DNA of 62,151 bases, the filler included, from Jimgerdemannia flammicorona (Eukaryota), in the NCBI GenBank assembly GCA_003990765.1. It is 2 parts of 2 records of this genome, joined end to end, with 100 filler letters (N's around TTAATTAATTAA, not from the genome) between each part and the next. Parts side by side here need not be neighbours in the genome. Positions count along the whole stretch, not along the records: positions 1 to 31,028 come from RBNJ01000412.1; 1 more part is not named here. The stretch is one strand, 5' to 3'. This document shows, piece by piece, positions 1-62,151 of this stretch. How positions within the stretch are numbered: the first letter of the stretch is position 1; each line of letters begins with the position of its first letter. Under the pieces are notes generated by a model. The model did no database searches. It was not told the DNA's origin and saw only the letters and a program-made list of their open reading frames with translations. Both the position numbers and the translations under genes were made by a program.

Positions 1-172
1 CCTAACCCTAACCCTAACCCTAACCCTAACCCTAACCCTAACCCTAACCCTAACCCTAACCCTAACCCTAACCCTAACCCTAACCCTAACCTTAACCCTG
101 ACCCTAACCCTACCCTAACCCTAGCCCTAACCCTAACCCTAACCCTAACCCTAACCCTAACCCTAACCCTAA
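1..172 (+). repeat. Terminal telomere (CCCTAA)n, i.e. TTAGGG on the minus strand
   Basis: Uninterrupted CCCTAA array at the window start, with a few variant units at about 90-124. Confidence 0.98.
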
Positions 173-211
173 TTATGAAAGCTGCCGCTTTCATAAGCTA
201 AGCCTCTCATC

Positions 212-225
212 GGGTATAAATACCC
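212..225 (+). promoter_or_regulatory. TATA-like box inside the palindrome GGGTAT-AA-ATACCC in the element 5' UTR
   Basis: TATAAAT at 215-221; retained in copy 2 (about 5368-5381) and partly in copy 4 (about 19480). Confidence 0.35.
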
Positions 226-321
226 TTCTCCATTATTTTTTCGTTGCTCAAACAAAGGTCACGTGGCCCGCGTTTCACAATTTCACAAACACAAACAAAT
301 ACACCTCTGCCTATTTCGGCA

Positions 322-1820
322 ATGTCAGCCACCTCCTCCATCATCAGCGATGACGGCAATGCTACCCGCCTTTTTGCATGCTTCGGCGCCTCTCTCCGCT
401 GTGCTGAATGTCGCGGCGTCAGTCTTCTCTCTCTCGGCTTCAGCGAGGGTAGCCTTACGGCGATGTGCAGGTCGTGCGGGGATGCACGCCCGATTTCATC
501 ATATTTATCTTCTCTGCATGATGCGGAAGATGACGAAGAGATCGCGATCTCTTCCGATTCGGACCACGACGCCCAGCGCCCCCCTACTCTCCCACGCCCC
601 CACCCCTCAACTGGAACAAGCGTGGTCGCCCGAACACTAGTTTGGGTATGACCCCGATGGCCGGTCATGCGGGCCCCTCGGCCGACCCTGATCTGGCCAC
701 AGAGATGGCCACAATAAGGAAGCAGATCTCAGATCTGCTGACTCAAGTGGCCGAACTGGTCAAGATCAACGCCCACCTGATGGCGCAGATTGCTGCACGT
801 CATGCGCCCACTGCCCCCTCGTCATCTGATGCTCCTTCGGGAAGTACCCCCACCGCCCCTTCCACAACCACTCCCCCCAAGTCCCCAGCCCCCCCTCCTA
901 CTGGTCCTGCTGCGAACACGCGGTCGAAGGCCCAGAAGCGAGCGGACAAATGGGCCACTAAAGCTGCTACCTCGCAGTCTGGTGTACCGCCAAAGGAGGT
1001 AACTCCCATGGCCGTGCCTCCGGCTGCTAAAGCCGCGCTCTCTAAAAAGGGCAAGACCAAGGTTCCCGGACCAGTGCCCCAGGTTATGCCTGCGGGACCC
1101 AGTGCCGCCGGCCCGTCTTCGTCCTCTGCTTCGACCCCCGCCCCCCCCAAATCATACACCACCGCCGCCAAGAAGGTTTCTATCAAGGATAGGACCCAGA
1201 CCTACCCCAAGACGGAAAGGGCAGCTGCTGCCGCCGCCCTTTCGCGCATGACCCATAAGCTGACCTCTCATTTGTCGCCAACTGAGAAGGGTGCTAGGCT
1301 TCAGCGCATTTACGTCGACGGATTTGCCCATCTCAAGATCGGGCAGATCCGGAGGAACTTGTACAACATCCATATGATATTATCAAAAGTTCTCAATATT
1401 TCGTACATCTTGGCGTCGACCATCGAATTCCTGCTCCGCCCTGATTATGTCACGGCATTCCAAAAGAAGATGAAGGCGCTTGAGTTCTCGGTACTGTCGG
1501 CCTGGAACCCTGCGCTCCCACGCAACAAGAACGCCACAGAGGCTGTGAAGGCACGGGTACTCCAATTATTCCATGCTCGGGTCCAGCAGTTGGCAGGTGA
1601 AGCCACTGCAAAGAGGCCCGAGGTGCAGACCTTCTATCAAGCTTGGGCCGCAGAACTCGGCCTTGCTCTCCTCTCCCCCGCCTCCCCATTGGCCAGCCCT
1701 GCTTCGAAGGCAGGTGGTACTGTGGCTGTGACTAGTGAGATGGCGATGGATTTGGAAGCTGAAGCTTCCGCCTCAGGTGCTTCCCATGCTATTGGCGCTA
1801 ACGCGCCCGGCCCACAATGA
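322..1820 (+). pseudogene. ORF1 of the telomeric retroelement (about 499 aa reconstructed: C4 zinc ribbon, coiled-coil-like segment, Pro/Ala/Ser-rich linker, C-terminal globular domain)
   Basis: ORFs 244-651 and 642-1820 join if one C is restored in the C-run near 580; copies 2 and 4 are in frame there. Contains CAEC...CRSC and LATEMATIRKQISDLLTQVAELVKIN. Confidence 0.8.
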
Positions 1821-4800
1821 GAGTCGGGTTTTTCAATGCACACGGACTACCCCAGGACAAGTTCGATGTGCTCAGTCAGTTGATTGGTCCTGCCCTCGAC
1901 ATTCTTTTCATATGTGAAACATGGCACATCCCGCTGCGTCCCTCTCTGCTCATTCATATGTCTTCCCCTCCGGCATCGCACAGGATAATGGGTCATCAGA
2001 ATGGTGGTCTCGTGGTTCTTGTGTCCAACTATTTCGCCCCCCTCATTTCCAGGTCCTCCGCTGACCCCTTCCTTATCCAGCTCATGTTCCAGAGCTTGGC
2101 TTTGGTTGGGGTTTATACCCCCCCCTCTCTTCCCATTGGTAGCTTTCGTGATCTGGTGTCTGGACCCTTTCCGGGTAAGGCCCTTTTGATTGGTGACATC
2201 AATACCCGTTTCGGTGTTTGCCTTGGTGACGTCAACTCTGGTCCTCATGATCAGATGGATGTCATCGACACCTCCCTGATGACGTGGTCGCTGAACCACC
2301 TGACCCCGGTGGCTGGATCCATACGCGTTGACCACGCGTTCGCAACCGCGTCCCTCCACGTGTCCCTCACCTGCTCCACCCCTCCTGTCACTACTGATCA
2401 CCCCTCCCTCCTCACCATCTCCTTCCCCTTCTCCCCCTCGCCGGTTGCTGCCTTGGCTGGTGTCCGTCGTTACTCTGCGAGATATCTGACCGATCCGTTT
2501 GTTCAAGCCCACCTTCGGGAATCAGCAGATATTGTTTGTGATACCGTTGTCAGGTCCATCTACTCTGTCAGGGACCACATCGCCGGCTTTTGTTCTGTGG
2601 AAGATCGCCAGCAGTTTGTGGATTCCCTTGATGCTCTTTTGACCTCTGGTCTATAGTCAGTCTGTGAGGACATTCTTGGCTCATATGACGCAAGAGAGAT
2701 CAGGACGGTGCCGCTCCCTCAGCGGGACCTTCTTTGCAGTGCATCTTCGGTCTCTGATACCATCCGTGGTTTCAAGCGAGTGTATCGCTCCACCCCCTCC
2801 GCACCTCTCCAATCTCGCTCCCCCAATGTCCCAATGTTCAATGATGTGGTTGCTCACTTTCCCACCATCTTCGGCCAGCCTGACACCTCCCTCCGCCTCG
2901 ATGACTCTGAGGATGTCTTTCCCATCGGCGTGGGCACTCTTGGACTGCAGTCTTGGTTTGACCAACCTGAGGTTTGGAGGGCTGTCTGCAGCTACCCTCT
3001 CTCAAAGGCATGTGGTGCCGACTCCTTGCATGTCCGGATCCTTCGGGTGATGGCAGGTAAGTGAGACACCCCCTGTAGCCTTTCGAAGGCCCTCTCGTTC
3101 TTCTTCCAGATGTGTGTGGTTTGGGGGCTCACTCCCCGCTGCTGAAACTCTGCCATCATCACCCCGGTCCCCAAGAAGGAGGAATCGCATACGATCAATA
3201 GATTTCGCCCTATTGCTCTGACTGAAATGTTTCGTAGACTCTTCGAGTGGTGCTTGGAAGGATACATCAAAAGCCGAAGTGATCTGACAGAAATGTTGCA
3301 CTGCCAAGGTGGCTTCCGAACCTGCTTCTTGTCCCTTTCCCATGTCTTATTATCGCACAAGACATGGGTCAAAGGATGGGGCCACCGTGTCTTCCTAGAC
3401 CTCTGGCAGGCGTATGATCGAGTCCCCCTCCAGTGCATTCTTTCCCGCCTTGAGGCACAAGGTGCCGATGCGGCCCTCCTTAGCATTATCCGAAGCCTGT
3501 TCAATCACTGTTCTTATCAGGTGTTTGTTAATGGCCTTGTCACCCCTTTGATCCCCACTGAGCATGGCCTCTTCCAGGGCTCCCTCCTCTCCCCTTGGCT
3601 ATTCGATGTTTTCATCGACCCCCTTGCCGCCTCCTTTAATGAACAGTTCAAGGAGTACGACTTCCCCCTTGGGCTCTTCTTTGCTGATGATATCGCCCTT
3701 ACCCCCCGCACTGCCGCGGAAGAACAAAGGATTGTTGATTTTTGCGAAGATTGGCTACGGGTGAACGGTATGGAGCTCAACCCCAAGAAGTGTGGTCATG
3801 TTGGCCCGGCTGACTGTACTGTGCTGATTGGGGGAGAACCCTGCCCACGATCCACCTCCTACGTATACCTGGGTGTGCCATATACCAACAAAGGGTTTGA
3901 CTTTGTCAACCTTGCATTGCAGAATACGGCAAAGGCAGAACGAACTCTTGGGTTCTGCCATGCCTGTGGTCCCCTCTGGTCGCCAATGGTCAAGTAGGCC
4001 ATCGTACGAACATTCATCCGGTCTCAGCTGGAGTATGGCCTTCCCCTTCTACGTGCTTCCTGTCCGGCTACTACCATGGGGCTTCAGGTGTTGAAGCGTC
4101 CCGAGCAGGTCTTTGATGACGCTGTCGCTTGGGCGGTTGGATTTTCAGGCGGGCCTCTGCTTGGCAGTCCGATTCTTGGCCTCCCTTCCTTCCTTTGTCA
4201 AACGTCTGACCTCTGCTGCATATTCCAAGCCCATCTGGATTGGTGTAGCAAGTCTGGCAACAACCCCATCGGCCCCCTTAGCGAGCACTTTGTCATGCAT
4301 CCCCCGGGTTCAATCATTGACAAATTCCAGTGCTGGACCTCTTGGCTTGACTTCCTCAACTGGTATTGGGACCTTCGTCCCCAAGTCCACAAGACTCGCT
4401 CGCTCCGCTCCTTCCTCCAGTCCTTCCTCCGGGATCAGCTGCTTCAGGAATGGGCCTCCTCCTCCCAGGCTCTCGTTTGGTATATCACCCCCAAAGGCCG
4501 CTTGCGGTCGCAGGGCGCTGATCGCATCCTTTCCTTCCTCCCCCGGCTTGTGCGTTCTGCCCTTGCCTAGCGTTATGGCTATTTTGGCCAACCCTGCCCC
4601 TGCCCCTGTGGAGATAAGTTTCATCATGGCCATCTCCTCAGGTGCGGTCTTCTCGACGGTTCATATTCTGCTTTCCGAGGTTCCTCAGATCGAGATGAAC
4701 AGCTCGACTGATTTACCAATGACGAATGGCAGGAGGAACTTCGCGTCTACCTGCTTCATGCTCTTCACGAGACAGCCTACCACGCTATCGACACCATGTG

Positions 4801-4863
4801 TAATTCTGGTGGCCACCTCGTGGTGGGTTTTGCCTGACCGAGATTACGAAGATGCTTGGGTGA
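1817..4863 (+). pseudogene. ORF2: APE endonuclease + reverse transcriptase + C-terminal Cys/His motif (about 1015 aa; six in-frame stops, one late frameshift)
   Basis: APE motifs FFNAHGL, ICETW, GVYTPP, GDIN, RVDH, TDH. RT motifs FRPIAL, QGGFR, FLDLWQAYD, GLFQGSLLSPWLF, FFADD, NPKKC, YVYLGV. Stops at 2654, 3062, 3143, 3995, 4568, 4709. Confidence 0.93.
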
Positions 4864-5239
4864 TCGAGCGATCACACATTTTTTTTATTTCTTTCTTTCC
4901 CCTCATTCGACTTGATTGGTTCCCCCGTTGTTGAGAGTGCATTGAGTTATTCATCTCATGTCAGTCATTTGGCGTTCAGTTGTCGATACAGTTCCTGTAG
5001 TTGGTGCCAGGCGTTTGTGAATTATATCTTAGCATTTCTTTTCTTTGCTTTTCACATTTTATTATCTTTACAGCCATGACAAAATGGTTTTATCCAGCCC
5101 ATCCATAGGGTGGTCATCTCTCTGGCCTTTGTTTTGTACTTCCTAGCTAGTTGTTTGCTTCGCTGGCCTTGTTTTGCTTTTCTCATCTTAGGAGTCTTTG
5201 CCGTTTATTGCTCCGATGTATCTTGTCTTCTCTATAATG

Positions 5240-5245
5240 AATAAA
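5240..5245 (+). promoter_or_regulatory. AATAAA polyadenylation-type signal 13 nt upstream of the CCTAA tail
   Basis: AATAAA sits at the equivalent position in every element 3' end (also about 10395, 13233, 19344, 24414). Confidence 0.5.
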
Positions 5246-5263
5246 TCCTTACTTGAAGCCTAA

Positions 5264-8200
5264 TTTAAGACACTCACATCATTTCCCCATTTTGCTACAC
5301 TCGCTTTATGGCCTAAAGCTATTCCACATTAAGAAAGCAGTCACTTTGATTAGCGAAGCCTCCCATTGGGTATAAATACCCCCTTCCCTATTATTTTTTC
5401 ATTGCACAAATAAAGGTCAAGTGATCCGTATTTCACAATTTCACAAATACAAACAAATACACCTTTGCCTATTCCGGCAATATTGGCCACCTCCTCCGTC
5501 GTCAGCGATAATGGCAATGCCACCTGCCTCTTCGCGCACTTCGGCGCCTCTCTTTGCTACGCTGAATATCGTGACATCAGTCTCCTTTCTCTCGGCTTCG
5601 GTAAGGGTAGCCTTACGGCGATGTGCAGGTCATGTGGGATGCACAACCGATATTGGCGTATTTATCTTCTCTGCATGATACAGAGGATAATGAAGAGATC
5701 GCGATCTCTTCTGATTTGGACCACGATGCCCAGCACCCCCCCTTCTCTTCCACACTCCTGCCCCTCAATCGGAACAAGCACGGTCGCCTGAACACTAGTT
5801 TGGGCATGACCCCGACTGCTGGTCGTGCAGGCCCCTCAGCCGACACCGATCTGGTCATGGAGATGGCAACGATGAAAAACCAGATCTCGGATCTGCTGAC
5901 TCAAGTGGCCGAACTGGCAAAGATAAATGCCCAGCTGATGGCGCAGCTTGCTGCACAGTCTGCGCCTACTGCTCCCTCATCATCTGGTGCTCCTTCGGGT
6001 AGTACCCCCACCGCCCCTTCCACATCTGCCCCCCCCAAGTCCTCGGCCCCCCCTCCTCCTGGTTCTGCCGCTAACATACGGTCGAAGGCCCAGAAACGAG
6101 CGGACAAGCAGGCCGCTAAAGCTGCCGCGTCATAGTCTGGTGCACCGCCAAAGGAGGCAACTCCCACAGCTATGCCTCCGGCTGCCAAAGCTGTGCTCCC
6201 TAAAAAGGGCAAGGCCAAGGCTCCCGGACCAGTGCCCTAGGTTATACCTGTGGGACCCAGCACCGCCGGTCCGTCTTCGTCCTCCGCTTCAGCCCCTGCC
6301 CCCCCTAAATCGTATGCCGCTGCCGCCAAGAAGGTCTCTATTAAGGATAGGACCCAGGCCTACCTCAAGACAGAAAGGGCAGCTGCCACTGCTGCCCTTT
6401 CGCATATGACCTGCAAGCCAACCTCTCACCTGTCACCAACTGAGAAAGGGGCTAGGCTGCAGTGTGTTTACATCAATGGATTTGCCTATCTTAAGATTGG
6501 GCAGATCCAGAAGAACTTGTATGATGTCCATGTGATGTTGTCAAAGGTTCTCAATATGTCGTATGTCTCGGCGTCGACCATCAAATTCCTTCTCTACCCT
6601 GATTATGTCAGGGCATTCCAAAAGATGATGAAGATGCTCAGGTTCTCAGTGCTGTCAGCCTGGGACCCTGCGCTCCCACGCAACAAGAATGCCATGGAGG
6701 CTGTGAAGACATAGGTACTCCAATCCTTTCACGCTCGGGTCCAGCAGTTGGCAGGCGAAGCCACTGCGAAGAGGTCTGAGATGCAGACCTTCTAACGAGC
6801 TTGGGACGCGGAACTCGGCCTTACTCTCCCCTCCCCCACCTCCCCGTCGGCCGGCCCTGCTTCAAAGGCAGGTGGTACTGTGGCCATGACTGGTGATATG
6901 GTGATGGATTTGGAAGCTGAAACTTCTACTTCAGGTGCTTCCCACGCTGTTGGCGCTAACATGCCCAGCCCACAATGAGAGTCGGGTTCCTCAATACATA
7001 CAGACTACCCTAGGACAAGTTTGATATGCTCAGTCGGTTGATTGGTCCTGCCCTCGACGTTCTTTTCATATGTGAAACGTTGCACATTCTGCTGTGTCCC
7101 TCTCCGCTCATTCACATGTCCTCTCCTCCGGTATCGCACAGAATCGTGGGTCACCAGAATGGTGGTCTCGTGGTCCTCATGTCAAACTGCTTTGCCCCTC
7201 TCATTTCTGGGTCCTCCGCCGACCCCTTCCATATCTGGCTCATATTCCAGGGTCTGGCTTTGATTGGGGTTTATACCCCCTCCTCTCTTCCTATTGGTGG
7301 CTTCCGTGATCTTGTGTCTGGTCCCTTTCCAGGTAAGGCCCTCCTGATCGGTGACATCAATACCCGCTTCGGTGCCTGCCTTGGTGACATCAACTCTGGC
7401 CCCCGCAACAGGATGGATGTTATCGATACCTCCCTGATGATGTGGTCATTGAACCACCTAACCCCAGTGGCTGGATCCCCGCATGTTGATCACCATTCGC
7501 CACCGCGTCCCTCCACGCGTCCCTCACTTGCTCCACCCTTCCTGTCACTACCAACCACCCCTCTCTCCTTACTGTCTCCTTCCCCTTCTCCCCCTCGCTG
7601 GTTGCTGCCTTGACTGGCATCCGCCGTTACTCTGCGAGATACATAACCGATCCAGTTGTTCAAGCTCATCTCTGGGAATCAGCAGATATCGTTTGCGATA
7701 CTGTTCTCAGGTCCATCTACTCTGTCCGAGATCACATCGCTGGCTTTCGCTCTGTGGAAGATCGCCAGTAGTTCATGGATTCTCTGGATGCCCTTTTGAC
7801 CTTTGGTCTATAGTCAGTTTGTAAGGACATTCTTGGCTTGTATGACGCAAGGGAGATTAGGGAAGCGCCGCTCCCCTGGCGGGACCTTCTTCACAGTGTA
7901 TCTTCGGTCTCTGATACCATTCGTGGTTTCAAGCGAGCATACTGCTCTATCCTCCTTACTTCTCTCCAATCTCGCTCCCCTAATGTTCCGGTGTTCGACG
8001 ACGTGGTTGCTCACTTTACCGCTATCTTTGGTCAACCGAACGCCTCCCTCCGCCTCGATGACTTTGAGGATGTCTTCTCCCTTAGTGTGGGTGCTCTTGG
8101 ACTGCAGTCTTGGTTTGACCAGCCTGCAGTTTGGAGGGCTATCTGCAGCTACCCCCTCTCCAAGGCCTGTGGCACCGACTCCTTGCATGTCCAGATCCTT

Positions 8201-10418
8201 CGGGTGATGGCAGGCGAGAAGGACACTCCCTGTAGTCTGTCGAAAGCCTTGTCCTTTTTCTTCCAGATGTGCATGGTTTGGGGGCTCACTCCCTACCGCT
8301 GGAACTCTGCCATCATTACCCCAGTTCCTAAGAAGGAGGAATCGTGTACAATTGATGGATTTCACCCTATCGCTCTGACAGAAATGTTTCATCGACTCTT
8401 TGAGCGGTGTTTGGAAGGTTACGTCAAGAGCCGAAGTGGCCTGACAGAAATGTCATGCTGCCAAGGTGGCTTCCGAACCTGCTTCTTGTCTCTCTCTCAT
8501 GTCTTTCTTTCGCATGAGACATGGGCTAAGGGATGGGGTCGCCATGTCTTCCTTGACCTTCGGCAGGCATACGACCGAGTCTCCCTCAAGCTCATCCTTT
8601 CCCGGCTTGAGGCGAGAGGTGCTGATGCAGCCCTCCTTAGCATTATCCGAAGCCTGTTCAATCACTGTTCTTATCAAGTGGTTGTCAATGGCCTTGTCAC
8701 CCCTTCGGTCCCCACTGAGCATGGCCTCTTCCAGGGCTCTCTCCTCTCCCCTTGGCTCTTCGATATCTTTATTGATCCCCTCGCCTCCTCCTTTGATGAA
8801 CAATTCAAAGAGTACAACTTCCCCCTCAGGCTCTTCTTTGCCAATGATATCGCCCTCACCCCCTGCACTGCCACAGAGGGGTAACAGATGATTGACTTCT
8901 GTGAGGACTGGCTTCTGGAGAACAGTATGGAACTCAATCCCAAGAAGTGCGGTTATATTGGCCCTGCTGACTATACTGTACTGATTGGGGGAGAGCCCTG
9001 CCCACGACCCCCCTCTTACATGTACCTGGGCATGCCATACACTAACAAAGGATTTGACTTTGTCAGTCTTGCGTACAGAATGCGGCAAACACGGAACGAA
9101 CTCTTGGGTTCTGCCGTGCCTGTAGTCCTCTCTGGTCACCAATGGTCAAGCTGGCCATCCTACGTACATTCATCAGGCCTCAGCTGGAGTATGGCCTTCC
9201 CCTCCTATGAGCTTCCTGTCTGGTTACTACCACGGGGCTTCAGGTATTGAAGCATCCCAAGCAGGTCTTTGATGATGCTGTCGCTTGGGCGGTTGGATTT
9301 TCCGGCCGACCCTTGCTTAGCAGCTCAATTCTCAGCCTCCCTTCTTTCCTTCGTCGTACGTCCGACCTCTGCTGTATGTTCCAAGCCCACCTGGATTGGT
9401 GTAGCAAGTCCGGCAACAACCCCATTAGCCCCCTTAGCGATTGCTTTGTCACGTGTCCCCTGGGTTCTATTATTGACAAGTTCCAGCATTGGACCTCTTG
9501 GCTTAACTTCCTCGACTGGTACTGGGACCTCCGTCCCCAGGTCCGCAAGACTCGCTCGCTCCGCTCCTTCCTCTAGTCCTTCCTCTAAGATCAGCTATTG
9601 CAGAATTGGGCTTCCTCTTCCCAGGCTCTCATTTGGTATATCACCCCCAAAGGCCGCTTACCATCGCGGGGCGCTGACCACGTCCTCTCCTTCCCCCCCC
9701 AGCTTGTGCATTCTGCCCTTGCCTGGCGCTATAGCTACTTTGGCCAACCCTGCCCCTGCCCCTGTGGAGATAAGTTTCATCGTGGCCATCTCCTCAGGTG
9801 CGGTCTTCTTGACAGTTCATATTCTGCATTCCAAGGTTCTTCTGATCGAGATGAACAACTCGATTGGTTTACCAATGACAAATGGCAGGAAGAACTTCGT
9901 GCCTACCCTCTTCACGCTCTTCACAAGACAGCCTACCACGCCATTGACACCATATGTAATTCTGGTGGCCATCTCATGGTTGGGTTTTGCCTGACTGAGA
10001 TTACAAAGATGCTTGGGTGATCGAGCGATCGCACATTTTCTTTATTTCTTTCTTTCCTCTTGTTCCCCCGGTTGGTTCCCTCTTTGTTGAGAGCGTATTG
10101 AGTTATTCATCTCATATTAGCTATTTGGTGTTTAGTTGTCGATACAGTCCACGTAGTTGGCACCGGGTGAACATGTATTATATCTTAGCCTTTCTTTTCT
10201 TTGCTTTCTGTATTTATTATCTCTACGGCCATGACAAAATGGTTTTATCCAGCCCGTCCATAGGGTGGTCACCTCTCTGGCCTTTGTTTTGTACTTCTTA
10301 GCTAGTTGTTTACTTCGCTGGCCTTGCTTTGCTTCTCTCATCTTAGGAGTCTTTGTCTTTTGTTACTCTAATGTATCTTGTCTTCTCTACAATGAATAAA
10401 TCCTTACTTGAAGCCTAA
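5264..10418 (+). mobile_element. Telomeric retrotransposon copy 2 (full length, degenerate; ORF1 about 5483-6978, ORF2 6975-10020)
   Basis: Colinear with copy 1 over its whole length, with more stops and frameshifts; ends GAAG-CCTAA. Confidence 0.93.
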
Positions 10419-13256
10419 CCCTTCTCTCCCTCGCTGGTTGCTGCCTTGGTTGGTATCTGTCATTACTCTGCGAAATATCTGACCAATCCAGTCATTCAAG
10501 TATACCTTTGAGAATCAGTGGATATTGTTTGTAATAACATTGTCAGGTCTATTTACTCCGTTTGAGACCATGTTGCCAGCTTTTACTCTGTGGAAGATCG
10601 CCAGCAATTTGTGGATTCTCTCAACACTCTTTTGACCTCTGGTCTACAGTCAGTCTGTGAGGACATTCTTGACTTATATGACATAAGAAAAATTAGGACA
10701 GTGCTGCTCCACCAGCAGAACCTTCTTCATAGTGCATCTTTGGTCTCTGATGCCATTTATGGTTTCAAGCAAGCATACCACTCCACCCCCCCTGCCCACC
10801 TCCAATCTCACTCCCCTGCTATCTCAGTGTTTGATGATATGGTTGCTCATTTCACCACTATCTTCAGTCAGCCGAATACCTCCCTCTGCCTTGATGACTT
10901 CAAGAATATCTTTCCCTTCAGTATGGGTACTCTTGGACTGCAGGCTTTGTTTGACCAGCCTATGGTTTGGAGGGCTATCTGCAGCTACCCTCTCTCAAAG
11001 GCCTGTGGGGCCGACTCCTTACATGTCTGGATCCTTTGGGTGATGGCAGATGAGAAGGATACTTCCTGTAGCCTCTCCAAAGTCTTGTTCTTCTTCTTCC
11101 AGATATGTGTGGTTTGGAGGCTCACTCTCCACTTCTGAAACTCTACCAACATTACCCCAGTTTTTAAGAAAAAGGAATTGCAAATGATTGATGGTTTTCA
11201 CTATATTACTCTCACCAAAATATTTCGTAGACTCATCGAACAGTGTTTGAAAGGATACATCAAGAGCCAAAGTGGCCTGACAGAAAAGTCGCACTACCAA
11301 GGTGGCTTCCAAACCTGCTTCTCATCCCTCTCTCATATCTTGCTCTCATATGAGATGTGGGCCAAGAGATGGGTCTACCATATCTTTCTTGACCTCCAGC
11401 AGGCATATGATAGAGTCCCCCTCAAGCTCATTCTTTCTTAACTTGAGGTATGAGGTACTGATGCAGCCCTCCTTAGCATTATCCGCAGTCTGTTCAACCA
11501 TTGTTCCTATCAGATAGTTGTTAATGGCCTTGTCACCCCTTCAGTCTCCACTGAGTATAGCCTCTTTTAAGGCTCCCTCCTCTCCCCCTGGCTCTTTGAT
11601 GTCTTTATCAACCCCCTCGCCACCTCTTTTGAAGAACAGTTTAAGGAGTATGACTTTCCCCTAGGGCTTTTCTTTGCTGATGATATTGCTCTCAACCCCT
11701 GTACTACTATAGAAGGGCAGAGAATAATTGACTTCTGTGAGGACTAGCTCTTGGTGAATGGTATGGAACTCAATCTAAAGAAGTACAGTTATATTGGCCC
11801 TGTCAAGTATACTGTATGGATTAGGGGCAAGCCCTGTCTGCAACCCCCCTCTTATGTATATCTAGGCATACTGTACACTAACAAAGGGTTTGACTTTGTC
11901 ATTCTTGCATTATAGAATGTGGTGAAGGTGGAATGCACTCTTGAGTTCTGCTATACCTGTGGTCCCCTCTGGTCACCAATAGTCAAGCTGGCCATTATAT
12001 GGACTTTCATCTGACCTCAGCTGGAATATGGCCTCTCCCTTCTATGAGTCTCCTGCTCAGCTACTACTATGGGGCTTCAGGTGTTGAACTATCCTGAGCA
12101 GGTCTTTGATGATGCTGTTGCTAGGGCAGTCAGATTCTCTGGCTATCTCTTGCTTGGCAGCTCAATTCTTGGCCTTTCTTCCTTCTTTCATCATATGTTG
12201 GACCTCTGCTACATGTTCCAAGCCCATCTGGATTAGTGTAGTAAGTCTGATAACAAACCCATTAGCTCCCTTAGTAAGCACTTTATCATGCATCCTCTGG
12301 GTTATATAATTGACAAGTTCTGGCAATAGACCTCATGGCTTGACTTCCTTGACTAGTACTGGGACCTCCATCCCCAGGTCCACAAGACTTGCATGCTCTA
12401 CTTCTTCCTTCAGTCATTTCTCCTGGATCGGCTGCTGCAGGAATAGACTTTCTTATCTCAGGTGCTCATTCAGTACATCACCCACAAAGGCCGCTTGTGG
12501 TCCTGGGGCACCAATCATGTTCTCTCCTTCCCTCCCCCGGCTTGTGCACTCTGCACTAGCCTAGTGCTATGACTACTTTGGCTAACTCCACCCCTGCCCC
12601 TATGGAGATAAGTTTCATCATGGCCATCTCCTCAGGTGCGGTCTTCTCGATGGTTCCTATTTTGCATTCTGAGGTGATTCTGATTATGCTAAACAGCTTG
12701 ATTGATTTATTAGTGATAAATAGCAGAAAGAACTTCATGCCTACCCTCTTCACATTCTTCACAAGACAGTCTATCACACTATCGATGCTATGTGTAATTC
12801 TGGTGGCCACCTCATGGTCAGGTTCTATCTGACTGAGATTACGAAGATACTTGAGTAATCGAGCAATTGCATATTTTCTTTATTTCCTTCTTTCCACTCA
12901 TTCGCCTCAGTTGGTTCTCTTGTTGTTGAGAGTACATTGAGTTATTCATTTCATATTAGTCACTTGGTGTTTGGGTGTTGATATTATTTCCATAGTTGGT
13001 GCCAGGCATTTGTTTATTTTTTCTTAGTTTCTCTCTTTTTTACTTTTTGCATTTATTATCTTTATGGCTGTGACAAAATAGTTTTATCTAGTCCATCCCT
13101 AGAGTGGTCACCTCTCTGGCCTTTGTTTTGTACTTCCTTACTAGTTGTTACTTTGCTGGTCTTGTTTTGCTTTTCTCATCTTAGGAGTCTTTGCTGTTAA
13201 TTGCTCTGATATATCTTATCTTCTCTATAATGAATAAATTCTTACTTAAAGTCTAA
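10419..13256 (+). mobile_element. Telomeric retrotransposon copy 3 (5'-truncated just after the APE domain)
   Basis: Starts at the equivalent of copy 1 position about 2426; degenerate RT motifs (FFADD at about 11669); same 3' UTR followed by telomeric repeats. Confidence 0.92.
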
Positions 13257-13308
13257 CCCTAACCCTAACCCATAAATAAATTCTTTCTTGAAGCTTAACT
13301 CTAACCCT
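13252..13308 (+). repeat. Interstitial telomere tracts flanking a ~22-bp remnant of the element 3' end
   Basis: TCTAA-CCCTAA-CCCTAA-CCC / ATAAATAAATTCTTTCTTGAAG / CTTAA-CTCTAA-CCCT. Confidence 0.85.
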
Positions 13309-16302
13309 CTGATATTCCACCCCTCTGCCAGTCTCACTCAAATAAACACTAGCAGTCTTCTTTAAATTTATCAATCAAATATTAACTGGAATACTCATAC
13401 ATATCAAAACCTTAACTTTCTACTGAATGTTCTTAGCTCAATTATTTCACAACTCCTTCTCAGTTAATAAAGAGGAATTAAGATGCCAATATCCAGACCC
13501 ATCCCTACTTCTCTCAAATTGCTCATATATAATAAGCCCCAGTAGTCAGATAATAGACACTACTCAACTATTATAGGCTTCCAGATATCTAGCCCCCAAT
13601 AGTTTCCTATTAGCACTCAGTCAATTCTAGCCTCCTGGTCATATACCCAGTAAGTATAGACCCTCTTATCTCCCTACATTGCTCAGCCAGCATCTATAAA
13701 GGAGTTAAGTCACTCTATCTCCTCCTAACTCTCTAGACTACCACTCTTGCTCTCTGTATTTCTCACCTCATCTGTCCTATCCAACTATATCAAGCAAACT
13801 ATATTGAAGTCCCCTTTAAGCATCTTCACTTCTATCACTACAAGTACTCCACTATCTAAATGATTATCAATCTACTCTATACACTCACTTCTGACTATAG
13901 AATAGTAATAAGATCTGACCACAATGAACTCTCATTCTGGTTGATACTACTCACCTCAAACCAAATGATCCTTTCAGGTCCTGCTATCATATAATTCTCC
14001 TTGCCCTCTCTATATCAAAATTTCAACCTTGCTATTCTAGACTGGATCTCTACTCCATTCTCTCATCCACTCTTATTGCTCAGAGTCCTCCTATATCATA
14101 TATTCTACAGTAGAAAGAGATCAGTCTCTAATTCTTTTAACCAAGTAAAAATGTTATATTATCTCCCAGAACTCATCAAATTATTCACATTCAATGAGAA
14201 AATGTTAGTTGTACTATTCATAAGAAATAATATTGATATGGACATATCCTCCTCACAAATCTATATTCACTCTATCTATAGCTAGATCTAATCTATATTT
14301 AGCAGTAGTCTCAGCCTCCTCAACCTACTTGGTTTTCAGCCCAACCAATAGCTCATTCATCGAGTACAGCATCATTCTTTAACTTCATCTTCTTCCAGTA
14401 ATCTATGCAATCTCCTTTCCAAATTTCTAATCTTTACCATTCTTCTCACCAGAGCCTGAATGTTCTCTAGCTGCTACTGCCATTTCTACTTCTCTTGCAA
14501 CATCTATCTCATAGCTCTTCTCATCTAGATATACTATTAGTACCTTCTTTATTAGAGTCTCTACAACTCCCTTTCTTCTCATGATTCCTACCTAGTGCTC
14601 CTCACTGACCACTTAGATCTATATCACCCAACTCCTCAGTAACTAAGTTATTCATTGTCTGTCACATCCACTGCAGATTCCCAATCTCCTTACCCCCAGG
14701 GATTGCAAGTCAGCCAGCTCTAAGCATTATAGTATTTACTCTAGTACTTGCAGACTCATCCCACTCTTCCTCAGCGATATCCACCAACTCCTTCTCTCTA
14801 ACCCTAACTATTTATCTCACACTTACCATCTCAGATACTCTACATCTAACATGGCAAGTTCCCATCATCTCTACATCCTCACTAGTAGTTAGCTGGCTAC
14901 TCCAATCTTTCTTTTCTATATCTTCAACCTCCTCCTATACCTTGATCATAGAGAGCTTGATTCCTCTTCTCGTGGCCCCTCCTCATTTGCTTCAGTACCC
15001 ACCAAATCTCCACCCCTGACATTATCTCCTCTCAGCCTCTCCTCTTAAGCTTGGCTTCTCCCTCTCCTCTCCTTCAGCCTCACCAATAGCTCTTTCTGCC
15101 CCTTGTGCCCCTGAGCCCTCTTCTATATTCTCTTGTCCTCCTGAATGTACTTTCTATCTACTATCTCTAAGTGCATTGATTCTATATAATTCTGACATAC
15201 CTTGGCTCACTGCTTTATCACTCTACTGAGCTCCTTCAGTGCCTCCACCAAATCCTCCTCCTCCTCCATACTCCCTTTCACCCTTGTTACCTTGCAGACA
15301 ATTGCCCCCACATCTTCACTGAGACCAGTCTCTTGGCTTTCCTATAGCCTCTCTCTCAGCCAACCTGAGTCTGACCTCTATATCTCCAATTCTAAATGAG
15401 TTCCACTCTTAGACCTAGAAGCTGATATCTACCACCTCACCATACTCTGCCATAAACTCCTCTACCCTTCTCCTCATCTTGACTGTCATTACTGTGGGCA
15501 CTCTCTTTACTAGTAACTGATCCACTCTGGAGTCTCACCGCCATCAGAACCTCAATCTCTCCTATAGTCAGTCCTGTCTTGATTGTCTTCTTGAAAGGGG
15601 CAGTCTCCTCAAAGCCCACCTCCACTCTCTCCAGCCTCTTCAGGAACTTTACCAAGGCTGCTTCAGCCATCTGCTTTGAGAATAGCCTCAGAACTATTCT
15701 CACTGTCACCACTAAACTCTGGAAGCATAACATGACTGTGAACTCTGAGATAGACATCTTGAGTAATAGGACCACCACCAGCTCTGTTACACTATCAGTC
15801 AGATTACTGGTTTTCCTCAGCCTCTATAACCCAGTCCTACAATCAGTAGTCATATCTGGATTTTTTCCAGATCTCTAGTTACTCTTTGATCAGCAGTCCT
15901 ACTAGTTTATCTAGTTACTACTCCACCAGCTCTTCCACCTGCCAACAGAAATACTAATCCTCCAGCCCTTACTTACTTAAACTTTTTCTTACTGCTCTCC
16001 TATCCCACATCAGCTCCAATAGGTAATCTAATTATCTTCTCTTGTCTGCAAAACTCAGCCCCCATACCTGCACCAGACTGGCCACTACTACTCAACCCAC
16101 CATAACCTTCAGACTCTCTCAAAGCCCCTATCTCCAGTTTATACTCCCTTCTGCTGTATTGCCAGTCAAAGGCCCAAGATCTACCCATCTAGTATGCATA
16201 TTGGCTCACTTATTTATTGTCATATCCTTAGTAGCTTTCTTCAATAAATGATTCAAAAGTATGTTTTAAAGTTTGTATGATATGAATGTTAGTAGAGAAA
16301 GG
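13309..16302 (-). mobile_element. L1/Tx1-like LINE, 5' portion (5' UTR, ORF1, APE domain), degenerate
   Basis: Reverse complement aligns with 50830-53860; ORF1 peptide EAALVKFLKRLERVEVGFEETAPF is shared with other copies; family 5' end CTTTCTC. Confidence 0.8.
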
Positions 16303-18231
16303 TAAATTGTAAATAACATTATTATCTCCTAACTTGATCAATACAGAGTATTCAAAAGGATCATAAGTAGAAAACTATTCTCTATATGGCATTATATATT
16401 ATATAGCTCCAGTATCTATTAGCCAGACATTATTGTCATTAGTTGTATTGGTGCATTCATCATTACTACTTTTTGTTGAGTAAAAAGTGTCTCACTGACT
16501 AGGATTTATACATGACAGATTGGTGAATTTGGCTATAGATCTTACACTGCTTGTGGAACTGCTTATTATAGATATAGTTCTCATATTGATGAAATTAGCA
16601 GTGGAGCTAATATCTTATACCAAAAATAGATTATTACTTTTATTAGTTTTAGCAGTATTTGTATTGCTATACTTCTCTCAATAGTTCTTTCTACTACTCC
16701 CATAGTATCAGTATTGACTTTTATCACATTATTACTTATTCTCACCACTCTCCTTATTATTTTTCCAGCTATAGCATTGGTGATTTCTGTGTCCATACTT
16801 GCCACAGTACTTACAGTAACTATCATACTTAGTTGATTAACTAGACTGATTGTTGTATTGATTTTGAGTTTAGGTATATTGGACTTATTGAATGCACTTT
16901 TGATCTTATTTGCCACTACATCTATAAGACTCTTTAAAAGCATTTTCATTATTGTCAACATCATTTTCTTAGTGCATTTTCTTGTTCATAATACTCATTT
17001 AGTACTCCCAATAAATTGAATTAAATCAAATTTGATTCAAATTCGATTTAATTCAATTGAATCAAAGGTCTAATTTGATTTAAAAGTCAATTTGAACCCT
17101 ATTTTTCGAAATATAATAATCAATGAAAATATATCCAAATTTAATAATCTTTAGCCTGTTAGATTCTCCTATATAAGGGAAATCTAACAAGCTAAAGATT
17201 ATTAAATTTGGATATGTTTCATTGAGTTATTATATTTTGAAAAATAAGGTTCAAATTAGATCCTCAATTCAATTTAAATCAATTCGATTTGAATTTCATT
17301 CAAATTGAAAAATCTCCAATTTGATTTAATTTGAATTATCCTCAATTTGATTCAATTCAAATTGATTTGATTCAATTGAGAGCCCTAGGTTCATTATTAT
17401 GTAGGTGTAATCTAAGAAACTATCTTTCTTACATATAGCTGTAATGACAATATTATATATATTCAGAAGTCTTCTTGTAAGTACTATAATCTTATCTTCA
17501 TTACTAATGTAATCTGTAGATATACTGAGGAAATTCACTTGATTCATCAGATCATCAATATGACTGACATATTTATAGATACTCTTCTTTGGCTTCATTG
17601 AAAGATTGAATAGCTGAGATTTCAAGTAGAATTGATTCAACATAGATACTTATATATAATGCTTGTATATGGCTTCCCATACATTGTGAGCTGTTGTAAT
17701 ATACATTACAAGCTTCATTTGCAAGTTCAACAATATGAATGCAATCTCACATAATGCTTGGTAATTGTTTGCTAGATTGTAATCTTGAATTAGTACTTAT
17801 AGCTTCATATACTCTACCAAGCATATTCATAGAGAAGATATATTATATAAAATACCCAAATAGCATAGTCTTTTCCATCAAAGATCAGGATGGACCTCTT
17901 GACTGTATTAATACTAACAACCTAGACTATATTTCCTGTACCTATTGAGGTTACATCTATGAGAGAAATACTTGTGGTTAGTATGTCTATTTCTATACTT
18001 ATATTACTAGGCTAGTCTTCTGATATTTCTAGTATATATGTAGTATATTTAAAGAGGTGTTTTGCTATAGCCACTTAGCACTAGTGGGGCTCATAACCTT
18101 TGTTATAAAAAGAGAGATAATTTCATTGAAGTTACATAGATTGTATATTTCTCTATATTACTAATAAATAATATAAATCTGATAGAATGACACAAGGCCA
18201 CATGCTGGTATATTGAGTTGCCATCTCAACA
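16303..18231 (-). mobile_element. Ty1/copia LTR retrotransposon 5' fragment (LTR, PBS, gag, protease start)
   Basis: LTR TGTTGAG...TAACA (18231-18101), then GGTTATGAGCCC; gag-like YVSHIDDLMNQV...ISNEDKIIVL; protease VWLIDTGA at about 16403-16432. Confidence 0.85.
17000..17387. mobile_element. hAT-type foldback MITE inserted in copia gag
   Basis: Imperfect TIRs TAGTACTCCCAAT / ATTGAGAGCCCTA, degenerate 8-bp TSD (tactcatt/ggttcatt), central palindrome about 17090-17255, GATT/AATC-rich subterminal repeats. Confidence 0.75.
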
Positions 18232-18297
18232 TTTTATTTTATCATTATGATAATGTATCTTTTCTTCTTTACAATTAAATAAATTTAACTTCAAGAC

Positions 18298-18299
<2 letters not shown>
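18232..18299 (+). mobile_element. Diverged 3'-end relic related to the telomeric retrotransposon
   Basis: ATGTATCTTTTCTTCTTTACAATTAAATAAATTTAACTTCAAGACTA aligns with ATGTATCTTGTCTTCTCTATAATGAATAAATCCTTACTTGAAGCCTA. Confidence 0.6.
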
Positions 18300-18376
<77 letters not shown>

Positions 18377-19155
18377 GTTTTTTTTTTTTTTTTTTTTTTT
18401 TTTATAGTCACTTGGACTCCGTTCCTTTATTAATACCCATCTATCCCATATAAATACAGTAATCCCACCCCCTATCCAATCCCCCTAGGGGGACCCCTCC
18501 CCCCTACCCCTTTCCGACAAAAGACCACCTTGTCTAACACCATCGCCACCCTTCCACCACTCTGCTCACAGATCCTCACCACCAAACTGCGACGCCGACC
18601 CCCCTGAGGGCCCCAACCCACCCACCAACCAGTCAGCAGATCCCCCAACAGCTCCTCCCACCATAACACCTTCTCTCACAGCCCAAACCACTGACCCTTC
18701 TCAAATACAAAAAGCCAATGTCTAGCTAATCCCACTCATACTGCTAGTACCCACCCTACAGTGAGCCAACTATCACCCACCCCACCTACAAGCTGAGTTC
18801 GCAAGTCCCCCCAGTAGTCCCCCTCACCACCCAGCCTTCTTCCTATACCTAATCTATCCCCTATCTCAGTCCAAAACTCCCCCAAAACTTCACACTCTCC
18901 CAGCCAATGTTCTGGTGTCTGTACATGACCCTCAGCTCGCCTATCATCATAACACTCTTCACAGTTGAATCGTCCACCCTCTACCAAATACCCTGTGTGG
19001 AAATTCAGCATAATATTCCTCCTCAACATTCTCCACCATACCACCTAGAACTTGGGAGGCAGCCACCGCCATACCTCTGCACTCCAAGTCCAGATACCTG
19101 CCCAGTCCCACTCCTCGCCAATCCCAGCCACCTGCCAGCCACCTGGCCAAACTGC
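18300..19155 (-). mobile_element. 5'-truncated L1/Tx1-like LINE 3' end with ~104-nt poly(A) (relatively young)
   Basis: Poly(T) 18300-18403; ORF 18736-19044 carries the CCHC motif CEEC...EHWLGEC; 3' end GTCCAAGTGAC matches 44860-44870; CpGs retained. Confidence 0.88.
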
Positions 19156-19373
19156 TTTTGCATTACTGTCCTTATGACCATGATAAAATGGTTTTATCCA
19201 GCTCATCCATAGGGTGGTCACCTCTCTGGCCTTCATTTTATACTTCTTAGCTAGTTGTTTACTGCATTGGTCTTGTTATACTTTTCTCAACTTAGGAGTC
19301 TTTGCTATTTATTACTCTGATATATCTTATCTTCTCTATAATGAATAAATTCTTACTTGAAGTCTAACCATAA
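19153..19373 (+). mobile_element. 3' UTR fragment of the telomeric retrotransposon with degenerate telomeric tail
   Basis: Matches about 5047-5263; ends GAAG-TCTAA-CCATAA. Confidence 0.88.
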
Positions 19374-22300
19374 CCTAAGCCACTTATGTGATTTCTCTAT
19401 TTGGCTAGACTTGGCTTTACAGCCTAAACCTATTCCAAATTAAGAAAGCAGTCACTTTGATTAGCTAAGCCTCTCATCAGGTATAAACACTCCCCTTTTA
19501 AATTATTTTTTTATTGTACAACAAAGGTCATGTGACCTGTATTTCACAATTTCACAAATAAATACAATTATACCTTTGCCTATTCTGACAATATCAGCCA
19601 CCTCCTCCATCATCGGTAATGATGGCAATGCTACTTATCTCTTTGCGCACTTTAGCATCTCTCTCTACTACACTGAATGTCATGGTATCAGTCTTCTTTC
19701 TCTCAGCTTCAGTGAGGGTAGTCTTATGGTGATGTGCAGGTCATATGGAGATACATAACTGATATCAGCATATTTATTTTCTCTGTATAATATGGAAGAT
19801 AATGAGGATAATGTGATCTCTTCTGATTTGAACCATGATGCCAAGCACACTCCCTTCTCTCCTATGTTCCTGCTCCACAATTAGAATAAGCACAGTTACC
19901 TGAATACTAGTTTGGGCATAACCCTGACTACTAGTCATACAAACCCCTCAGCCAACCCTGATCTGATCATGGAGATAGCTATAATGAGAAAGCAGATCTT
20001 AGATCTGCTGACTCAAGTAGCCAAACTGGTCAAGATCAACACCTAGCTGATAGCGTAGCTTGCTGCATATTTAGCACCCACCACCCTCTCATCATCTGGT
20101 ACTCTTTCAGGAAGTACCCCTGCCACTCCTTACACACCCACCCCCCCCAAGTCTCCAGCCCCCCCTCTTACTGGTTCTGCTGTGAACATATGGTTGAAGG
20201 CCCAGAAGTAAGTGGACAAGTGGGCTACTAAAGCTATTACATTGTGGTCTAGTACATCACCAAAGGAGGTAACTCTCATGGTAGTACCTCTAGCCACCAA
20301 AGCTGCACCCTCTAAAAAGGGCAAGGCCAAGACCCCCAGGCCAGTATCTCAGGTTATGTCTCTGAGACCCAGTGCTGCTGGTCTATCTTCATTCCCTGCT
20401 TTTACTCCTGCCCCCACTAAATCATATGCTACTACTGCTAAGAAGGTTTCTATTAAATATAGGATTCAGGCCTACCTTGAGATGGAAAGGGCTGCTGCTA
20501 CTGCTACTCTTTTGTACATGATCTGCATACTGACCTCTCATTTGTCACCAACTGAGAGAGGTGCTCAGCTGTAGTACATTTATATTAATAGATTCACCCA
20601 TCTGAAAATCAGACAGATTTGGAAGAACTTATATAATGTCTATATGATATTGTCAACAGTTCTCAATATATCATATGTCTTGGCATCGACTATAAAATTT
20701 CTTCTCTGCTCTGATTATATCATGGCATTCCAAAAGAAGATAAAGGTACTTGGGTTTTCAGTACTATTGGCCTGGGACCCTGTACTCCTCTGTAATAAGA
20801 ATACTATAGAGACTATGAAAGTATAGGTACTCCAAACTTTCTATGCTCAGGTCCAGCAGCTAGCTGTCAAAGCCACTGTGAGGAGGTCTGAGATATAGAC
20901 CTTTTACAAGATGTGAGCTGTGGAACTTAGCCTCACCCTCCCCTCTCTTGCCCCTCTGTCAGCTGGACCTACTTTGAAGGCAGGTGGTACCATGGCCATG
21001 ACTGGAGAGATGGTGATGGATTTGGAGCTGAGGCTTCCTCTTCAGGTACTTCCCATGCTATTGGCACTAATGCACCTAGCCCATAATGAGAGTTGGGTTT
21101 TTTTCATTTATAATATATGGCACATTCTGCTGTATCCCTCTCTGCTCATTCATATATCTTCTTCTACAATATCATACAGGATTATAGGTCATCAGAATAG
21201 TGCTGACATAGTTCTCATGTCAAACTATTTCACCTCACTCATTTCCAGGTCCTCTGATGACCCCTTCTATATCTGGCTTATGTTTTAGGGCTTGGCTTTG
21301 GTTGGGGTTTATGCCCACTCCTCTCTACCCATTGGTGGGTTCTGTGATCTTATATCTAGCCCCTTCCCAGATAATACTCTTTTGATTGGAGACATCAATA
21401 CCCATTTTGGTATCTGCCTTGGTGACATCAACTCTAGTCCTAGAGATCAGATAGATGTTGTCAACACCTTCTTAATGACATGGTCATTGAATCACCTGAC
21501 CTTGGTGGCTAGATCCATATATATTGATCATGCATTCACCACCATATCCCTCCATGCATCTCTTACCTGCACTACTCCTCTTGACACCACCAACCACCCC
21601 TCTCTCCTCACTGTCTCCTTCTCCTTCTCCCCCTCACTGGTTGCTGCCTTGGTTGATATCTATCATTACTCTGTGAAATATCTGATCGATCTGGTCATTC
21701 AAGTATATCTTTGAGAATCAGTGAATATCATTTGTGATACCATTTTCAGGTCCATTTACTCCGTTTGAGATCATGTTGCCAGCTTTTGCTCTGTGAAAGA
21801 TTGCCAGTAATTTGTGGATTCTCTTGACACCCTTTTGACCTCTGGTCTACAGTCAGTCTGTAAGGACATTCTTGGCTCATATAACACAAAAGAAATTAGG
21901 ACAGTGCTGCTCCCCCAGTAGGATCTTCTTCCCAGTATATCTTTGGTCTCTGATGCCATTCACAGTTTCAAGCAAGCATACCACTCCACCCCCCCTGCCT
22001 CCCTCTAATCTCACTCTCCCTGTTTGATAATATGGTTGCTCATTTTACCACTATCTTCAGTCAGCTAAAACCTCCCTCCACCTTGATGACTTTGAGAATA
22101 TCTTTCCCTTCAGTGTGGGTACTCTTGGACTGCAGGCTTAGTTTGACCAGCCTATGGTTTGGAGGGCTATCTGCAGCTACCCTCTCTCAAAGACCTGTAA
22201 GGCCAACTCCTTGTATGTCCGGATCCTTTGGGTGATGGCAGATGAGAAGGATGCTCCCTATAGCCTCTCCAAAGTCTTGTTCTTCTTCTTCTAGATATAT

Positions 22301-24437
22301 GTGGTTTGGAGGCTCACTCTCCACTGCTAGAACTCTACCAACATTATCCCAGTTTCTAAGAAGGAGGAATTGCAAATGATCGATAGTTTTCACCCTATTA
22401 CTCTCACCAAAATATTTCGTAAACTCTTCGAGCAGTATTTGGAAGGATACATCCAGAGCCAAAGTGGTCTGATAGAAAAGTTGTACTACTAAGGTGGCTT
22501 CCGAACTCGCTTCTCATCCCTCTCTCATGTCTTGCTCTCACATGAGATGTAGACCAAGAGATGGATCTGCTGTATCTTTCTTGACCTCTGGCAGGCATAT
22601 GATAGAGTCTCTCTCAAGCTCATTCTTTCTTAACTTGAGGTATAAGGTACTGATGCAGTCCTCCTTAGCATTATCCACAGTCTGTTCAACCATTGTTCCT
22701 ATCAGATGGTTGTTAATGGCCTTGTCACCTCTTTAGTCTCCACTGAGCATGGCCTCTTCTAAGGCTCCCTCCTCTCTTCCTGGCTCTTTGATGTCTTTAT
22801 CAACTCCCTCGCAACCTCCTTTGATGAATAGTTTAAAGAGTACAACTTTCCCCTAGGGCTTTTCTTTACTGATGATATTGCCCTCACCCCTTACACTGCC
22901 ATGGAAGGGCAGAGGATAATTGACTTCTGTGAGGACTAGTACTTGGCGAATGGTATGGAACTCAATCTAAAGAAGTATAGTTATATTGGCCCTGCTGAGT
23001 ATACTGTATGGATTGGGGGTAAGCCCTGCCTACAACCCCCCTTCTATGTATATCTAGACATACTGTATATTAACAAAGGGTTTGACTTTGTCATCCTTAC
23101 ATTACAGAATATAGTGAGGGTGAAATACACTCTTGGGTTCTGCTATACCTGTGGTCCCCTCTAGTCACCAATAGTCAAGCTGGCCATCATATGGACTTTC
23201 ATCAGACCTCAGCTAGAATACAGCCTCTCCCTTCTATGAGCCTCCTGCCTAGCTATTACTACAGGGCTTTAGGTGTTGAAGCATTCTGAGCAGGTCTTTG
23301 ATGATGCTGTCATTAGGGTGGTCAGATTCTCTGGCCATCCCTTGCTTGGCAGCTCAATTCTTGGCCTTTCTTCCTTCTTTTGTCATATGTTGGACCTCTG
23401 CTGCATGTTCTAAGCCCATCTGGATTGGTGTAGTAAGTCTGGTCAGCTCCCTTAGCAAGCACTTTGTCATGTATCCTCTGGGTTCTATAATTGACAAGTT
23501 CTGGCAATGGACCTCATGGCTTGACTTCCTTGCCTAGTACTGGGACCTCTATCCCTAGGTCCACAAGACTTGCATACTCTACTTCTTCCTTCAGTCATTC
23601 CTCCCAGATCAGCTGCTGCAGAAATAGGCTTTCTCATCCCAGGTGCTCATTCGGTACATCACCCCCAAAGGCCACTTGCAGTCCTGGGGCACCAATCATG
23701 TTCTCTCCTTCTACCGCCAGCTTGTGCGCTCTGCACTAGCCTGGTGCTATGGCTACTTTGGCTAACTCCGCCCCTGCCCCTATGGAGATAATTTTCATCA
23801 TGGCTATCTCCTCAGATGTGGTCTTCTCGATGGTTCCTATTCTGCATTCTGAGGTGATTTTGATCATGCTGAACAGCTTGATTGATTTACCATTGATGAA
23901 TGGCAGAAAGAACTTCATGCCTACCCTCTTTACATTCTTCACAAGACAGTCTACCACACTATCAATACTATGTATAATTCTGGTGGCCACCTCATGATCG
24001 GGTTCTGCCTGACTGAGATTATGAAGATGCTTAAGTAATTGAGCAATCGCATATTTTCTTTATTTTCTTCTTTTCACTCATTCGTCTCAGTTGGTTCACT
24101 TATTGTTGAGAGTGCATTAAGTTATTCATTTCATATTAGTTGCTTGGTATTTGAGTGTTGATATTATTCCCATAGTTGGTGTCAGGCATTTGTTTATTTT
24201 ATCTTAGTTTCTCTCTTCTTTACTTTTCGCATTTATTATCTTTACAGCTGTGATAAAATGGTTTTATCTAGCCCATCCCTAGAGTGGTCACCTCTCTGGC
24301 CTTTGTTTTGTACTTCCTTACTAGTTGTTTACTTTGCTGGTCTTGTTTTGCTTTTCTTATCTTAGGAGTCTTTGCTGTTTATTGCTCTGATGTATCTTAT
24401 CTTCTCTATAATGAATAAATTCTTACTTAAAGTCTAA
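19374..24437 (+). mobile_element. Telomeric retrotransposon copy 4 (full length, heavily mutated; short deletion at the ORF2 start)
   Basis: Same 5' end as copy 2; ATGA overlap at 21086-21089; 3' UTR followed by CCCTAA repeats. Confidence 0.92.
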
Positions 24438-24479
24438 CCCTAACCCTAACTCATGAATAAATTCTTTCTTGAAGCCTAA
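24433..24479 (+). repeat. Interstitial telomere tract plus element 3'-end remnant (duplicate of 13252-13308)
   Basis: TCTAACCCTAACCCTAACTC-ATGAATAAATTCTTTCTTGAAG-CCTAA. Confidence 0.85.
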
Positions 24480-27400
24480 TGATATTCCACCCCCCTACCA
24501 GTCTCACTCAAATAAACACTAGCAGTCTTTTTTAAATTTATCAATCAAATATTAACTGGAATACTCTCACATATCAAAACCTTAACTTTCTGCTGAATGT
24601 TCTTAGCTCAATTATTCCACAACTCCTTCTCAGTCAATAAAGAGGAATTAAGATGCCAATATCCAGACCCATCCCCACTTCCCTCAAATTGCTCATATTA
24701 TAATAAGCCCCAATAGTCAGATGATAGATACTACTCTACTATTATAGACTTCCAGATATCTAGCCCCCAATAGTTAGCTATCAGCACTCAGTCAATTCTA
24801 GCCTCCTGGTCATATACCCAGTAAGTATAGACCCTCTTATCTCCCTACATTGCTCAGCCAGCATCTATGAAGAAGCTAAATTACTCTATCTCCTCCCATC
24901 TCTCTAGACTACTACTCTTGCTCCCTATATTTCTCACCTCATCTGTCCTATCCAACTATATCAAGCAAACTATATTGAAGTCCCCTTTAAGCATCTTCAC
25001 TTCTATCACTACAAGTACTCCACTATCTAAACAATTATCAATCTACTCTATATACTCACTTCTGATTACAGAATAGTAATAAGATCTGACCACAATGAGT
25101 TCTCATTCTGGTTGGTACTACTCACCTCAAACCAAATGATCCTCCCAGGTCCTGCTATCATATAATTCCACTTACCCTCTCTATATCAGAATTTCAACCT
25201 TGCTATTCTAGACTGGATCTCTACTCCATTCTCTTATCCACTCTTATTACTCAGAGTCCTCCTATATTATATATCCTACAGTAGAAAGAGATCAGTCTCT
25301 AATTCTTTTAACTAAGTAAAAATGTTATATTATCTCCCAGGACTCATCAAATTATTCACATTCAATTAGAAAATATTGGTTATACTATTCATAAGAAATA
25401 ATATTGATATAGATATATCCTCCTTATAACTCTATATTCACTCTATCTATAGCTAGATCTAATCTATATTTAGCAGTAGTCTCAGCCTCCTCAACCTATT
25501 TGGTTTTCAGCCCAACCAATAGCTCATTGAGTACAGCATCATTCATTAACTTCATCTTCTTCCAGTAATCTATGCAATCTCCTTTCCAAATTTCTAATCT
25601 TTACTATTCTTCTCACCAGAAGTCTGTATGCTCTCTAGCTGCTACTGCCATTTCTACTTCTCTTGTAACATCTATCTTATAGCCCTTCTCATCTAGATAT
25701 ACTATTAGTACCTTCTTTATCAGAGCCTCTACAACTCCCTCTCTTCTCATGATTCCTACCTAGTGCTCCTCACTGACCACTGTAGGTCTATATCACCCAA
25801 CTCCTCAGTAACTAAGTTATTCATTGTCTGTCACATCCACTGTAGATTTCCAATCTCCTTGCCCCCAGGGATTGCAAGTCAGCCAGCTCTAAGCATTACA
25901 GTATTTACTCTAGTACTTGCAGACTCATCCCACTCTTTCTCTGCGATATCCACCAACTCCTTCTCTCTAACCCCAACTATTTATCTCACACTTGCAATCT
26001 CAGATACTCTACATCTAACATGGCAAGTTTCCATCATCTCTACATCCTCACTAGTAGTTAGCTGGCTACTCCAATCTTTCTTTTCTATATCTCCAACCTC
26101 CTCCTATACCTTAATCAAAGAGAGCTTGATTCCTCTTCTCATGGCCCCTCCTCATTTGCTTCAGTACCTACCAAATCTCCACCTCTGACATTATCTCCCC
26201 TCAGCCTCTCCTCTTAAGCTTGGCTTCTCCCTCTCCTCTCCTTCAGCCTCACTCATAGCTCTTTCTGCCCCTTGTGCCCCTGAGCCCTCTTCTACATTCT
26301 CTTGTCCTCCTGAATGTACTTTCTATCCACTATCTCTAAGTGCATTGATTCTATATAATTCTGACATACCTTGGCTCACTGCTTCATCACTCTACTGAGC
26401 TCCTTCAGTACCTCCACCAGATCCTCCTCCTCCTCCATGCTCCCTTTCATCCTTATTAACTTACAGATAATTGCCCCCACATCTTCACTGAGATCAGTCT
26501 CTTGGCTTCCCTATAGCCTCTCTCTCAGCCAACCTGGATCTGACCTCTATATCTCTAATTCTAAATGAGGTCCACTCTTAGACCTAGAAGCTGATATCTA
26601 CCACCTCACCATACTCTGCCATAAACTCCTCTACCCTCCTCCTCATCTTGACTATCATTACTGTGGGCACTCTCTTTACTAGTAACTGATCCACTCTGGG
26701 GTCTCACCTCAAAAAATAAGCTATCAGAACCTCAATCTCTCCTATAGTCAGTCCTGTCTTGATTGTCTTCTCAAAGGGAGCAGTCTCCTCAAAGCCCACC
26801 TCTACTCTCTCCAGTCTCTTCAGGAACTTTACCAAGGCTGCTTCAGCCATCTGCTTTGAGAATAGCCTCAGAACTATTCTCACTGTCACCACTAAACTCT
26901 GGAAGCATAATATGACTGTGAACTCTGAGATAGACTTCTTGAGTAATAGGACCACCACCAGCTCTGTTATACTATTAGTCAAATTACTGGTTTTCCTCAG
27001 CCTCTGTAACCCAGTCCTACAATCAGTAGTCATATCTGGATTTTTTCCAGATCTCTAGTTACTCTTTGATCAGCAGTCCTACTAGTTTATCTAGTCACTA
27101 CTCCACCAGCTCTTCCACCTGCCAACAGAGATACTAATCCTCCAGCCCTCACTTACTTTAACTTTTTCTTACTGCTCTCCTATCCCCCATCAGCTCCAAT
27201 AGGCTATCCAATCATCTTCTCTTGTCTGCAAAACTCAGCCCCCATACCTGCACCAGACTGGCCACTATTGCTCAGCCCACCATGACCTCCAGACTCTTCC
27301 AAAGCTCCTATCTCCAGTTTCTACTCCCTTCTGATATATTGCCAGTTAAAGGCCCAAGATATACCCAACCTAGTATGTATATTGGCTCACTTATTTATTG

Positions 27401-27483
27401 TCATATCCTTAGTAGCTTTCTTCAATAAATAATTCAAAAGTATGTTTCAAAGTTTGTATGATATAAATGTTAGTTGAGAAAGG
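24480..27483 (-). mobile_element. L1/Tx1-like LINE 5' portion (duplicate of 13309-16302)
   Basis: Colinear and highly similar to 13309-16302. Confidence 0.8.
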
Positions 27484-29372
27484 TAAATTATAAATGACAT
27501 TATTATCTCCTAACTTGATCAATACAGAGTATTCAAAAGGCTCATAAGTAGAAAACTATTCTCTATATGGCATTATTTGTTATATAGCTCCAGTATCTAT
27601 TAGCCAGACATCATTGTCATTAGTTGTATTGGTACATTCATCATGTCTACTTTTTGTTGAGTAAAAAGTGTCTCACTGACTAAGATTCATAGATGACAGT
27701 TTGGTGAATTTGGCTATAGATCTTGCACTGCTTGTGGAACTACTTGTTATAGATATAGTTCTCATATTGATGAAATTAGCAGTGGAGCTAGTATCTTATA
27801 TCAAAAATAGATTATTACTTTTATTAGTTTTAGCAGTATTTGTATTACTATACTTCTCTCAATAGTTCTTTCTACTGCTCTCATAGTGTCAGTATTGACT
27901 TTTATCACATTATTACTTATTCTCACCACTCTCCTTATCATTTTTCCAGCTATAGCATTGGTGCTTTCTGTGTCCATACTTGCCATGGTACTCACAGTAA
28001 CTATCATACTTAGTTGATTGACTAGACTGATTGTTATATTAATTTTGAGTTTAGGTATATTAGCCTTATTGAATGCACTTTTGATCTTATTTGTCACCAC
28101 ATCTATAAGACTCTTTGAAAGCATTTTCATTATTGTCAATATCATTTTCTTTGTGCATTTCCTTGTTTATAATGCTCATTTAGTATTTCCAATAAATTGA
28201 ATTAAACGTCTATTTTGATTTGAAAGTCAATTTGAATCCTATTTTTCGAAATATAATAATCAATAAAAATATATCCAAATTTAACAATCTTTAGCCTGTT
28301 AGATTTTCCTATATAAGGGAAATCTAACAAGCTAAAGATTATTAAATTTGGATATGTTTCATTGAGTTATTATATTTTGAAAAATAAGGTTCAAATTAGA
28401 CCCTCAATTCAATTTAAATTCAATTTGATTTGAATTTCATTCAAATTGAAAAATCCCCAATTTGATTTAATTTGAATTATCCTCAATTTGATTCAATTCA
28501 AATTGATTTGATTCAATTGGAAGCCCTAGACTCATTATTATATAGGTGTAATCTAAGAAACTATCCTTCTTACATATAGCTATAATGACAATATTATATA
28601 TATTCAGAAGTCTTCCTATAAGTACTATAATCTTATCTTCATTACTAATATAATCTGTAGATATACTGAGGGAATTCACTTGATTCATCAGATAATCAAT
28701 ATGATTGACATATTCATAGATACTCTTCTTTGACTTTATTGAAAAATTGAATAACTAAGATTTCAAGTAGAATTGATTCAACATAGATACTTATATATAA
28801 TGCTTGTATATGGCTTCCCATACATTGTGAGCTGTTGTAATATACATTACAAGCTTCATTTGCAAGTTCAATAATATGAATGCAATCTCGCATAATACTT
28901 GATAATTGTTTGCTAGATTGTAATCTTGAATTAGTACTTATAGCTTTATATACTCTACTAAGCATATTCATAGAGAAGATATATTATATGAAATACCCAA
29001 ATGGCATAGTCTTTTCCATCAAAGATCAGGACAGACCTCTAGGCTGTATTAATACTAACAACCTGAACTATATTTCCTATACCTATTGAGGTTGTATCTG
29101 TGAGAGAAATACTTATGGTTAGTATGTCTATTTCTATACTTATATTACTAGGCTAGTCTTCTGATATTTCTAGTATATATGTAGTATATTTAAAGAGGTG
29201 TTTTGCTATAGCCACTTAGCACTAGTGGAGCTCATAACCTTTGTTATAAAAAGAGAGATAATTTCATTGAAGTTACATAGATTGTATATTTCTCTATATT
29301 ACTGATAAATGATATAAATCTGATAGAATGACATAAGGTCACATGCTGGTATATTGAGTTGCTATCTCAACA
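27484..29372 (-). mobile_element. Ty1/copia 5' fragment (duplicate; LTR 29242-29372; nested MITE 28181-28528)
   Basis: Colinear with 16303-18231. Confidence 0.83.
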
Positions 29373-29438
29373 TTTTATTTTATCATTATGATAATATATC
29401 TTTTCTTCTTTACAATTAAATAAATTTAACTTCAAGAC

Positions 29439-29440
<2 letters not shown>

Positions 29441-29475
<35 letters not shown>

Positions 29476-29558
29476 TTACTTGGACTTTGCCATTTATTAC
29501 CAATCTGTTGATATAGTTACAGTATCTCCTCCCACTACCCAATCCCATAGGGGAGCCC
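29441..29558 (-). mobile_element. 118-bp 5'-truncated L1/Tx1-like insertion with poly(A) and 15-bp TSD
   Basis: TTAACTTCAAGACTA at 29426-29440 and 29559-29573; body matches the reverse complement of about 44786-44870. Confidence 0.88.
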
Positions 29559-29570
29559 TTAACTTCAAGA

Positions 29571-29592
29571 CTAACCCTAACCCTAACCCTAA
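29571..29592 (+). repeat. Innermost interstitial telomere tract (fossil chromosome end)
   Basis: CTAA-CCCTAA-CCCTAA-CCCTAA, in the same orientation as the terminal telomere. Confidence 0.88.
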
Positions 29593-29599
29593 TCCAAGA

Positions 29600-30515
29600 A
29601 CTTTTAAATTTGCTGAAGATGAAATTAATAATATAATAATCATACTAATATATTAATTTCAATAATATATTGATTAAGTTATATAATATAATTGTATAAA
29701 TGTATAATTTGTAAAATAAAATAAATTTCTCTATTTTAATATTTTGTTTTCTTAACTTCTTAGATTTTTTAATTAGAGTAGATAAGTTTAAAGTATATCT
29801 AACTATAGATTACTTAGTTTTTTATTTTAAACTTTTTAAATTGAAGTTTTACTTTTTTTAAATATTATAGTTATTTTATAATTATATAATTTATTATATA
29901 TATAGATATAAATTTATTATTAATAGAAAATATATTTATATAATATAGTTAAATAATATAATTAAGCTTAATTTTTAATAAAAACAAATTTTTTTTTTCC
30001 TCAAAGTATATATATATTTTTTATTTAAATTTTAGCTATTAAATATATGACTTTAATTATATTAAAACATTATAGATTTTTAATTCAAAAATATAACTGT
30101 AATTATTTGTTTAAAATCATTTCTATATATTTAAAGTCTTAATCATATTTAATTTTAAATATAAATTTGTATAGATTTTGGATTTTTCTATATTAAAATA
30201 TATATTATTTAAAATAAATTTCTTTTATTAACTATTTTTTATAATAGTCTATTGTATTAATTTATAAATTATGAATAGTTTTATATAATTAGTTAAAATA
30301 TTTTTTCTTGATAAATAAGAATAATAAGTTAATATATATAATATATATATTTTTTAGTTAATATAAAATAAACTATTTTCTTTTTTATGATTATATTTAA
30401 ATATTTATATATAATATTATCATACTGATAGTTTATCAATTTATATTTATTATACTTAATTGTGATATATACCTCTTTGAGTTTTACAATATACCATATT
30501 ACTTGTAAAATTTTT
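29600..30515. other. Extremely AT-rich spacer
   Basis: Almost devoid of C/G, TA-rich, no ORFs. Confidence 0.85.
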
Positions 30516-30687
30516 CAAGTGTTGTTACCCTATAGCTGACATAGGCAAGCTGCAACTGAATTGGGAGATCTCTGTCAGGTTCTTACGCTTTTTACCTGCG
30601 CCTCATCCTGTCAGATTTTGTGACAGTTTTTGATTTCGAGCGGTTTGTCAAACTTCACAAACACCCAAACACCAAACACTTACAAAC

Positions 30688-31028
30688 ATGCGAATATCCT
30701 TGTTTAAGAATACTAATTGTGATTCCACAGATATTGAAGTCCTCGTCAAGGTTTCTGCAGCTGATGATGCGCAGGCCGAGCTCGCTTACAGCCATTCCTT
30801 CAACCTTCAACCTATCGAAGCCGGTCGATCCATCGCTGCTGAAGTCTTCGATAAGGAACCTAAGTCTGCGGCCCTCAGGAAATATGGGAAATTGTTGTTC
30901 AGGGCCCTCTTCTCAGATGGTGAAGACAATGACATTCCCGCACAGCATTTCCTAATTGGAATATTGCCTCCTCACCCCGCAGGTCGGATCCTGCTTGAGC
31001 TAAACCATGACCATGACTTCGACGTCAT
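30688..31028 (+). CDS. 5' part of a probable host gene, truncated by the contig end; resembles the region N-terminal to the CHAT-domain core
   Basis: ATG after a CA-rich leader, open to the gap, normal GC and CpG content. The peptide ALRKYGKLLFRALF...RILLEL...FDV recalls the CHAT pattern LxxxGxxLFxxLF...RLxLxL...(PWE). Confidence 0.5.
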
Positions 31029-31128
31029 NNNNNNNNNNNNNNNNNNNNNNNNNNNNNNNNNNNNNNNNNNNNTTAATTAATTAANNNNNNNNNNNNNNNN
31101 NNNNNNNNNNNNNNNNNNNNNNNNNNNN
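31029..31128. other. Artificial contig-joining spacer N44-TTAATTAATTAA-N44
   Basis: Exactly 100 bp, symmetric; the core places stop codons in all six frames. Confidence 0.95.

Positions 31129-31162
<34 letters not shown>
31129..31162 (+). repeat. Poly(A) tract, probably a LINE tail interrupting the hAT copy
   Basis: A-run at the contig start directly abutting mid-transposase sequence. Confidence 0.6.
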
Positions 31163-31164
<2 letters not shown>

Positions 31165-33681
31165 AAGTGCTGCTCCCAGCCCTAATCTTTATGGTATTGT
31201 AGCTTTAAGTGTGGGTCCAGCAATGTTCAAAGGAGAGGAGAGAGTGAGTTTTTGTGGGAGTTTCTCTGTTTTAGAAGGGGCAATGGCTATATGCCGACAT
31301 TGATATTGACATACCTATACTGATTGAGTATACAGTGGTATCTGTTTGGGAGTAGTACTTTCTGAGCTTGCTAAGAGCAACCTCCATAGCATCTCTCTGA
31401 TCTGGGCTTAACCATAAATCACCACAACCCTCCAGTCTGTCCTCAAGCTTATCCTCTAGCCAGTCAATCAGAAGGTTGTACATATACTGGTATTGCCAAA
31501 CTTATTGTTGGGGTCATTTGTTTGACTATATCCTTCATACAATTGTCAAAATACTAGCAGTTATATGTGATGAGGTATTGTATTGTGTGGAGGCAGACAA
31601 AATGAGTGTGGAGGCTAACAAAATGAGTGTAGAGCTGGAGCAATTATCACTTACTTCCAAAAATCTGACAACATTCCTAAGTATATCCCACTTACTTTTA
31701 CCTAGAGCCTCGGCCCATATTTCTTTGTTGGTAGCCACTGTTGAATCTATTGACTTTTTTTGTTTTTTTTTTTTTTTTTAAATAAATCTTTAATCATCCA
31801 AAACAAGTTGCTTCAGCTGACTGAAGAAAAAAAGGATACATATCACAGCAAACTCCAGCACATGCTGGATCATTGCAAATGTTGAGTTTCAACACATACA
31901 GATGTCCAATATAAGCTCTTTTGGGGCGAAACTAATTGCCCTACACTGTGCAGTGAATTTGTCTCATTATTGTGGGAATGATCAGACTGATACAACCAGG
32001 TTGTACAGCTTGGAAATTATACTCAGAGCCCCTCCTCTCTCAGATGTTTTGTCTACATACATAAGATAGTCCTGAACAGCAAGGTTCAGTATATAGGCCT
32101 AGTATCATACATGATAGCTTTCTGCACTGAAGGCCATATTTTCCTGTTTGAGACTGGTCGCTAAAACTTTGAAAAATGTTGAGTTATTTGTGGCATTATC
32201 CATCATAATGGCCAAAATCTGTACTTGAAATATTTGGTTAGTGAATTTATGTGAAAATAAATAACCAATAAAATCTGGTTTGGTTTAGGACCTCCCTCAA
32301 AATGCTGACCTGATGGCAAGCCTCCCTTTTTTACCTTAGTGGTGATTCCAAGCTCTCAGATATAACTAATAAAAGTATCTATGATGTTGTCTCCAGAATG
32401 AGGACCAGCAAGTTTGACAAAGTCAAGGGTGAGAGATTTAAGCTGTCAATCGAGGTCAATCCAATGACCAATAATGCCCAGAAACGAAATTGTATTGGGG
32501 GATATCCATGTGTTAATTATAAATGAAATTTTGTCTGCCAAATTCTGCTTATAGAATGTGAGGTTAAATTGATGAGCTCTTTTATATAATTTAGCTTGTA
32601 AAGGTCATGGTGCTACCCTTATTTTACCTGAAGTATCTGGCAGAGATTATCATACTCCTTCCTATAGGCCTCTAGGATATCTTTACAAATAGTATCGGTA
32701 CTTGGCAAATATAAATCATGCTTGAGGAGACCAAAGATGCTATGCAATTGATCACTCTTGATGGTTGTAAATGGCTGGTCTGTGCACACAATCCAGCAAA
32801 TGAGCTGATTTCAAAATTCTGCTGAAGAGTATAGCTAAATATTTTTGATTAAATGGCATTGTTGGTACAAAAATAGTCAGGCAATCAGATAAACATACCC
32901 ACCACAGCTTGGATGTCAATTTTATTTGTCTCTATGTTCTTTTTGATTTTGTCAGAGTACTTGTCTTTTATGTATCGATTCATATTCAAAGTTGTACCCC
33001 CAAGCATTTTGAACTTCTGGCTGGTGCAGTTCATAGGGATGGATAAAACAATATCATATGTGTGTCAAAACAAACAAAAAGTGTCAATAGGTACATCTTA
33101 ATTTTTTATCTGCAATAATTATAAACAACATCATCTCCTATCTTAGTACAATATTGCCAGATTTCAGAGTGAGGATTACATGGAAGGTGTGGAGCTATCA
33201 GGGATGTTTGACTTGAAGCATCATCAGTACTGTGAACTGTTGAAGACTGATCTGTTGACATGTGTGTTTGCATGTTTGCATATACATATGTATGTGTGTA
33301 TTTGTGTATTGTATTGTGGACACATCCAGTATATGAGTCATGTGGAGGATTTGGATTAGAGGATTCAGTTGAAGGATTCGGATAAGGATTCAGATTGAAG
33401 AATTTGAATTGGAGGATTTGAATTAGAGGATTTGAATTGGAGGATTTGGATTGAGTGATTTGGATTGAGTGATTTGGATTGAGTGATTCAGATTGAGTGA
33501 TTCGGATTAAGTGATTCAGATTGGGGTGGTTCAGATCGATAATTCAGATGGGGCAATTCAGATGGAGTGATTTGGATTAATCTGAGTTGATTCGGATGGC
33601 TTCAGATTTAAGATTCAGATCAAACCATCATATGATGAATCGAATCCGGATTTGATTCGAATTGACTCATTCGGAGCACTA
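31163..33681 (-). mobile_element. hAT DNA transposon, partial copy (left end plus most of the degenerate transposase)
   Basis: Reverse complement of about 34604-37615 minus the MITE; ends GGAGCACTA; peptide YNLLIDWLED...ALSKLRKYYS. Confidence 0.88.
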
Positions 33682-34820
33682 GTGGATGGTGAGGATGAAC
33701 TGGTGGGTATCCAAGAGGAGGAGTAGGATGAGACTGTGAGTATAGGAGCTGATACCTTGATGCTGGATAGAGGAAGACCAGTGACTCCAGAGGGGAAGAA
33801 GGTGGGAAACCTACTATAGATATGCTAGATGATAAACAACTTTGCAGTAGAGAAGTTGGAAGAGATAGATCTGAGAGTAATGAGTGAAGAGTATTGGGCA
33901 TGGATCCTATATGATAATAGAGTAGTAGAGGTACTAAAGGTAGAGGTTCTTGCAGTTTTCCTAGAGGAGGAAGAATATGAGATTAATAAGGAGAGGGAGG
34001 TAAAGCTGATAGTTATTGCTGGTAAGCAGACTATCTTCTGTTGAGTAGAGCATTATAGATTATAGCTCTGATAAGAGGTCTGCCTAGAGTATTATGAGGA
34101 TTTCAAGGAGAAGGAGGATGGAAAGCTTGCTAAACTACTGGTTGGATTAGAGGCTAAGAGGATTGAAGAGGAGGCAGTGGCTGCTGAACACAATCTGAAC
34201 TTGGCTCAGAAAGAGATAAATATGGAGTAGTAAAGGATGTGTTTGCTATTTCACAATATTTCTTATAAATAGTATAACTAATATTTTTTCTTTGAATATA
34301 AATGGGTTATAGAGTTTGTTTTAGTATTGAAACATTTTTACTTAGCTGAAGAGATTAGAGGCTGATCTCTTTCTTTTGTAGGATATCAGATATAAGGATG
34401 ATTTGGATAGATTAGAATAGATAAAGGAATAGAGAGATGAGGTGGTTTGGAAGAGTAAGGTTGGGATTCTAGTTTAGAGAGATAGAGGAGAGATATGAGA
34501 TATAAGGAGTTGGAGAGATAGACTGATTTGGGGAGAGTGGATACAAACAGATTGGAAGCTAGTTATAGTAGGTTCCTGCTATTGCTCTGCTTTGAGGAGT
34601 GAGTAGTGCTCTGAATAAGTCAATTCAAATCAAATCCAGATTCAATTCATCACATGATAGTTTGATCCGAATCTCAAATCCAAAGTCATCTGAATCAACT
34701 CAGATTAATCTGAATTACCCTATCTAAATCACCCCATCTGAATCATCCATCCAAACTACCCCAATCTGAATCACTCAATCTGAATCCTCCAATTCAAATC
34801 CTCCAATTCAAATCCTCCAA

Positions 34821-35364
34821 TAGTGCTCTGAACAAGTCAATCCGAATGGGATTCAGATGGATTCAAATCAACCATTATTTTGATTTCCAAATTAGACAAT
34901 TAAATGTTTACATCAATAACTTGATGAATAATCATCCAAATTTGATGATCTTAGTGTCATTTTAAAGCCCTTAATAAGGCCTTTCTAATAATACCAAGAA
35001 TATTAAAATCAGATCATGCATTGCCAAGATATTAAGGAAAACATTCTATTTGACAAAATTTCCAAAATCAGTAAATCAAAGAATTTCCAAAATCGGCGAT
35101 TCAGATGATTTCCTTCATAACTCAGCAACACATAATCTTATTTCAATGTTCTTATTGGTATCATTAGATAGGCCTTATTAAGGGCTTTCAAATGACACCA
35201 AGATTATTAAATTTGGATGATTATTCATCAAGTTATTGATGTAAACATTTAATTGTCTAATTTGAAAATCAAAACAATGGTTGATTTGAATCCATCCGGA
35301 TGGGATTCAAATCTCGAATCAATCCGAATCCAATCCAGATTAAATTGACTCATTAGGAGCACTA
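34821..35364. mobile_element. 544-bp hAT MITE nested in the hAT left subterminal region
   Basis: TAGTGCTC...GAGCACTA ends, perfect TSD TCCTCCAA (34813-34820, 35365-35372), ~140-bp internal inverted arms; absent from the paralogous end at 33345-33681. Confidence 0.92.
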
Positions 35365-35519
35365 TCCTCCAATTCAAATCCTTCAATCCAAATCCTCATC
35401 TAAATCCTTCAACCAAATCCTCCAATCCAAATCCTCCACATAACTCATATGCCAGACATATCTACAACACAATACACATACACACATATACAATACACAC
35501 ACATGCATATATATGTATA

Positions 35520-38115
35520 TGCAAACACACAAATATACATATTGACAGATCAGTCTTCAACAGTTCACAGTACTGATGATGCTTCAAGTTAAACATCTCT
35601 GATAGTTCCATATCTTCTATATAATTCTTACTTCAAAATCTGGCAATATTGTGCTAAGATAGGAGATGATGTTATTTTTAATTATTGTAGGTAAAAAATT
35701 AAGACACACCTATTGACACTTTTTGTTTTGACATACATATGATATTGTTTCATCTACTCCTATAAACTGTACCAGCCAGAAGTTCAAAATACTTGATAGT
35801 ATAACTTTGAATATATATTGACACATAAAAGACAAGCACTCTGACAAAATCAAAAAGAATACAGAGATAAATAAAATTGACATCCAAGCTGTAGTGGGTA
35901 TATTTGTCTAATTGCCTGACCATTTCTATATCAACAATACCATTTAATCAAAAATATTTAGTCATACTCTTCAGCAGAATTTCAAATCAGCTCATTTGCT
36001 AGATTATGTGCACAGACCAGCCATTCACAACCATCAAGAGTGATCAATTGCATAGCATCTTTGGCCTCCTCAAGTATGATTTATATTTGCCAAGTACTAA
36101 TACTATTCACAAAGATGTCCTAGAGGCCTATAGGAAGGAGCACAACAATCTCTACCAGATACTTCAGATAAAATAAGGGCAGCACCATAATCTTTGCAAG
36201 CTGAATTATATAAAAAGAGCTCACCAATTTAACCTCACATTCAATAAGCAGAATTTAGCAGACAAAATTTCATTTACAATTGACACATGGATATCCCCCA
36301 ATGCAATTTCATTTCTGGACATTACTGGTCATTGGATTGACCTTGATTAGTAGCTTAAATCTCTCACTCTTAACTTTGTCAAACTTGCTGGCCCTCATTC
36401 TGGAGACAATATCACAGGCTTTTATTAGTTGTATCTGGGAGCTTGGGATTACAACCAAGGTAAAAAAGGGGGGCTTACTGTCAGGTCAGTATTTTGAGAG
36501 AGGTTCTAAAATAAATCAGATTTTATTGGTTATTTATTTTTACATAAATTTGCTGACTGAATATTTCAAGTACAGATTTTGGCCATTATAACAGACAATG
36601 CCACAAATAACTCAACATTTTTCCAAGTTTTAGTGGTCAGCCTCAAACAGAAAAATGTGGCCTTTGGTGCAAAAAGCTATCATATATGATGCCAGGCCCA
36701 TACACTGAACCTTGCTATTCAGAACTATTTTATATATATAGACAAAACATCTGAGAGAGAAGGAGCCCTGAGTATAATTTTCAAGCTATACAAACTGGTT
36801 GTGTTGATCTGATTGTCCTTACAATAATAAGACAAATTTGCTATATAGTATAGGGCAATTAGTTTAGCCCTGAAAGAGCTTATATTGGACATCTGTACAT
36901 ATTAGAACTAAATATTTGCAATGATCTAGTGCACACTGGAGTTTGCTGTAGTATATATCCTTTTTTTCTTCAGTCAGCTGAAGCAACTTGTTTCAGATGA
37001 TTGAAGATTTATTTTTAAAAAAAACAAAAAAAGCCAATAGATTCAACAGTGGCTACCAATAAGGAAATATGGGCCAAGGCTCTAGGTGAAAGTGAGTGAG
37101 ACATACTTAGGAATATTATCAGAGTTTTGGAAGTAAGTAGTGATTGCTCTGGCTCAATACTCATTTTGTCTGCCTCTATACTTGTTTTGTCTGCCTCCAT
37201 ATAATGCAACATCTCACCACATATAACTGCCAGTGTTTTGATGATTGTATGAAGGATATAGTCAAACAAATGACCCTGACAATAAGCTTGGCAATACCAG
37301 TATACAACCTTCTGATTGAGTGACTAGAGGATAAGCTCAAGGACAGGCTGAAGGGTTGCAGTGATTTATAGTTGAGCCTGGATCAGAGAGATGCCATAGA
37401 GGTTGCTCTAAGCAAGCTCAGAAAATTAGACTCCCAAACAGATACCACTATATACTCAATCAGTACAGATATATCAATATTGACATATGGCCATTGTTCC
37501 TTCCAAAATAGAGAAACCCCTACAAAAACTCACTCTTTCTTTTCTTTGAATAGTGCTGGACCCATGCTTAAAGCTACAATACTATAAAGATCAGGGCTGG
37601 GAGCAGCACTTTATTGAGAGAACCAAGCAGGCCATAGTTGAAGTATACCAGAAAAACTATATACTGCTGCAAGATTCTGGTCAAAGTCTGGATGAATATA
37701 CTGAGAGATCCCTTCTGTCCTATATTTACTTCAGCAGAAAGAGGAAGAGGGAGCCATCAGTAGAAGAGCTGCCATCAATAGACAAACTTACTATTTACCT
37801 CACTAGTGACTGTATAATCCTGCTAGAGGGCACAGAGATGCTCAACTAGTGGAAGATAGATTGTCAGACAGGTGTTGGGCCAATTTAACCCACTAATCTA
37901 ATTACTGCTCTATCCACTGGAGTATGCAGTTATGTCAAACAGACTTCTCCAGTCTGTGTGGTATAGCTTGAGACTACCTGGTGATTTCTGTCTCTAGTGC
38001 TCCCATTGAGTAGGTGTTCTCAGGTAGAGTAGACCTTGTTGCCCCAAAGAGGTATGTGTTTAATACTGAGACAATCTGGGTATATATGTGTCTGAAGTCT
38101 TGGTGGGGCTCAGGC
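35520..38115 (+). pseudogene. Intron-containing hAT transposase pseudogene
   Basis: DTWISP, GPHSGDNI, ITDNATNN, HTLNLAIQ, ELILDI, ALSKLRK, LDPCLKLQYY and a C-terminal dimerization-like DYLVISVSSAPIE*VFS; GT...AG introns, e.g. about 36460-36574. Boundaries approximate. Confidence 0.85.
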
Positions 38116-38269
38116 CACTAAAATTCAGCAGGTCTTGGGGATTTGTGAATAAGTTGGTTGGTCTTGTAGAATATTTAATACCTTTCAAAAATAATAAAAA
38201 GGTTAAAAAAGCTAAGGACTCAGCCCAGAGTTTGTGGCTCAAGTGGGGTAGTAGTCAGTGGAGTTAACA

Positions 38270-38790
38270 ATAGTAGTGGAGGGAGCACACAATATTTGTG
38301 GCCCTCTGTCAACAGTAAGGGGTAGCCCCAAGCTATCAGTGCCCAGGTTGATGGGCAGGTCAGTGGGTGGGTGTGGGGTCAGTAAAGAGAGTGTACAAAA
38401 TTTGCAGCCCTCTGCCAGCAGCAAGGGGCAGCTCCAAGTTACAAGTGTCCAGGTTGGGTGGGTTGGTGGAGGGGGGGTAAGTGGGAGAGAGAGTAGGCAG
38501 AGGAGAGATAGACAGAGGGGGGGGTAGGTAGAGGGAGTATGCAAAATTTATGACCCTCTGCCAGCAGCAAGGGACAGCCCCAAGCTATCAGTATCCAGAT
38601 CAGTGGACAGGATCAGTTGGTGGGGTTGGTGAGTATAGAGTTGGCAGAGAGAGTACACAAAATTTACAGCTCTCTGTTGGCAGCAAGGGGCAGCCCTAAG
38701 CTGCAAGTATCTGGAATAGGTGGGGCAGATAGAGAGAGTATGCAAAATTTGTAGTCCTCCACCAGCGGCATAGAGGCAGCCCTAAGCCAC
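38270..38790. repeat. Degenerate tandem repeat (about 5 units of 85-145 bp) inside the hAT
   Basis: Recurrent core CAAAATTT...CCCTCTGCCAGCAGCAAGGGGCAGCCCCAAGCT near 38290, 38397, 38542, 38658, 38743. Confidence 0.75.
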
Positions 38791-41700
38791 TAAGGAGTCT
38801 GGATCGGAGAGTACTTCTGGTGGTCAGAGGGTACTTCTGGCAGTTGGAGGGTGCTTCTGATAGTTGGAGGACATTTCTAGTAATTGGAGGATACTTCTGG
38901 TGATTAAAGTCCACTATAAATTTGGGCCCCATCACTGGTTCGAGTCTCATAGGCACCCTGGCCCTGTGCCACAGTACTGCACTGGCAGCACTGCAGAGCA
39001 AGACTAAGGGGCCAGTAGGGCCCTGCATAATGGCTAGGCTAGTGCTACAGAAGAGGTGCTCAGCCCAACCCCCTATATAAGACTGCCCAACCTATACAAA
39101 ATGACTACCTAACCCTCATGAAAGACTGCCTATTCCTCATAAAAGATTGTCTAACCCTCACAAAAACTGCTCCACCTACCAGTTCCAGGCCTTGATGAGC
39201 CTATCATCTATTGTAAGTGCAACAACTATTGTGTCTGAGCTCTCCTTGAAGATGATGGTATTGTGGTAGTTATGTGGTTAGAAGAGAATAGCTGTGTTGG
39301 CTGCAAATGGGACTCCAAAACCATAGGTAAGGTCATACCAGACTTCTCTGCTATCCTTCCAGGTTGGGCCCTTTCTTTCCAGAATATAAAACATTACTAG
39401 GGTGATATTGTTATCTGTGTATGTAGGTAGAGAAATATTGTGCCCAATATATCCTAATGTGATATGAGTATATAATTGGGTGAACTCTTGGTCTAGGATC
39501 TCATACTGCCAGGCTGTATTGGTGGACACCTGCTCTTAGTCCAGCCCCAGGAGCCCTGGCTTGGAAACCTGCCAAAATGAATGGCAACCAGTCAGTTCTT
39601 TTTGTGTGCAGGGGAGCAGAAACCCCCCAGGCTGCAGAAATCCCCCAGGCTATAGCACTTCAAAAAAGTGAAGCTCCTCACCTCATATGGTATGCTAAAT
39701 TGTGCCAAGAATGTATACACAGCTGCACTGAGATCACTACTAAGCTGGTCTGCCATATGCTCTACCAATCTGCTCAAAGAACCCCAGATCATAGCTGCTA
39801 TTACCATATAGGCCATGTCATGCTCATATATAGTTTGCTCTTCAACAGTACTTCTAAAGTTCTAGTAGAAATACAGAATCTTGTGCATCCCTGGAATTAT
39901 ATCAAAAAGAGTATATTAGTAAAGAGTGTAATTTATCTGGAGAGGAGAAAAAAAAAAGAGAGATGAGTATAGGGAATTTCAGAACTCTGGAACCCACTCT
40001 TTGCCAGTATTGCAGTATATACAATTTCTGTCCAAACCTCCCCTCCTTGCTTTTTTCACCCCCTCTTTCCTACCACCTGGTATTTGACACAATCCTTACA
40101 AATCTCATTGATATGGTGGTAAAGCTTATCACTATAGAGATTCCTTACCATCATCACAACTACCTCTCTATATTCATTAATAATGATATAGTTCTCTTCA
40201 TCATTGGTTACTCCTACTGGCCAATGGACCTCTTGGTCAAGAATGATTGATTCTGATTTGAATATAGACCCCCAAGCCTTGATGATGATGCTAGTACTAC
40301 TCATGCTGAACATCTTGCCCTCAAATTTCTCTATTTGATCAGATACTGGATATGGTTAAACTTAGATAACTTTGAACTCTCCTTTTCAATGGAACTGAGC
40401 CCTGATCTGAGAGACTGAAATAAGTGTACAGATGGGTTGCATGTAGATGGATTGTATGTGAGCAGGTTATATGTAGGCATGGGTGTTTTTTAGAGGAAGA
40501 TCACATAAAAAATAAAATTAAATAAAACACAGAGATGGATATTTCAGAAAAAGAGTATGAGTGAGTGAGCTGTATGCTAATAAGTTGTATGCCAATGAGT
40601 TGTATAAGTTGCACAAGATTTCTCATAAAAACTTACTTCTATTCCTTTTGAGACCTCCACTATATAATGTATTGACTCAACAGCTCAGCCACCAAAGATA
40701 TGCCCTGTAATGTCTGCCAGCCTTTCTTTATCTTGACTAGATATTGCAAATAAAGTTGGCAGATCTCACTGTAGAGCTGTAGACCCTAAGAAAAGTATAA
40801 GGTGAATTGAGTCATACTGGGAAATTTAAATAAATATAAGTAAATATGTGGCAGCCAAGTGAGCAATCTATATCTACTATTGGCTACTCCAAAAAGACTG
40901 CTATATACATAGATGTGAGATCTGTGAATTCTGAGGTCTGAAGGGCTGCTGTGAGTTGTTGCTGAAATTCTCTCTCATCTCTGCTATCATTACTATCATC
41001 GCTATTGCCATTGTCATCACTATCACCACTACCATCACCACTGCTGTTACCTCTTTGGCTCTCAATGAATAGCTTGTGTGCTGTCTATATGAGAAAGAAT
41101 CTAACATTGTCAGCAGAGAGTGCATTTCTACCTCAAATACTCCCTCTTTTAATGATTATTGTAGGGTAAAAAATGAGTAGACTGGACCAATATATGAATT
41201 AAGAGCTGCTGTTTTGTTTGCTCATGATGTGGTAGAAAAGAACAAAGAAAAAGAACTAAGAAAAGAGAGAGAATAAAAGGAAAGGGTGATGTCACCAAAG
41301 TGTAGCAGAAAAAAAAAAACAAGAGTAAAATGAACAAAAGAAAGGGTAATGTCACCAAAGATTTCAATCTGGATCAATTCGGATAGATCAATCTGGATCA
41401 GATCATGAGACCAATCTGAGTTGATTTGAATCCATCACATGACAAACCTGAATCAAATCTCATCTAGATCAACTCCATCTATTTGGAGCACTAGGGGTGA
41501 GTATATAGATTGGGTGAAGGGTCTTTAGGAGAGTGGGGCCCTTACAGAGACAGGAGTGGATATGCTTGAAGGGGACTTTAATATGATCAGAGATGTACTA
41601 GTAGATAGAACCAACAGAGGGCAGAGGGTTGAGGGTAGGAGTGGAGGTCTGAAGATATAGGAGGAAGTAGAAAGGCTAAATGCTCTGGTAGATACTGGCA

Positions 41701-44700
41701 GAGAGTTTTGGAGTAATAGAAGGGTATATACACACTGGAAAAGTGACCTGGAGACAAGGATTGACTGAGTTCTGAGAGCAAACTACTAGAGCTTAGAGGT
41801 TTGGAAGTCATTGGAGGCTAAGTGGTATCTATAGTCTGATCATTAGGGGCTGCTGAGACAGGGATATTTTGGGGGGAGTGGGAATGGGCCTGGACATTGG
41901 CATCTCAATTCCTCTTTGTTGGATGATAAGATACTAAGGGATAAGTGAGCTGGGGACATTTGGCAGAGAGTAGAAGGTTGGATACAAGAAGGAGCCTCAG
42001 TTAGTATCCAGTAGATAAGGATGAAAGGAGCTGCTAGAGTCTACTGGAGTAAGGCTAGCAAGGTGGCTAGAAGATGAAGGAGAAAGAGAATGATGTGGGC
42101 TTCTACCAGATTGGCTAGGCTTCTGGAAGATTGGACTGGTCTGTTGGCCCTAGAGAGGGTGGAGGACTAAAGACTATTGCAGGTGAAAATAGAGATCAAG
42201 GAGTTACAACAGATGTTGCAGAAGGAGGAGAAGATACAGATACAGAGTTTGGTAGTGCAGTTACATTGGCAGGAGCTGGAAGAAAGAGAGAGACCTTCTA
42301 AGTATCTCACAAGAGCCCTTTGAGTGAGGAGAGAAAAGCAGAGATGGGAGGGAGTATTATATTCTGATGGTCAGTTGGTACATAGTATACAAGATATTCT
42401 CAGATCATTAAAGGAGAGGTGAAGTGACTTGTGGAGTGAGGAAGAGGGTGGGGCTGATGCTACCACCATTGACCAGATCTTGGAGGATTGGTATCTACTA
42501 TAAGCAAAAGGGCTGGACAGTTTAGTGATATCTATACAGGAGGAGGAGATTTACTAGGTTCTTACTGTGACTATACTTGACATGGCACTAGGAGAGGATG
42601 GTCTGCTCTGGGACTTTTGGAAGAGAATGATCGAAGTTCAGAGAGTATTGAGAGAGCTGATGAAACTTTGTGACTTAATACTATGTACAGTCAGGAAGAT
42701 GGGTGGGTGAGCAGGATCTGGAGCTAGTGGTACTGTTTTATAAGAACAAGGGCAGAAGAGAGGACTGGAAGAACTAGTAGCTGATTATGCTTCTGGATAT
42801 AGACAGAAAGTTGGTTACTAAGGTGGTAGTAGCAAGGCTACAGAAGGTAGCTCAGCAAGTCTTAGATGAGGAGCAGTGGGGCTTTGTAGGGGGCTGGCTT
42901 ATTAGAGATAGCACAGCTTGGGTACATAGCATTATTGAAGGAGTATAAGCCTGTAGACTGGTTTTTCTGGATCAGAAGAAGACATATGACCATATTTGGT
43001 GGATCTGGTTGATGAAGGTATTGAATAGAATTCTCTCACCAGTTCCAGATAGCAATGGTTAGCCTACTGAAAGAGAGTCAAGCTGCACTCATATACAATG
43101 AGTATAGAGGGGTAGCATTCTTCTGAATAGAGGTATTCCCCAGGGGGACCCACTGTCTCCCATTCTGTATACTCTTTCTTTAGAGCCTTTGATAGATAGG
43201 ATTCAGCAGAGAATAGTTAAGCTCTCAGTATTCAAGATTGGGTGGAAAGTTGGAGCCTTTGCAGATGATATAGTGGTTGGTCTAGGATTGATCACAGATA
43301 TCAAGAAACTCAAGAAGATGGTAGAGTGATATGAGGCACACTCTGGGGCTAAACTCAATTGGTATAAGTGTGAAATAATAGTGTTAGACAATAGTTTGAT
43401 AGGAGGGGATGTCATTGGAACAATTATCTCTGCTGGAGAGATAGTATATTACTTGGGTATTTATCTGTCAGTATATGGGTCAGTCCTACTGAGACCTTAG
43501 TGAGAACAGAGGATTGTGATCTGGGAGGAGGTTCTGTAGAGTTAGAGAGGACACTACTTATCTCTGGTGGAGTATGTTTCAATTTTAAATATCTACTGAC
43601 TACCAAAGTTGTAATATTTGGCTTATTACCTAGACTTTCTAGCCTAAGTGGTAAAAAGGCTATTGAAATCAACTAAGGGGTGGATCTGGACTAGGAGAAG
43701 GAGTCAGATTAGCTGGGAAATCTTGTCTTTGCTAGTGGCTAGAACTGGTTGACTTTCTGAAGAGGTTGTACTGTCTGAGAGTATGGTGGCTGAAGAGAGC
43801 TGTAGAGCTGTGAGGGGATAGCTGAGTTCCCCTAATGAAGAAGGTCTGAGAGATAAGATCCTTACTAAGAGACTCTACAGAAGATCTACTGTCCTTGGTT
43901 AGGCTTCTGAACAATAAATATATGCAGTATAAAGGCTTCTGATAGGAGGTAGCAGATGGGGTATACTGTAATGAAATTCACTAGAGAGGAAATAAAGGAG
44001 AGATACCTTGGGGCCCAGTGATGTAGAGATGAGACAGAGTATTATTGGAGAGTGTCCCCTTAATTGATTTTGATATTGATGATAGGGTTGAGTATCAGAG
44101 AGGGCTAGGACAGGATTTATAATCCAGAGGATAGCAGTTGGCTGGAATTAGGGAAGAGTGAGACTGAAATGGGGTCTGGGCCTAGTGTACTGAGGTATGG
44201 CAATGGCTGCCACTGAAGTACTGAGTGGTCTGATGACATATAATATAGAGAAATATCATGCTCAACTTTTGCTCAGACCATCTTATAGAGAGGGGTAGCT
44301 TTGACTATAAGGAGTACTATAATATAAGACAGGAAGGAGAATTTGTACAGATATTAGAATATTAGCTAGAAGAGTGTGAGGTACTTAGAAATTTTTGGCT
44401 AGTAGTTGGAAATTTATTGAATATCATATATAGAGGGGATGGTGAGAGGAGTTAGTGGGAGAATTTGAGAGAGAGATTGATAGGGGGGTGGGAAAGGAGT
44501 GGCTTAATATAGGATAAGTGTTGGCTGTTTGGGTGAGACTAGCAGGTCACTGATTGTTTGTTTTCAAGAAAGAGAGATATTTAGGCTTAGAGGTATTTGG
44601 GCTTAGAGGTATAGCTATTGAGATGGAAAGGGTTGATGGAGGATATTCTGACAGGCTGGTGGTTAGGTTGAGGTCTGCAGAGTAGTCAGCAGTATTACTT

Positions 44701-44869
44701 AGTAGAGAAAATCTGTAGACAGAGTGAGGGAAGAGTTGGAGTAATAGGTAGTAGAGTAGTATTTAAGTATAAAGGTATGGAGAGGAGGGCTCTTCTATGG
44801 GAATTGGGTAGTGAGAGGAGATAATATAACTATATCAATAGATTAGTAATAAATGATAAGTCCAAGTGA

Positions 44870-44916
<47 letters not shown>

Positions 44917-44919
<3 letters not shown>

Positions 44920-46050
44920 ATCTTGGACTAGTTGACTTCTCAAAGAGACTTCATTATCTGAAAGTATAGTGGCTGAAGAGAGCTATGGAACTGAGGGGAA
45001 GTGGCTGAATTCCTCTGATACAAAAGGTCTAAGAGATGAGATTTTACCAAGGAGCTCTTCTGGAGATCTATTGTTCTTAGTTGGGCTTAGAAGTAGTGAG
45101 TACATGTAGTATAAGGGCTTCTGGGGGGGGGGGGGGGGGTTATTGATGGGGTATACTGCATCAGTCTTCACTGGCAGAGGGCTGAGAGAGAGATACCATA
45201 GAGTCTAGTGATATAAAGATGAGACCATATATTGTTGGGGGGTACTCTGCTAATTGACTTTTGATATTAGTGATGAAGTAGAGTATCAAAGAGAGTTAGG
45301 ACAGGATGCATGGCCTAGTGGCTAGCAGATAGTAAGTATTAGAGAGGAGTGAAACTAGAATAGAATCTGGATCTAGAGTACAGAGGTGTAGTATTGGCTG
45401 CCATCTAAGTTCTGGGTAGTATTGTGGTACTTGCTGAGAAGGAATATCATGCTCAACTTTGCTCAGGCCACCTTATGGAGGGGGGACAATTTGAGTGTGA
45501 GAAGTGTTATAATGTAGAATAGAAAGGGGGTTTTGTATAGATATTAGAACATTGGCTTAGGAAGTGTAAGATACTTGGAGACTTCTGGTTAGTAGTTGAA
45601 ACTTGATTGAGAGTAGTGAGGAGAGGAGTTGATGAGCAAGGTTAGATAAAGAGATTTGAAAGATCAATTAGTAGGGGGGATTAGTAATGAGTAGTTTATA
45701 GTTAAATGGATTTTAGCTATATATTGGTTGTTTGTTTTTGAGGAAAGAAGACAATTGAGTTTAGGGGAGCAGCTGTCAAGATAGGAAGGGTTGATGATAG
45801 ATGTCTTGATAGATTGATAGCTGGGATGGGGTCTGTAGGAGAGTCATCAGTGGTACTTGGTAGAGAAGATTTGTGAGTAGAGTGGGGAGAGGGTTATAGT
45901 GGTAGATGATAAGGTGATCTTCAAGTCTGAGAGTATGGAGAGAGACCCCCCTAGGGGGGATTGGGTAGTAAACTGGGGTACTGTATTTATATTTGATAGA
46001 CTGATAATAAATAGTAAAGTCTAAGAGATTACAAAAAAAAAAAAAAAAAA
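44917..46050 (+). mobile_element. 5'-truncated L1/Tx1-like LINE 3' portion with poly(A), in tandem after the previous tail
   Basis: Aligns with about 43745-44870; poly(A) 46033-46050. Confidence 0.85.
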
Positions 46051-49000
46051 GAGAAATGCAAATAAATTGAATAGTAGTTAAACTGAACATTGAGCCAGAA
46101 TATTGTTAAAGATAAAGAAATATATAGTATATAAATATCCAGTAGTACATTGAGCTATATAAGTTAGCAAAAAATCTATATAAATCATATACTACATTTT
46201 GAGGGCTCAACTGAGAAAGTTTTCTAAAGACTTGATCATTTGGCTCAAGAACTTAGCAGCTATTTACAGTGGAGAATTTATGAGAAACTAGTCAACAGCA
46301 GCCTACTTCAGGAAGAGAAGCACCCACCATTATCAAGATGGCCCTTATTCTGTTTAGAACTAGTAGTCAAGAAACTTAATCAGAAGAAGGAAGTGATACA
46401 GATTACAGTTTGACCTTAAAAGAAAGAAGAAGGCTCAGAGGATAATCTGAGCCTATCTAAGGCCTAGAACAAGAAGAAGATTTTTCTGAAGAATACCAGA
46501 CCCTGATCTACAGAAGAGATTTAGACAGAAGTGATTATATTACTACTATCATTACTTAAACCACTCTGCTGGATCAAGTATGCTTTGAAATATCTGAAGG
46601 AGAAGAAGACTATCATTCTTATCTTCTAGAATAAGAGGAAGATGATGATGGGGAAAATCAATCAGACTGCTCAAGAGACAAATTCAACCTTTATTACTAC
46701 TCAGACAGAAATATAGACTCTCAGCAAGATGAACAGAACTCTACTACTTCACAATAGCAAGAGGTAGACCAACTGAACATTAGCTATATTAGTTCTATTC
46801 CTATTGCCAGAACCTTAGCACTTTAGTCCTTCATACTTCATTACTACCCATAAGAAACAAGAAGCTCAAGCTCTCTCAGAACCTCAGTATTTAGTGATCA
46901 CTATCACTCAATCAGAGGACTACTACTATCAAGAACCTCTATATCAGCTTTAATTAGAAGGGCCAGACTCCTTATACCTTCACCAAGACACCAGCCTCTG
47001 CTACTACCACCAGCTCATCAAGCATCTCTACTATCTCTCTTCCAAGTATCTACTCTGGAACCAGACTCAGACAGTGAAAACAAATCAGAGATGAGCTATC
47101 TTCAGAAATTCTATAGTGCAGACAGTGAAGATGTTGAGGAATTCCTCAGAGAAATTGAAGTACAAGTAGTAATAAAGCAGTAGGATACCCAGAGAAAGCT
47201 CAGAATTGTAGAATTACTTCTGAGAGATTCTGCCCTATAGAAGTATAACCAAAAAAGACAAATTAGAGAAGAAATCCATATAACAGAATAAGCCAACAAT
47301 CTCTAAGCAAATAGAGATCATACAGATAGATACAATATCCTTATGACCTAGCTCCACACTTAGTTCAATAGTCTTGATCATTAATAAGAAGCACAAGAGG
47401 CTTTGATCTATATGAGCCAAGCTACTAATGAAACTTCAAAAAGCTTCTATCATCAAATTTAAGCTCAGATGATTAAGAAAAACTTACAATCTATAGTCCA
47501 ACTAGCTCTAGCCTCAACTATCTACTATAATGGAATATTCCCAAAGCTTTGAAGACAAGTTATTAGGATAGACTATTGAAGTATTAAATAATAAGTTGCT
47601 AGAGTACAAGAATGCTAAGAAGCAAACTATAGATCATTTCAGCAGACTCAAGAATATTGAGAACCAGTTCAAGCTGAAACCTCAAGGACTTGTAGAATGA
47701 CTCCAGAACAAGAGAATGCCTACTTAAGAGCCTAGTTGGCCAACTATGAGACCAAACCCCCATTCTCAATCCCAACTCAGTATAGATAACAACAGCAGTC
47801 TCTACCAAGAACTCAAGAAGACCCTATAATAATACTTACTAAACAAATGAAAGATCTAGCTATTACAGTTGCTTAGTTAAAGAACTAAAGAGAAAGATAG
47901 CAAGATTATCATCAAGATAATAGACCAGACTATTGGTAGTAAGATAATAGAAACTCTACTCAGACTCCATCAGTTTCAACTATAGATTCACCAGCAATAG
48001 GTTTCTATACCTTAACTTGTTTTAGCTGTAGAAATCAAGATTATATTCAGAGATTCTGTCCAAAGAAACAGACTCTATCCAATGATAGAAATATCAACCT
48101 CATTCAGATGGATGAAGAAACTTAAGAAATAGATGAAGAAGTTGTCTGACTTTGTAGTCAAGATGATATCTATCTATACTTTGAAGTCTTTTCCTATAAG
48201 GTGACTTGGGATAGAGCACCTATTCAGACCAGAGGATGAGAAAGACCCTCAAAGAACTCTACTTCAACCACTATTATCAGTAACCATATCTACAGGCAAA
48301 TATCTGAGACATAATCATTTTTCCTTAGATATATCTCAGAAAAATAATAAGAGAGTTAGAAGAGACACTTCTGAACCAGAAGCTGGCCCATCAAGAGTAT
48401 TAAGAAGTATCTCTCTATCTGATCTCAAAGAAGAAGAGTATATGAGCATAGAATCTTCAGCTGATAAAATGCTCAATAAAAATGAGAGAATTCACTCTAA
48501 GAGATCTAGACATCAAAGAAGTAATAAATTCCATGAAGCAGCATTATTTTGAAAATATCTTTACACTCAGAATACAGGTCTTACATTCAAATAAGTCCTT
48601 AAGAATATATTAAAAGTTAGGTGAAAATTTCTCAAAGAAGCTAAATAAGATACCAAGAGAGTTCTTATCTAAGAACTACATATGTATACTAGAGCCTAGT
48701 ACTATCTATATAGTTCATAAATACCAGTACTAAGAACATTAATCCACAAGACTGGCTAATGGAAAAGTATATAGTGAAAATACTAGAACTCTTATTGATA
48801 CTAGAGCAGTGGTTTATATCATCACTCAGTAGATGTTAGAATAGATTGGATGGGAAATTGATAAAGGAACTAAGGCAAGAGTTATTATGGCAAATAGATC
48901 AGCATCTATCTCTCAGAGATATATCTATTCAAGTTGGAAAGACTTACCTCAATATCTCTCAAGCCATTGTAACCCCAGTAACCTTTTATGATCTAATCTT

Positions 49001-50829
49001 GAAAACTAACTGGTTATATTAAGTTGGAGTCAATATAGATATATATCAAGAAGCAACTTCTGGTCTTTACCTTTTATAAATAAAAGCACAAGATACTAAT
49101 TAAGTCAAAAGGATTAAGAAAATAAAGTCAAGCCTCTAAGATAGAATAGTAAGGATATGGAGATATACCCACTACTACTAAGGATGAAAGTGAAGCAAAT
49201 TTTCTACAAGAACTAGAAAGTGATTTTAATATACCTAGAAACTCTAAAGGTAGTCAAGAACATCTTTTTATTAGAGTAATCAATACTGAAAGCTTAGAAG
49301 AAAGTATTGATTAGACTATTAGTAAAGAAGTAGTATGTAAATTTGCAGAACCATCTATACAATCACTACTATCTCTGAAGGAAAACCAAATTATATGAGC
49401 CTTCTGCCTAAATATGTGTAAATACTATAATTATTTCCACTCACTAAGAGATGACTATAGTAACTGTAAAATCCTTAATCTTCAGAAGATTTCAATATCA
49501 GTAATTGAAGATAGGGATGAGTTAAAATGAGCTCTAGTCCTCATATAAACACAACTACCTACCCCCAAAGTTTTCAAGAAGACCTATAAAGAAGAACAGA
49601 AGATCCTCTCTCACCAACCTTTAGAGATTCTCATAGTTGAAGGCAATGCCTATACCATTATCTGAGCTTTTCAGTTCACTCTATCTACTTATGATAAATA
49701 TTAAAGAAGATACTCTACAAGTAAGAAAGTTAAACAGTGAAATGAGAAATTTATCAAGCAAGAATACTGTAATTGTGGAAAGATCTTTATCTATTATTGG
49801 TGTGAATATCAAAGTATTCACCTTAGTAATGATGTCTATAAGAGTCAAGTTAAGATAAAGGACTCTACTCTGCAAGAACCTCAAATCTGCTAGACCTGTC
49901 AAAAATACAAAGAGATCAATTATAAAGGAGATTACAAAGCCAAAAACAAGACCTCTATCTGAAATCTACTATTAGAAATTCTTACTATCATCTATTAGTA
50001 TTGCTGATTATACCAAGGCAAATAAGGAGTTAACTTTACTTTCTTTTTTATAAAAGCCTTAGATCTACTTGGAAAAACTGGATTTAACTATATAAGAAAT
50101 CTAAAGACTGGAGTATATTAGCTATTCTTTAAGCCAGAATGTATAGAATCCTTTTCTGTAGTAGTAACTACTGAGGGATCATTTCTCAAGATTCAGTCAA
50201 TCATTCAAGTTAAACTGCTATCACCTTGGACACAACCCCCTCTTGTATAGATAGAAGAATCAGTAGGATATATATGATCTCTACCTCCTCTATCAGGCAA
50301 TGCTCTGTCCCAGGACCACTAGAATCTTTGACCTTCAGATTGTACTTACTATACCACCTGGACACTATAGACAATTAGCATTAAGATCATCTCTAACAGT
50401 TAAAGAAATTACAATAGAAGGAGTTATTGACCAGGACTACCAAGGTTCTCTGAAAGTCATTATTCACAACAATAGTAGAAACCACTGAGTCTTTAATCCC
50501 TTGGAAGCCATCTATCAGATTCTATTCATCAAGACATTACAGCTCCTATCTAAGAAGTAAACCAACTTAGCAGTATAAAGAGAGGATAAGGAGACTTTGG
50601 AAGTACCAATAGAACCTCTCAATTATCTATTGAAGTTCACTTGACAATAGTAGCTTAGTTCTACCAAATGAAATTACATATCTATCACCCTATCTGAGTA
50701 AGAGAAGATATTCTCCTTCAACTATATTAACAAAGAAGCCTTAATATATATCTACCTATAAATATCAATAACCTGATATTTGAGCTATCAATGGAACTCT
50801 GAGAAAAGTATTAACTTCTCCTGACTGAT
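46051..50829 (+). mobile_element. Ty3/gypsy-like LTR retroelement relic: gag (CCHC), aspartic protease, dUTPase; cut off by a LINE before RT
   Basis: Gag-like SEDVEEFLREIE (about 47125); CFSCRNQDYIQRFC (48018-48059); LIDTRA (48791) and DLILKTNWL; dUTPase motifs. Left boundary uncertain, no LTR identified. Confidence 0.72.
50200..50610 (+). pseudogene. dUTPase domain of the retroelement
   Basis: IPPGHYRQLALRSSL, EGVIDQDYQGSLKVIIHN, RG*GDFGST correspond to trimeric dUTPase motifs 2, 3 and 5. Confidence 0.88.
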
Positions 50830-53800
50830 ATCTTTCTCTGATAACATTCAGATTATATAAGACTCAGACAATACTTTTAATAATATTTTTGGTAAAAAAA
50901 TGATAATAATATAGTGAGCAATGAGTATTCTGAGAAGTGTGCTGGGCAGGGTAGCTCTGGTGCCTTTGACTGGCAATATGTAGAGAGATGATAAGGAGCT
51001 GATTTGGAGATACCAGGTCTCTCTTCATGAGATTGAGGGGCAGATAGTGGTAGAAGAGGAGAAATGAGGCAGCAGAGTAGAGAGAGAGTGACCTTTACAG
51101 ATAAGGTCCAATTGGGGAAACAGATGACTAGACTAGAGAGATGGCTAGAGTTGGAGAAGGGGAAGACAGCTACTAGGGGAAAGGGGAGTGCCTCTCTGGA
51201 GGGTCAGAGTAGTGGGACTAGTGGTATAGGGGCTGAGAGAGTGACTACTGATGGAAGTGTAATGGGCAATCTGAAAAAAAATCTAGACAAGACTGCTGAT
51301 AGTGGACCAGACTGTAGGATGGGCATAAGGCTGAGCAATATGGCTGATGGTGTAATGGGCCTGACAGTGGCCCCATTACTTAAGAAGTTGATCTTAAAGT
51401 TCATAGTTACTCTATATTTCTGGAACTTGGTTGTGATAGTGAAAATGATCTTGGGGCTGATTGCCAAGCAGATAGATGGTATAGCATCTATGAAGTTCCT
51501 GAGGGATTTGGAAGGAGTAGAGGTGGGCTTTGAGAAGATTGGGCTATTAGAGGCCATGATGAAGGGAGGGTTGATGATTAGAGAGATAAATATTTTGATA
51601 GCATAATACTTAAGGTGGGACCCCAGAGTGGTGTAACTTCTGGTGAAAGAAGTATCTATAGTGATAGCTATAGAGATGAGGAGAAGAGTGGAGGAGATCA
51701 TAGTTGAGTATGGAGAGGTAGTTGATATTGGGTTTTGAGTTTGGAAAGAGATCTCTTTTAGAATAGGAGATATTGATGTTCAGATTCAGCTAGCTAGGAG
51801 GGAGGCTACTGGGAAGACTCATGATTGGTCAACAGTAATGATATAGGGGGCCTTTGTGTATAAGGTGACAAGGGTGAAGGGGAGTGAGGAGGAGGAGGAG
51901 GAGGAGGAGGAAGATTTGTTAGAGGTATATATTAGAGGAGCTGAGCAGTACTATAGAGCAGAGAGCAAAGGCCTGGAAGGTTTATGTGGGGTTAATATAC
52001 TTGGAGATAGTGGATGAAAAGCACATCTACATTAATAAGAGGCTGTGGGAGAGGTCTCAAGAATGCAAGAGGCAGAGAGAGCTGCTGGCAAACTTGGAAG
52101 AGAAGGTGAAGAAGAATGCTAGTGACATAGAGGACTCTAGGAGTACTAAGGCAAGTATCTGGACAGGCAAGAGAGGAGAGAATATAGAGAAGGAACCAGT
52201 GTAGGCCAGAAAGGTACTAAGCAATGATCCATATGTGAATGGTACATTTGAAGTCTGAGAGGATACTCCTTCTCTTATTAGAAGAGGTCCAGTCTTGAGA
52301 AGCAGAGAGGCAGAGGATATACCAATACAAGAGGTCCAGAGAGTTTACTTTCAAGTCCCTGCAGTTAAGAAAGGGGGTCTGGTAGTGGTGGTGGATAAGA
52401 AAGAGCTGATTGATGTCCCTGATAAGAAGTGGGATAAGACTGCAAGTATGGGAACAGATACTTTAATATTGGGAGAGGAGAGACTAGCAATACCAGAGGT
52501 GAGAAACTTACAGTAGATGTGTCAGATGATAAATAACTTGGTAGCTGAGGAGTTGGGGGAAGTGGATCTGAGAGTACTTAGTAATGATCAATGGGTATAG
52601 ATCTTGTCAGGCAATAGAGTGGTTGAGACCCTGAAGGTGGAGGTACTTATAGTGCTCTTGGAAGAGAAAGAATATGAGGTTGATAAGATGAGGGAGATAG
52701 AGCTAATGGCCTTTGCTAAAGAGAGAGCTGCCCTCTGGTAGGCAGAGAGATATAGATTGCAGCTTTGGCAGAAAGCTTACTTAGAGTATCATGAGAACTT
52801 TGAGAAAAAGGAGGATAGAGAGCTAGCAGCACTGATGGTGAGATCTAAGAGGGTTGAAGAGAAGGCAGTGGCTGCTGAACATAATTTGGACTTAGTGCAG
52901 GAGGAAATAATAGTAGAGCTGTAGAGAGTGCATATAATCTTTAATATTTCTTCTTATGAATAGTACAACCTTGAATATAAATAGACTGTGAGGATCAATG
53001 TGACAATATAATATTTTTACTTGACTGAAGAAATTAGAGATAGATATCTTTCTGTTATAGAATATTAGATGCAAAGATGACTGAGATGATCTGAATTAGA
53101 TGAAGGAATGGGGAGGGGAGGCAGTATAGAAGAGTAAGGTTGGAATTCTGTTTTGGAGAAGCAGAGGGAAGGTATATGATGTAGGGAGCTGGAGAGATCA
53201 GCTGGTGTAGGGAGAGTGGAGTCAACCAGGTTGGGAGCCAGTTATAGTAGATTTCTGCTACTGCCCTGCTGTAAGGGGTGAGAGAGTGGAGTGGGTAGAA
53301 GGGCTTCATAAGAGTGGAGTCCTTATAGAGACTTGTGTGAACATTCTTGGAGAGAACTTTATTATAGTCTGAGATGTGCTGGTAGATAGGACAGATGGAG
53401 GGTGGGGGGCTGAGAGTAGGAGTAGGAGCTTAGTGATATAAGAGGATGTGGAAAGGTTGAGCTCTTGGATAGATATTGGAAGGAGATTCTGAAGAGATGT
53501 ATATATACTGGACAAATAGCCTGGGAATAAGGATTGACTGGGTGCTAATAGCAGACTGCTGGAGTCTAGATGTTTGGAAGGTACTGGAGGCTGAGTGGTG
53601 TCTATAGTTGAATCATTAGAGACTATTGAAACAGGGTCATTTTGAGGGGAGTGGGAATGGGCCTGGAGATTGATATCTCAACTTCTCTTTATTGACTGAG
53701 AAGGTATTGTGGGACAAGTGGGCTGAGGACATTTAGTAGAGAGTAAAGGGCTGAGTACAAGAGAGTACTCTTATTGGTGTCCAGTGAATATGGTTGAAGT

Positions 53801-56765
53801 AGACTGCTAATGTTTATTAGAGGGAGGCTGGCAAGATGGTGGGCAGATAGAGAAGGAAGAGGGTGACCTAGGCTTCTGCTAGATTAGCTTAGCTTCTAGA
53901 AAATTGAGCAGGTCTTTTGGCCCTAGAGGGGGTAGAGAACTGGTAGTTAGTATGGGCTAAACTAGAGATAGCAGAGTTAAGGCAGGTGTTGAGAGAGGAG
54001 GAGGAGTTACAGATACAGAGTTTGGCTGCACAATTATATTAGCAGGGATTAGAGAAGGGGGAGCAGTCCTCTAAGTATCTTTCCAGAATTCTACAGATAA
54101 GAAGAGTAAGGCAGAGGTGGGAGAGAGTTTTGAACTCTAATGAGATACTGATGCAGAGTTTACAGGACATTTTAGACTTGCTCAAGAAGAGGTAGAGTGG
54201 TTTGTAGAGTAAGGTGGAGGGTAGGGCTGAGGTTACATGCTCTGGAGAATTGGCACTCACTATACATAGATGAGTTGAACAGTTTGAGATTTGCCAGATT
54301 CTTACTGTAACTATACTAGGTATGGTATCTGACAAGGATGGTCTGCTCTGGGACTTTTGAAAGAAGATGCTGAGTATTTCTGAGGTGCTGAGAGAGATGA
54401 TGGTACTGTATGACTTGGTAATATAGTCAGAGAGATGATGGTGCTATATGACTTGGTAATACAGTCAGAGAGATGGGTGGGTGAACAAGATCTGGGGCTG
54501 GTGGCACTGCTTTAATAGAAGAGAGAACTGGAAGAATTGGTGGCCTATCATACTTCTGGATATGAACAGAAAGTTGGTCACTAAGATAGTGATAGTGAGA
54601 ATGCAGAAGGTAGCCTAGTAAGTCTTGGGTGAGAAATAGTGAGGCTTTATAGGTAGCTAGCTTATTAGGGATGGCACAGCTTGGGTGTATAGCATTATTA
54701 AAAGAGCTTGAGCTTGTAGACTAGATGGGAGATTAGTCTTTCTGAATCAGGAGAAGGCTTAATGATTGTGTTTGGCAAGTCTGGTTGGTGAAGGTGTTGG
54801 ATAGGATTAGTATCTTCCAGCAGTTCCAGATGGCAATGATCAGCCTACTAGAAAGGAGTAGAGCAGTGCTCATGTACAATGGGTATTACAGAGTGGCTTT
54901 TTCTCTAGATAGAGATATTCCTCAGAGAGACTGCTGTCCTCTATTTTGTATACTTTATTCTTAGAGTTCCTAATGGACAAAATTTAGAAGAGAGTAGTAG
55001 GGCTCTCAGTATTTAGAATTGTATAGAAAGTTGGGACATTCATAGATGATATGTATAGTGGTTGGTCTGAATTCAGTTATAGATATTATAGAACTCCAGA
55101 AAATGATAGAGTGATATGAAGTATACTCTGAGGTTAAACTCAACTAGTATAAGTGTGAAATAATGGTGTTGGGCAATAGACTGGTAAGAGGAGATGTCAT
55201 TGGAACTATTGTCTTAGCTAGAGAAGCTATGAGGTACTTGGATATCTATCTTTCAATATATGGATCAGTCCTGCTATATATTTGGTAGAAGCAGAGAGTG
55301 GCTATCTGGAGGGAGGCCCTGCAAAGTTGGGGAGACCACTACTTGTCTTTTTTTGTTTTATGGACTCTATGTCCCACAGATTTTTATTGGAAGGGAACCT
55401 AGACTATATAGGCCAAAACTCTCCCCCACCACCCATCAAACACTGCCCCCCCATTAACCTAGACTAGCTATTGTCCAGTGGCTCAACCATGTCAGGCGCA
55501 GCAGGGCAAAGTAGCCTGCACCTCATTCTGCACACCATGCTCTCCCTACCACCAGGGGAAACCCAGTCATATGCCAATGACCAAAAGTGCACACCTGAGA
55601 ACCCAATGTATGTACAAGGCTATGCCCGAGCTGAATAGAATAGCCCCTGCCACCCCAAAGAGAATGACAGGCAAAGAAAAAACCCTCATCAAAGTACAAT
55701 ATGGTGGGTAGGACCTGGTTCTCCCAGTCGAGGTGAGTAGAGGACTTACATGTGAGGTGGGAGGAAACCCCCAATACCCCACTACTCAAGCCTGCAGACC
55801 TCAATCACATTGCTGTGTCAGCTCCCAGTTCCAGTTGAGTGCAGCCAAGATGCCTGAAATGGGTAGCCTCAGGCCCCCCGACCCCCTCTGATGACCGGGA
55901 CCCAACCCTATGGATCACCCAAAGAAGCCGAGAGTGACACCTACCACCTAACTGCACCATACTAATCAAAAGGCCCCACCAAAGCAGCACCCGCCCCAGC
56001 CCTGACAACCACCCCCAGCCTGGCACCCTACTGGTTCACCATAATCACCCTTCCTCCTATCTGTAATGGCCATCTCCCCTCCCAACCCAACATCACCCGA
56101 AAAACAGTCACCTATGCTAGAACTGCACTCACTGGGAAGCTCGCCAAAGCCAGAGGGCCCCGCTACAGATACCGAGAACCTGCAGGTAACCTACACTGAG
56201 CACTTGATGCCCAAGGTCAGCCAACTCTCTATGTAGCCCGAGACACACCGAGACAACTCCTTGTTGGCGATGGCAAAAGGAAGAAGGTACTGCACCAAAA
56301 TGGGTATACCCCAGATACAGCTGAAGGTACCAGAATCTATGAAAAAGTGGAGAAAGCACCAATCTGACACTGATAAAGGGGCAACTCATCACCATTGCCC
56401 TCCTCCCACCATGCCCCTGCAGGCACAGCAAACCAACCTGAGGTAGAGGGGGTAATATTAGGAGAAAGGGGACTCAGAAGGTCGCCTACCAAACCTTGTG
56501 ACCAGTAAGGTAGCAGAGAAAGGAGTGACCACTACTTGTCTTTGGCAGGGTATATTTCAATTTTGAATATCTACTAGCTGTCCAAACTGTAGTATTTGGT
56601 ATATTATCTGGATTTTCCAGCCTAGGTGGTGAAGAGGTTATTGATGTTAGCCAAAGGGTAGATCTGGGCAAGAAGGAGGAGTCAGATTAGTTGGAAAATC
56701 TTATCATTACTATTGGCAAGAGGAGGTCTAAGGCTGGTGGAATTTCTGAAGAGACTGTATTATTT
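50830..56765 (+). mobile_element. L1/Tx1-like LINE with intact 5' end (ORF1 about 50930-52925; ORF2 from about 52956), 3' end missing
   Basis: APE N-terminus TLNINRL...LKKLEIDIFLL; RT KNWWPIILLDMNRKLVTK, FLNQEKA, GTFIDD, MRYLDIYL. Confidence 0.87.
55351..56526 (-). mobile_element. 5'-truncated non-LTR element of a different family inserted in the LINE
   Basis: TSD GACCACTACTTGTCTTT at 55334-55350 and 56527-56543; short A-rich tail and AATAAA on the minus strand; GC-richer and less mutated. Confidence 0.75.
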
Positions 56766-56769
56766 GTAC

Positions 56770-59769
56770 TCCAGTAAACCCTAGCAGCCTCCTTTAACCT
56801 CACCCACTAGACACCAACCATGGCCCCCTCCTACACCCAACCCTCTATTCTCTGCTGAATGTCCTCCATCTACTTATCCCACAAACCCTTCTCAGTCAAC
56901 AAAGAGAATTTGAGGTATCAATGTCTAGGCCCATCCTCACTCTCCTCAAAATATCCCTACCCCAACAGTCTCTAGTAATCAGACCATAGACACCACTCAG
57001 CCTCCAGTGACTTCTAAACATTCAAGCCCCAGCAGTCCACTATTAGTATTCAGTCAATTCTTGTACTCAGACCATTTGTCCAGTATATACATATACCCTC
57101 TGATCACTCTAGAACCCCCTGCTAGCATCTACCAGAGTACTCAATCTCTCTACTTTCTTCTATATCTCCAACCCCTCACTTATGTCTTCCATCCCCCACC
57201 CTCTGTCAGTCCTATCTACCAATATCTCTCAGACTATATTAAAGTCCCCTCCAAGAATATCTACTCCAGCCCTAACAAGGGTCTCACTCTTCAGAAGTCT
57301 CTTTACTCAATCTACTCTCTCACCTTATACAGCAGGGCAGTAGCAGAACTCCACTATAACTGACTCTCAACATGGTCAAACCCACTCTTCCTAAACCAAC
57401 CTGTCCTCCTAGCTTCTTGTATCTTATATCTTCTCTCTGCCTCTTCATACCAGAATTCTAACCAAACTACTACATCTCTCTATTCTGTCATTCATTTCAG
57501 TCTGTCTAAGTCATCTTCATATCTAATATCCTACAGAAGAAAGAGATCAGCCTCTAAGCTCTTCAGCCAAGTAAAAATATTTCAATATCTAACCAAACTC
57601 TGTAGCCCATTCATATTCAAAGAAAAAATATTTGTTGTACTATTTATAAGAAATAATATTAAGAGTCCTGCTTGCTCTCTACAACTCCATATCCATTCTT
57701 TCCTGTGCCAAGTCTAAGTTATATTCCCTAGTCACCTCTTTCTCTTCAACTCTCCTTGCCTCCAATCTAACCAGAAGTTCAGTTAGTTCCCCATCCTCCT
57801 TCTCCTCAAAATTCTCATAATACTCTAGACAGACCTTCTGCCAGAGCTACAATCCATAATACTCTGCCCAATAAAAAATGGCCCACTCACCAGCAGCAAC
57901 TGCCAACTCTGCCCCCCTCTTCTTATTAATCACATACCCTTTCTTCTTCAGGAAAACTGCAAGTATCTCTGCCTTCAGTACCTCCACCACTCTATCACCA
58001 TACAGGATCTGTGCTCAATGCTCATCACTCATCACTCTCAGGTTCACTTCTTCCAACTCTTCAGCTGTAAAGTTGTTCATCATCTGGCACATCTATAGTA
58101 GGTTTCTCACTTTCTTCTCACCTGGAGTTGATGGTCTTTCTTCACTCAGTATCAAGATATCTGCCTCTGTACTCATAATCTTATTCCACTCCTTCTTTAG
58201 GATATCTACCAGTTTATCCTCACTAGTTACCACTATCTGTCCCCCCTTCACTACCTTAGAAACTCCAAAGTGCACTTACTGGACACTGTGCATTGGTATA
58301 TCCTCTGCTGTCTGGCCTCTTATAGCTGGTCTCTGTCTAATAAGAGGAGGAGAAGTATCCTCTCAGACTTCAAATATACCATCTTTATATAGGTTCTTAC
58401 TTGATGCCTTCCTGGCCTCCTCCAGACCTACCTCTACATTCTCTCTACTTCTACTGGCCTAGATACTTGCTTTGACTCCTCCAGTATCCTCACTACCATC
58501 AGCAGCCCTCTTTGTCTTATTCTCTAGTTTTGCTAGCAACTCTCTCTGTCTCTTGTGACCTTGGAACCTCTCCCACATCTCCTTATCTACATAGATGTAC
58601 TTTCTATCAACAATCTTCAAGTGTGTTGACTCCACATATACCTTCTAAGCCCTTACCCTCTACTCTACTATACTACTCAGCTCCTCTAGTACCTCCAACA
58701 GGTCCTCTTTCTCCTCTTCACCTCTTTACTCTCATCATCTTACACATGAAGGCTCTCTACACTATTACTGAAGGCCAATCATGAGCCTTCCCAGTAGTCT
58801 CTCTCTCTGTCAACTAAATCTAGACATCAACATCCCCTATCTAGAAGGAGGTCTCTTCTCAGACCCTGAATCCTACATTGACCACCTCTCTGTACTCAGC
58901 CATGACTTCCTCAACTCTCTTCCTCATCTCTATAGCAGTTACTGTAGAAACTCCTTTTACTAAGAGCTACACCACCCTGGGATCCCACCTCAAGCAGCAT
59001 ACCATCAGGACATATATGTATCTTCTCAACCATCAATCTAGTTTTCAGTATATCCTCCAATGGCCCAGTCTCTTCAAAGCCCACCTCTACTCCTTCCAGG
59101 CTCTTCAGGAACTTAATAGATACCATACCATCCATCTGCTTCATGATCAGCCCCAGGACTATTTTAGCTATCACTGCTAAGCCCCAGAAGCATAAGGTGA
59201 CTATAAACTCCAAGATTGAGTAATAAGGCCACTATCAGGCCCATTATACTATTAGCTAGATCACTAGGTCTCATGCTCTTCCTACAACTTGATCTACTAT
59301 CAGTAGTCCTATCTAGATTTTTTTCCAGATTGCCCATTATGCTCCCATCAGCAGTTACCCCCTCAGCTACTACACTATCAGCTCCACTACCCTGGTCTCC
59401 CAGAGAGACTTCCCCCTGTAGCTACTGCCCTGCATTTTTCACTGTCTTCTTACTCCTCCTCAGCTAATCCTCCAATTCAGTCATCAGCTATCTCCCCTTC
59501 ACCATATCTATAAAGCTTGCCCTTCCACTTCTCTATCCTCTAATACTGCTCTCTCTCCTTCCACATCCTCCTACCAGCAAGCCTCTCATACTTCTCTCCA
59601 AGCCAGGGCCCCTCTCTACATATTGTCAGTCAAATGTACTCAGGCTCCCCTGCTCAGTATATACCTCAGAATATATATTGCTCATCATATTACTAGTATT
59701 GTTTCTCTAAAAATGGTTTCATGAGTGTTGTCAGAAGGTTGTATAATCTGAATATTACTAGAGAAAGAT
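56770..59769 (-). mobile_element. L1/Tx1-like LINE 5' portion (ORF1 + APE)
   Basis: Reverse complement aligns with 50830-53830; 5' end ATCTTTCTC. Confidence 0.83.
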
Positions 59770-60256
59770 ATTGTGCCCCTCTCCTACTATCAGTTATCAT
59801 ATCTGGATTTTTTTTCCAGATTAGCAGTCTCTCCTCTATTAGTAGTCTTCTTCTCTCCCCCAGCTACTACTCTCTCAGTCCTACATTATCACTACCTGAG
59901 GCCACTCTCTTAGGCCCAGCTACCCTCTCTTTCTCCTTGCCTCCTTACAGTCAGCTCTTTAGACTTATTAATATATATCTAGCCTTGACCTTATCAGTAA
60001 AGCTTGCCTTTCTCATCTCTTGTCCATCAGTATCTCTGTTTCCTCCTCTATATCTATCTATAAGAGAGTTTAACAGACTTTCCCCTAGTTTAAGACTCTA
60101 TCCAACATACTGCTAGTTAAATGCACTAGAGCTATTCTGCTCAGTACATATCTCAGAATGATCATTAGTTTTCATATTACTATTACTTTTTCTCCAAAAG
60201 TTGTATCAAAAGTATTGTTAGAAGTTTGTATAACCCAAATAATATTAGAGAAAGAT
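59770..60256 (-). mobile_element. L1/Tx1-like LINE extreme 5' fragment
   Basis: 5' end ATCTTTCTC at 60256; contains the family ATCTGGA-T7-CCAGAT motif. Confidence 0.7.
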
Positions 60257-60274
60257 GTATATCTATACTGACTT

Positions 60275-60671
60275 TTAGTAGTTCTTAATCAGTTTGTTGG
60301 AGGGGAGCAGGGTAGCTTTCTTAGTTAATAGATATAGAGGGGTATCATTCTCTTTAGATAGAGGGATGCTGCAGAGTGATCTACTGTTATCTATTCTCTA
60401 TGCTCTCTCTTTGAAACTCTTGCTAGACCAGATTCAATACAGGATGAGTAGGTTGATAGTACTGAGAGTGAATTAAAAGATAGGGGCTTTTGCAGACAAT
60501 ATAATGATTGGGCTGGGATCTGTAGAAGATATGACTATATTGAAGAAGGTTATAGAGTAGTATGAGGAATACTTAGGTACTAAACTTAACTAATACAAAT
60601 ATAAGACCTTGGTGCTCAATAATGGAGTAGTGAGAGAGAATATAATTGGAATAATTATTCTGACCATAGAT
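60275..60671 (+). mobile_element. L1/Tx1-like RT fragment
   Basis: RGMLQSDLLLSILYALSL, GAFADN. Confidence 0.8.
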
Positions 60672-61975
60672 ACCTTTCTTTGCTGACAATCACATTATAC
60701 AAACTTTACTATATACTTTTGAGTAGTTTAATAGAGAAAGATAATAGTAATATAATAACTAATAAGTAATTTGATAGATATATGGGGTTGGGTAGACCTA
60801 GGACCTTTGACTAGTAATATATTAGAAGAGGATATAGTATAGAGTTGGAGTTCTTCAGCAGTAAAAGTAGACAAGAGGAGCAGGGTGAGAGTTAGCTATC
60901 AGACAGGAGTAGAGAGAGATAGAGACTGATGAGTTTTACAGATAAGATAAAGGCAGAGAATTGGCCCAGAGATACTCAGATTGGTAAGATTAGAGTGAAG
61001 AGAATAGTAAGTACTAAAAGGGCTAGTGGATCATTAGCTGGTAGGGCTGACATAGGGACTAGTGAGGCTGTAGCTAGAAGTAAAAGTAAAATTACTGATA
61101 ATAGTATAACTGGAGATCTGGAAAAAAAATCTAGATATCTACTAATGATGAGGCTGAATAGTTGAGATAAAGAGGGAAGTGGGATCTGATAGATAGTATA
61201 ATAGGCCTGAAAGTAACTCTATTATTCAAGAAGTTAATCTTGGAATTCACTATTATATTATACTTCTAGAGAATAGTAGTAATAGCAAAGATAGTCCTAA
61301 GGCTAATCTTGAAGCAGATAGCTGGAGTAGCTTTAGTAAAGTTCTTATAGGGGCTAAAGAGGGTTGAGATAAGTTTTGAGAAGGCAGAGCTACTAGAAGA
61401 GACCTTGAAGTCTGGATTAATAATTGAGAAGATAGTGATACTAATGGTATGCTGTTTGAGGTGGAACTCCAGAGTGGTTCAGCTTCTAGTAAAAGGAATA
61501 CCCATAGTAATAATAGTTGAGACAAGGAGATAGGTGAAGGAGATAATAGCAGAATATAGCAATATGGTAAATATTAGATTATAGGTCTGAGAGGAGATAA
61601 TGTTCAAAACTAGATATATAGATATCTGGCTTAGGCTCACTAGAAGAGAGACTACTGGGAAGGCTCATGACTGGCCCTTAGTGATAATATAGATAGTATT
61701 CATTTGTAAGATAATAAGAATAAAAAAGAGTAAAAAAGAGGAGAAGAATCTGTTAAAGGCTTTAGAGGAGCTCAGTAGAGCAGTAGAGTATAAGACTATA
61801 GTATAGTAGGCTTATGAGATATCAATATACTTAAAGATAGTAAATGAGAAGAAAATATATATAGATAAGATATTGTAGAAGAAGAGTTAGAAGAGAAAGA
61901 GACAGAAGAACCTATTGATAGACTTGAAAGAGAAATCTATAAGGCTGAAGAGAGCTTGAGAGAAATAAAGACAAG
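60672..61975 (+). mobile_element. L1/Tx1-like LINE 5' UTR + ORF1, heavily mutated
   Basis: 5' end ACCTTTCT; aligns with 50830-52130. Confidence 0.75.
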
Positions 61976-62044
61976 TTGTAACAATTTTACAGTTATATTT
62001 TAGTCTTAGTATTTTTTTATATCTTTTTCTCTAGTTTATTTTTA

Positions 62045-62151
<107 letters not shown>

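Follow-up and report, generated by a model that had tools for sequence, protein, structure and literature searches.

The window, i.e., the whole 62,151-nt stretch of Jimgerdemannia flammicorona DNA that has been analysed, consists of two contigs parted by an N block (31029-31128). Contig 1 starts with a terminal (CCCTAA)n tract, behind which four large copies of a ∼5.15 kb non-LTR element are found.

Layout of the chromosome end

Between the terminal tract and an internal fossil telomere, the following features have been delineated:

1-172, + strand: terminal telomere (CCCTAA)n, 172 nt, with a few variant units at 90-125; caps the 5'-truncated copy 1
173-5263, + strand: copy 1 (nhmmer 155-5263, model 43-5154), some 40-60 nt short at the 5' end
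5264-5268, + strand: TTTAA spacer between copies 1 and 2; aligns with the CCTAA preceding copy 4
5269-10418, + strand: full-length copy 2 (model 1-5154), with its ORF2 spread over three frames
10419-13256, + strand: copy 3, truncated at its 5' end (model 2317-5154), in a segmental duplication
13257-13308, + strand: (CCCTAA)2CCC, a 27-nt 3' remnant following copy 3 (13272-13298, + strand) and degenerate telomere units CTCTAACCCT
13309-19156, strand not given: X1, CpG-depleted debris of other TEs, which duplicates X2 up to about 18332-18510
17329-17649, - strand: copia gag fragment inside X1
about 18300: T run of ∼100 nt inside X1
19157-19367, + strand: 3' fragment of 211 nt (model 4943-5154, nhmmer); with the degenerate telomere units CCATAA CCTAA after it, 19157-19378
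19379-24437, + strand: copy 4, full length (model 1-5154, nhmmer), most decayed
24438-24479, + strand: (CCCTAA)2, CTC and a 27-nt 3' remnant (24453-24479)
24480-29379, strand not given: X2, other-TE debris, paralogue of X1 (92-95.5% identical)
29380-29574, + strand: oldest 3' remnant, in two pieces (29380-29441 and 29557-29574), derived from the element or from a sister subfamily; adjoins the fossil telomere
29575-29592, + strand: fossil telomere (CCCTAA)3, from the repeat search

Throughout the window, (CCCTAA)3 occurs 19 times, always on the + strand (18 times within 6-172 and once at 29575-29592), where 100 shuffles used as a control lead one to expect none. Runs of at least two units are located at 6-89, 125-172, 13257-13268, 24438-24449 and 29575-29592, and (TTAGGG)2 or longer is found nowhere in the window. 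An nhmmer search of both contigs with a profile built from the copies returned exactly five pieces, 5/5 on the + strand, and no match in the TE-rich contig 2 (31 kb). All copies and small remnants lie on the C-rich strand with their 5' ends distal, which confirms the originally noted polar array between terminal and fossil telomeres and its absence from the second contig.

The accompanying proposal that the element builds the chromosome end holds only in part: about 18.4 of the 29.6 kb are element DNA, and a segmental duplication and other TEs make up the rest. Some 11 kb between the two telomeres are CpG-depleted TE debris unrelated to the element, and no similarity to its ORF2 has been found in X1. 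The duplication spans 7.9 kb (10420-18332 vs. 21623-29473, 92-95.5% identity) and takes in copy 3 together with its tail and the 27-nt remnant. Copy 3 thus arose by duplication of the 3' part of copy 4 at the DNA level and does not represent an independent insertion. The insert that splits the oldest remnant (29442 to about 29556) lies on the - strand and is a poly(A) retroposon with a T-run tail; the 15-nt direct repeat TTAACTTCAAGACTA flanks it.

The CpG observed/expected ratios of copies 1-4 are 0.70, 0.59, 0.15 and 0.10 (flanks 0.03-0.05), and copy 4 carries internal deletions of 73, 10 and 11 nt. Sites at which C/G is kept in one copy only number 75 for copy 1, 64 for copy 2, and 6 each for copies 3 and 4. 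These values suggest a decay gradient from young distal to old proximal copies; in part, the higher CpG of the distal copies could stem from weaker methylation close to the end instead of youth. The site patterns (246 sites for 12|34 vs. 22 and 23 for the two alternative splits) give the topology ((c1,c2),(c3,c4)). Copies 1 and 2 have a premature stop in common (codon 280, which is TAG in these two and CAG in copies 3 and 4). One of the two, if not both, must therefore have arisen from a defective template in trans or by DNA duplication.

Coding capacity of the element

In copy 1, ORF1 (about 323-1820) contains one frameshift, whereas ORF2 (1817-4837) is free of frameshifts and has six premature stops; none of the four copies is intact. 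A TATA-like box at 213-223 of copy 1 lies ∼100 nt inside the element, a position that does not fit a simple internal promoter. Three domains of copy 1 have been located:

1248-1817, + strand: C-terminal part of ORF1 with a conserved RRM-like domain (tblastn, AF2)
1817-2656, + strand: endonuclease domain of ORF2, of the APE type (exo-endo-phosphatase fold), with 279 codons in an open frame
3146-3997, + strand: reverse transcriptase (RT) domain of ORF2, Pfam RVT_1 E 2.1e-21

ORF1 contains a Cys4 motif, a coiled-coil-like stretch and the RRM-like domain, and no CCHC motif has been found in it. By tblastn, its C-terminal part is found upstream of ORF2 in 19/79 related loci. The core of the RRM-like domain is modelled by AF2 with a pLDDT of 82-97; in VIA-align the top rows are mostly RRMs, with a weak best Z of 6.6, and Foldseek gave no match for it at E ≤ 0.001.

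ORF2 encodes the endonuclease, the RT and a C-terminal Cys/His motif. The Pfam Exo_endo_phos match of the endonuclease is weak. Its catalytic residues (N7, E34, Y100, D127, N129, D172, H173, D194 and H195) are conserved, every one at 90% or more over 36 sequences. The AF2 model (pLDDT 88.9) retrieved L1 EN, APE1, TRAS1 EN and R1Bm EN in Foldseek with E-values of 1e-9 to 1e-11 (7e-10 for the TRAS1 EN structure 1wdu). A restriction-enzyme-like endonuclease (REL) domain is absent from the element, which has the N-terminal APE instead. The RT of copy 1 is 43-45% identical with its best relatives. The element is a non-LTR retrotransposon with APE and RT, as had been noted.

A telomeric tail shared across a lineage

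The 3' ends of the element follow the consensus AATAAAT(C/T)CTTACTT(G/A)AAG(C/T)CTAA, and the architecture AATAAA-N13-CCTAA is the same in 5/5 of them; in copy 1 AATAAA is located at 5240-5245 and the last bases read ...GAAGCCTAA. Each end is followed by 0-2.5 telomere units, in order TTTAA, nothing, (CCCTAA)2CCC, CCATAACCTAA and (CCCTAA)2, and poly(A) is absent from all 3' ends in the window. The originally noted telomeric tail in place of poly(A) is thereby borne out. The TTTAA spacer probably represents a single decayed telomere unit. Copy 2 ends in CCTAA, which adjoins copy 3 directly; the first bases of copy 3, CCC, are element-internal and correspond to ...AGGG-3' on the G strand.

Related metagenome loci were searched for A[AT]TAAA, 8-17 nt and then at least two telomere units. 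This signature has been observed in sense in 21/45 loci and in antisense in 0/45 (mean of 0.065 loci in 200 shuffles), and all 21 tailed relatives share the sense orientation. Of the 37 loci extending 850 nt or more beyond the RT match, 21 have the signature, short-read metagenome contigs extending past the tail being biased towards short repeat tracts; the other 16 include the whole 12-row subclade L034-L045. The signature is found in 0/34 more distant LINE loci, and a run of A12 or longer in none of the 45 family loci. In the RT phylogeny all 22 tailed rows fall into one clade of 52 rows (SH-like support 99), and the 40 rows outside contain no tailed one. In L033 the tail is (CCTAA)3, its unit following the apparent telomere type. 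Telomere units also occur on the 5' side of L006, L014, L041 and L022, in the latter as (CCCTAAA)2, and abortive 3' remnants of the 27-nt type recur between telomere units in L005, L006 and L029.

As relatives have the same tail, the association with telomeres is a lineage trait, and a signature that is sense-only and confined to one RT clade indicates a telomere-repeat-specific APE-LINE lineage. The element is placed in a deep clade of telomere-tailed APE-LINEs with many environmental relatives. The named members belong to Mucoromycota-type fungi, and the hosts are probably fungal TTAGGG organisms. The lineage is widespread and apparently undescribed, a literature search having found no description of it. 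The only rows labelled R1-like, by automatic naming, fall outside the clade.

Origin of the array and relation to known telomeric elements

We consider it likely that a non-LTR retrotransposon specific for telomere repeats has repeatedly invaded the chromosome end represented by contig 1. The element RNA would end in one to three telomere units after AAUAAA, 13 nt and CCUAA/(CCCUAA)n, because its 3' end would form inside the telomere repeats flanking the source copy. This tail would pair with the G-rich strand at a TTAGGG 3'-OH. In most cases the APE of the element itself would generate this 3'-OH by nicking double-stranded telomere repeats, and occasionally a natural or eroded chromosome terminus would supply it. 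The RT would copy the RNA outward from there, which would leave copies on the C strand with distal 5' ends, no poly(A) and 0-3 units to the proximal neighbour. Repeated rounds, together with segmental duplication, other TE insertions and CpG-methylation decay, would produce the 29.6-kb structure, still capped by telomerase-type repeats. Against this count the shared stop of copies 1 and 2, the position of copy 3 within the duplication, the 16/37 evaluable relatives without signature and the placement of the TATA-like box. The element DNA is known here from one locus of the genome.

HeT-A-like end healing as the main mode, in which an overhang or eroded end primes addition at the very terminus of the G strand without an endonuclease, with back-up elongation beside telomerase as in the original reading, seems rather unlikely to us. 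It would account for the joining of copy 2 to the eroded copy 3 at the ...AGGG-3' microhomology without a full telomere unit, the only one or two units between full-length 5' ends and the tail of the next copy, the alternation of 27-nt abortive remnants with telomere units, the capping of the truncated copy 1 directly by canonical repeats, the decay gradient, and a polarity and tail as described for the Z. tritici terminal Penelope-like elements in PMC4522978. The APE catalytic set is, however, conserved across the lineage, which argues for a need of cleavage, all four copies are dead, and the 172-nt canonical tract at the end indicates that repeat addition still works. The closest functional analogue, SART1, inserts into repeats and not ends according to PMC7265360, where two to three units suffice, so that short inter-copy tracts do not demand end addition. 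The conserved catalytic residues point to TRAS-like endonuclease-driven insertion at least as much as to end healing. Of the original reading, the APE-RT type, the polarity and the tail stand, whereas end-building holds only in part, a telomere-extending role alongside telomerase is not supported by the present sequences, and the premise on known elements is incomplete (see below).

Still less probable is an array generated mainly by rearrangement of subtelomeric DNA, through unequal exchange or break-induced replication of a few old insertions, instead of repeated site-specific retrotransposition. The 7.9-kb duplicate, the stop common to copies 1 and 2 and the 246 vs. 22 and 23 site patterns are as this would have it, but every junction is different (TTTAA, none, (CCCTAA)2CCC, CCATAACCTAA), the 5' ends differ (model positions 43, 1, 2317, 4943 and 1), and a single-locus duplication cannot account for the same tail and orientation in unrelated organisms. 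An ordinary dispersed LINE whose 3' microsatellite is telomere-like by chance, accumulated in a gene-poor subtelomere under relaxed selection, is very improbable: many LINEs have simple-repeat 3' ends, only one locus is visible and 16/37 relatives are without signature, but orientation is uniform (5/5 pieces and 21/21 tailed relatives), the tail unit follows the apparent telomere type (CCTAA in L033), 5'-side telomere units exist in four relatives, and the TE-rich contig 2 is free of copies.

The invading retrotransposon that we favour resembles TRAS/SART of Bombyx mori (R1 clade) in its APE+RT ORF2 and in one fixed orientation within telomere repeats, coexisting with canonical repeats; the sense strand of TRAS likewise lies on the C-rich strand. 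TRAS ORF1 carries CCHC knuckles, which have not been found in ORF1 here. In the account of PMC7265360, the endonuclease is the target determinant of TRAS/SART, and these elements end in a poly(A) needed for accurate priming. The present element, in contrast, carries a telomeric tail after AATAAA and lacks poly(A), its probably fungal hosts have TTAGGG instead of the TTAGG of insects, and the rows with automatic R1-like labels lie outside the family clade.

With HeT-A/TART/TAHRE of Drosophila it shares head-to-tail polar arrays with distal 5' ends, and the 3' fragment at 19157-19378 preceding the full-length copy 4 resembles HeT-A 'tags'. In Drosophila telomerase repeats are missing, and the elements, which belong to the Jockey clade, end in poly(A), whereas canonical repeats cap the end and separate copies here. 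MoTeR, FoTeR and Cnl1 are similar in their fungal hosts, TTAGGG-type telomeres and polar arrays, and short repeat tracts lie between their copies. They are described as residing within telomere repeats (PMC12857005, PMC8381367) and as CRE-clade elements with a restriction-enzyme-like endonuclease C-terminal to the RT (PMC12857005), unlike the N-terminal APE without REL found here.

Terminal Penelope-like elements (Athena, Coprina and the Z. tritici family) have, as described in PMC4522978, one to three telomere units at a 3' end that faces away from the telomere, and head-to-tail arrays with truncated copies, in all of which they are like the present element. G-strand pairing as primer is the mechanism proposed for them. 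Their RT is of the PLE type without endonuclease, in contrast to a LINE with complete APE and two ORFs. Tx1-1_ACar of the green anole is a telomere-specific LINE (Repbase Reports 2013, cited in PMC10088271) of the Tx1 clade, which is APE-type according to PMC4640811. Compared by description only, it is alike in APE-type clade, (TTAGGG)n target and a telomerase-positive organism, and unlike in being a vertebrate element of an L1-like group. The RT of a family member matched R2 in the PDB (E 9e-20) better than L1 ORF2p (E 1.6e-13), and an L1-like plant row is distant from the family in the RT tree, which argues weakly against an L1/Tx1 affinity. The original premise, by which known telomeric elements have poly(A) tails, no endonuclease or an REL, leaves out the APE-type TRAS/SART (1wdu; PMC7265360) and the TTAGGG-specific anole Tx1 (as cited in PMC10088271), and an APE-type telomeric LINE therefore has precedent.

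Layout of the array and its telomeric 3' ends

The two contigs are separated by a block of N's at 31029-31128, and the first opens with a (CCCTAA)n tract at 1-172 that contains a few variant units. The motif (CCCTAA)3 has been found 19 times, on the + strand only, with 18 occurrences in 6-172 and one at 29575-29592 (the fossil telomere), compared to a null expectation of 0 from 100 shuffles. Two-unit CCCTAA runs lie at 13257-13268 and 24438-24449, and TTAGGG runs of at least two units occur nowhere across the whole window. Self-comparison together with an nhmmer profile built from the copies (model positions 1-5154) has called exactly five pieces of a ~5.15-kb non-LTR retrotransposon, all on the + strand; full and partial copies are numbered from the chromosome end inward.

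Element pieces and remnants of contig 1, with the sequence following each 3' end
155/173-5263, + strand: copy 1, model positions 43-5154; then TTTAA and copy 2 with its full 5' end
5269-10418, + strand: copy 2, model positions 1-5154; then nothing, copy 3 beginning at an element-internal CCC (junction CCTAA-CCCT)
10419-13256, + strand: copy 3, model positions 2317-5154; then (CCCTAA)2CCC
13272-13298, + strand: 27-nt 3'-terminal remnant of the element
19157-19367, + strand: 3' fragment, model positions 4943-5154; then CCATAA CCTAA and copy 4 with its full 5' end
19379-24437, + strand: copy 4, model positions 1-5154; then (CCCTAA)2
24453-24479, + strand: 27-nt 3'-terminal remnant of the element
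29380-29441 and 29557-29574, + strand: older 3' remnant just before the fossil (CCCTAA)3, split by an insert that has a T-run tail and a 15-nt direct repeat

LTRs are absent, and 5' truncation is seen in the starts at model positions 43, 2317 and 4943 as well as in the 27-nt remnants. The telomere-repeat flanks have a single orientation for all five window pieces, each of which ends in AATAAAT(C/T)CTTACTT(G/A)AAG(C/T)CTAA, and poly(A) is present at none of these five 3' ends. With five same-strand pieces, the remnants and the telomere tracts mapped, the original prediction of a polar array of one element family between terminal and fossil telomeres is confirmed, and so is the telomeric tail without poly(A) that it described. 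The second contig, which had been said to lack the element, gives no match to the nhmmer profile; a weak RT match near 42.8 kb belongs to a different LINE. Copy 1 has lost its first ~40-60 nt, and the terminal tract caps the truncated end directly. At 19157-19378 a 211-nt 3' fragment and two decayed telomere units directly precede full-length copy 4; this fragment could be an independent truncated insertion or a 5' 'tag' transcribed from the upstream neighbour.

Coding capacity of the element

ORF1 extends over ~323-1820, is frameshifted once in copy 1 and shares an ATGA overlap with ORF2. ORF2 of copy 1 occupies 1817-4837, can be aligned in a single frame (tblastn, 1817-4699) to a 1199-aa relative, and contains six premature stops and zero frameshifts; the TGA at 4835, common to all four copies, is likely the natural stop. 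All four copies are defective, the ORF2 of copy 2 being spread over three frames and copy 4 having deletions of 73, 10 and 11 nt. The RT domain at 3146-3997 is of LINE type (Pfam RVT_1, E 2.1e-21). The N-terminal domain of ORF2 remains below the Pfam cut-off (16.4 vs 24.5 bits) but is an APE/EEP-fold nuclease: the residues N7, E34, Y100, D127, N129, D172, H173, D194 and H195 show conservation of at least 90% over 36 family sequences, the AlphaFold model has a pLDDT of 88.9, and its Foldseek matches are human L1 ORF2p/EN, APE1, TRAS1 EN (1wdu) and R1Bm EN (2ei9) at E 1e-9 to 2e-11, which do not discriminate among these nucleases. The assignment to the APE+RT type, made from the sequence beforehand, thus stands. 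Neither the 7 window ORFs nor the 8 relatives scanned against Pfam show a REL family, and RNase H (PF00075) is absent from these 8 relatives and from the precomputed domains of the top family matches.

The ORF1 pieces match no Pfam family at E<=0.1 and show no CCHC knuckles. A C-terminal domain of ~120 aa is kept upstream of ORF2 in 19 of 79 related loci, and its model has a beta-alpha-beta-beta-alpha core plus two helices; the resemblance to RRMs is weak, with VIA-align rows dominated by RRMs (best Z 6.6) and nothing in Foldseek at E<=0.001. A TATA-like box, GGTATAAA(T/C)AC, is conserved at 213-223, 5369-5379 and 19480-19490, ~100 nt inside the element 5' end and ~100 nt ahead of the ORF1 ATG. 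If used, it would yield transcripts without the first ~130 nt, and full-length copies would need another start, which might be a promoter in the 3' end of the neighbour as in HeT-A, whose promoter lies in the 3' end of its upstream neighbour. The sense strand is pyrimidine-rich in the copies within 173-24437 (copy 1: C 0.31, T 0.27, G 0.23, A 0.19), so that purines prevail on the strand that runs on from the telomeric G-strand; G-quadruplex enrichment on the G strand is not notable, with 0-2 motifs per copy.

Duplication, decay and flanking DNA

Self-comparison has revealed matches of 92.1% between 10420-17052 and 21623-28237, and of 95.5% between 17055-18332 and 28195-29473. On the strength of these matches, copy 3 with its (CCCTAA)2 tail, its 27-nt remnant and ~5 kb of flank is to be read as the 3' part of copy 4 plus flank, duplicated at the DNA level. 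The flanks of copies 3 and 4, X1 (13309-19156) and X2 (24480-29379), are not element DNA; an origin as decayed element copies has been ruled out, as the ORF2 profile finds no match in six frames. X1 and X2 have pieces in common with contig 2 repeats and include a copia gag fragment, which together with two sub-threshold matches is all that a search with 34 ORFs of X1, X2 and contig 2 has returned. The claim that the array builds the chromosome end consequently holds in part: element DNA accounts for ~18.4 kb of 29.6 kb, the rest consists of the non-element flanks X1 and X2, and copy 3 is counted as a DNA duplicate.

Several further features of these flanks have been recorded. T runs of ~100 nt (18299-18404) and 34 nt (29442-29475) come after the element's old 3' remnant, with homologous sequence beyond them (18405-18510 vs 29476-29556). 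The insert in X2 is bracketed by the 15-nt direct repeat TTAACTTCAAGACTA and looks like a - strand poly(A)-tailed retroposon inserted into the tail of the oldest copy; its length differs between the two paralogues (~750 nt vs ~80 nt). The ~650 nt at 18510-19156, which separate the X1 duplicate from the 211-nt fragment, are very C-rich and G-poor, with no X2 counterpart and no family match. The DNA proximal to the fossil telomere (29600-31028) is AT-rich (GC about 0.24-0.31), has a CpG o/e of 1.01, against 0.03-0.7 for the remainder of the window, and may be unmethylated, non-repeat DNA. An Rfam search of contig 1 for ribozymes and other RNAs has given a single sub-threshold match, to a plant miRNA family at 17131-17215 (39.7 bits vs a gathering score of 119), which is most likely due to chance.

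The differences between copies are mainly transitions, concentrated at CpG, and the C>T frequency is 0.38 before G vs 0.09-0.18 elsewhere. This general CpG to TpG/CpA decay rules out RIP as in Neurospora (CpA) or Microbotryum (TCG); TCG is not preferred and is the least affected trinucleotide. The pattern is that of methyl-CpG decay. CpG o/e falls from 0.70 and 0.59 in copies 1 and 2 to 0.15 and 0.10 in copies 3 and 4, and amounts to 0.03-0.05 in X1, X2 and contig 2 and 1.01 at 29.6-31 kb. A C or G kept by one copy alone is found at 75 sites for copy 1, 64 for copy 2 and 6 each for copies 3 and 4, and the site patterns correspond to ((c1,c2),(c3,c4)). By this gradient, the site counts and the site patterns, the distal copies are the youngest, subject to two caveats: the chromosome end could be less strongly methylated, and copies 1 and 2 have in common a premature stop at codon 280, where copies 3 and 4 read CAG. 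The shared stop indicates that at least one of the two was copied in trans from a defective template or arose by DNA duplication.

The wider lineage and known telomeric elements

An RT fragment search has returned 106 proteins, the best of them 43-45% identical (~1000 aa), and the family members with organism names come from Calcarisporiella thermophila and Entomortierella parvispora (E 2.4e-79 and 1.3e-51 to P0001), which hints at a host of the Mucoromycota type. A metagenome scan has yielded 79 loci, the first 45 (27-44% identity) being assigned to the family and the last 34 (22-29%) to more distant LINEs. With at most one mismatch allowed, (CCCTAA)2 is present in sense in 20 of the 45 family loci and in antisense in none. 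The full signature, in which two or more telomere units come 8-17 nt after A[AT]TAAA, is found in sense in 21/45 (24 sites), in antisense in 0/45, and in either orientation in none of the 34 distant loci; shuffling over 200 rounds gives a mean of 0.065 loci with signature and a maximum of 1. Eight family loci stop <850 nt past the RT match, too early for a 3' end to be seen, so that the evaluable fraction is 21/37. Of the 16 evaluable loci without signature, 7 belong to a divergent subclade, one (L010) has a degenerate tail and one (L018) a near-match. No locus of the 45 contains A12 or longer.

Where the contig continues, tails measure 1.5-4.5 units, in short-read assemblies that favour short tracts. 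L033 has (CCTAA)3, L022 has (CCCTAAA)2 on its 5' side, and the lineage appears to track the host telomere motif. Telomere units also lie on the 5' side of L006, L014 and L041, and tiny 3' remnants follow the tail in L005, L006 and L029, like in the window. Past the telomeric tail of L002, an array of ~40-nt repeats (4483-4720), each with a telomere-like core, CCCTAAC(C/T)CT, and ~20 nt, is reminiscent of the telomere-like 5' VNTRs that MoTeR and FoTeR carry. The divergent subclade (L034-L045 and L053, 12 tree rows) is long-branched and stems from a few related samples; the 3' boundary of L034-L045 shows no telomere units, with an ATTAAA near L044:4554 (homology of L044 vs L035 ends near 4564), and the subclade may have switched target.

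In the RT tree (FastTree, 92 rows, outgroups with automatic names only), the window element and all 22 tailed rows fall within a single 52-row clade with an SH-like support of 99. The 40 rows outside it are untailed and include an L1-like plant protein and three spider proteins with automatic R1/R2-type names. A PDB search has favoured R2 over L1 ORF2p, and the L1-like plant row is distant in the tree; a lineage outside L1/Tx1 is faintly indicated.

The observed polarity, the tail architecture with its lineage-wide conservation, the conserved APE and the junction sequences form the base of a possible mechanism. AAUAAA would set 3'-end formation inside the first telomere units downstream of the source copy, so that the RNA would carry a short CCCUAA tail. 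Pairing of this tail with the TTAGGG 3'-OH of the G-strand and outward extension by the RT would explain the fixed orientation, the absent poly(A) and the short inter-copy tracts. As the APE is conserved, the primer would usually be a nick in duplex repeats, as with TRAS1 and SART1, for which priming on such nicks has been demonstrated experimentally, with 2-3 units being sufficient, in a passage of PMC7265360. Priming on an eroded terminus, or template jumping between tailed RNAs, would agree as well with three features: the join of copies 2 and 3, the 27-nt remnants, and the truncated copy 1 with its direct cap. We regard end healing as an improbable major or host-beneficial mode. A telomere-repeat-specific LINE is the reading that we hold to be likely; in kind, the element is an ordinary selfish one, a telomere-specific LINE, and the feature is real and well-defined. 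Extension of telomeres by the element alongside telomerase, as originally proposed, can be hypothesized. A far broader view, that of an ancient, widely distributed and exclusively telomeric APE-LINE clade in early-diverging fungi and other TTAGGG, TTAGG and TTTAGGG eukaryotes, whose telomere-repeat RNA tail, set by AAUAAA 8-17 nt upstream, would act as a telomerase-like pairing device priming on endonuclease nicks and eroded termini, seems doubtful to us; if true, the clade would provide a second, facultative route of telomere extension besides telomerase, and would stand, free-living, midway between ordinary LINEs and the Drosophila telomere elements.

Telomere-specialised retrotransposons are the main natural model of a selfish RT element taking over or assisting chromosome-end maintenance, and the known cases belong to unrelated clades in few hosts (R1 in insects, Jockey in flies, CRE in ascomycetes and Cryptococcus, PLEs, and one Tx1 in a lizard). 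The window and its metagenome relatives indicate a further, deep APE-LINE lineage, which is widespread, has a distinctive AATAAA-plus-telomeric-tail 3' end and is probably undescribed so far. If confirmed in complete genomes, it would offer a test of tail pairing vs endonuclease specificity as the determinant of telomere targeting, a chromosome-end marker for fungal and protist assemblies, and a telomerase-positive system for asking when such elements turn beneficial.

No account of a fungal APE-type LINE with a telomeric tail has been found in the literature searched, which excluded Repbase Reports and subscription journals. Telomere-targeting retroelements listed in a section of PMC10088271 are SART/TRAS, GilM/GilT, Zepp, MoTeR1, Tx1-1_ACar, Athena and the Drosophila HTT elements, part of PMC12857005 treats Cnl1, MoTeR and FoTeR as CRE-clade REL elements, and target-specific APE LINEs are said in a part of PMC4640811 to fall in the Tx1 and R1 clades. 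A subtelomeric PLE-like family of Z. tritici, described in an excerpt of PMC4522978, ends on the 3' side in 1-3 TTAGGG units and shares the polarity of the window element. The 3' end of the window lineage resembles that of terminal PLEs and MoTeR. Unlike the terminal PLEs, which are endonuclease-less, the lineage possesses a conserved APE, and in contrast to CRE elements (MoTeR, FoTeR, Cnl1), where a REL follows the RT, it has an N-terminal APE and no REL has been seen. RNase H follows the RT in Tad1 and I-type fungal LINEs, and none has been seen in the relatives scanned here. The ORF1 of TRAS/SART bears CCHC zinc knuckles. With TRAS the window lineage has the APE, telomere-repeat targeting and orientation in common, but it differs from TRAS/SART in lacking both their poly(A) 3' junction and a CCHC ORF1; an endonuclease, as in TRAS, is paired with a telomeric-repeat tail without poly(A), like that of the endonuclease-less PLEs.

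What the first reader, a model, noticed from the sequence alone, without database searches (positions are those of the whole stretch)
5235..5268. Element 3' end mimics a telomerase template: AATAAA, 13 nt, then CCTAA(CCCTAA)n with no poly(A)
Seen: every 3' end (5263, 10418, 13256, 13298, 19367, 24437, 24479) reads AATAAAT..TT(A/T)CTT(G/A)AAG followed at once by CCTAA or a C>T variant, always in the same register. Inference: a transcript processed downstream of AATAAA would end in CUAACCCUAA. That is complementary to the G-rich 3' overhang, so the chromosome end, or an APE nick in TTAGGG, could prime reverse transcription. Either route gives the observed orientation. APE catalytic motifs (N, E, Y, GDIN, D, TDH) are retained, so nick-primed insertion and pure end-priming both remain possible.
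Basis: partly seen in the sequence, partly recalled or inferred. Interest (0 to 1): 0.82.

Follow-up and report, generated by a model that had tools for sequence, protein, structure and literature searches.

The report
Telomere-targeting LINE without poly(A) tail
A chromosome end is built from head-to-tail copies of a jumping gene whose tail always joins the telomere repeat at the same letter with no poly(A), and distant relatives show the same design, pointing to an apparently undescribed telomere-specific group.

Summary
All 7 listed 3' ends read AATAAA, 13 nt ending in AAG, then (C/T)(C/T)TAA, with no A-run. Two pairs are copies of one segmental duplication, so 5 junctions are independent. 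A sixth comes from a second element family that shares only the last ~48 nt.

Bases 1-29592 are (CCCTAA)n followed by a same-strand array of a 5.1-kb ORF1 plus APE-RT LINE. GC falls from the newest copy at the tip to the oldest inside.

The design is shared by a clade. In 10 of the 12 closest metagenome relatives (24-33% identity), AATAAA or ATTAAA lies 0-15 nt before a short C-strand telomere tract, on the sense strand, with no poly(A). The nearest conventional relative ends in AATAAA, 27 nt, then poly(A).

Best reading: a telomere-repeat-specific LINE whose reverse transcription starts on a telomere-complementary RNA tail. Neither the RNA 3' end nor the choice between an APE nick and end-priming could be tested. 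All window copies are dead.

I found no fungal APE-type telomeric LINE in seven literature searches. I rate it a new variant of a known kind.

The parts
1..172 (+). Terminal telomere tract, (CCCTAA)n, 28.8 copies, with a few variant units near 84-125
173..5258 (+). Element copy 1. It is the youngest (GC 0.54) and lacks about 65-80 nt at its 5' end. ORF1 is 648-1820. ORF2 (APE-RT) is 1817-4570 with 4 in-frame stops. Its only sense-strand AATAAA is at 5240.
5240..5263 (+). The reported 3' junction: AATAAA, TCCTTACTTGAAG (13 nt), then CCTAA. The next 5 nt (TTTAA) may be a decayed CCTAA. No poly(A).
5269..10413 (+). Element copy 2, full length, 85% identical to copy 1. It is followed by CCTAACCC at 10414-10421.
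10419..13251 (+). Copy 3, 5'-truncated at about element position 2254. It overlaps the telomere unit by a CCCT microhomology. It is a duplicate of the 3' part of copy 5, not an independent insertion. It is followed by a 20-nt tract at 13252-13271.
13272..13293 (+). Mini-element: only the last 22 nt of the element, with telomere units on both sides. Its duplicate lies at 24453-24474.
13308..18299 (+). Second family ('fam2'), first copy. It has no ORF similarity to the element, but its last ~48 nt are about 80% like the element's 3' tail.
18300..19150 (-). Poly(A) retroposon ('fam3') in reverse orientation, with T104 as its tail. A related copy ending in A39 lies at 44134-44916.
19153..19362 (+). 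3' fragment of the element, about 210 nt, followed by a 16-nt tract TCTAACCATAACCTAA at 19363-19378
19379..24432 (+). Element copy 5, full length and old (GC 0.43), followed by a 20-nt tract at 24433-24452
24480..29569 (+). Second family, second copy. It is interrupted at 29441-29559 by fam3 (T33 plus 85 nt), which is flanked by the 14-bp duplication TAACTTCAAGACTA.
29570..29592 (+). The oldest telomere tract, ACTAACCCTAACCCTAACCCTAA. AT-rich subtelomeric DNA starts at 29593.

Best explanation
The element is a telomere-repeat-specific non-LTR retrotransposon (LINE). ORF1 is followed by an ORF2 with an N-terminal apurinic-type endonuclease, a reverse transcriptase and, in relatives, a C-terminal CCHC motif. 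There is no RNase H.

New copies are added outward at the chromosome end. The sense strand is continuous with the C-rich telomere strand, so the array grows youngest-at-the-tip.

Inferred steps:
1. Transcription reads past the single sense-strand AATAAA.
2. Because AATAAA lies only 0-15 nt from the junction, cleavage falls at or within the flanking CCTAA(CCCTAA)n. The RNA therefore carries a short telomere-complementary tail ahead of any poly(A).
3. A G-strand 3'-OH pairs with that tail and primes reverse transcription internally. I think this 3'-OH most likely comes from an APE nick in TTAGGG, and otherwise from the natural or eroded chromosome end. This skips the poly(A) and fixes the junction register.
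4. The ~48-nt terminal tail is probably the recognition signal for the reverse transcriptase, which would explain why an unrelated element body carries it.
5. The new cDNA end, full length or truncated, is then capped by telomerase at a site of 3-4 nt microhomology.
For: Shown by tool results:
- Fixed junction at 7 of 7 sites, 6 of them independent, with no A-run.
- All copies in 1-29592 lie on the + strand behind a terminal (CCCTAA)n.
- GC falls from 0.54 at the tip to 0.43 inside, and transitions exceed transversions about 6 to 1.
- APE and RT are confirmed. Catalytic columns are invariant in 30 sequences. The profile matches L1 ORF2p across APE and RT at E=1.4e-48, and the L1 endonuclease alone at 2.4e-6.
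- The design holds across a clade. 10 of the 12 closest metagenome relatives show AATAAA or ATTAAA, then 0-15 nt, then a short C-strand tract, with no poly(A).
- AATAAA occurs 17 times on the sense strand in 61.5 kb of those loci, about 11 of them at the junction. The chance of one in a given 21-position window is 0.006. The antisense count is 49.
- Copy 1 has 1 sense and 3 antisense AATAAA.
- None of the 68 more distant loci has a run of telomere repeats.
- On an RT tree the 11 telomere-ended rows sit in a 15-row group. The label needs 2 changes against 10.4 in shuffles, and 0 of 500 shuffles are as low.
- A neighbouring lineage, L015, ends in AATAAA, 27 nt, then poly(A).
- A second family shares only the last ~48 nt.
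- The two truncated 5' junctions overlap the telomere unit by CCCT and by TTA/TAA.
- Relatives L008, L003 and L001 have intact ORF1 and ORF2.

Inferred, not shown: the RNA 3' end, the base pairing, the source of the primer and capping by telomerase.
Against: - There is no RNA evidence at all.
- AAUAAA-directed cleavage is coupled to polyadenylation, so the model needs internal initiation upstream of a poly(A) tail. That has precedent in other retroelements (title and abstract of PMC11167929) but is untested here.
- In three relatives the junction is not seamless: L003 TAACCC-CCCTAA, L004 AAACC-CCCTAA and L011 AAACCC-CCCTAA. Simple pairing at each insertion would not create this. It fits only if the irregularity is inherited as part of the template, or if priming is end-to-end without pairing.
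- All interstitial tracts are very short: 5-23 nt in the window and at most 28 nt in relatives. A random nick in a telomere of 170 nt or more does not predict this.
- Every copy in the window has stops or frameshifts, so activity in this genome is not shown.
- Part of the array arose by DNA duplication, not retrotransposition.
- The hosts of the relatives are unknown, and metagenome assembly favours short repeat tracts.
Confidence: 0.55

Rival explanations
1. End-priming without endonuclease. The natural 3' overhang of a critically short or uncapped telomere anneals to the RNA tail and primes reverse transcription. This is what has been proposed for endonuclease-less Penelope-like elements and for Drosophila HeT-A/TART. 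The element would then act as a healer of eroded ends, and the APE would be dispensable for this route.
For: - All 6 independent proximal tracts are 5-23 nt, while the terminal tract is at least 172 nt. If the primer were the chromosome end, tract length would equal telomere length at the time of addition, meaning a nearly lost telomere.
- The copies form a strict terminal array ordered by age.
- The 22-nt mini-elements flanked by telomere units look like aborted additions that telomerase then extended.
- The concept is in print for endonuclease-less PLEs (passage in PMC4522978).
Against: - APE catalytic columns are invariant across 30 sequences at about 30% identity, which argues that the nuclease is in use. 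I recall that TART and TAHRE also keep an APE, so this is not decisive.
- Short tracts have another explanation. Long interstitial telomere tracts are fragile (passage in PMC7367193).
- Tract length did change after the duplication within this window: 14 nt at 13294-13307 against 5 nt at 24475-24479.
Confidence: 0.3
2. No pairing. The RNA ends at ...GAAG plus poly(A). The APE nicks TTAGGG at one fixed bond (TTAGG^G), and the reverse transcriptase recognises the ~48-nt tail and starts exactly at the last templated base. This is the 'stringent' type of LINE. The fixed register would then come from nuclease specificity, not from a template-like tail.
For: - In this element the AATAAA-to-junction distance of 13 nt is within the range where cleavage could fall exactly at the junction.
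- The conserved ~48-nt tail shared with a second family suggests recognition of the 3' tail.
- The extra-C junctions in L003, L004 and L011 look like end-to-end joining without pairing.
- SART1 starts at the exact 3' UTR end when a long poly(A) is present (abstract of PMC7265360).
Against: - In L004 the tract starts 0-2 nt after AATAAA, and in L003 and L006 it starts 6 nt after. Cleavage cannot fall before the tract there if the usual spacing holds.
- The first tract unit differs among families: CCTAA, CCCTAA or extra Cs. A single conserved nick site does not predict this.
Confidence: 0.2
3. The repeated junction is inherited only at the DNA level. One ancestral element-telomere junction was copied by segmental duplication, unequal exchange or break-induced replication, so the constant register says nothing about priming.
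For: 10420-18332 and 21623-29473 are 92% identical duplicates that carry two of the junction pairs. Telomere-driven recombination of this kind is described for MoTeR arrays (passages in PMC7367193).
Against: - The remaining junctions have different downstream neighbours: the full-length 5' end, a truncated body, a mini-element, the second family and the subtelomere.
- They also have different tract lengths and different 5' ends.
- Ten unrelated families from other samples have the same design.
Confidence: 0.05

Closest known systems
TRAS1 / SART1 of Bombyx mori (R1 clade, APE-type, telomere-repeat-specific LINEs)
   Same: ORF1 plus ORF2 with APE and RT, and insertion at one fixed bond of the telomere repeat (introduction of PMC7265360). 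I recall that TRAS has the same sense-strand continuity with the C-rich strand.
   Different: - They end in a poly(A) tail, and SART1 needs a long one for accurate initiation (abstract). Here there is none at 7 of 7 ends.
- A different clade is likely. The profile matches the L1 endonuclease, but no R1-clade endonuclease chain (TRAS1, R1Bm) is in the table at E<=0.01. No RNase H is detected, whereas the R1 clade is listed among RNase H-bearing clades (passage in PMC4640811).
- The target is TTAGGG, not TTAGG.
MoTeR1 / FoTeR / Cnl1 (fungal telomeric non-LTR elements, CRE clade)
   Same: The 3' end abuts a few CCCTAA/TAACCC units with no poly(A). The junctions are asymmetric, the interstitial tracts are short, the copies form head-to-tail arrays at chromosome ends, and the copies are decayed (sections 16, 18 and 19 of PMC12857005).
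   Different: Those elements encode a restriction-like endonuclease downstream of RT and have a single ORF. This element has an N-terminal APE and a separate ORF1. Those sections do not describe an AATAAA placed next to the junction.
Endonuclease-less Penelope-like elements (Athena, Coprina and the Zymoseptoria subtelomeric family)
   Same: The 3' ends carry telomere units pointing away from the chromosome end. The proposed mechanism is pairing of that tail with the single-stranded telomere to prime synthesis (passage in PMC4522978; abstract of PMC8557442).
   Different: Those elements lack any endonuclease and have a PLE-type RT. Here an APE with conserved catalytic residues is present, and the RT aligns with L1 ORF2p.
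Tx1-1_ACar (telomere-specific Tx1-clade LINE of the green anole)
   Same: It is cited as an APE-clade LINE associated with TTAGGG telomeres (passages in PMC10088271). Tx1 and R1 are the two APE clades known for target specificity (passage in PMC4640811). The architecture here (APE-RT-CCHC, no RNase H) fits the L1/Tx1 group.
   Different: I could not see its sequence or junctions, because the Repbase Report is not held. Relatedness is untested. Its host is a vertebrate, while the only named relative here is from the fungus Calcarisporiella.
HeT-A / TART / TAHRE of Drosophila
   Same: Head-to-tail terminal arrays with the 3' end towards the centromere and the youngest copy at the tip.
   Different: Those elements attach by oligo(A) and replace telomerase repeats altogether (recalled; introduction of PMC7265360). 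Here telomerase-type repeats cap the array and separate the copies.

Membership tests
APE-type non-LTR retrotransposon (LINE) | Reverse transcriptase domain of the LINE type | tested here: met
   RVT_1 at E=3.5e-19 in copy 1. The profile of 30 sequences matches L1 ORF2p at E=1.4e-48 and R2 RT at 2e-39.
APE-type non-LTR retrotransposon (LINE) | N-terminal apurinic-type endonuclease with catalytic N, E, Y, D-x-N, D and D-H | tested here: met
   N7, E34, Y100, D127, N129, D194 and H195 are invariant, and D172 and H173 nearly so, in 30 sequences. The L1 endonuclease 1vyb matches at E=2.4e-6. Pfam PF03372 is only weak at E=0.006, below its cut-off. phmmer with the domain alone found no solved chain.
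APE-type non-LTR retrotransposon (LINE) | 3' poly(A) or simple-repeat tail | tested here: not met
   No A-run follows any of the 7 ends. None of the 12 closest relatives has a run of 12 or more A. A telomere unit follows instead.
APE-type non-LTR retrotransposon (LINE) | Variable 5' truncation | tested here: met
   Copy 1 lacks about 65-80 nt, and there is a ~210-nt fragment and a 22-nt mini-element. Copy 3's truncation may instead be a healed break.
R1 clade (TRAS/SART) | Phylogenetic placement of the RT within the R1 clade | not testable with these tools
Indirect evidence: the L1 endonuclease is matched, and no R1-clade endonuclease chain appears at E<=0.01.
R1 clade (TRAS/SART) | RNase H domain, reported for the I group including R1 (passage in PMC4640811) | tested here: not met
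   Six intact relatives give only RVT_1, with a weak Exo_endo_phos hit in one, and no RNase H.
CRE clade (MoTeR/FoTeR/Cnl1) | Restriction-like endonuclease downstream of RT and no APE | tested here: not met
   An APE is present at the N-terminus. After the RT, the alignment consensus shows only a CCHC-type motif. No PD-(D/E)xK family appears in Pfam. The RHD...E...D motif was not scanned for by pattern.
Endonuclease-less Penelope-like elements | No endonuclease, and a PLE-type RT | tested here: not met
   An APE is present and its catalytic residues are conserved. ORF2 is colinear with L1 ORF2p over APE and RT.
Telomere-repeat-specific retrotransposon (functional class) | Copies flanked by telomere repeats in one orientation, in several independent insertions and in relatives | tested here: met
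   6 independent junctions in the window. 10 of the 12 closest relatives show it. The C-strand motifs that mark the 3' ends lie on the sense strand. G-strand motifs are absent from 10 of the 12 loci, with one isolated hit each in L009 and L012.
L1 group / Tx1-like | APE-RT-CCHC architecture without RNase H; placement by RT phylogeny | tested here: inconclusive
   The architecture fits. No labelled Tx1, L1, Tad1, Deceiver or Inkcap sequences were available for a tree.

The most novel reading that the evidence does not exclude
This is an undescribed and widespread clade of APE-encoding LINEs, probably fungal, that lives only at chromosome ends. It has moved its polyadenylation signal right up against the telomere junction. 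Host 3'-end processing then gives each transcript a short CCUAA(CCCUAA)n tail that works like a telomerase template alignment region. A G-strand end pairs with this tail, the poly(A) is skipped, and the chromosome is extended by 5 kb at a time. The element would preferentially rescue nearly lost telomeres, and a second, non-coding family would hitch-hike on the same 48-nt tail. That would make it an endonuclease-bearing LINE converging on the priming logic of telomerase and of endonuclease-less Penelope-like elements.
Probability: 0.3. Interest if true: 0.8.

Novelty: new variant of a known kind. Interest (0 to 1): 0.62.

Why it matters
Telomere-specific retrotransposons are the main natural link between mobile elements and chromosome-end maintenance. 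The known examples fall into three sets:
- APE-type elements with poly(A) tails (TRAS/SART in insects).
- Elements with a restriction-like endonuclease and no poly(A) (MoTeR/FoTeR in fungi).
- Endonuclease-less Penelope-like elements that pair with the overhang.

This clade combines an APE-type LINE body with the poly(A)-less, telomere-abutting tail of the other two sets. It also adds a conserved, testable feature: a polyadenylation signal 0-15 nt from the junction.

Intact relatives exist (L008, L003, L001), so three questions become directly testable:
- How does a LINE reverse transcriptase choose its start site?
- Is the nuclease needed at a chromosome end?
- Do such elements back up telomerase when telomeres become critically short?

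It also explains how long subtelomeric arrays with short interstitial telomere tracts arise. Such tracts are known sources of chromosome-end instability in fungi.

Tried and rejected
Searches and look-ups that gave nothing:
- No whole genome is held for the window, so copy number and other chromosome ends could not be examined.
- Sequencing runs: none was listed and no RNA holder was listed.
- phmmer of the APE domain alone against solved structures found 0 hits at E<=1. The profile of 30 sequences was needed.
- Pfam on 20 open frames of the second family and of the inner 30-62 kb gave nothing relevant, only one weak LrgB hit below its cut-off.
- tblastn of the element's ORFs found no coding similarity in the second family.
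- tblastn of 106 relatives against the window found only one other RT remnant, at 42703-43479.
- The scan of viral contigs found no relative.
- Cluster look-up and the protein atlas gave no host taxa.
- Starnes et al. 2012 (PMC3374306) is not held, so MoTeR junction details come only from later papers.

Literature: seven searches found no APE-type telomeric LINE in fungi. Repbase Reports and subscription journals are not covered, and I opened no supplementary files.

Ideas rejected:
- Classical RIP as the cause of the C>T variants. The transitions are strongest at CpG, not CpA, and the (CpA+TpG)/(ApC+GpT) index is 1.4-1.5. This looks like methylation-type decay.
- The 21-nt tandem repeat at 39063-39170, which contains CCTAACCCT. 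I looked at it as a possible string of aborted additions and found it too degenerate to interpret.
Full report
**1. What is at the site**

The window opens with 172 nt of (CCCTAA)n, 28.8 units. This makes it the left end of a chromosome, read on the C-rich strand.

The reported stretch reads ...TAATGAATAAATCCTTACTTGAAG, then CCTAATTTAAG.... The pattern AATAAATNNTTNCTTNAAG occurs 7 times, always on the + strand. Shuffles give 0.47 on average, and 0 of 100 reach 7. All 7 matches are followed directly by CCTAA, TCTAA or CTTAA, and none by an A-run.

**2. Structure of the chromosome end**

A self-comparison shows that bases 1-29592 are an array in one orientation. From the tip inward it contains:

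| Part | Coordinates | Note |
|---|---|---|
| Telomere | 1-172 | |
| Copy 1 | 173-5258 | |
| Tract | | CCTAA (+TTTAA) |
| Copy 2 | to 10413 | |
| Tract | | CCTAACCC |
| Copy 3 | to 13251 | truncated |
| Tract | | 20 nt |
| Mini-element | | 22 nt |
| Tract | | 14 nt |
| Second family, 'fam2' | to 18299 | |
| 'fam3' | | reverse-oriented poly(A) retroposon |
| Element fragment | | ~210 nt of the element's 3' end |
| Tract | | 16 nt |
| Copy 5 | to 24432 | |
| Tract | | 20 nt |
| Mini-element | | |
| Tract | | CCTAA |
| fam2 | | |
| Tract | to 29592 | 23 nt |
| AT-rich subtelomere | from 29593 | |

GC falls from 0.54-0.56 at the tip to 0.43 and lower inside, so the youngest copies are outermost.

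Differences between copies are mostly transitions, about 6 to 1 over transversions. C>T and G>A dominate in the older copies and are strongest at CpG. This is methylation-type decay rather than classical CpA-directed RIP.

**3. Independence of the junctions**

10420-18332 is a 92% identical duplicate of 21623-29473. Copy 3, its mini-element and its fam2 are therefore DNA copies of copy 5 and its neighbours. Five of the seven junctions are independent.

A plausible history, which is my inference, has two steps. The first is an unequal exchange between two fam3 insertions. The second is a terminal break inside the distal copy that was healed at a ...AGGG end. The copy 3 junction overlaps the telomere unit by CCCT.

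The telomere tract after the mini-element is 14 nt in one duplicate and 5 nt in the other. Tract length can therefore change after a tract becomes internal.

**4. A sixth junction**

fam2 ends ...AATTAAATAAATTTAACTTCAAGACTA and is followed by T33 or T104. The T-run is the tail of fam3, which is inserted in reverse. In the inner copy it is flanked by an exact 14-bp duplication, TAACTTCAAGACTA, at 29427-29440 and 29560-29573.

Reading the insertion out gives AATAAA, TTTAACTTCAAG, then ACTAACCCTAACCCTAACCCTAA. This is the same register.

fam2 has no detectable coding similarity to the element. Its last ~48 nt, however, are about 80% identical to the element's tail. This suggests that the tail itself is the functional unit. 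The alternative is that fam2 is an old relative in which only this CpG-poor stretch remains recognisable.

**5. What the element encodes**

- ORF1 (648-1820, 390 aa) has no Pfam match.
- ORF2 starts at 1817 in a CAATGA stop/start overlap. The overlap is conserved in copies 1 and 2, in L008 and in L003, with TAATGA in copy 5.
- Read with X at its 4 in-frame stops, ORF2 is 917 aa. It is colinear with about 1000-aa relatives at 26-35% identity.
- In the 30-sequence alignment N7, E34, Y100, D127, N129, D194 and H195 of the endonuclease are invariant. The same is true of the RT motifs, including A623-D624-D625.
- The profile matches human L1 ORF2p over endonuclease and RT at E=1.4e-48, and the isolated L1 endonuclease at 2.4e-6. 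No R1-clade endonuclease chain appears in the table.
- Relatives show no RNase H.

This is an L1-like architecture. The clade name could not be settled because no labelled reference sequences were available. No copy in the window is intact.

**6. Relatives**

A search of about 5.8 billion proteins found about 70 relatives with E below 1e-25. Nearly all are unnamed. One comes from the fungus Calcarisporiella thermophila.

A metagenome scan returned 80 loci. Among the 12 closest, 10 show the same 3' design on the sense strand:

| Locus | 3' end, then tract |
|---|---|
| L008 | AATAAATTCCGTAAAG, then CCTAACCCTAACCC... |
| L001 (two ends) | AATAAAGCTCGTTAAT, then CCTAACCCT |
| L005 | ...GTAACT, then CCTAACCCTAACCC |
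| L007 | ...GTCAAT, then CCTACCCTAACCCTAA |
| L002 | ATTAAATAAGACCTTAAAG, then CCTAA... |
| L010 (two ends) | tract starts CCCTAA... |
| L006 | tract is CCCTACCCT |
| L003 | TAACCC-CCCTAACCCTAA |
| L004 | AATAAACC-CCCTAACCCTAACCC |
| L011 | AAACCC-CCCTAACC... |

- In the other two loci no 3' end of this kind was found. In L009 more than 660 nt follow ORF2 to the contig end without one, and L012 has none.
- The distance from the signal to the tract is 0-15 nt.
- AATAAA is rare on the sense strand of these loci: 17 in 61.5 kb against 49 antisense. About 11 of the 17 sit at the junction, and the chance of one in a given 21-position window is 0.006.
- Copy 1 has a single sense AATAAA, at 5240.
- None of the 68 more distant loci has a run of telomere repeats by the pattern used. 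A later count found a single CCCTAACCC in their 283 kb.
- On an RT tree of 61 rows, the 11 telomere-ended rows lie in a 15-row group (SH-aLRT 82) inside a 17-row set (95). The label needs 2 changes against 10.4 in shuffles, and 0 of 500 shuffles are as low. Twenty of the 80 loci were dropped before the tree because their RT match covered too little of the query region (an end-to-end span under 200 residues).
- A neighbouring lineage in that set, L015, ends conventionally in AATAAA, 27 nt, then poly(A).
- L008, L003 and L001 carry intact ORF1 and ORF2, so the clade is probably active somewhere.

**7. How it most likely works**

Shown by the data:
- Telomere-specific, orientation-fixed addition.
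- A constant junction within each family.
- No poly(A).
- A conserved polyadenylation signal pressed against the junction.
- Conserved nuclease residues.
- Microhomology at the truncated 5' junctions.

Inferred:
- Cleavage normally falls 10-30 nt after AAUAAA (textbook knowledge, recalled). The transcript should therefore extend into the flanking CCUAA(CCCUAA)n. In L004, L003 and L006 it could hardly do otherwise.
- Each CUAA also offers a pyrimidine-A cleavage site.
- A G-strand 3'-OH pairs with this tail, and reverse transcription starts there, upstream of any poly(A). This gives a seamless junction with a fixed register.
- Telomerase then caps the cDNA end.

The primer could come from an APE nick. 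The conserved nuclease favours this. It could also be the end of a nearly lost telomere. The uniformly short proximal tracts favour that: 5-23 nt at 6 of 6 junctions, against at least 172 nt at the tip. If nicks fell at random in a 170-nt tract, six tracts this short would have a probability of about 6e-6 (my estimate).

Short tracts can also come from later loss. Long interstitial tracts are reported to be fragile in Pyricularia (passage in PMC7367193), and one tract changed length within this window.

The extra-C junctions of L003, L004 and L011 are not what fresh pairing would produce. They fit an inherited template or unpaired end-to-end priming. I cannot separate these sub-models from DNA alone.

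**8. Comparison with what is known**

I read the following:
- TRAS/SART: the introduction and abstract of PMC7265360.
- FoTeR/MoTeR/Cnl1: sections 3, 16, 18 and 19 of PMC12857005, and passages of PMC7367193.
- Endonuclease-less Penelope-like elements: a passage in PMC4522978 and the abstract of PMC8557442.
- A catalogue of telomeric retroelements: passages of PMC10088271. It lists SART/TRAS, GilM/GilT, Zepp1, MoTeR1, Tx1-1_ACar and Athena.

None of these combines an APE-type LINE body with a poly(A)-less, telomere-abutting tail and a junction-adjacent AATAAA. Seven full-text searches found no fungal APE-type telomeric LINE. Repbase Reports, subscription journals and supplementary files were not seen, so prior description cannot be excluded.

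**9. Verdict**

Its key step, the RNA 3' end, remains untested, and it did not account for the poly(A) tail that AAUAAA-directed processing would add.
- I rate this a new variant of a known kind, the telomere-specific non-LTR retrotransposons.
- It is of moderate to high interest because intact relatives make the mechanism testable.

Noticed in passing
window 29441-29559 and 18300-19150; related copy at 44134-44916: A separate poly(A)-tailed retroposon ('fam3') sits in reverse orientation inside the 3' tail of the second family. Its tails are T33 and T104, and in the inner copy it is flanked by an exact 14-bp target-site duplication, TAACTTCAAGACTA. The outer copy continues for about 750 nt and joins an element fragment, which suggests an unequal exchange between two fam3 insertions.
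   Followed up: partly
window 1817-1820, 6975, about 21085; L008 2219; L003 1997: The ORF1 stop and the ORF2 start overlap in a conserved (C/T)AATGA. This suggests termination-reinitiation coupling of the two ORFs across the clade.
   Followed up: partly
window 173-24437 (the element copies): The decay of older copies is dominated by transitions at CpG, not CpA, and the (CpA+TpG)/(ApC+GpT) index is 1.4-1.5. The host seems to methylate and deaminate repeats rather than apply classical RIP.
   Followed up: partly
window 30000-62151: The inner half of the window is a graveyard of old repeats. It holds an 85% inverted duplication (31161-33417 against 37615-35364), 14-nt satellite arrays (33345-33578, 34707-34821, 35364-35438), another LINE RT remnant at 42703-43479, and fam2-like segments in both orientations. 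No Pfam family passed its curated cut-off in the 15 frames from this region that were scanned (one weak LrgB hit at 59697-60113, below cut-off).
   Followed up: partly
window 31029-31072, 31085-31128, 31129-31162, 62035-62151: There are two 44-nt N runs next to an A34 run, and a T117 run at the very end of the window. These are possible assembly gaps or long homopolymer tails.
   Followed up: no
L004 4486-4710: Downstream of the relative's 3' junction lie 7 or more tandem ~30-nt units, each containing CCCTAACCCT. They recall the telomere-like repeat arrays at MoTeR and FoTeR 5' ends. Their origin is unknown.
   Followed up: no
L008 1-21: The contig starts with (GATTA)4 on the sense strand, upstream of the element's 5' UTR. 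This is an odd pentamer repeat of unknown meaning.
   Followed up: no
window 215-228, 5377-5390, about 19480: A TATA-like box, GGGTATAAATACCC, lies about 45-120 nt inside the element's 5' end in copies 1 and 2, with a decayed form in copy 5. It is retained in the slightly truncated copy 1, so the RNA must start upstream of it. Its role is unclear.
   Followed up: no
window 5264-5275 and 19363-19385: Both full-length copies begin with YYTAAG(A/C)CAC directly after the telomere tract. The cDNA would therefore end in ...CTTA-3', which resembles a telomere end and might favour capping by telomerase. This rests on only two cases.
   Followed up: no
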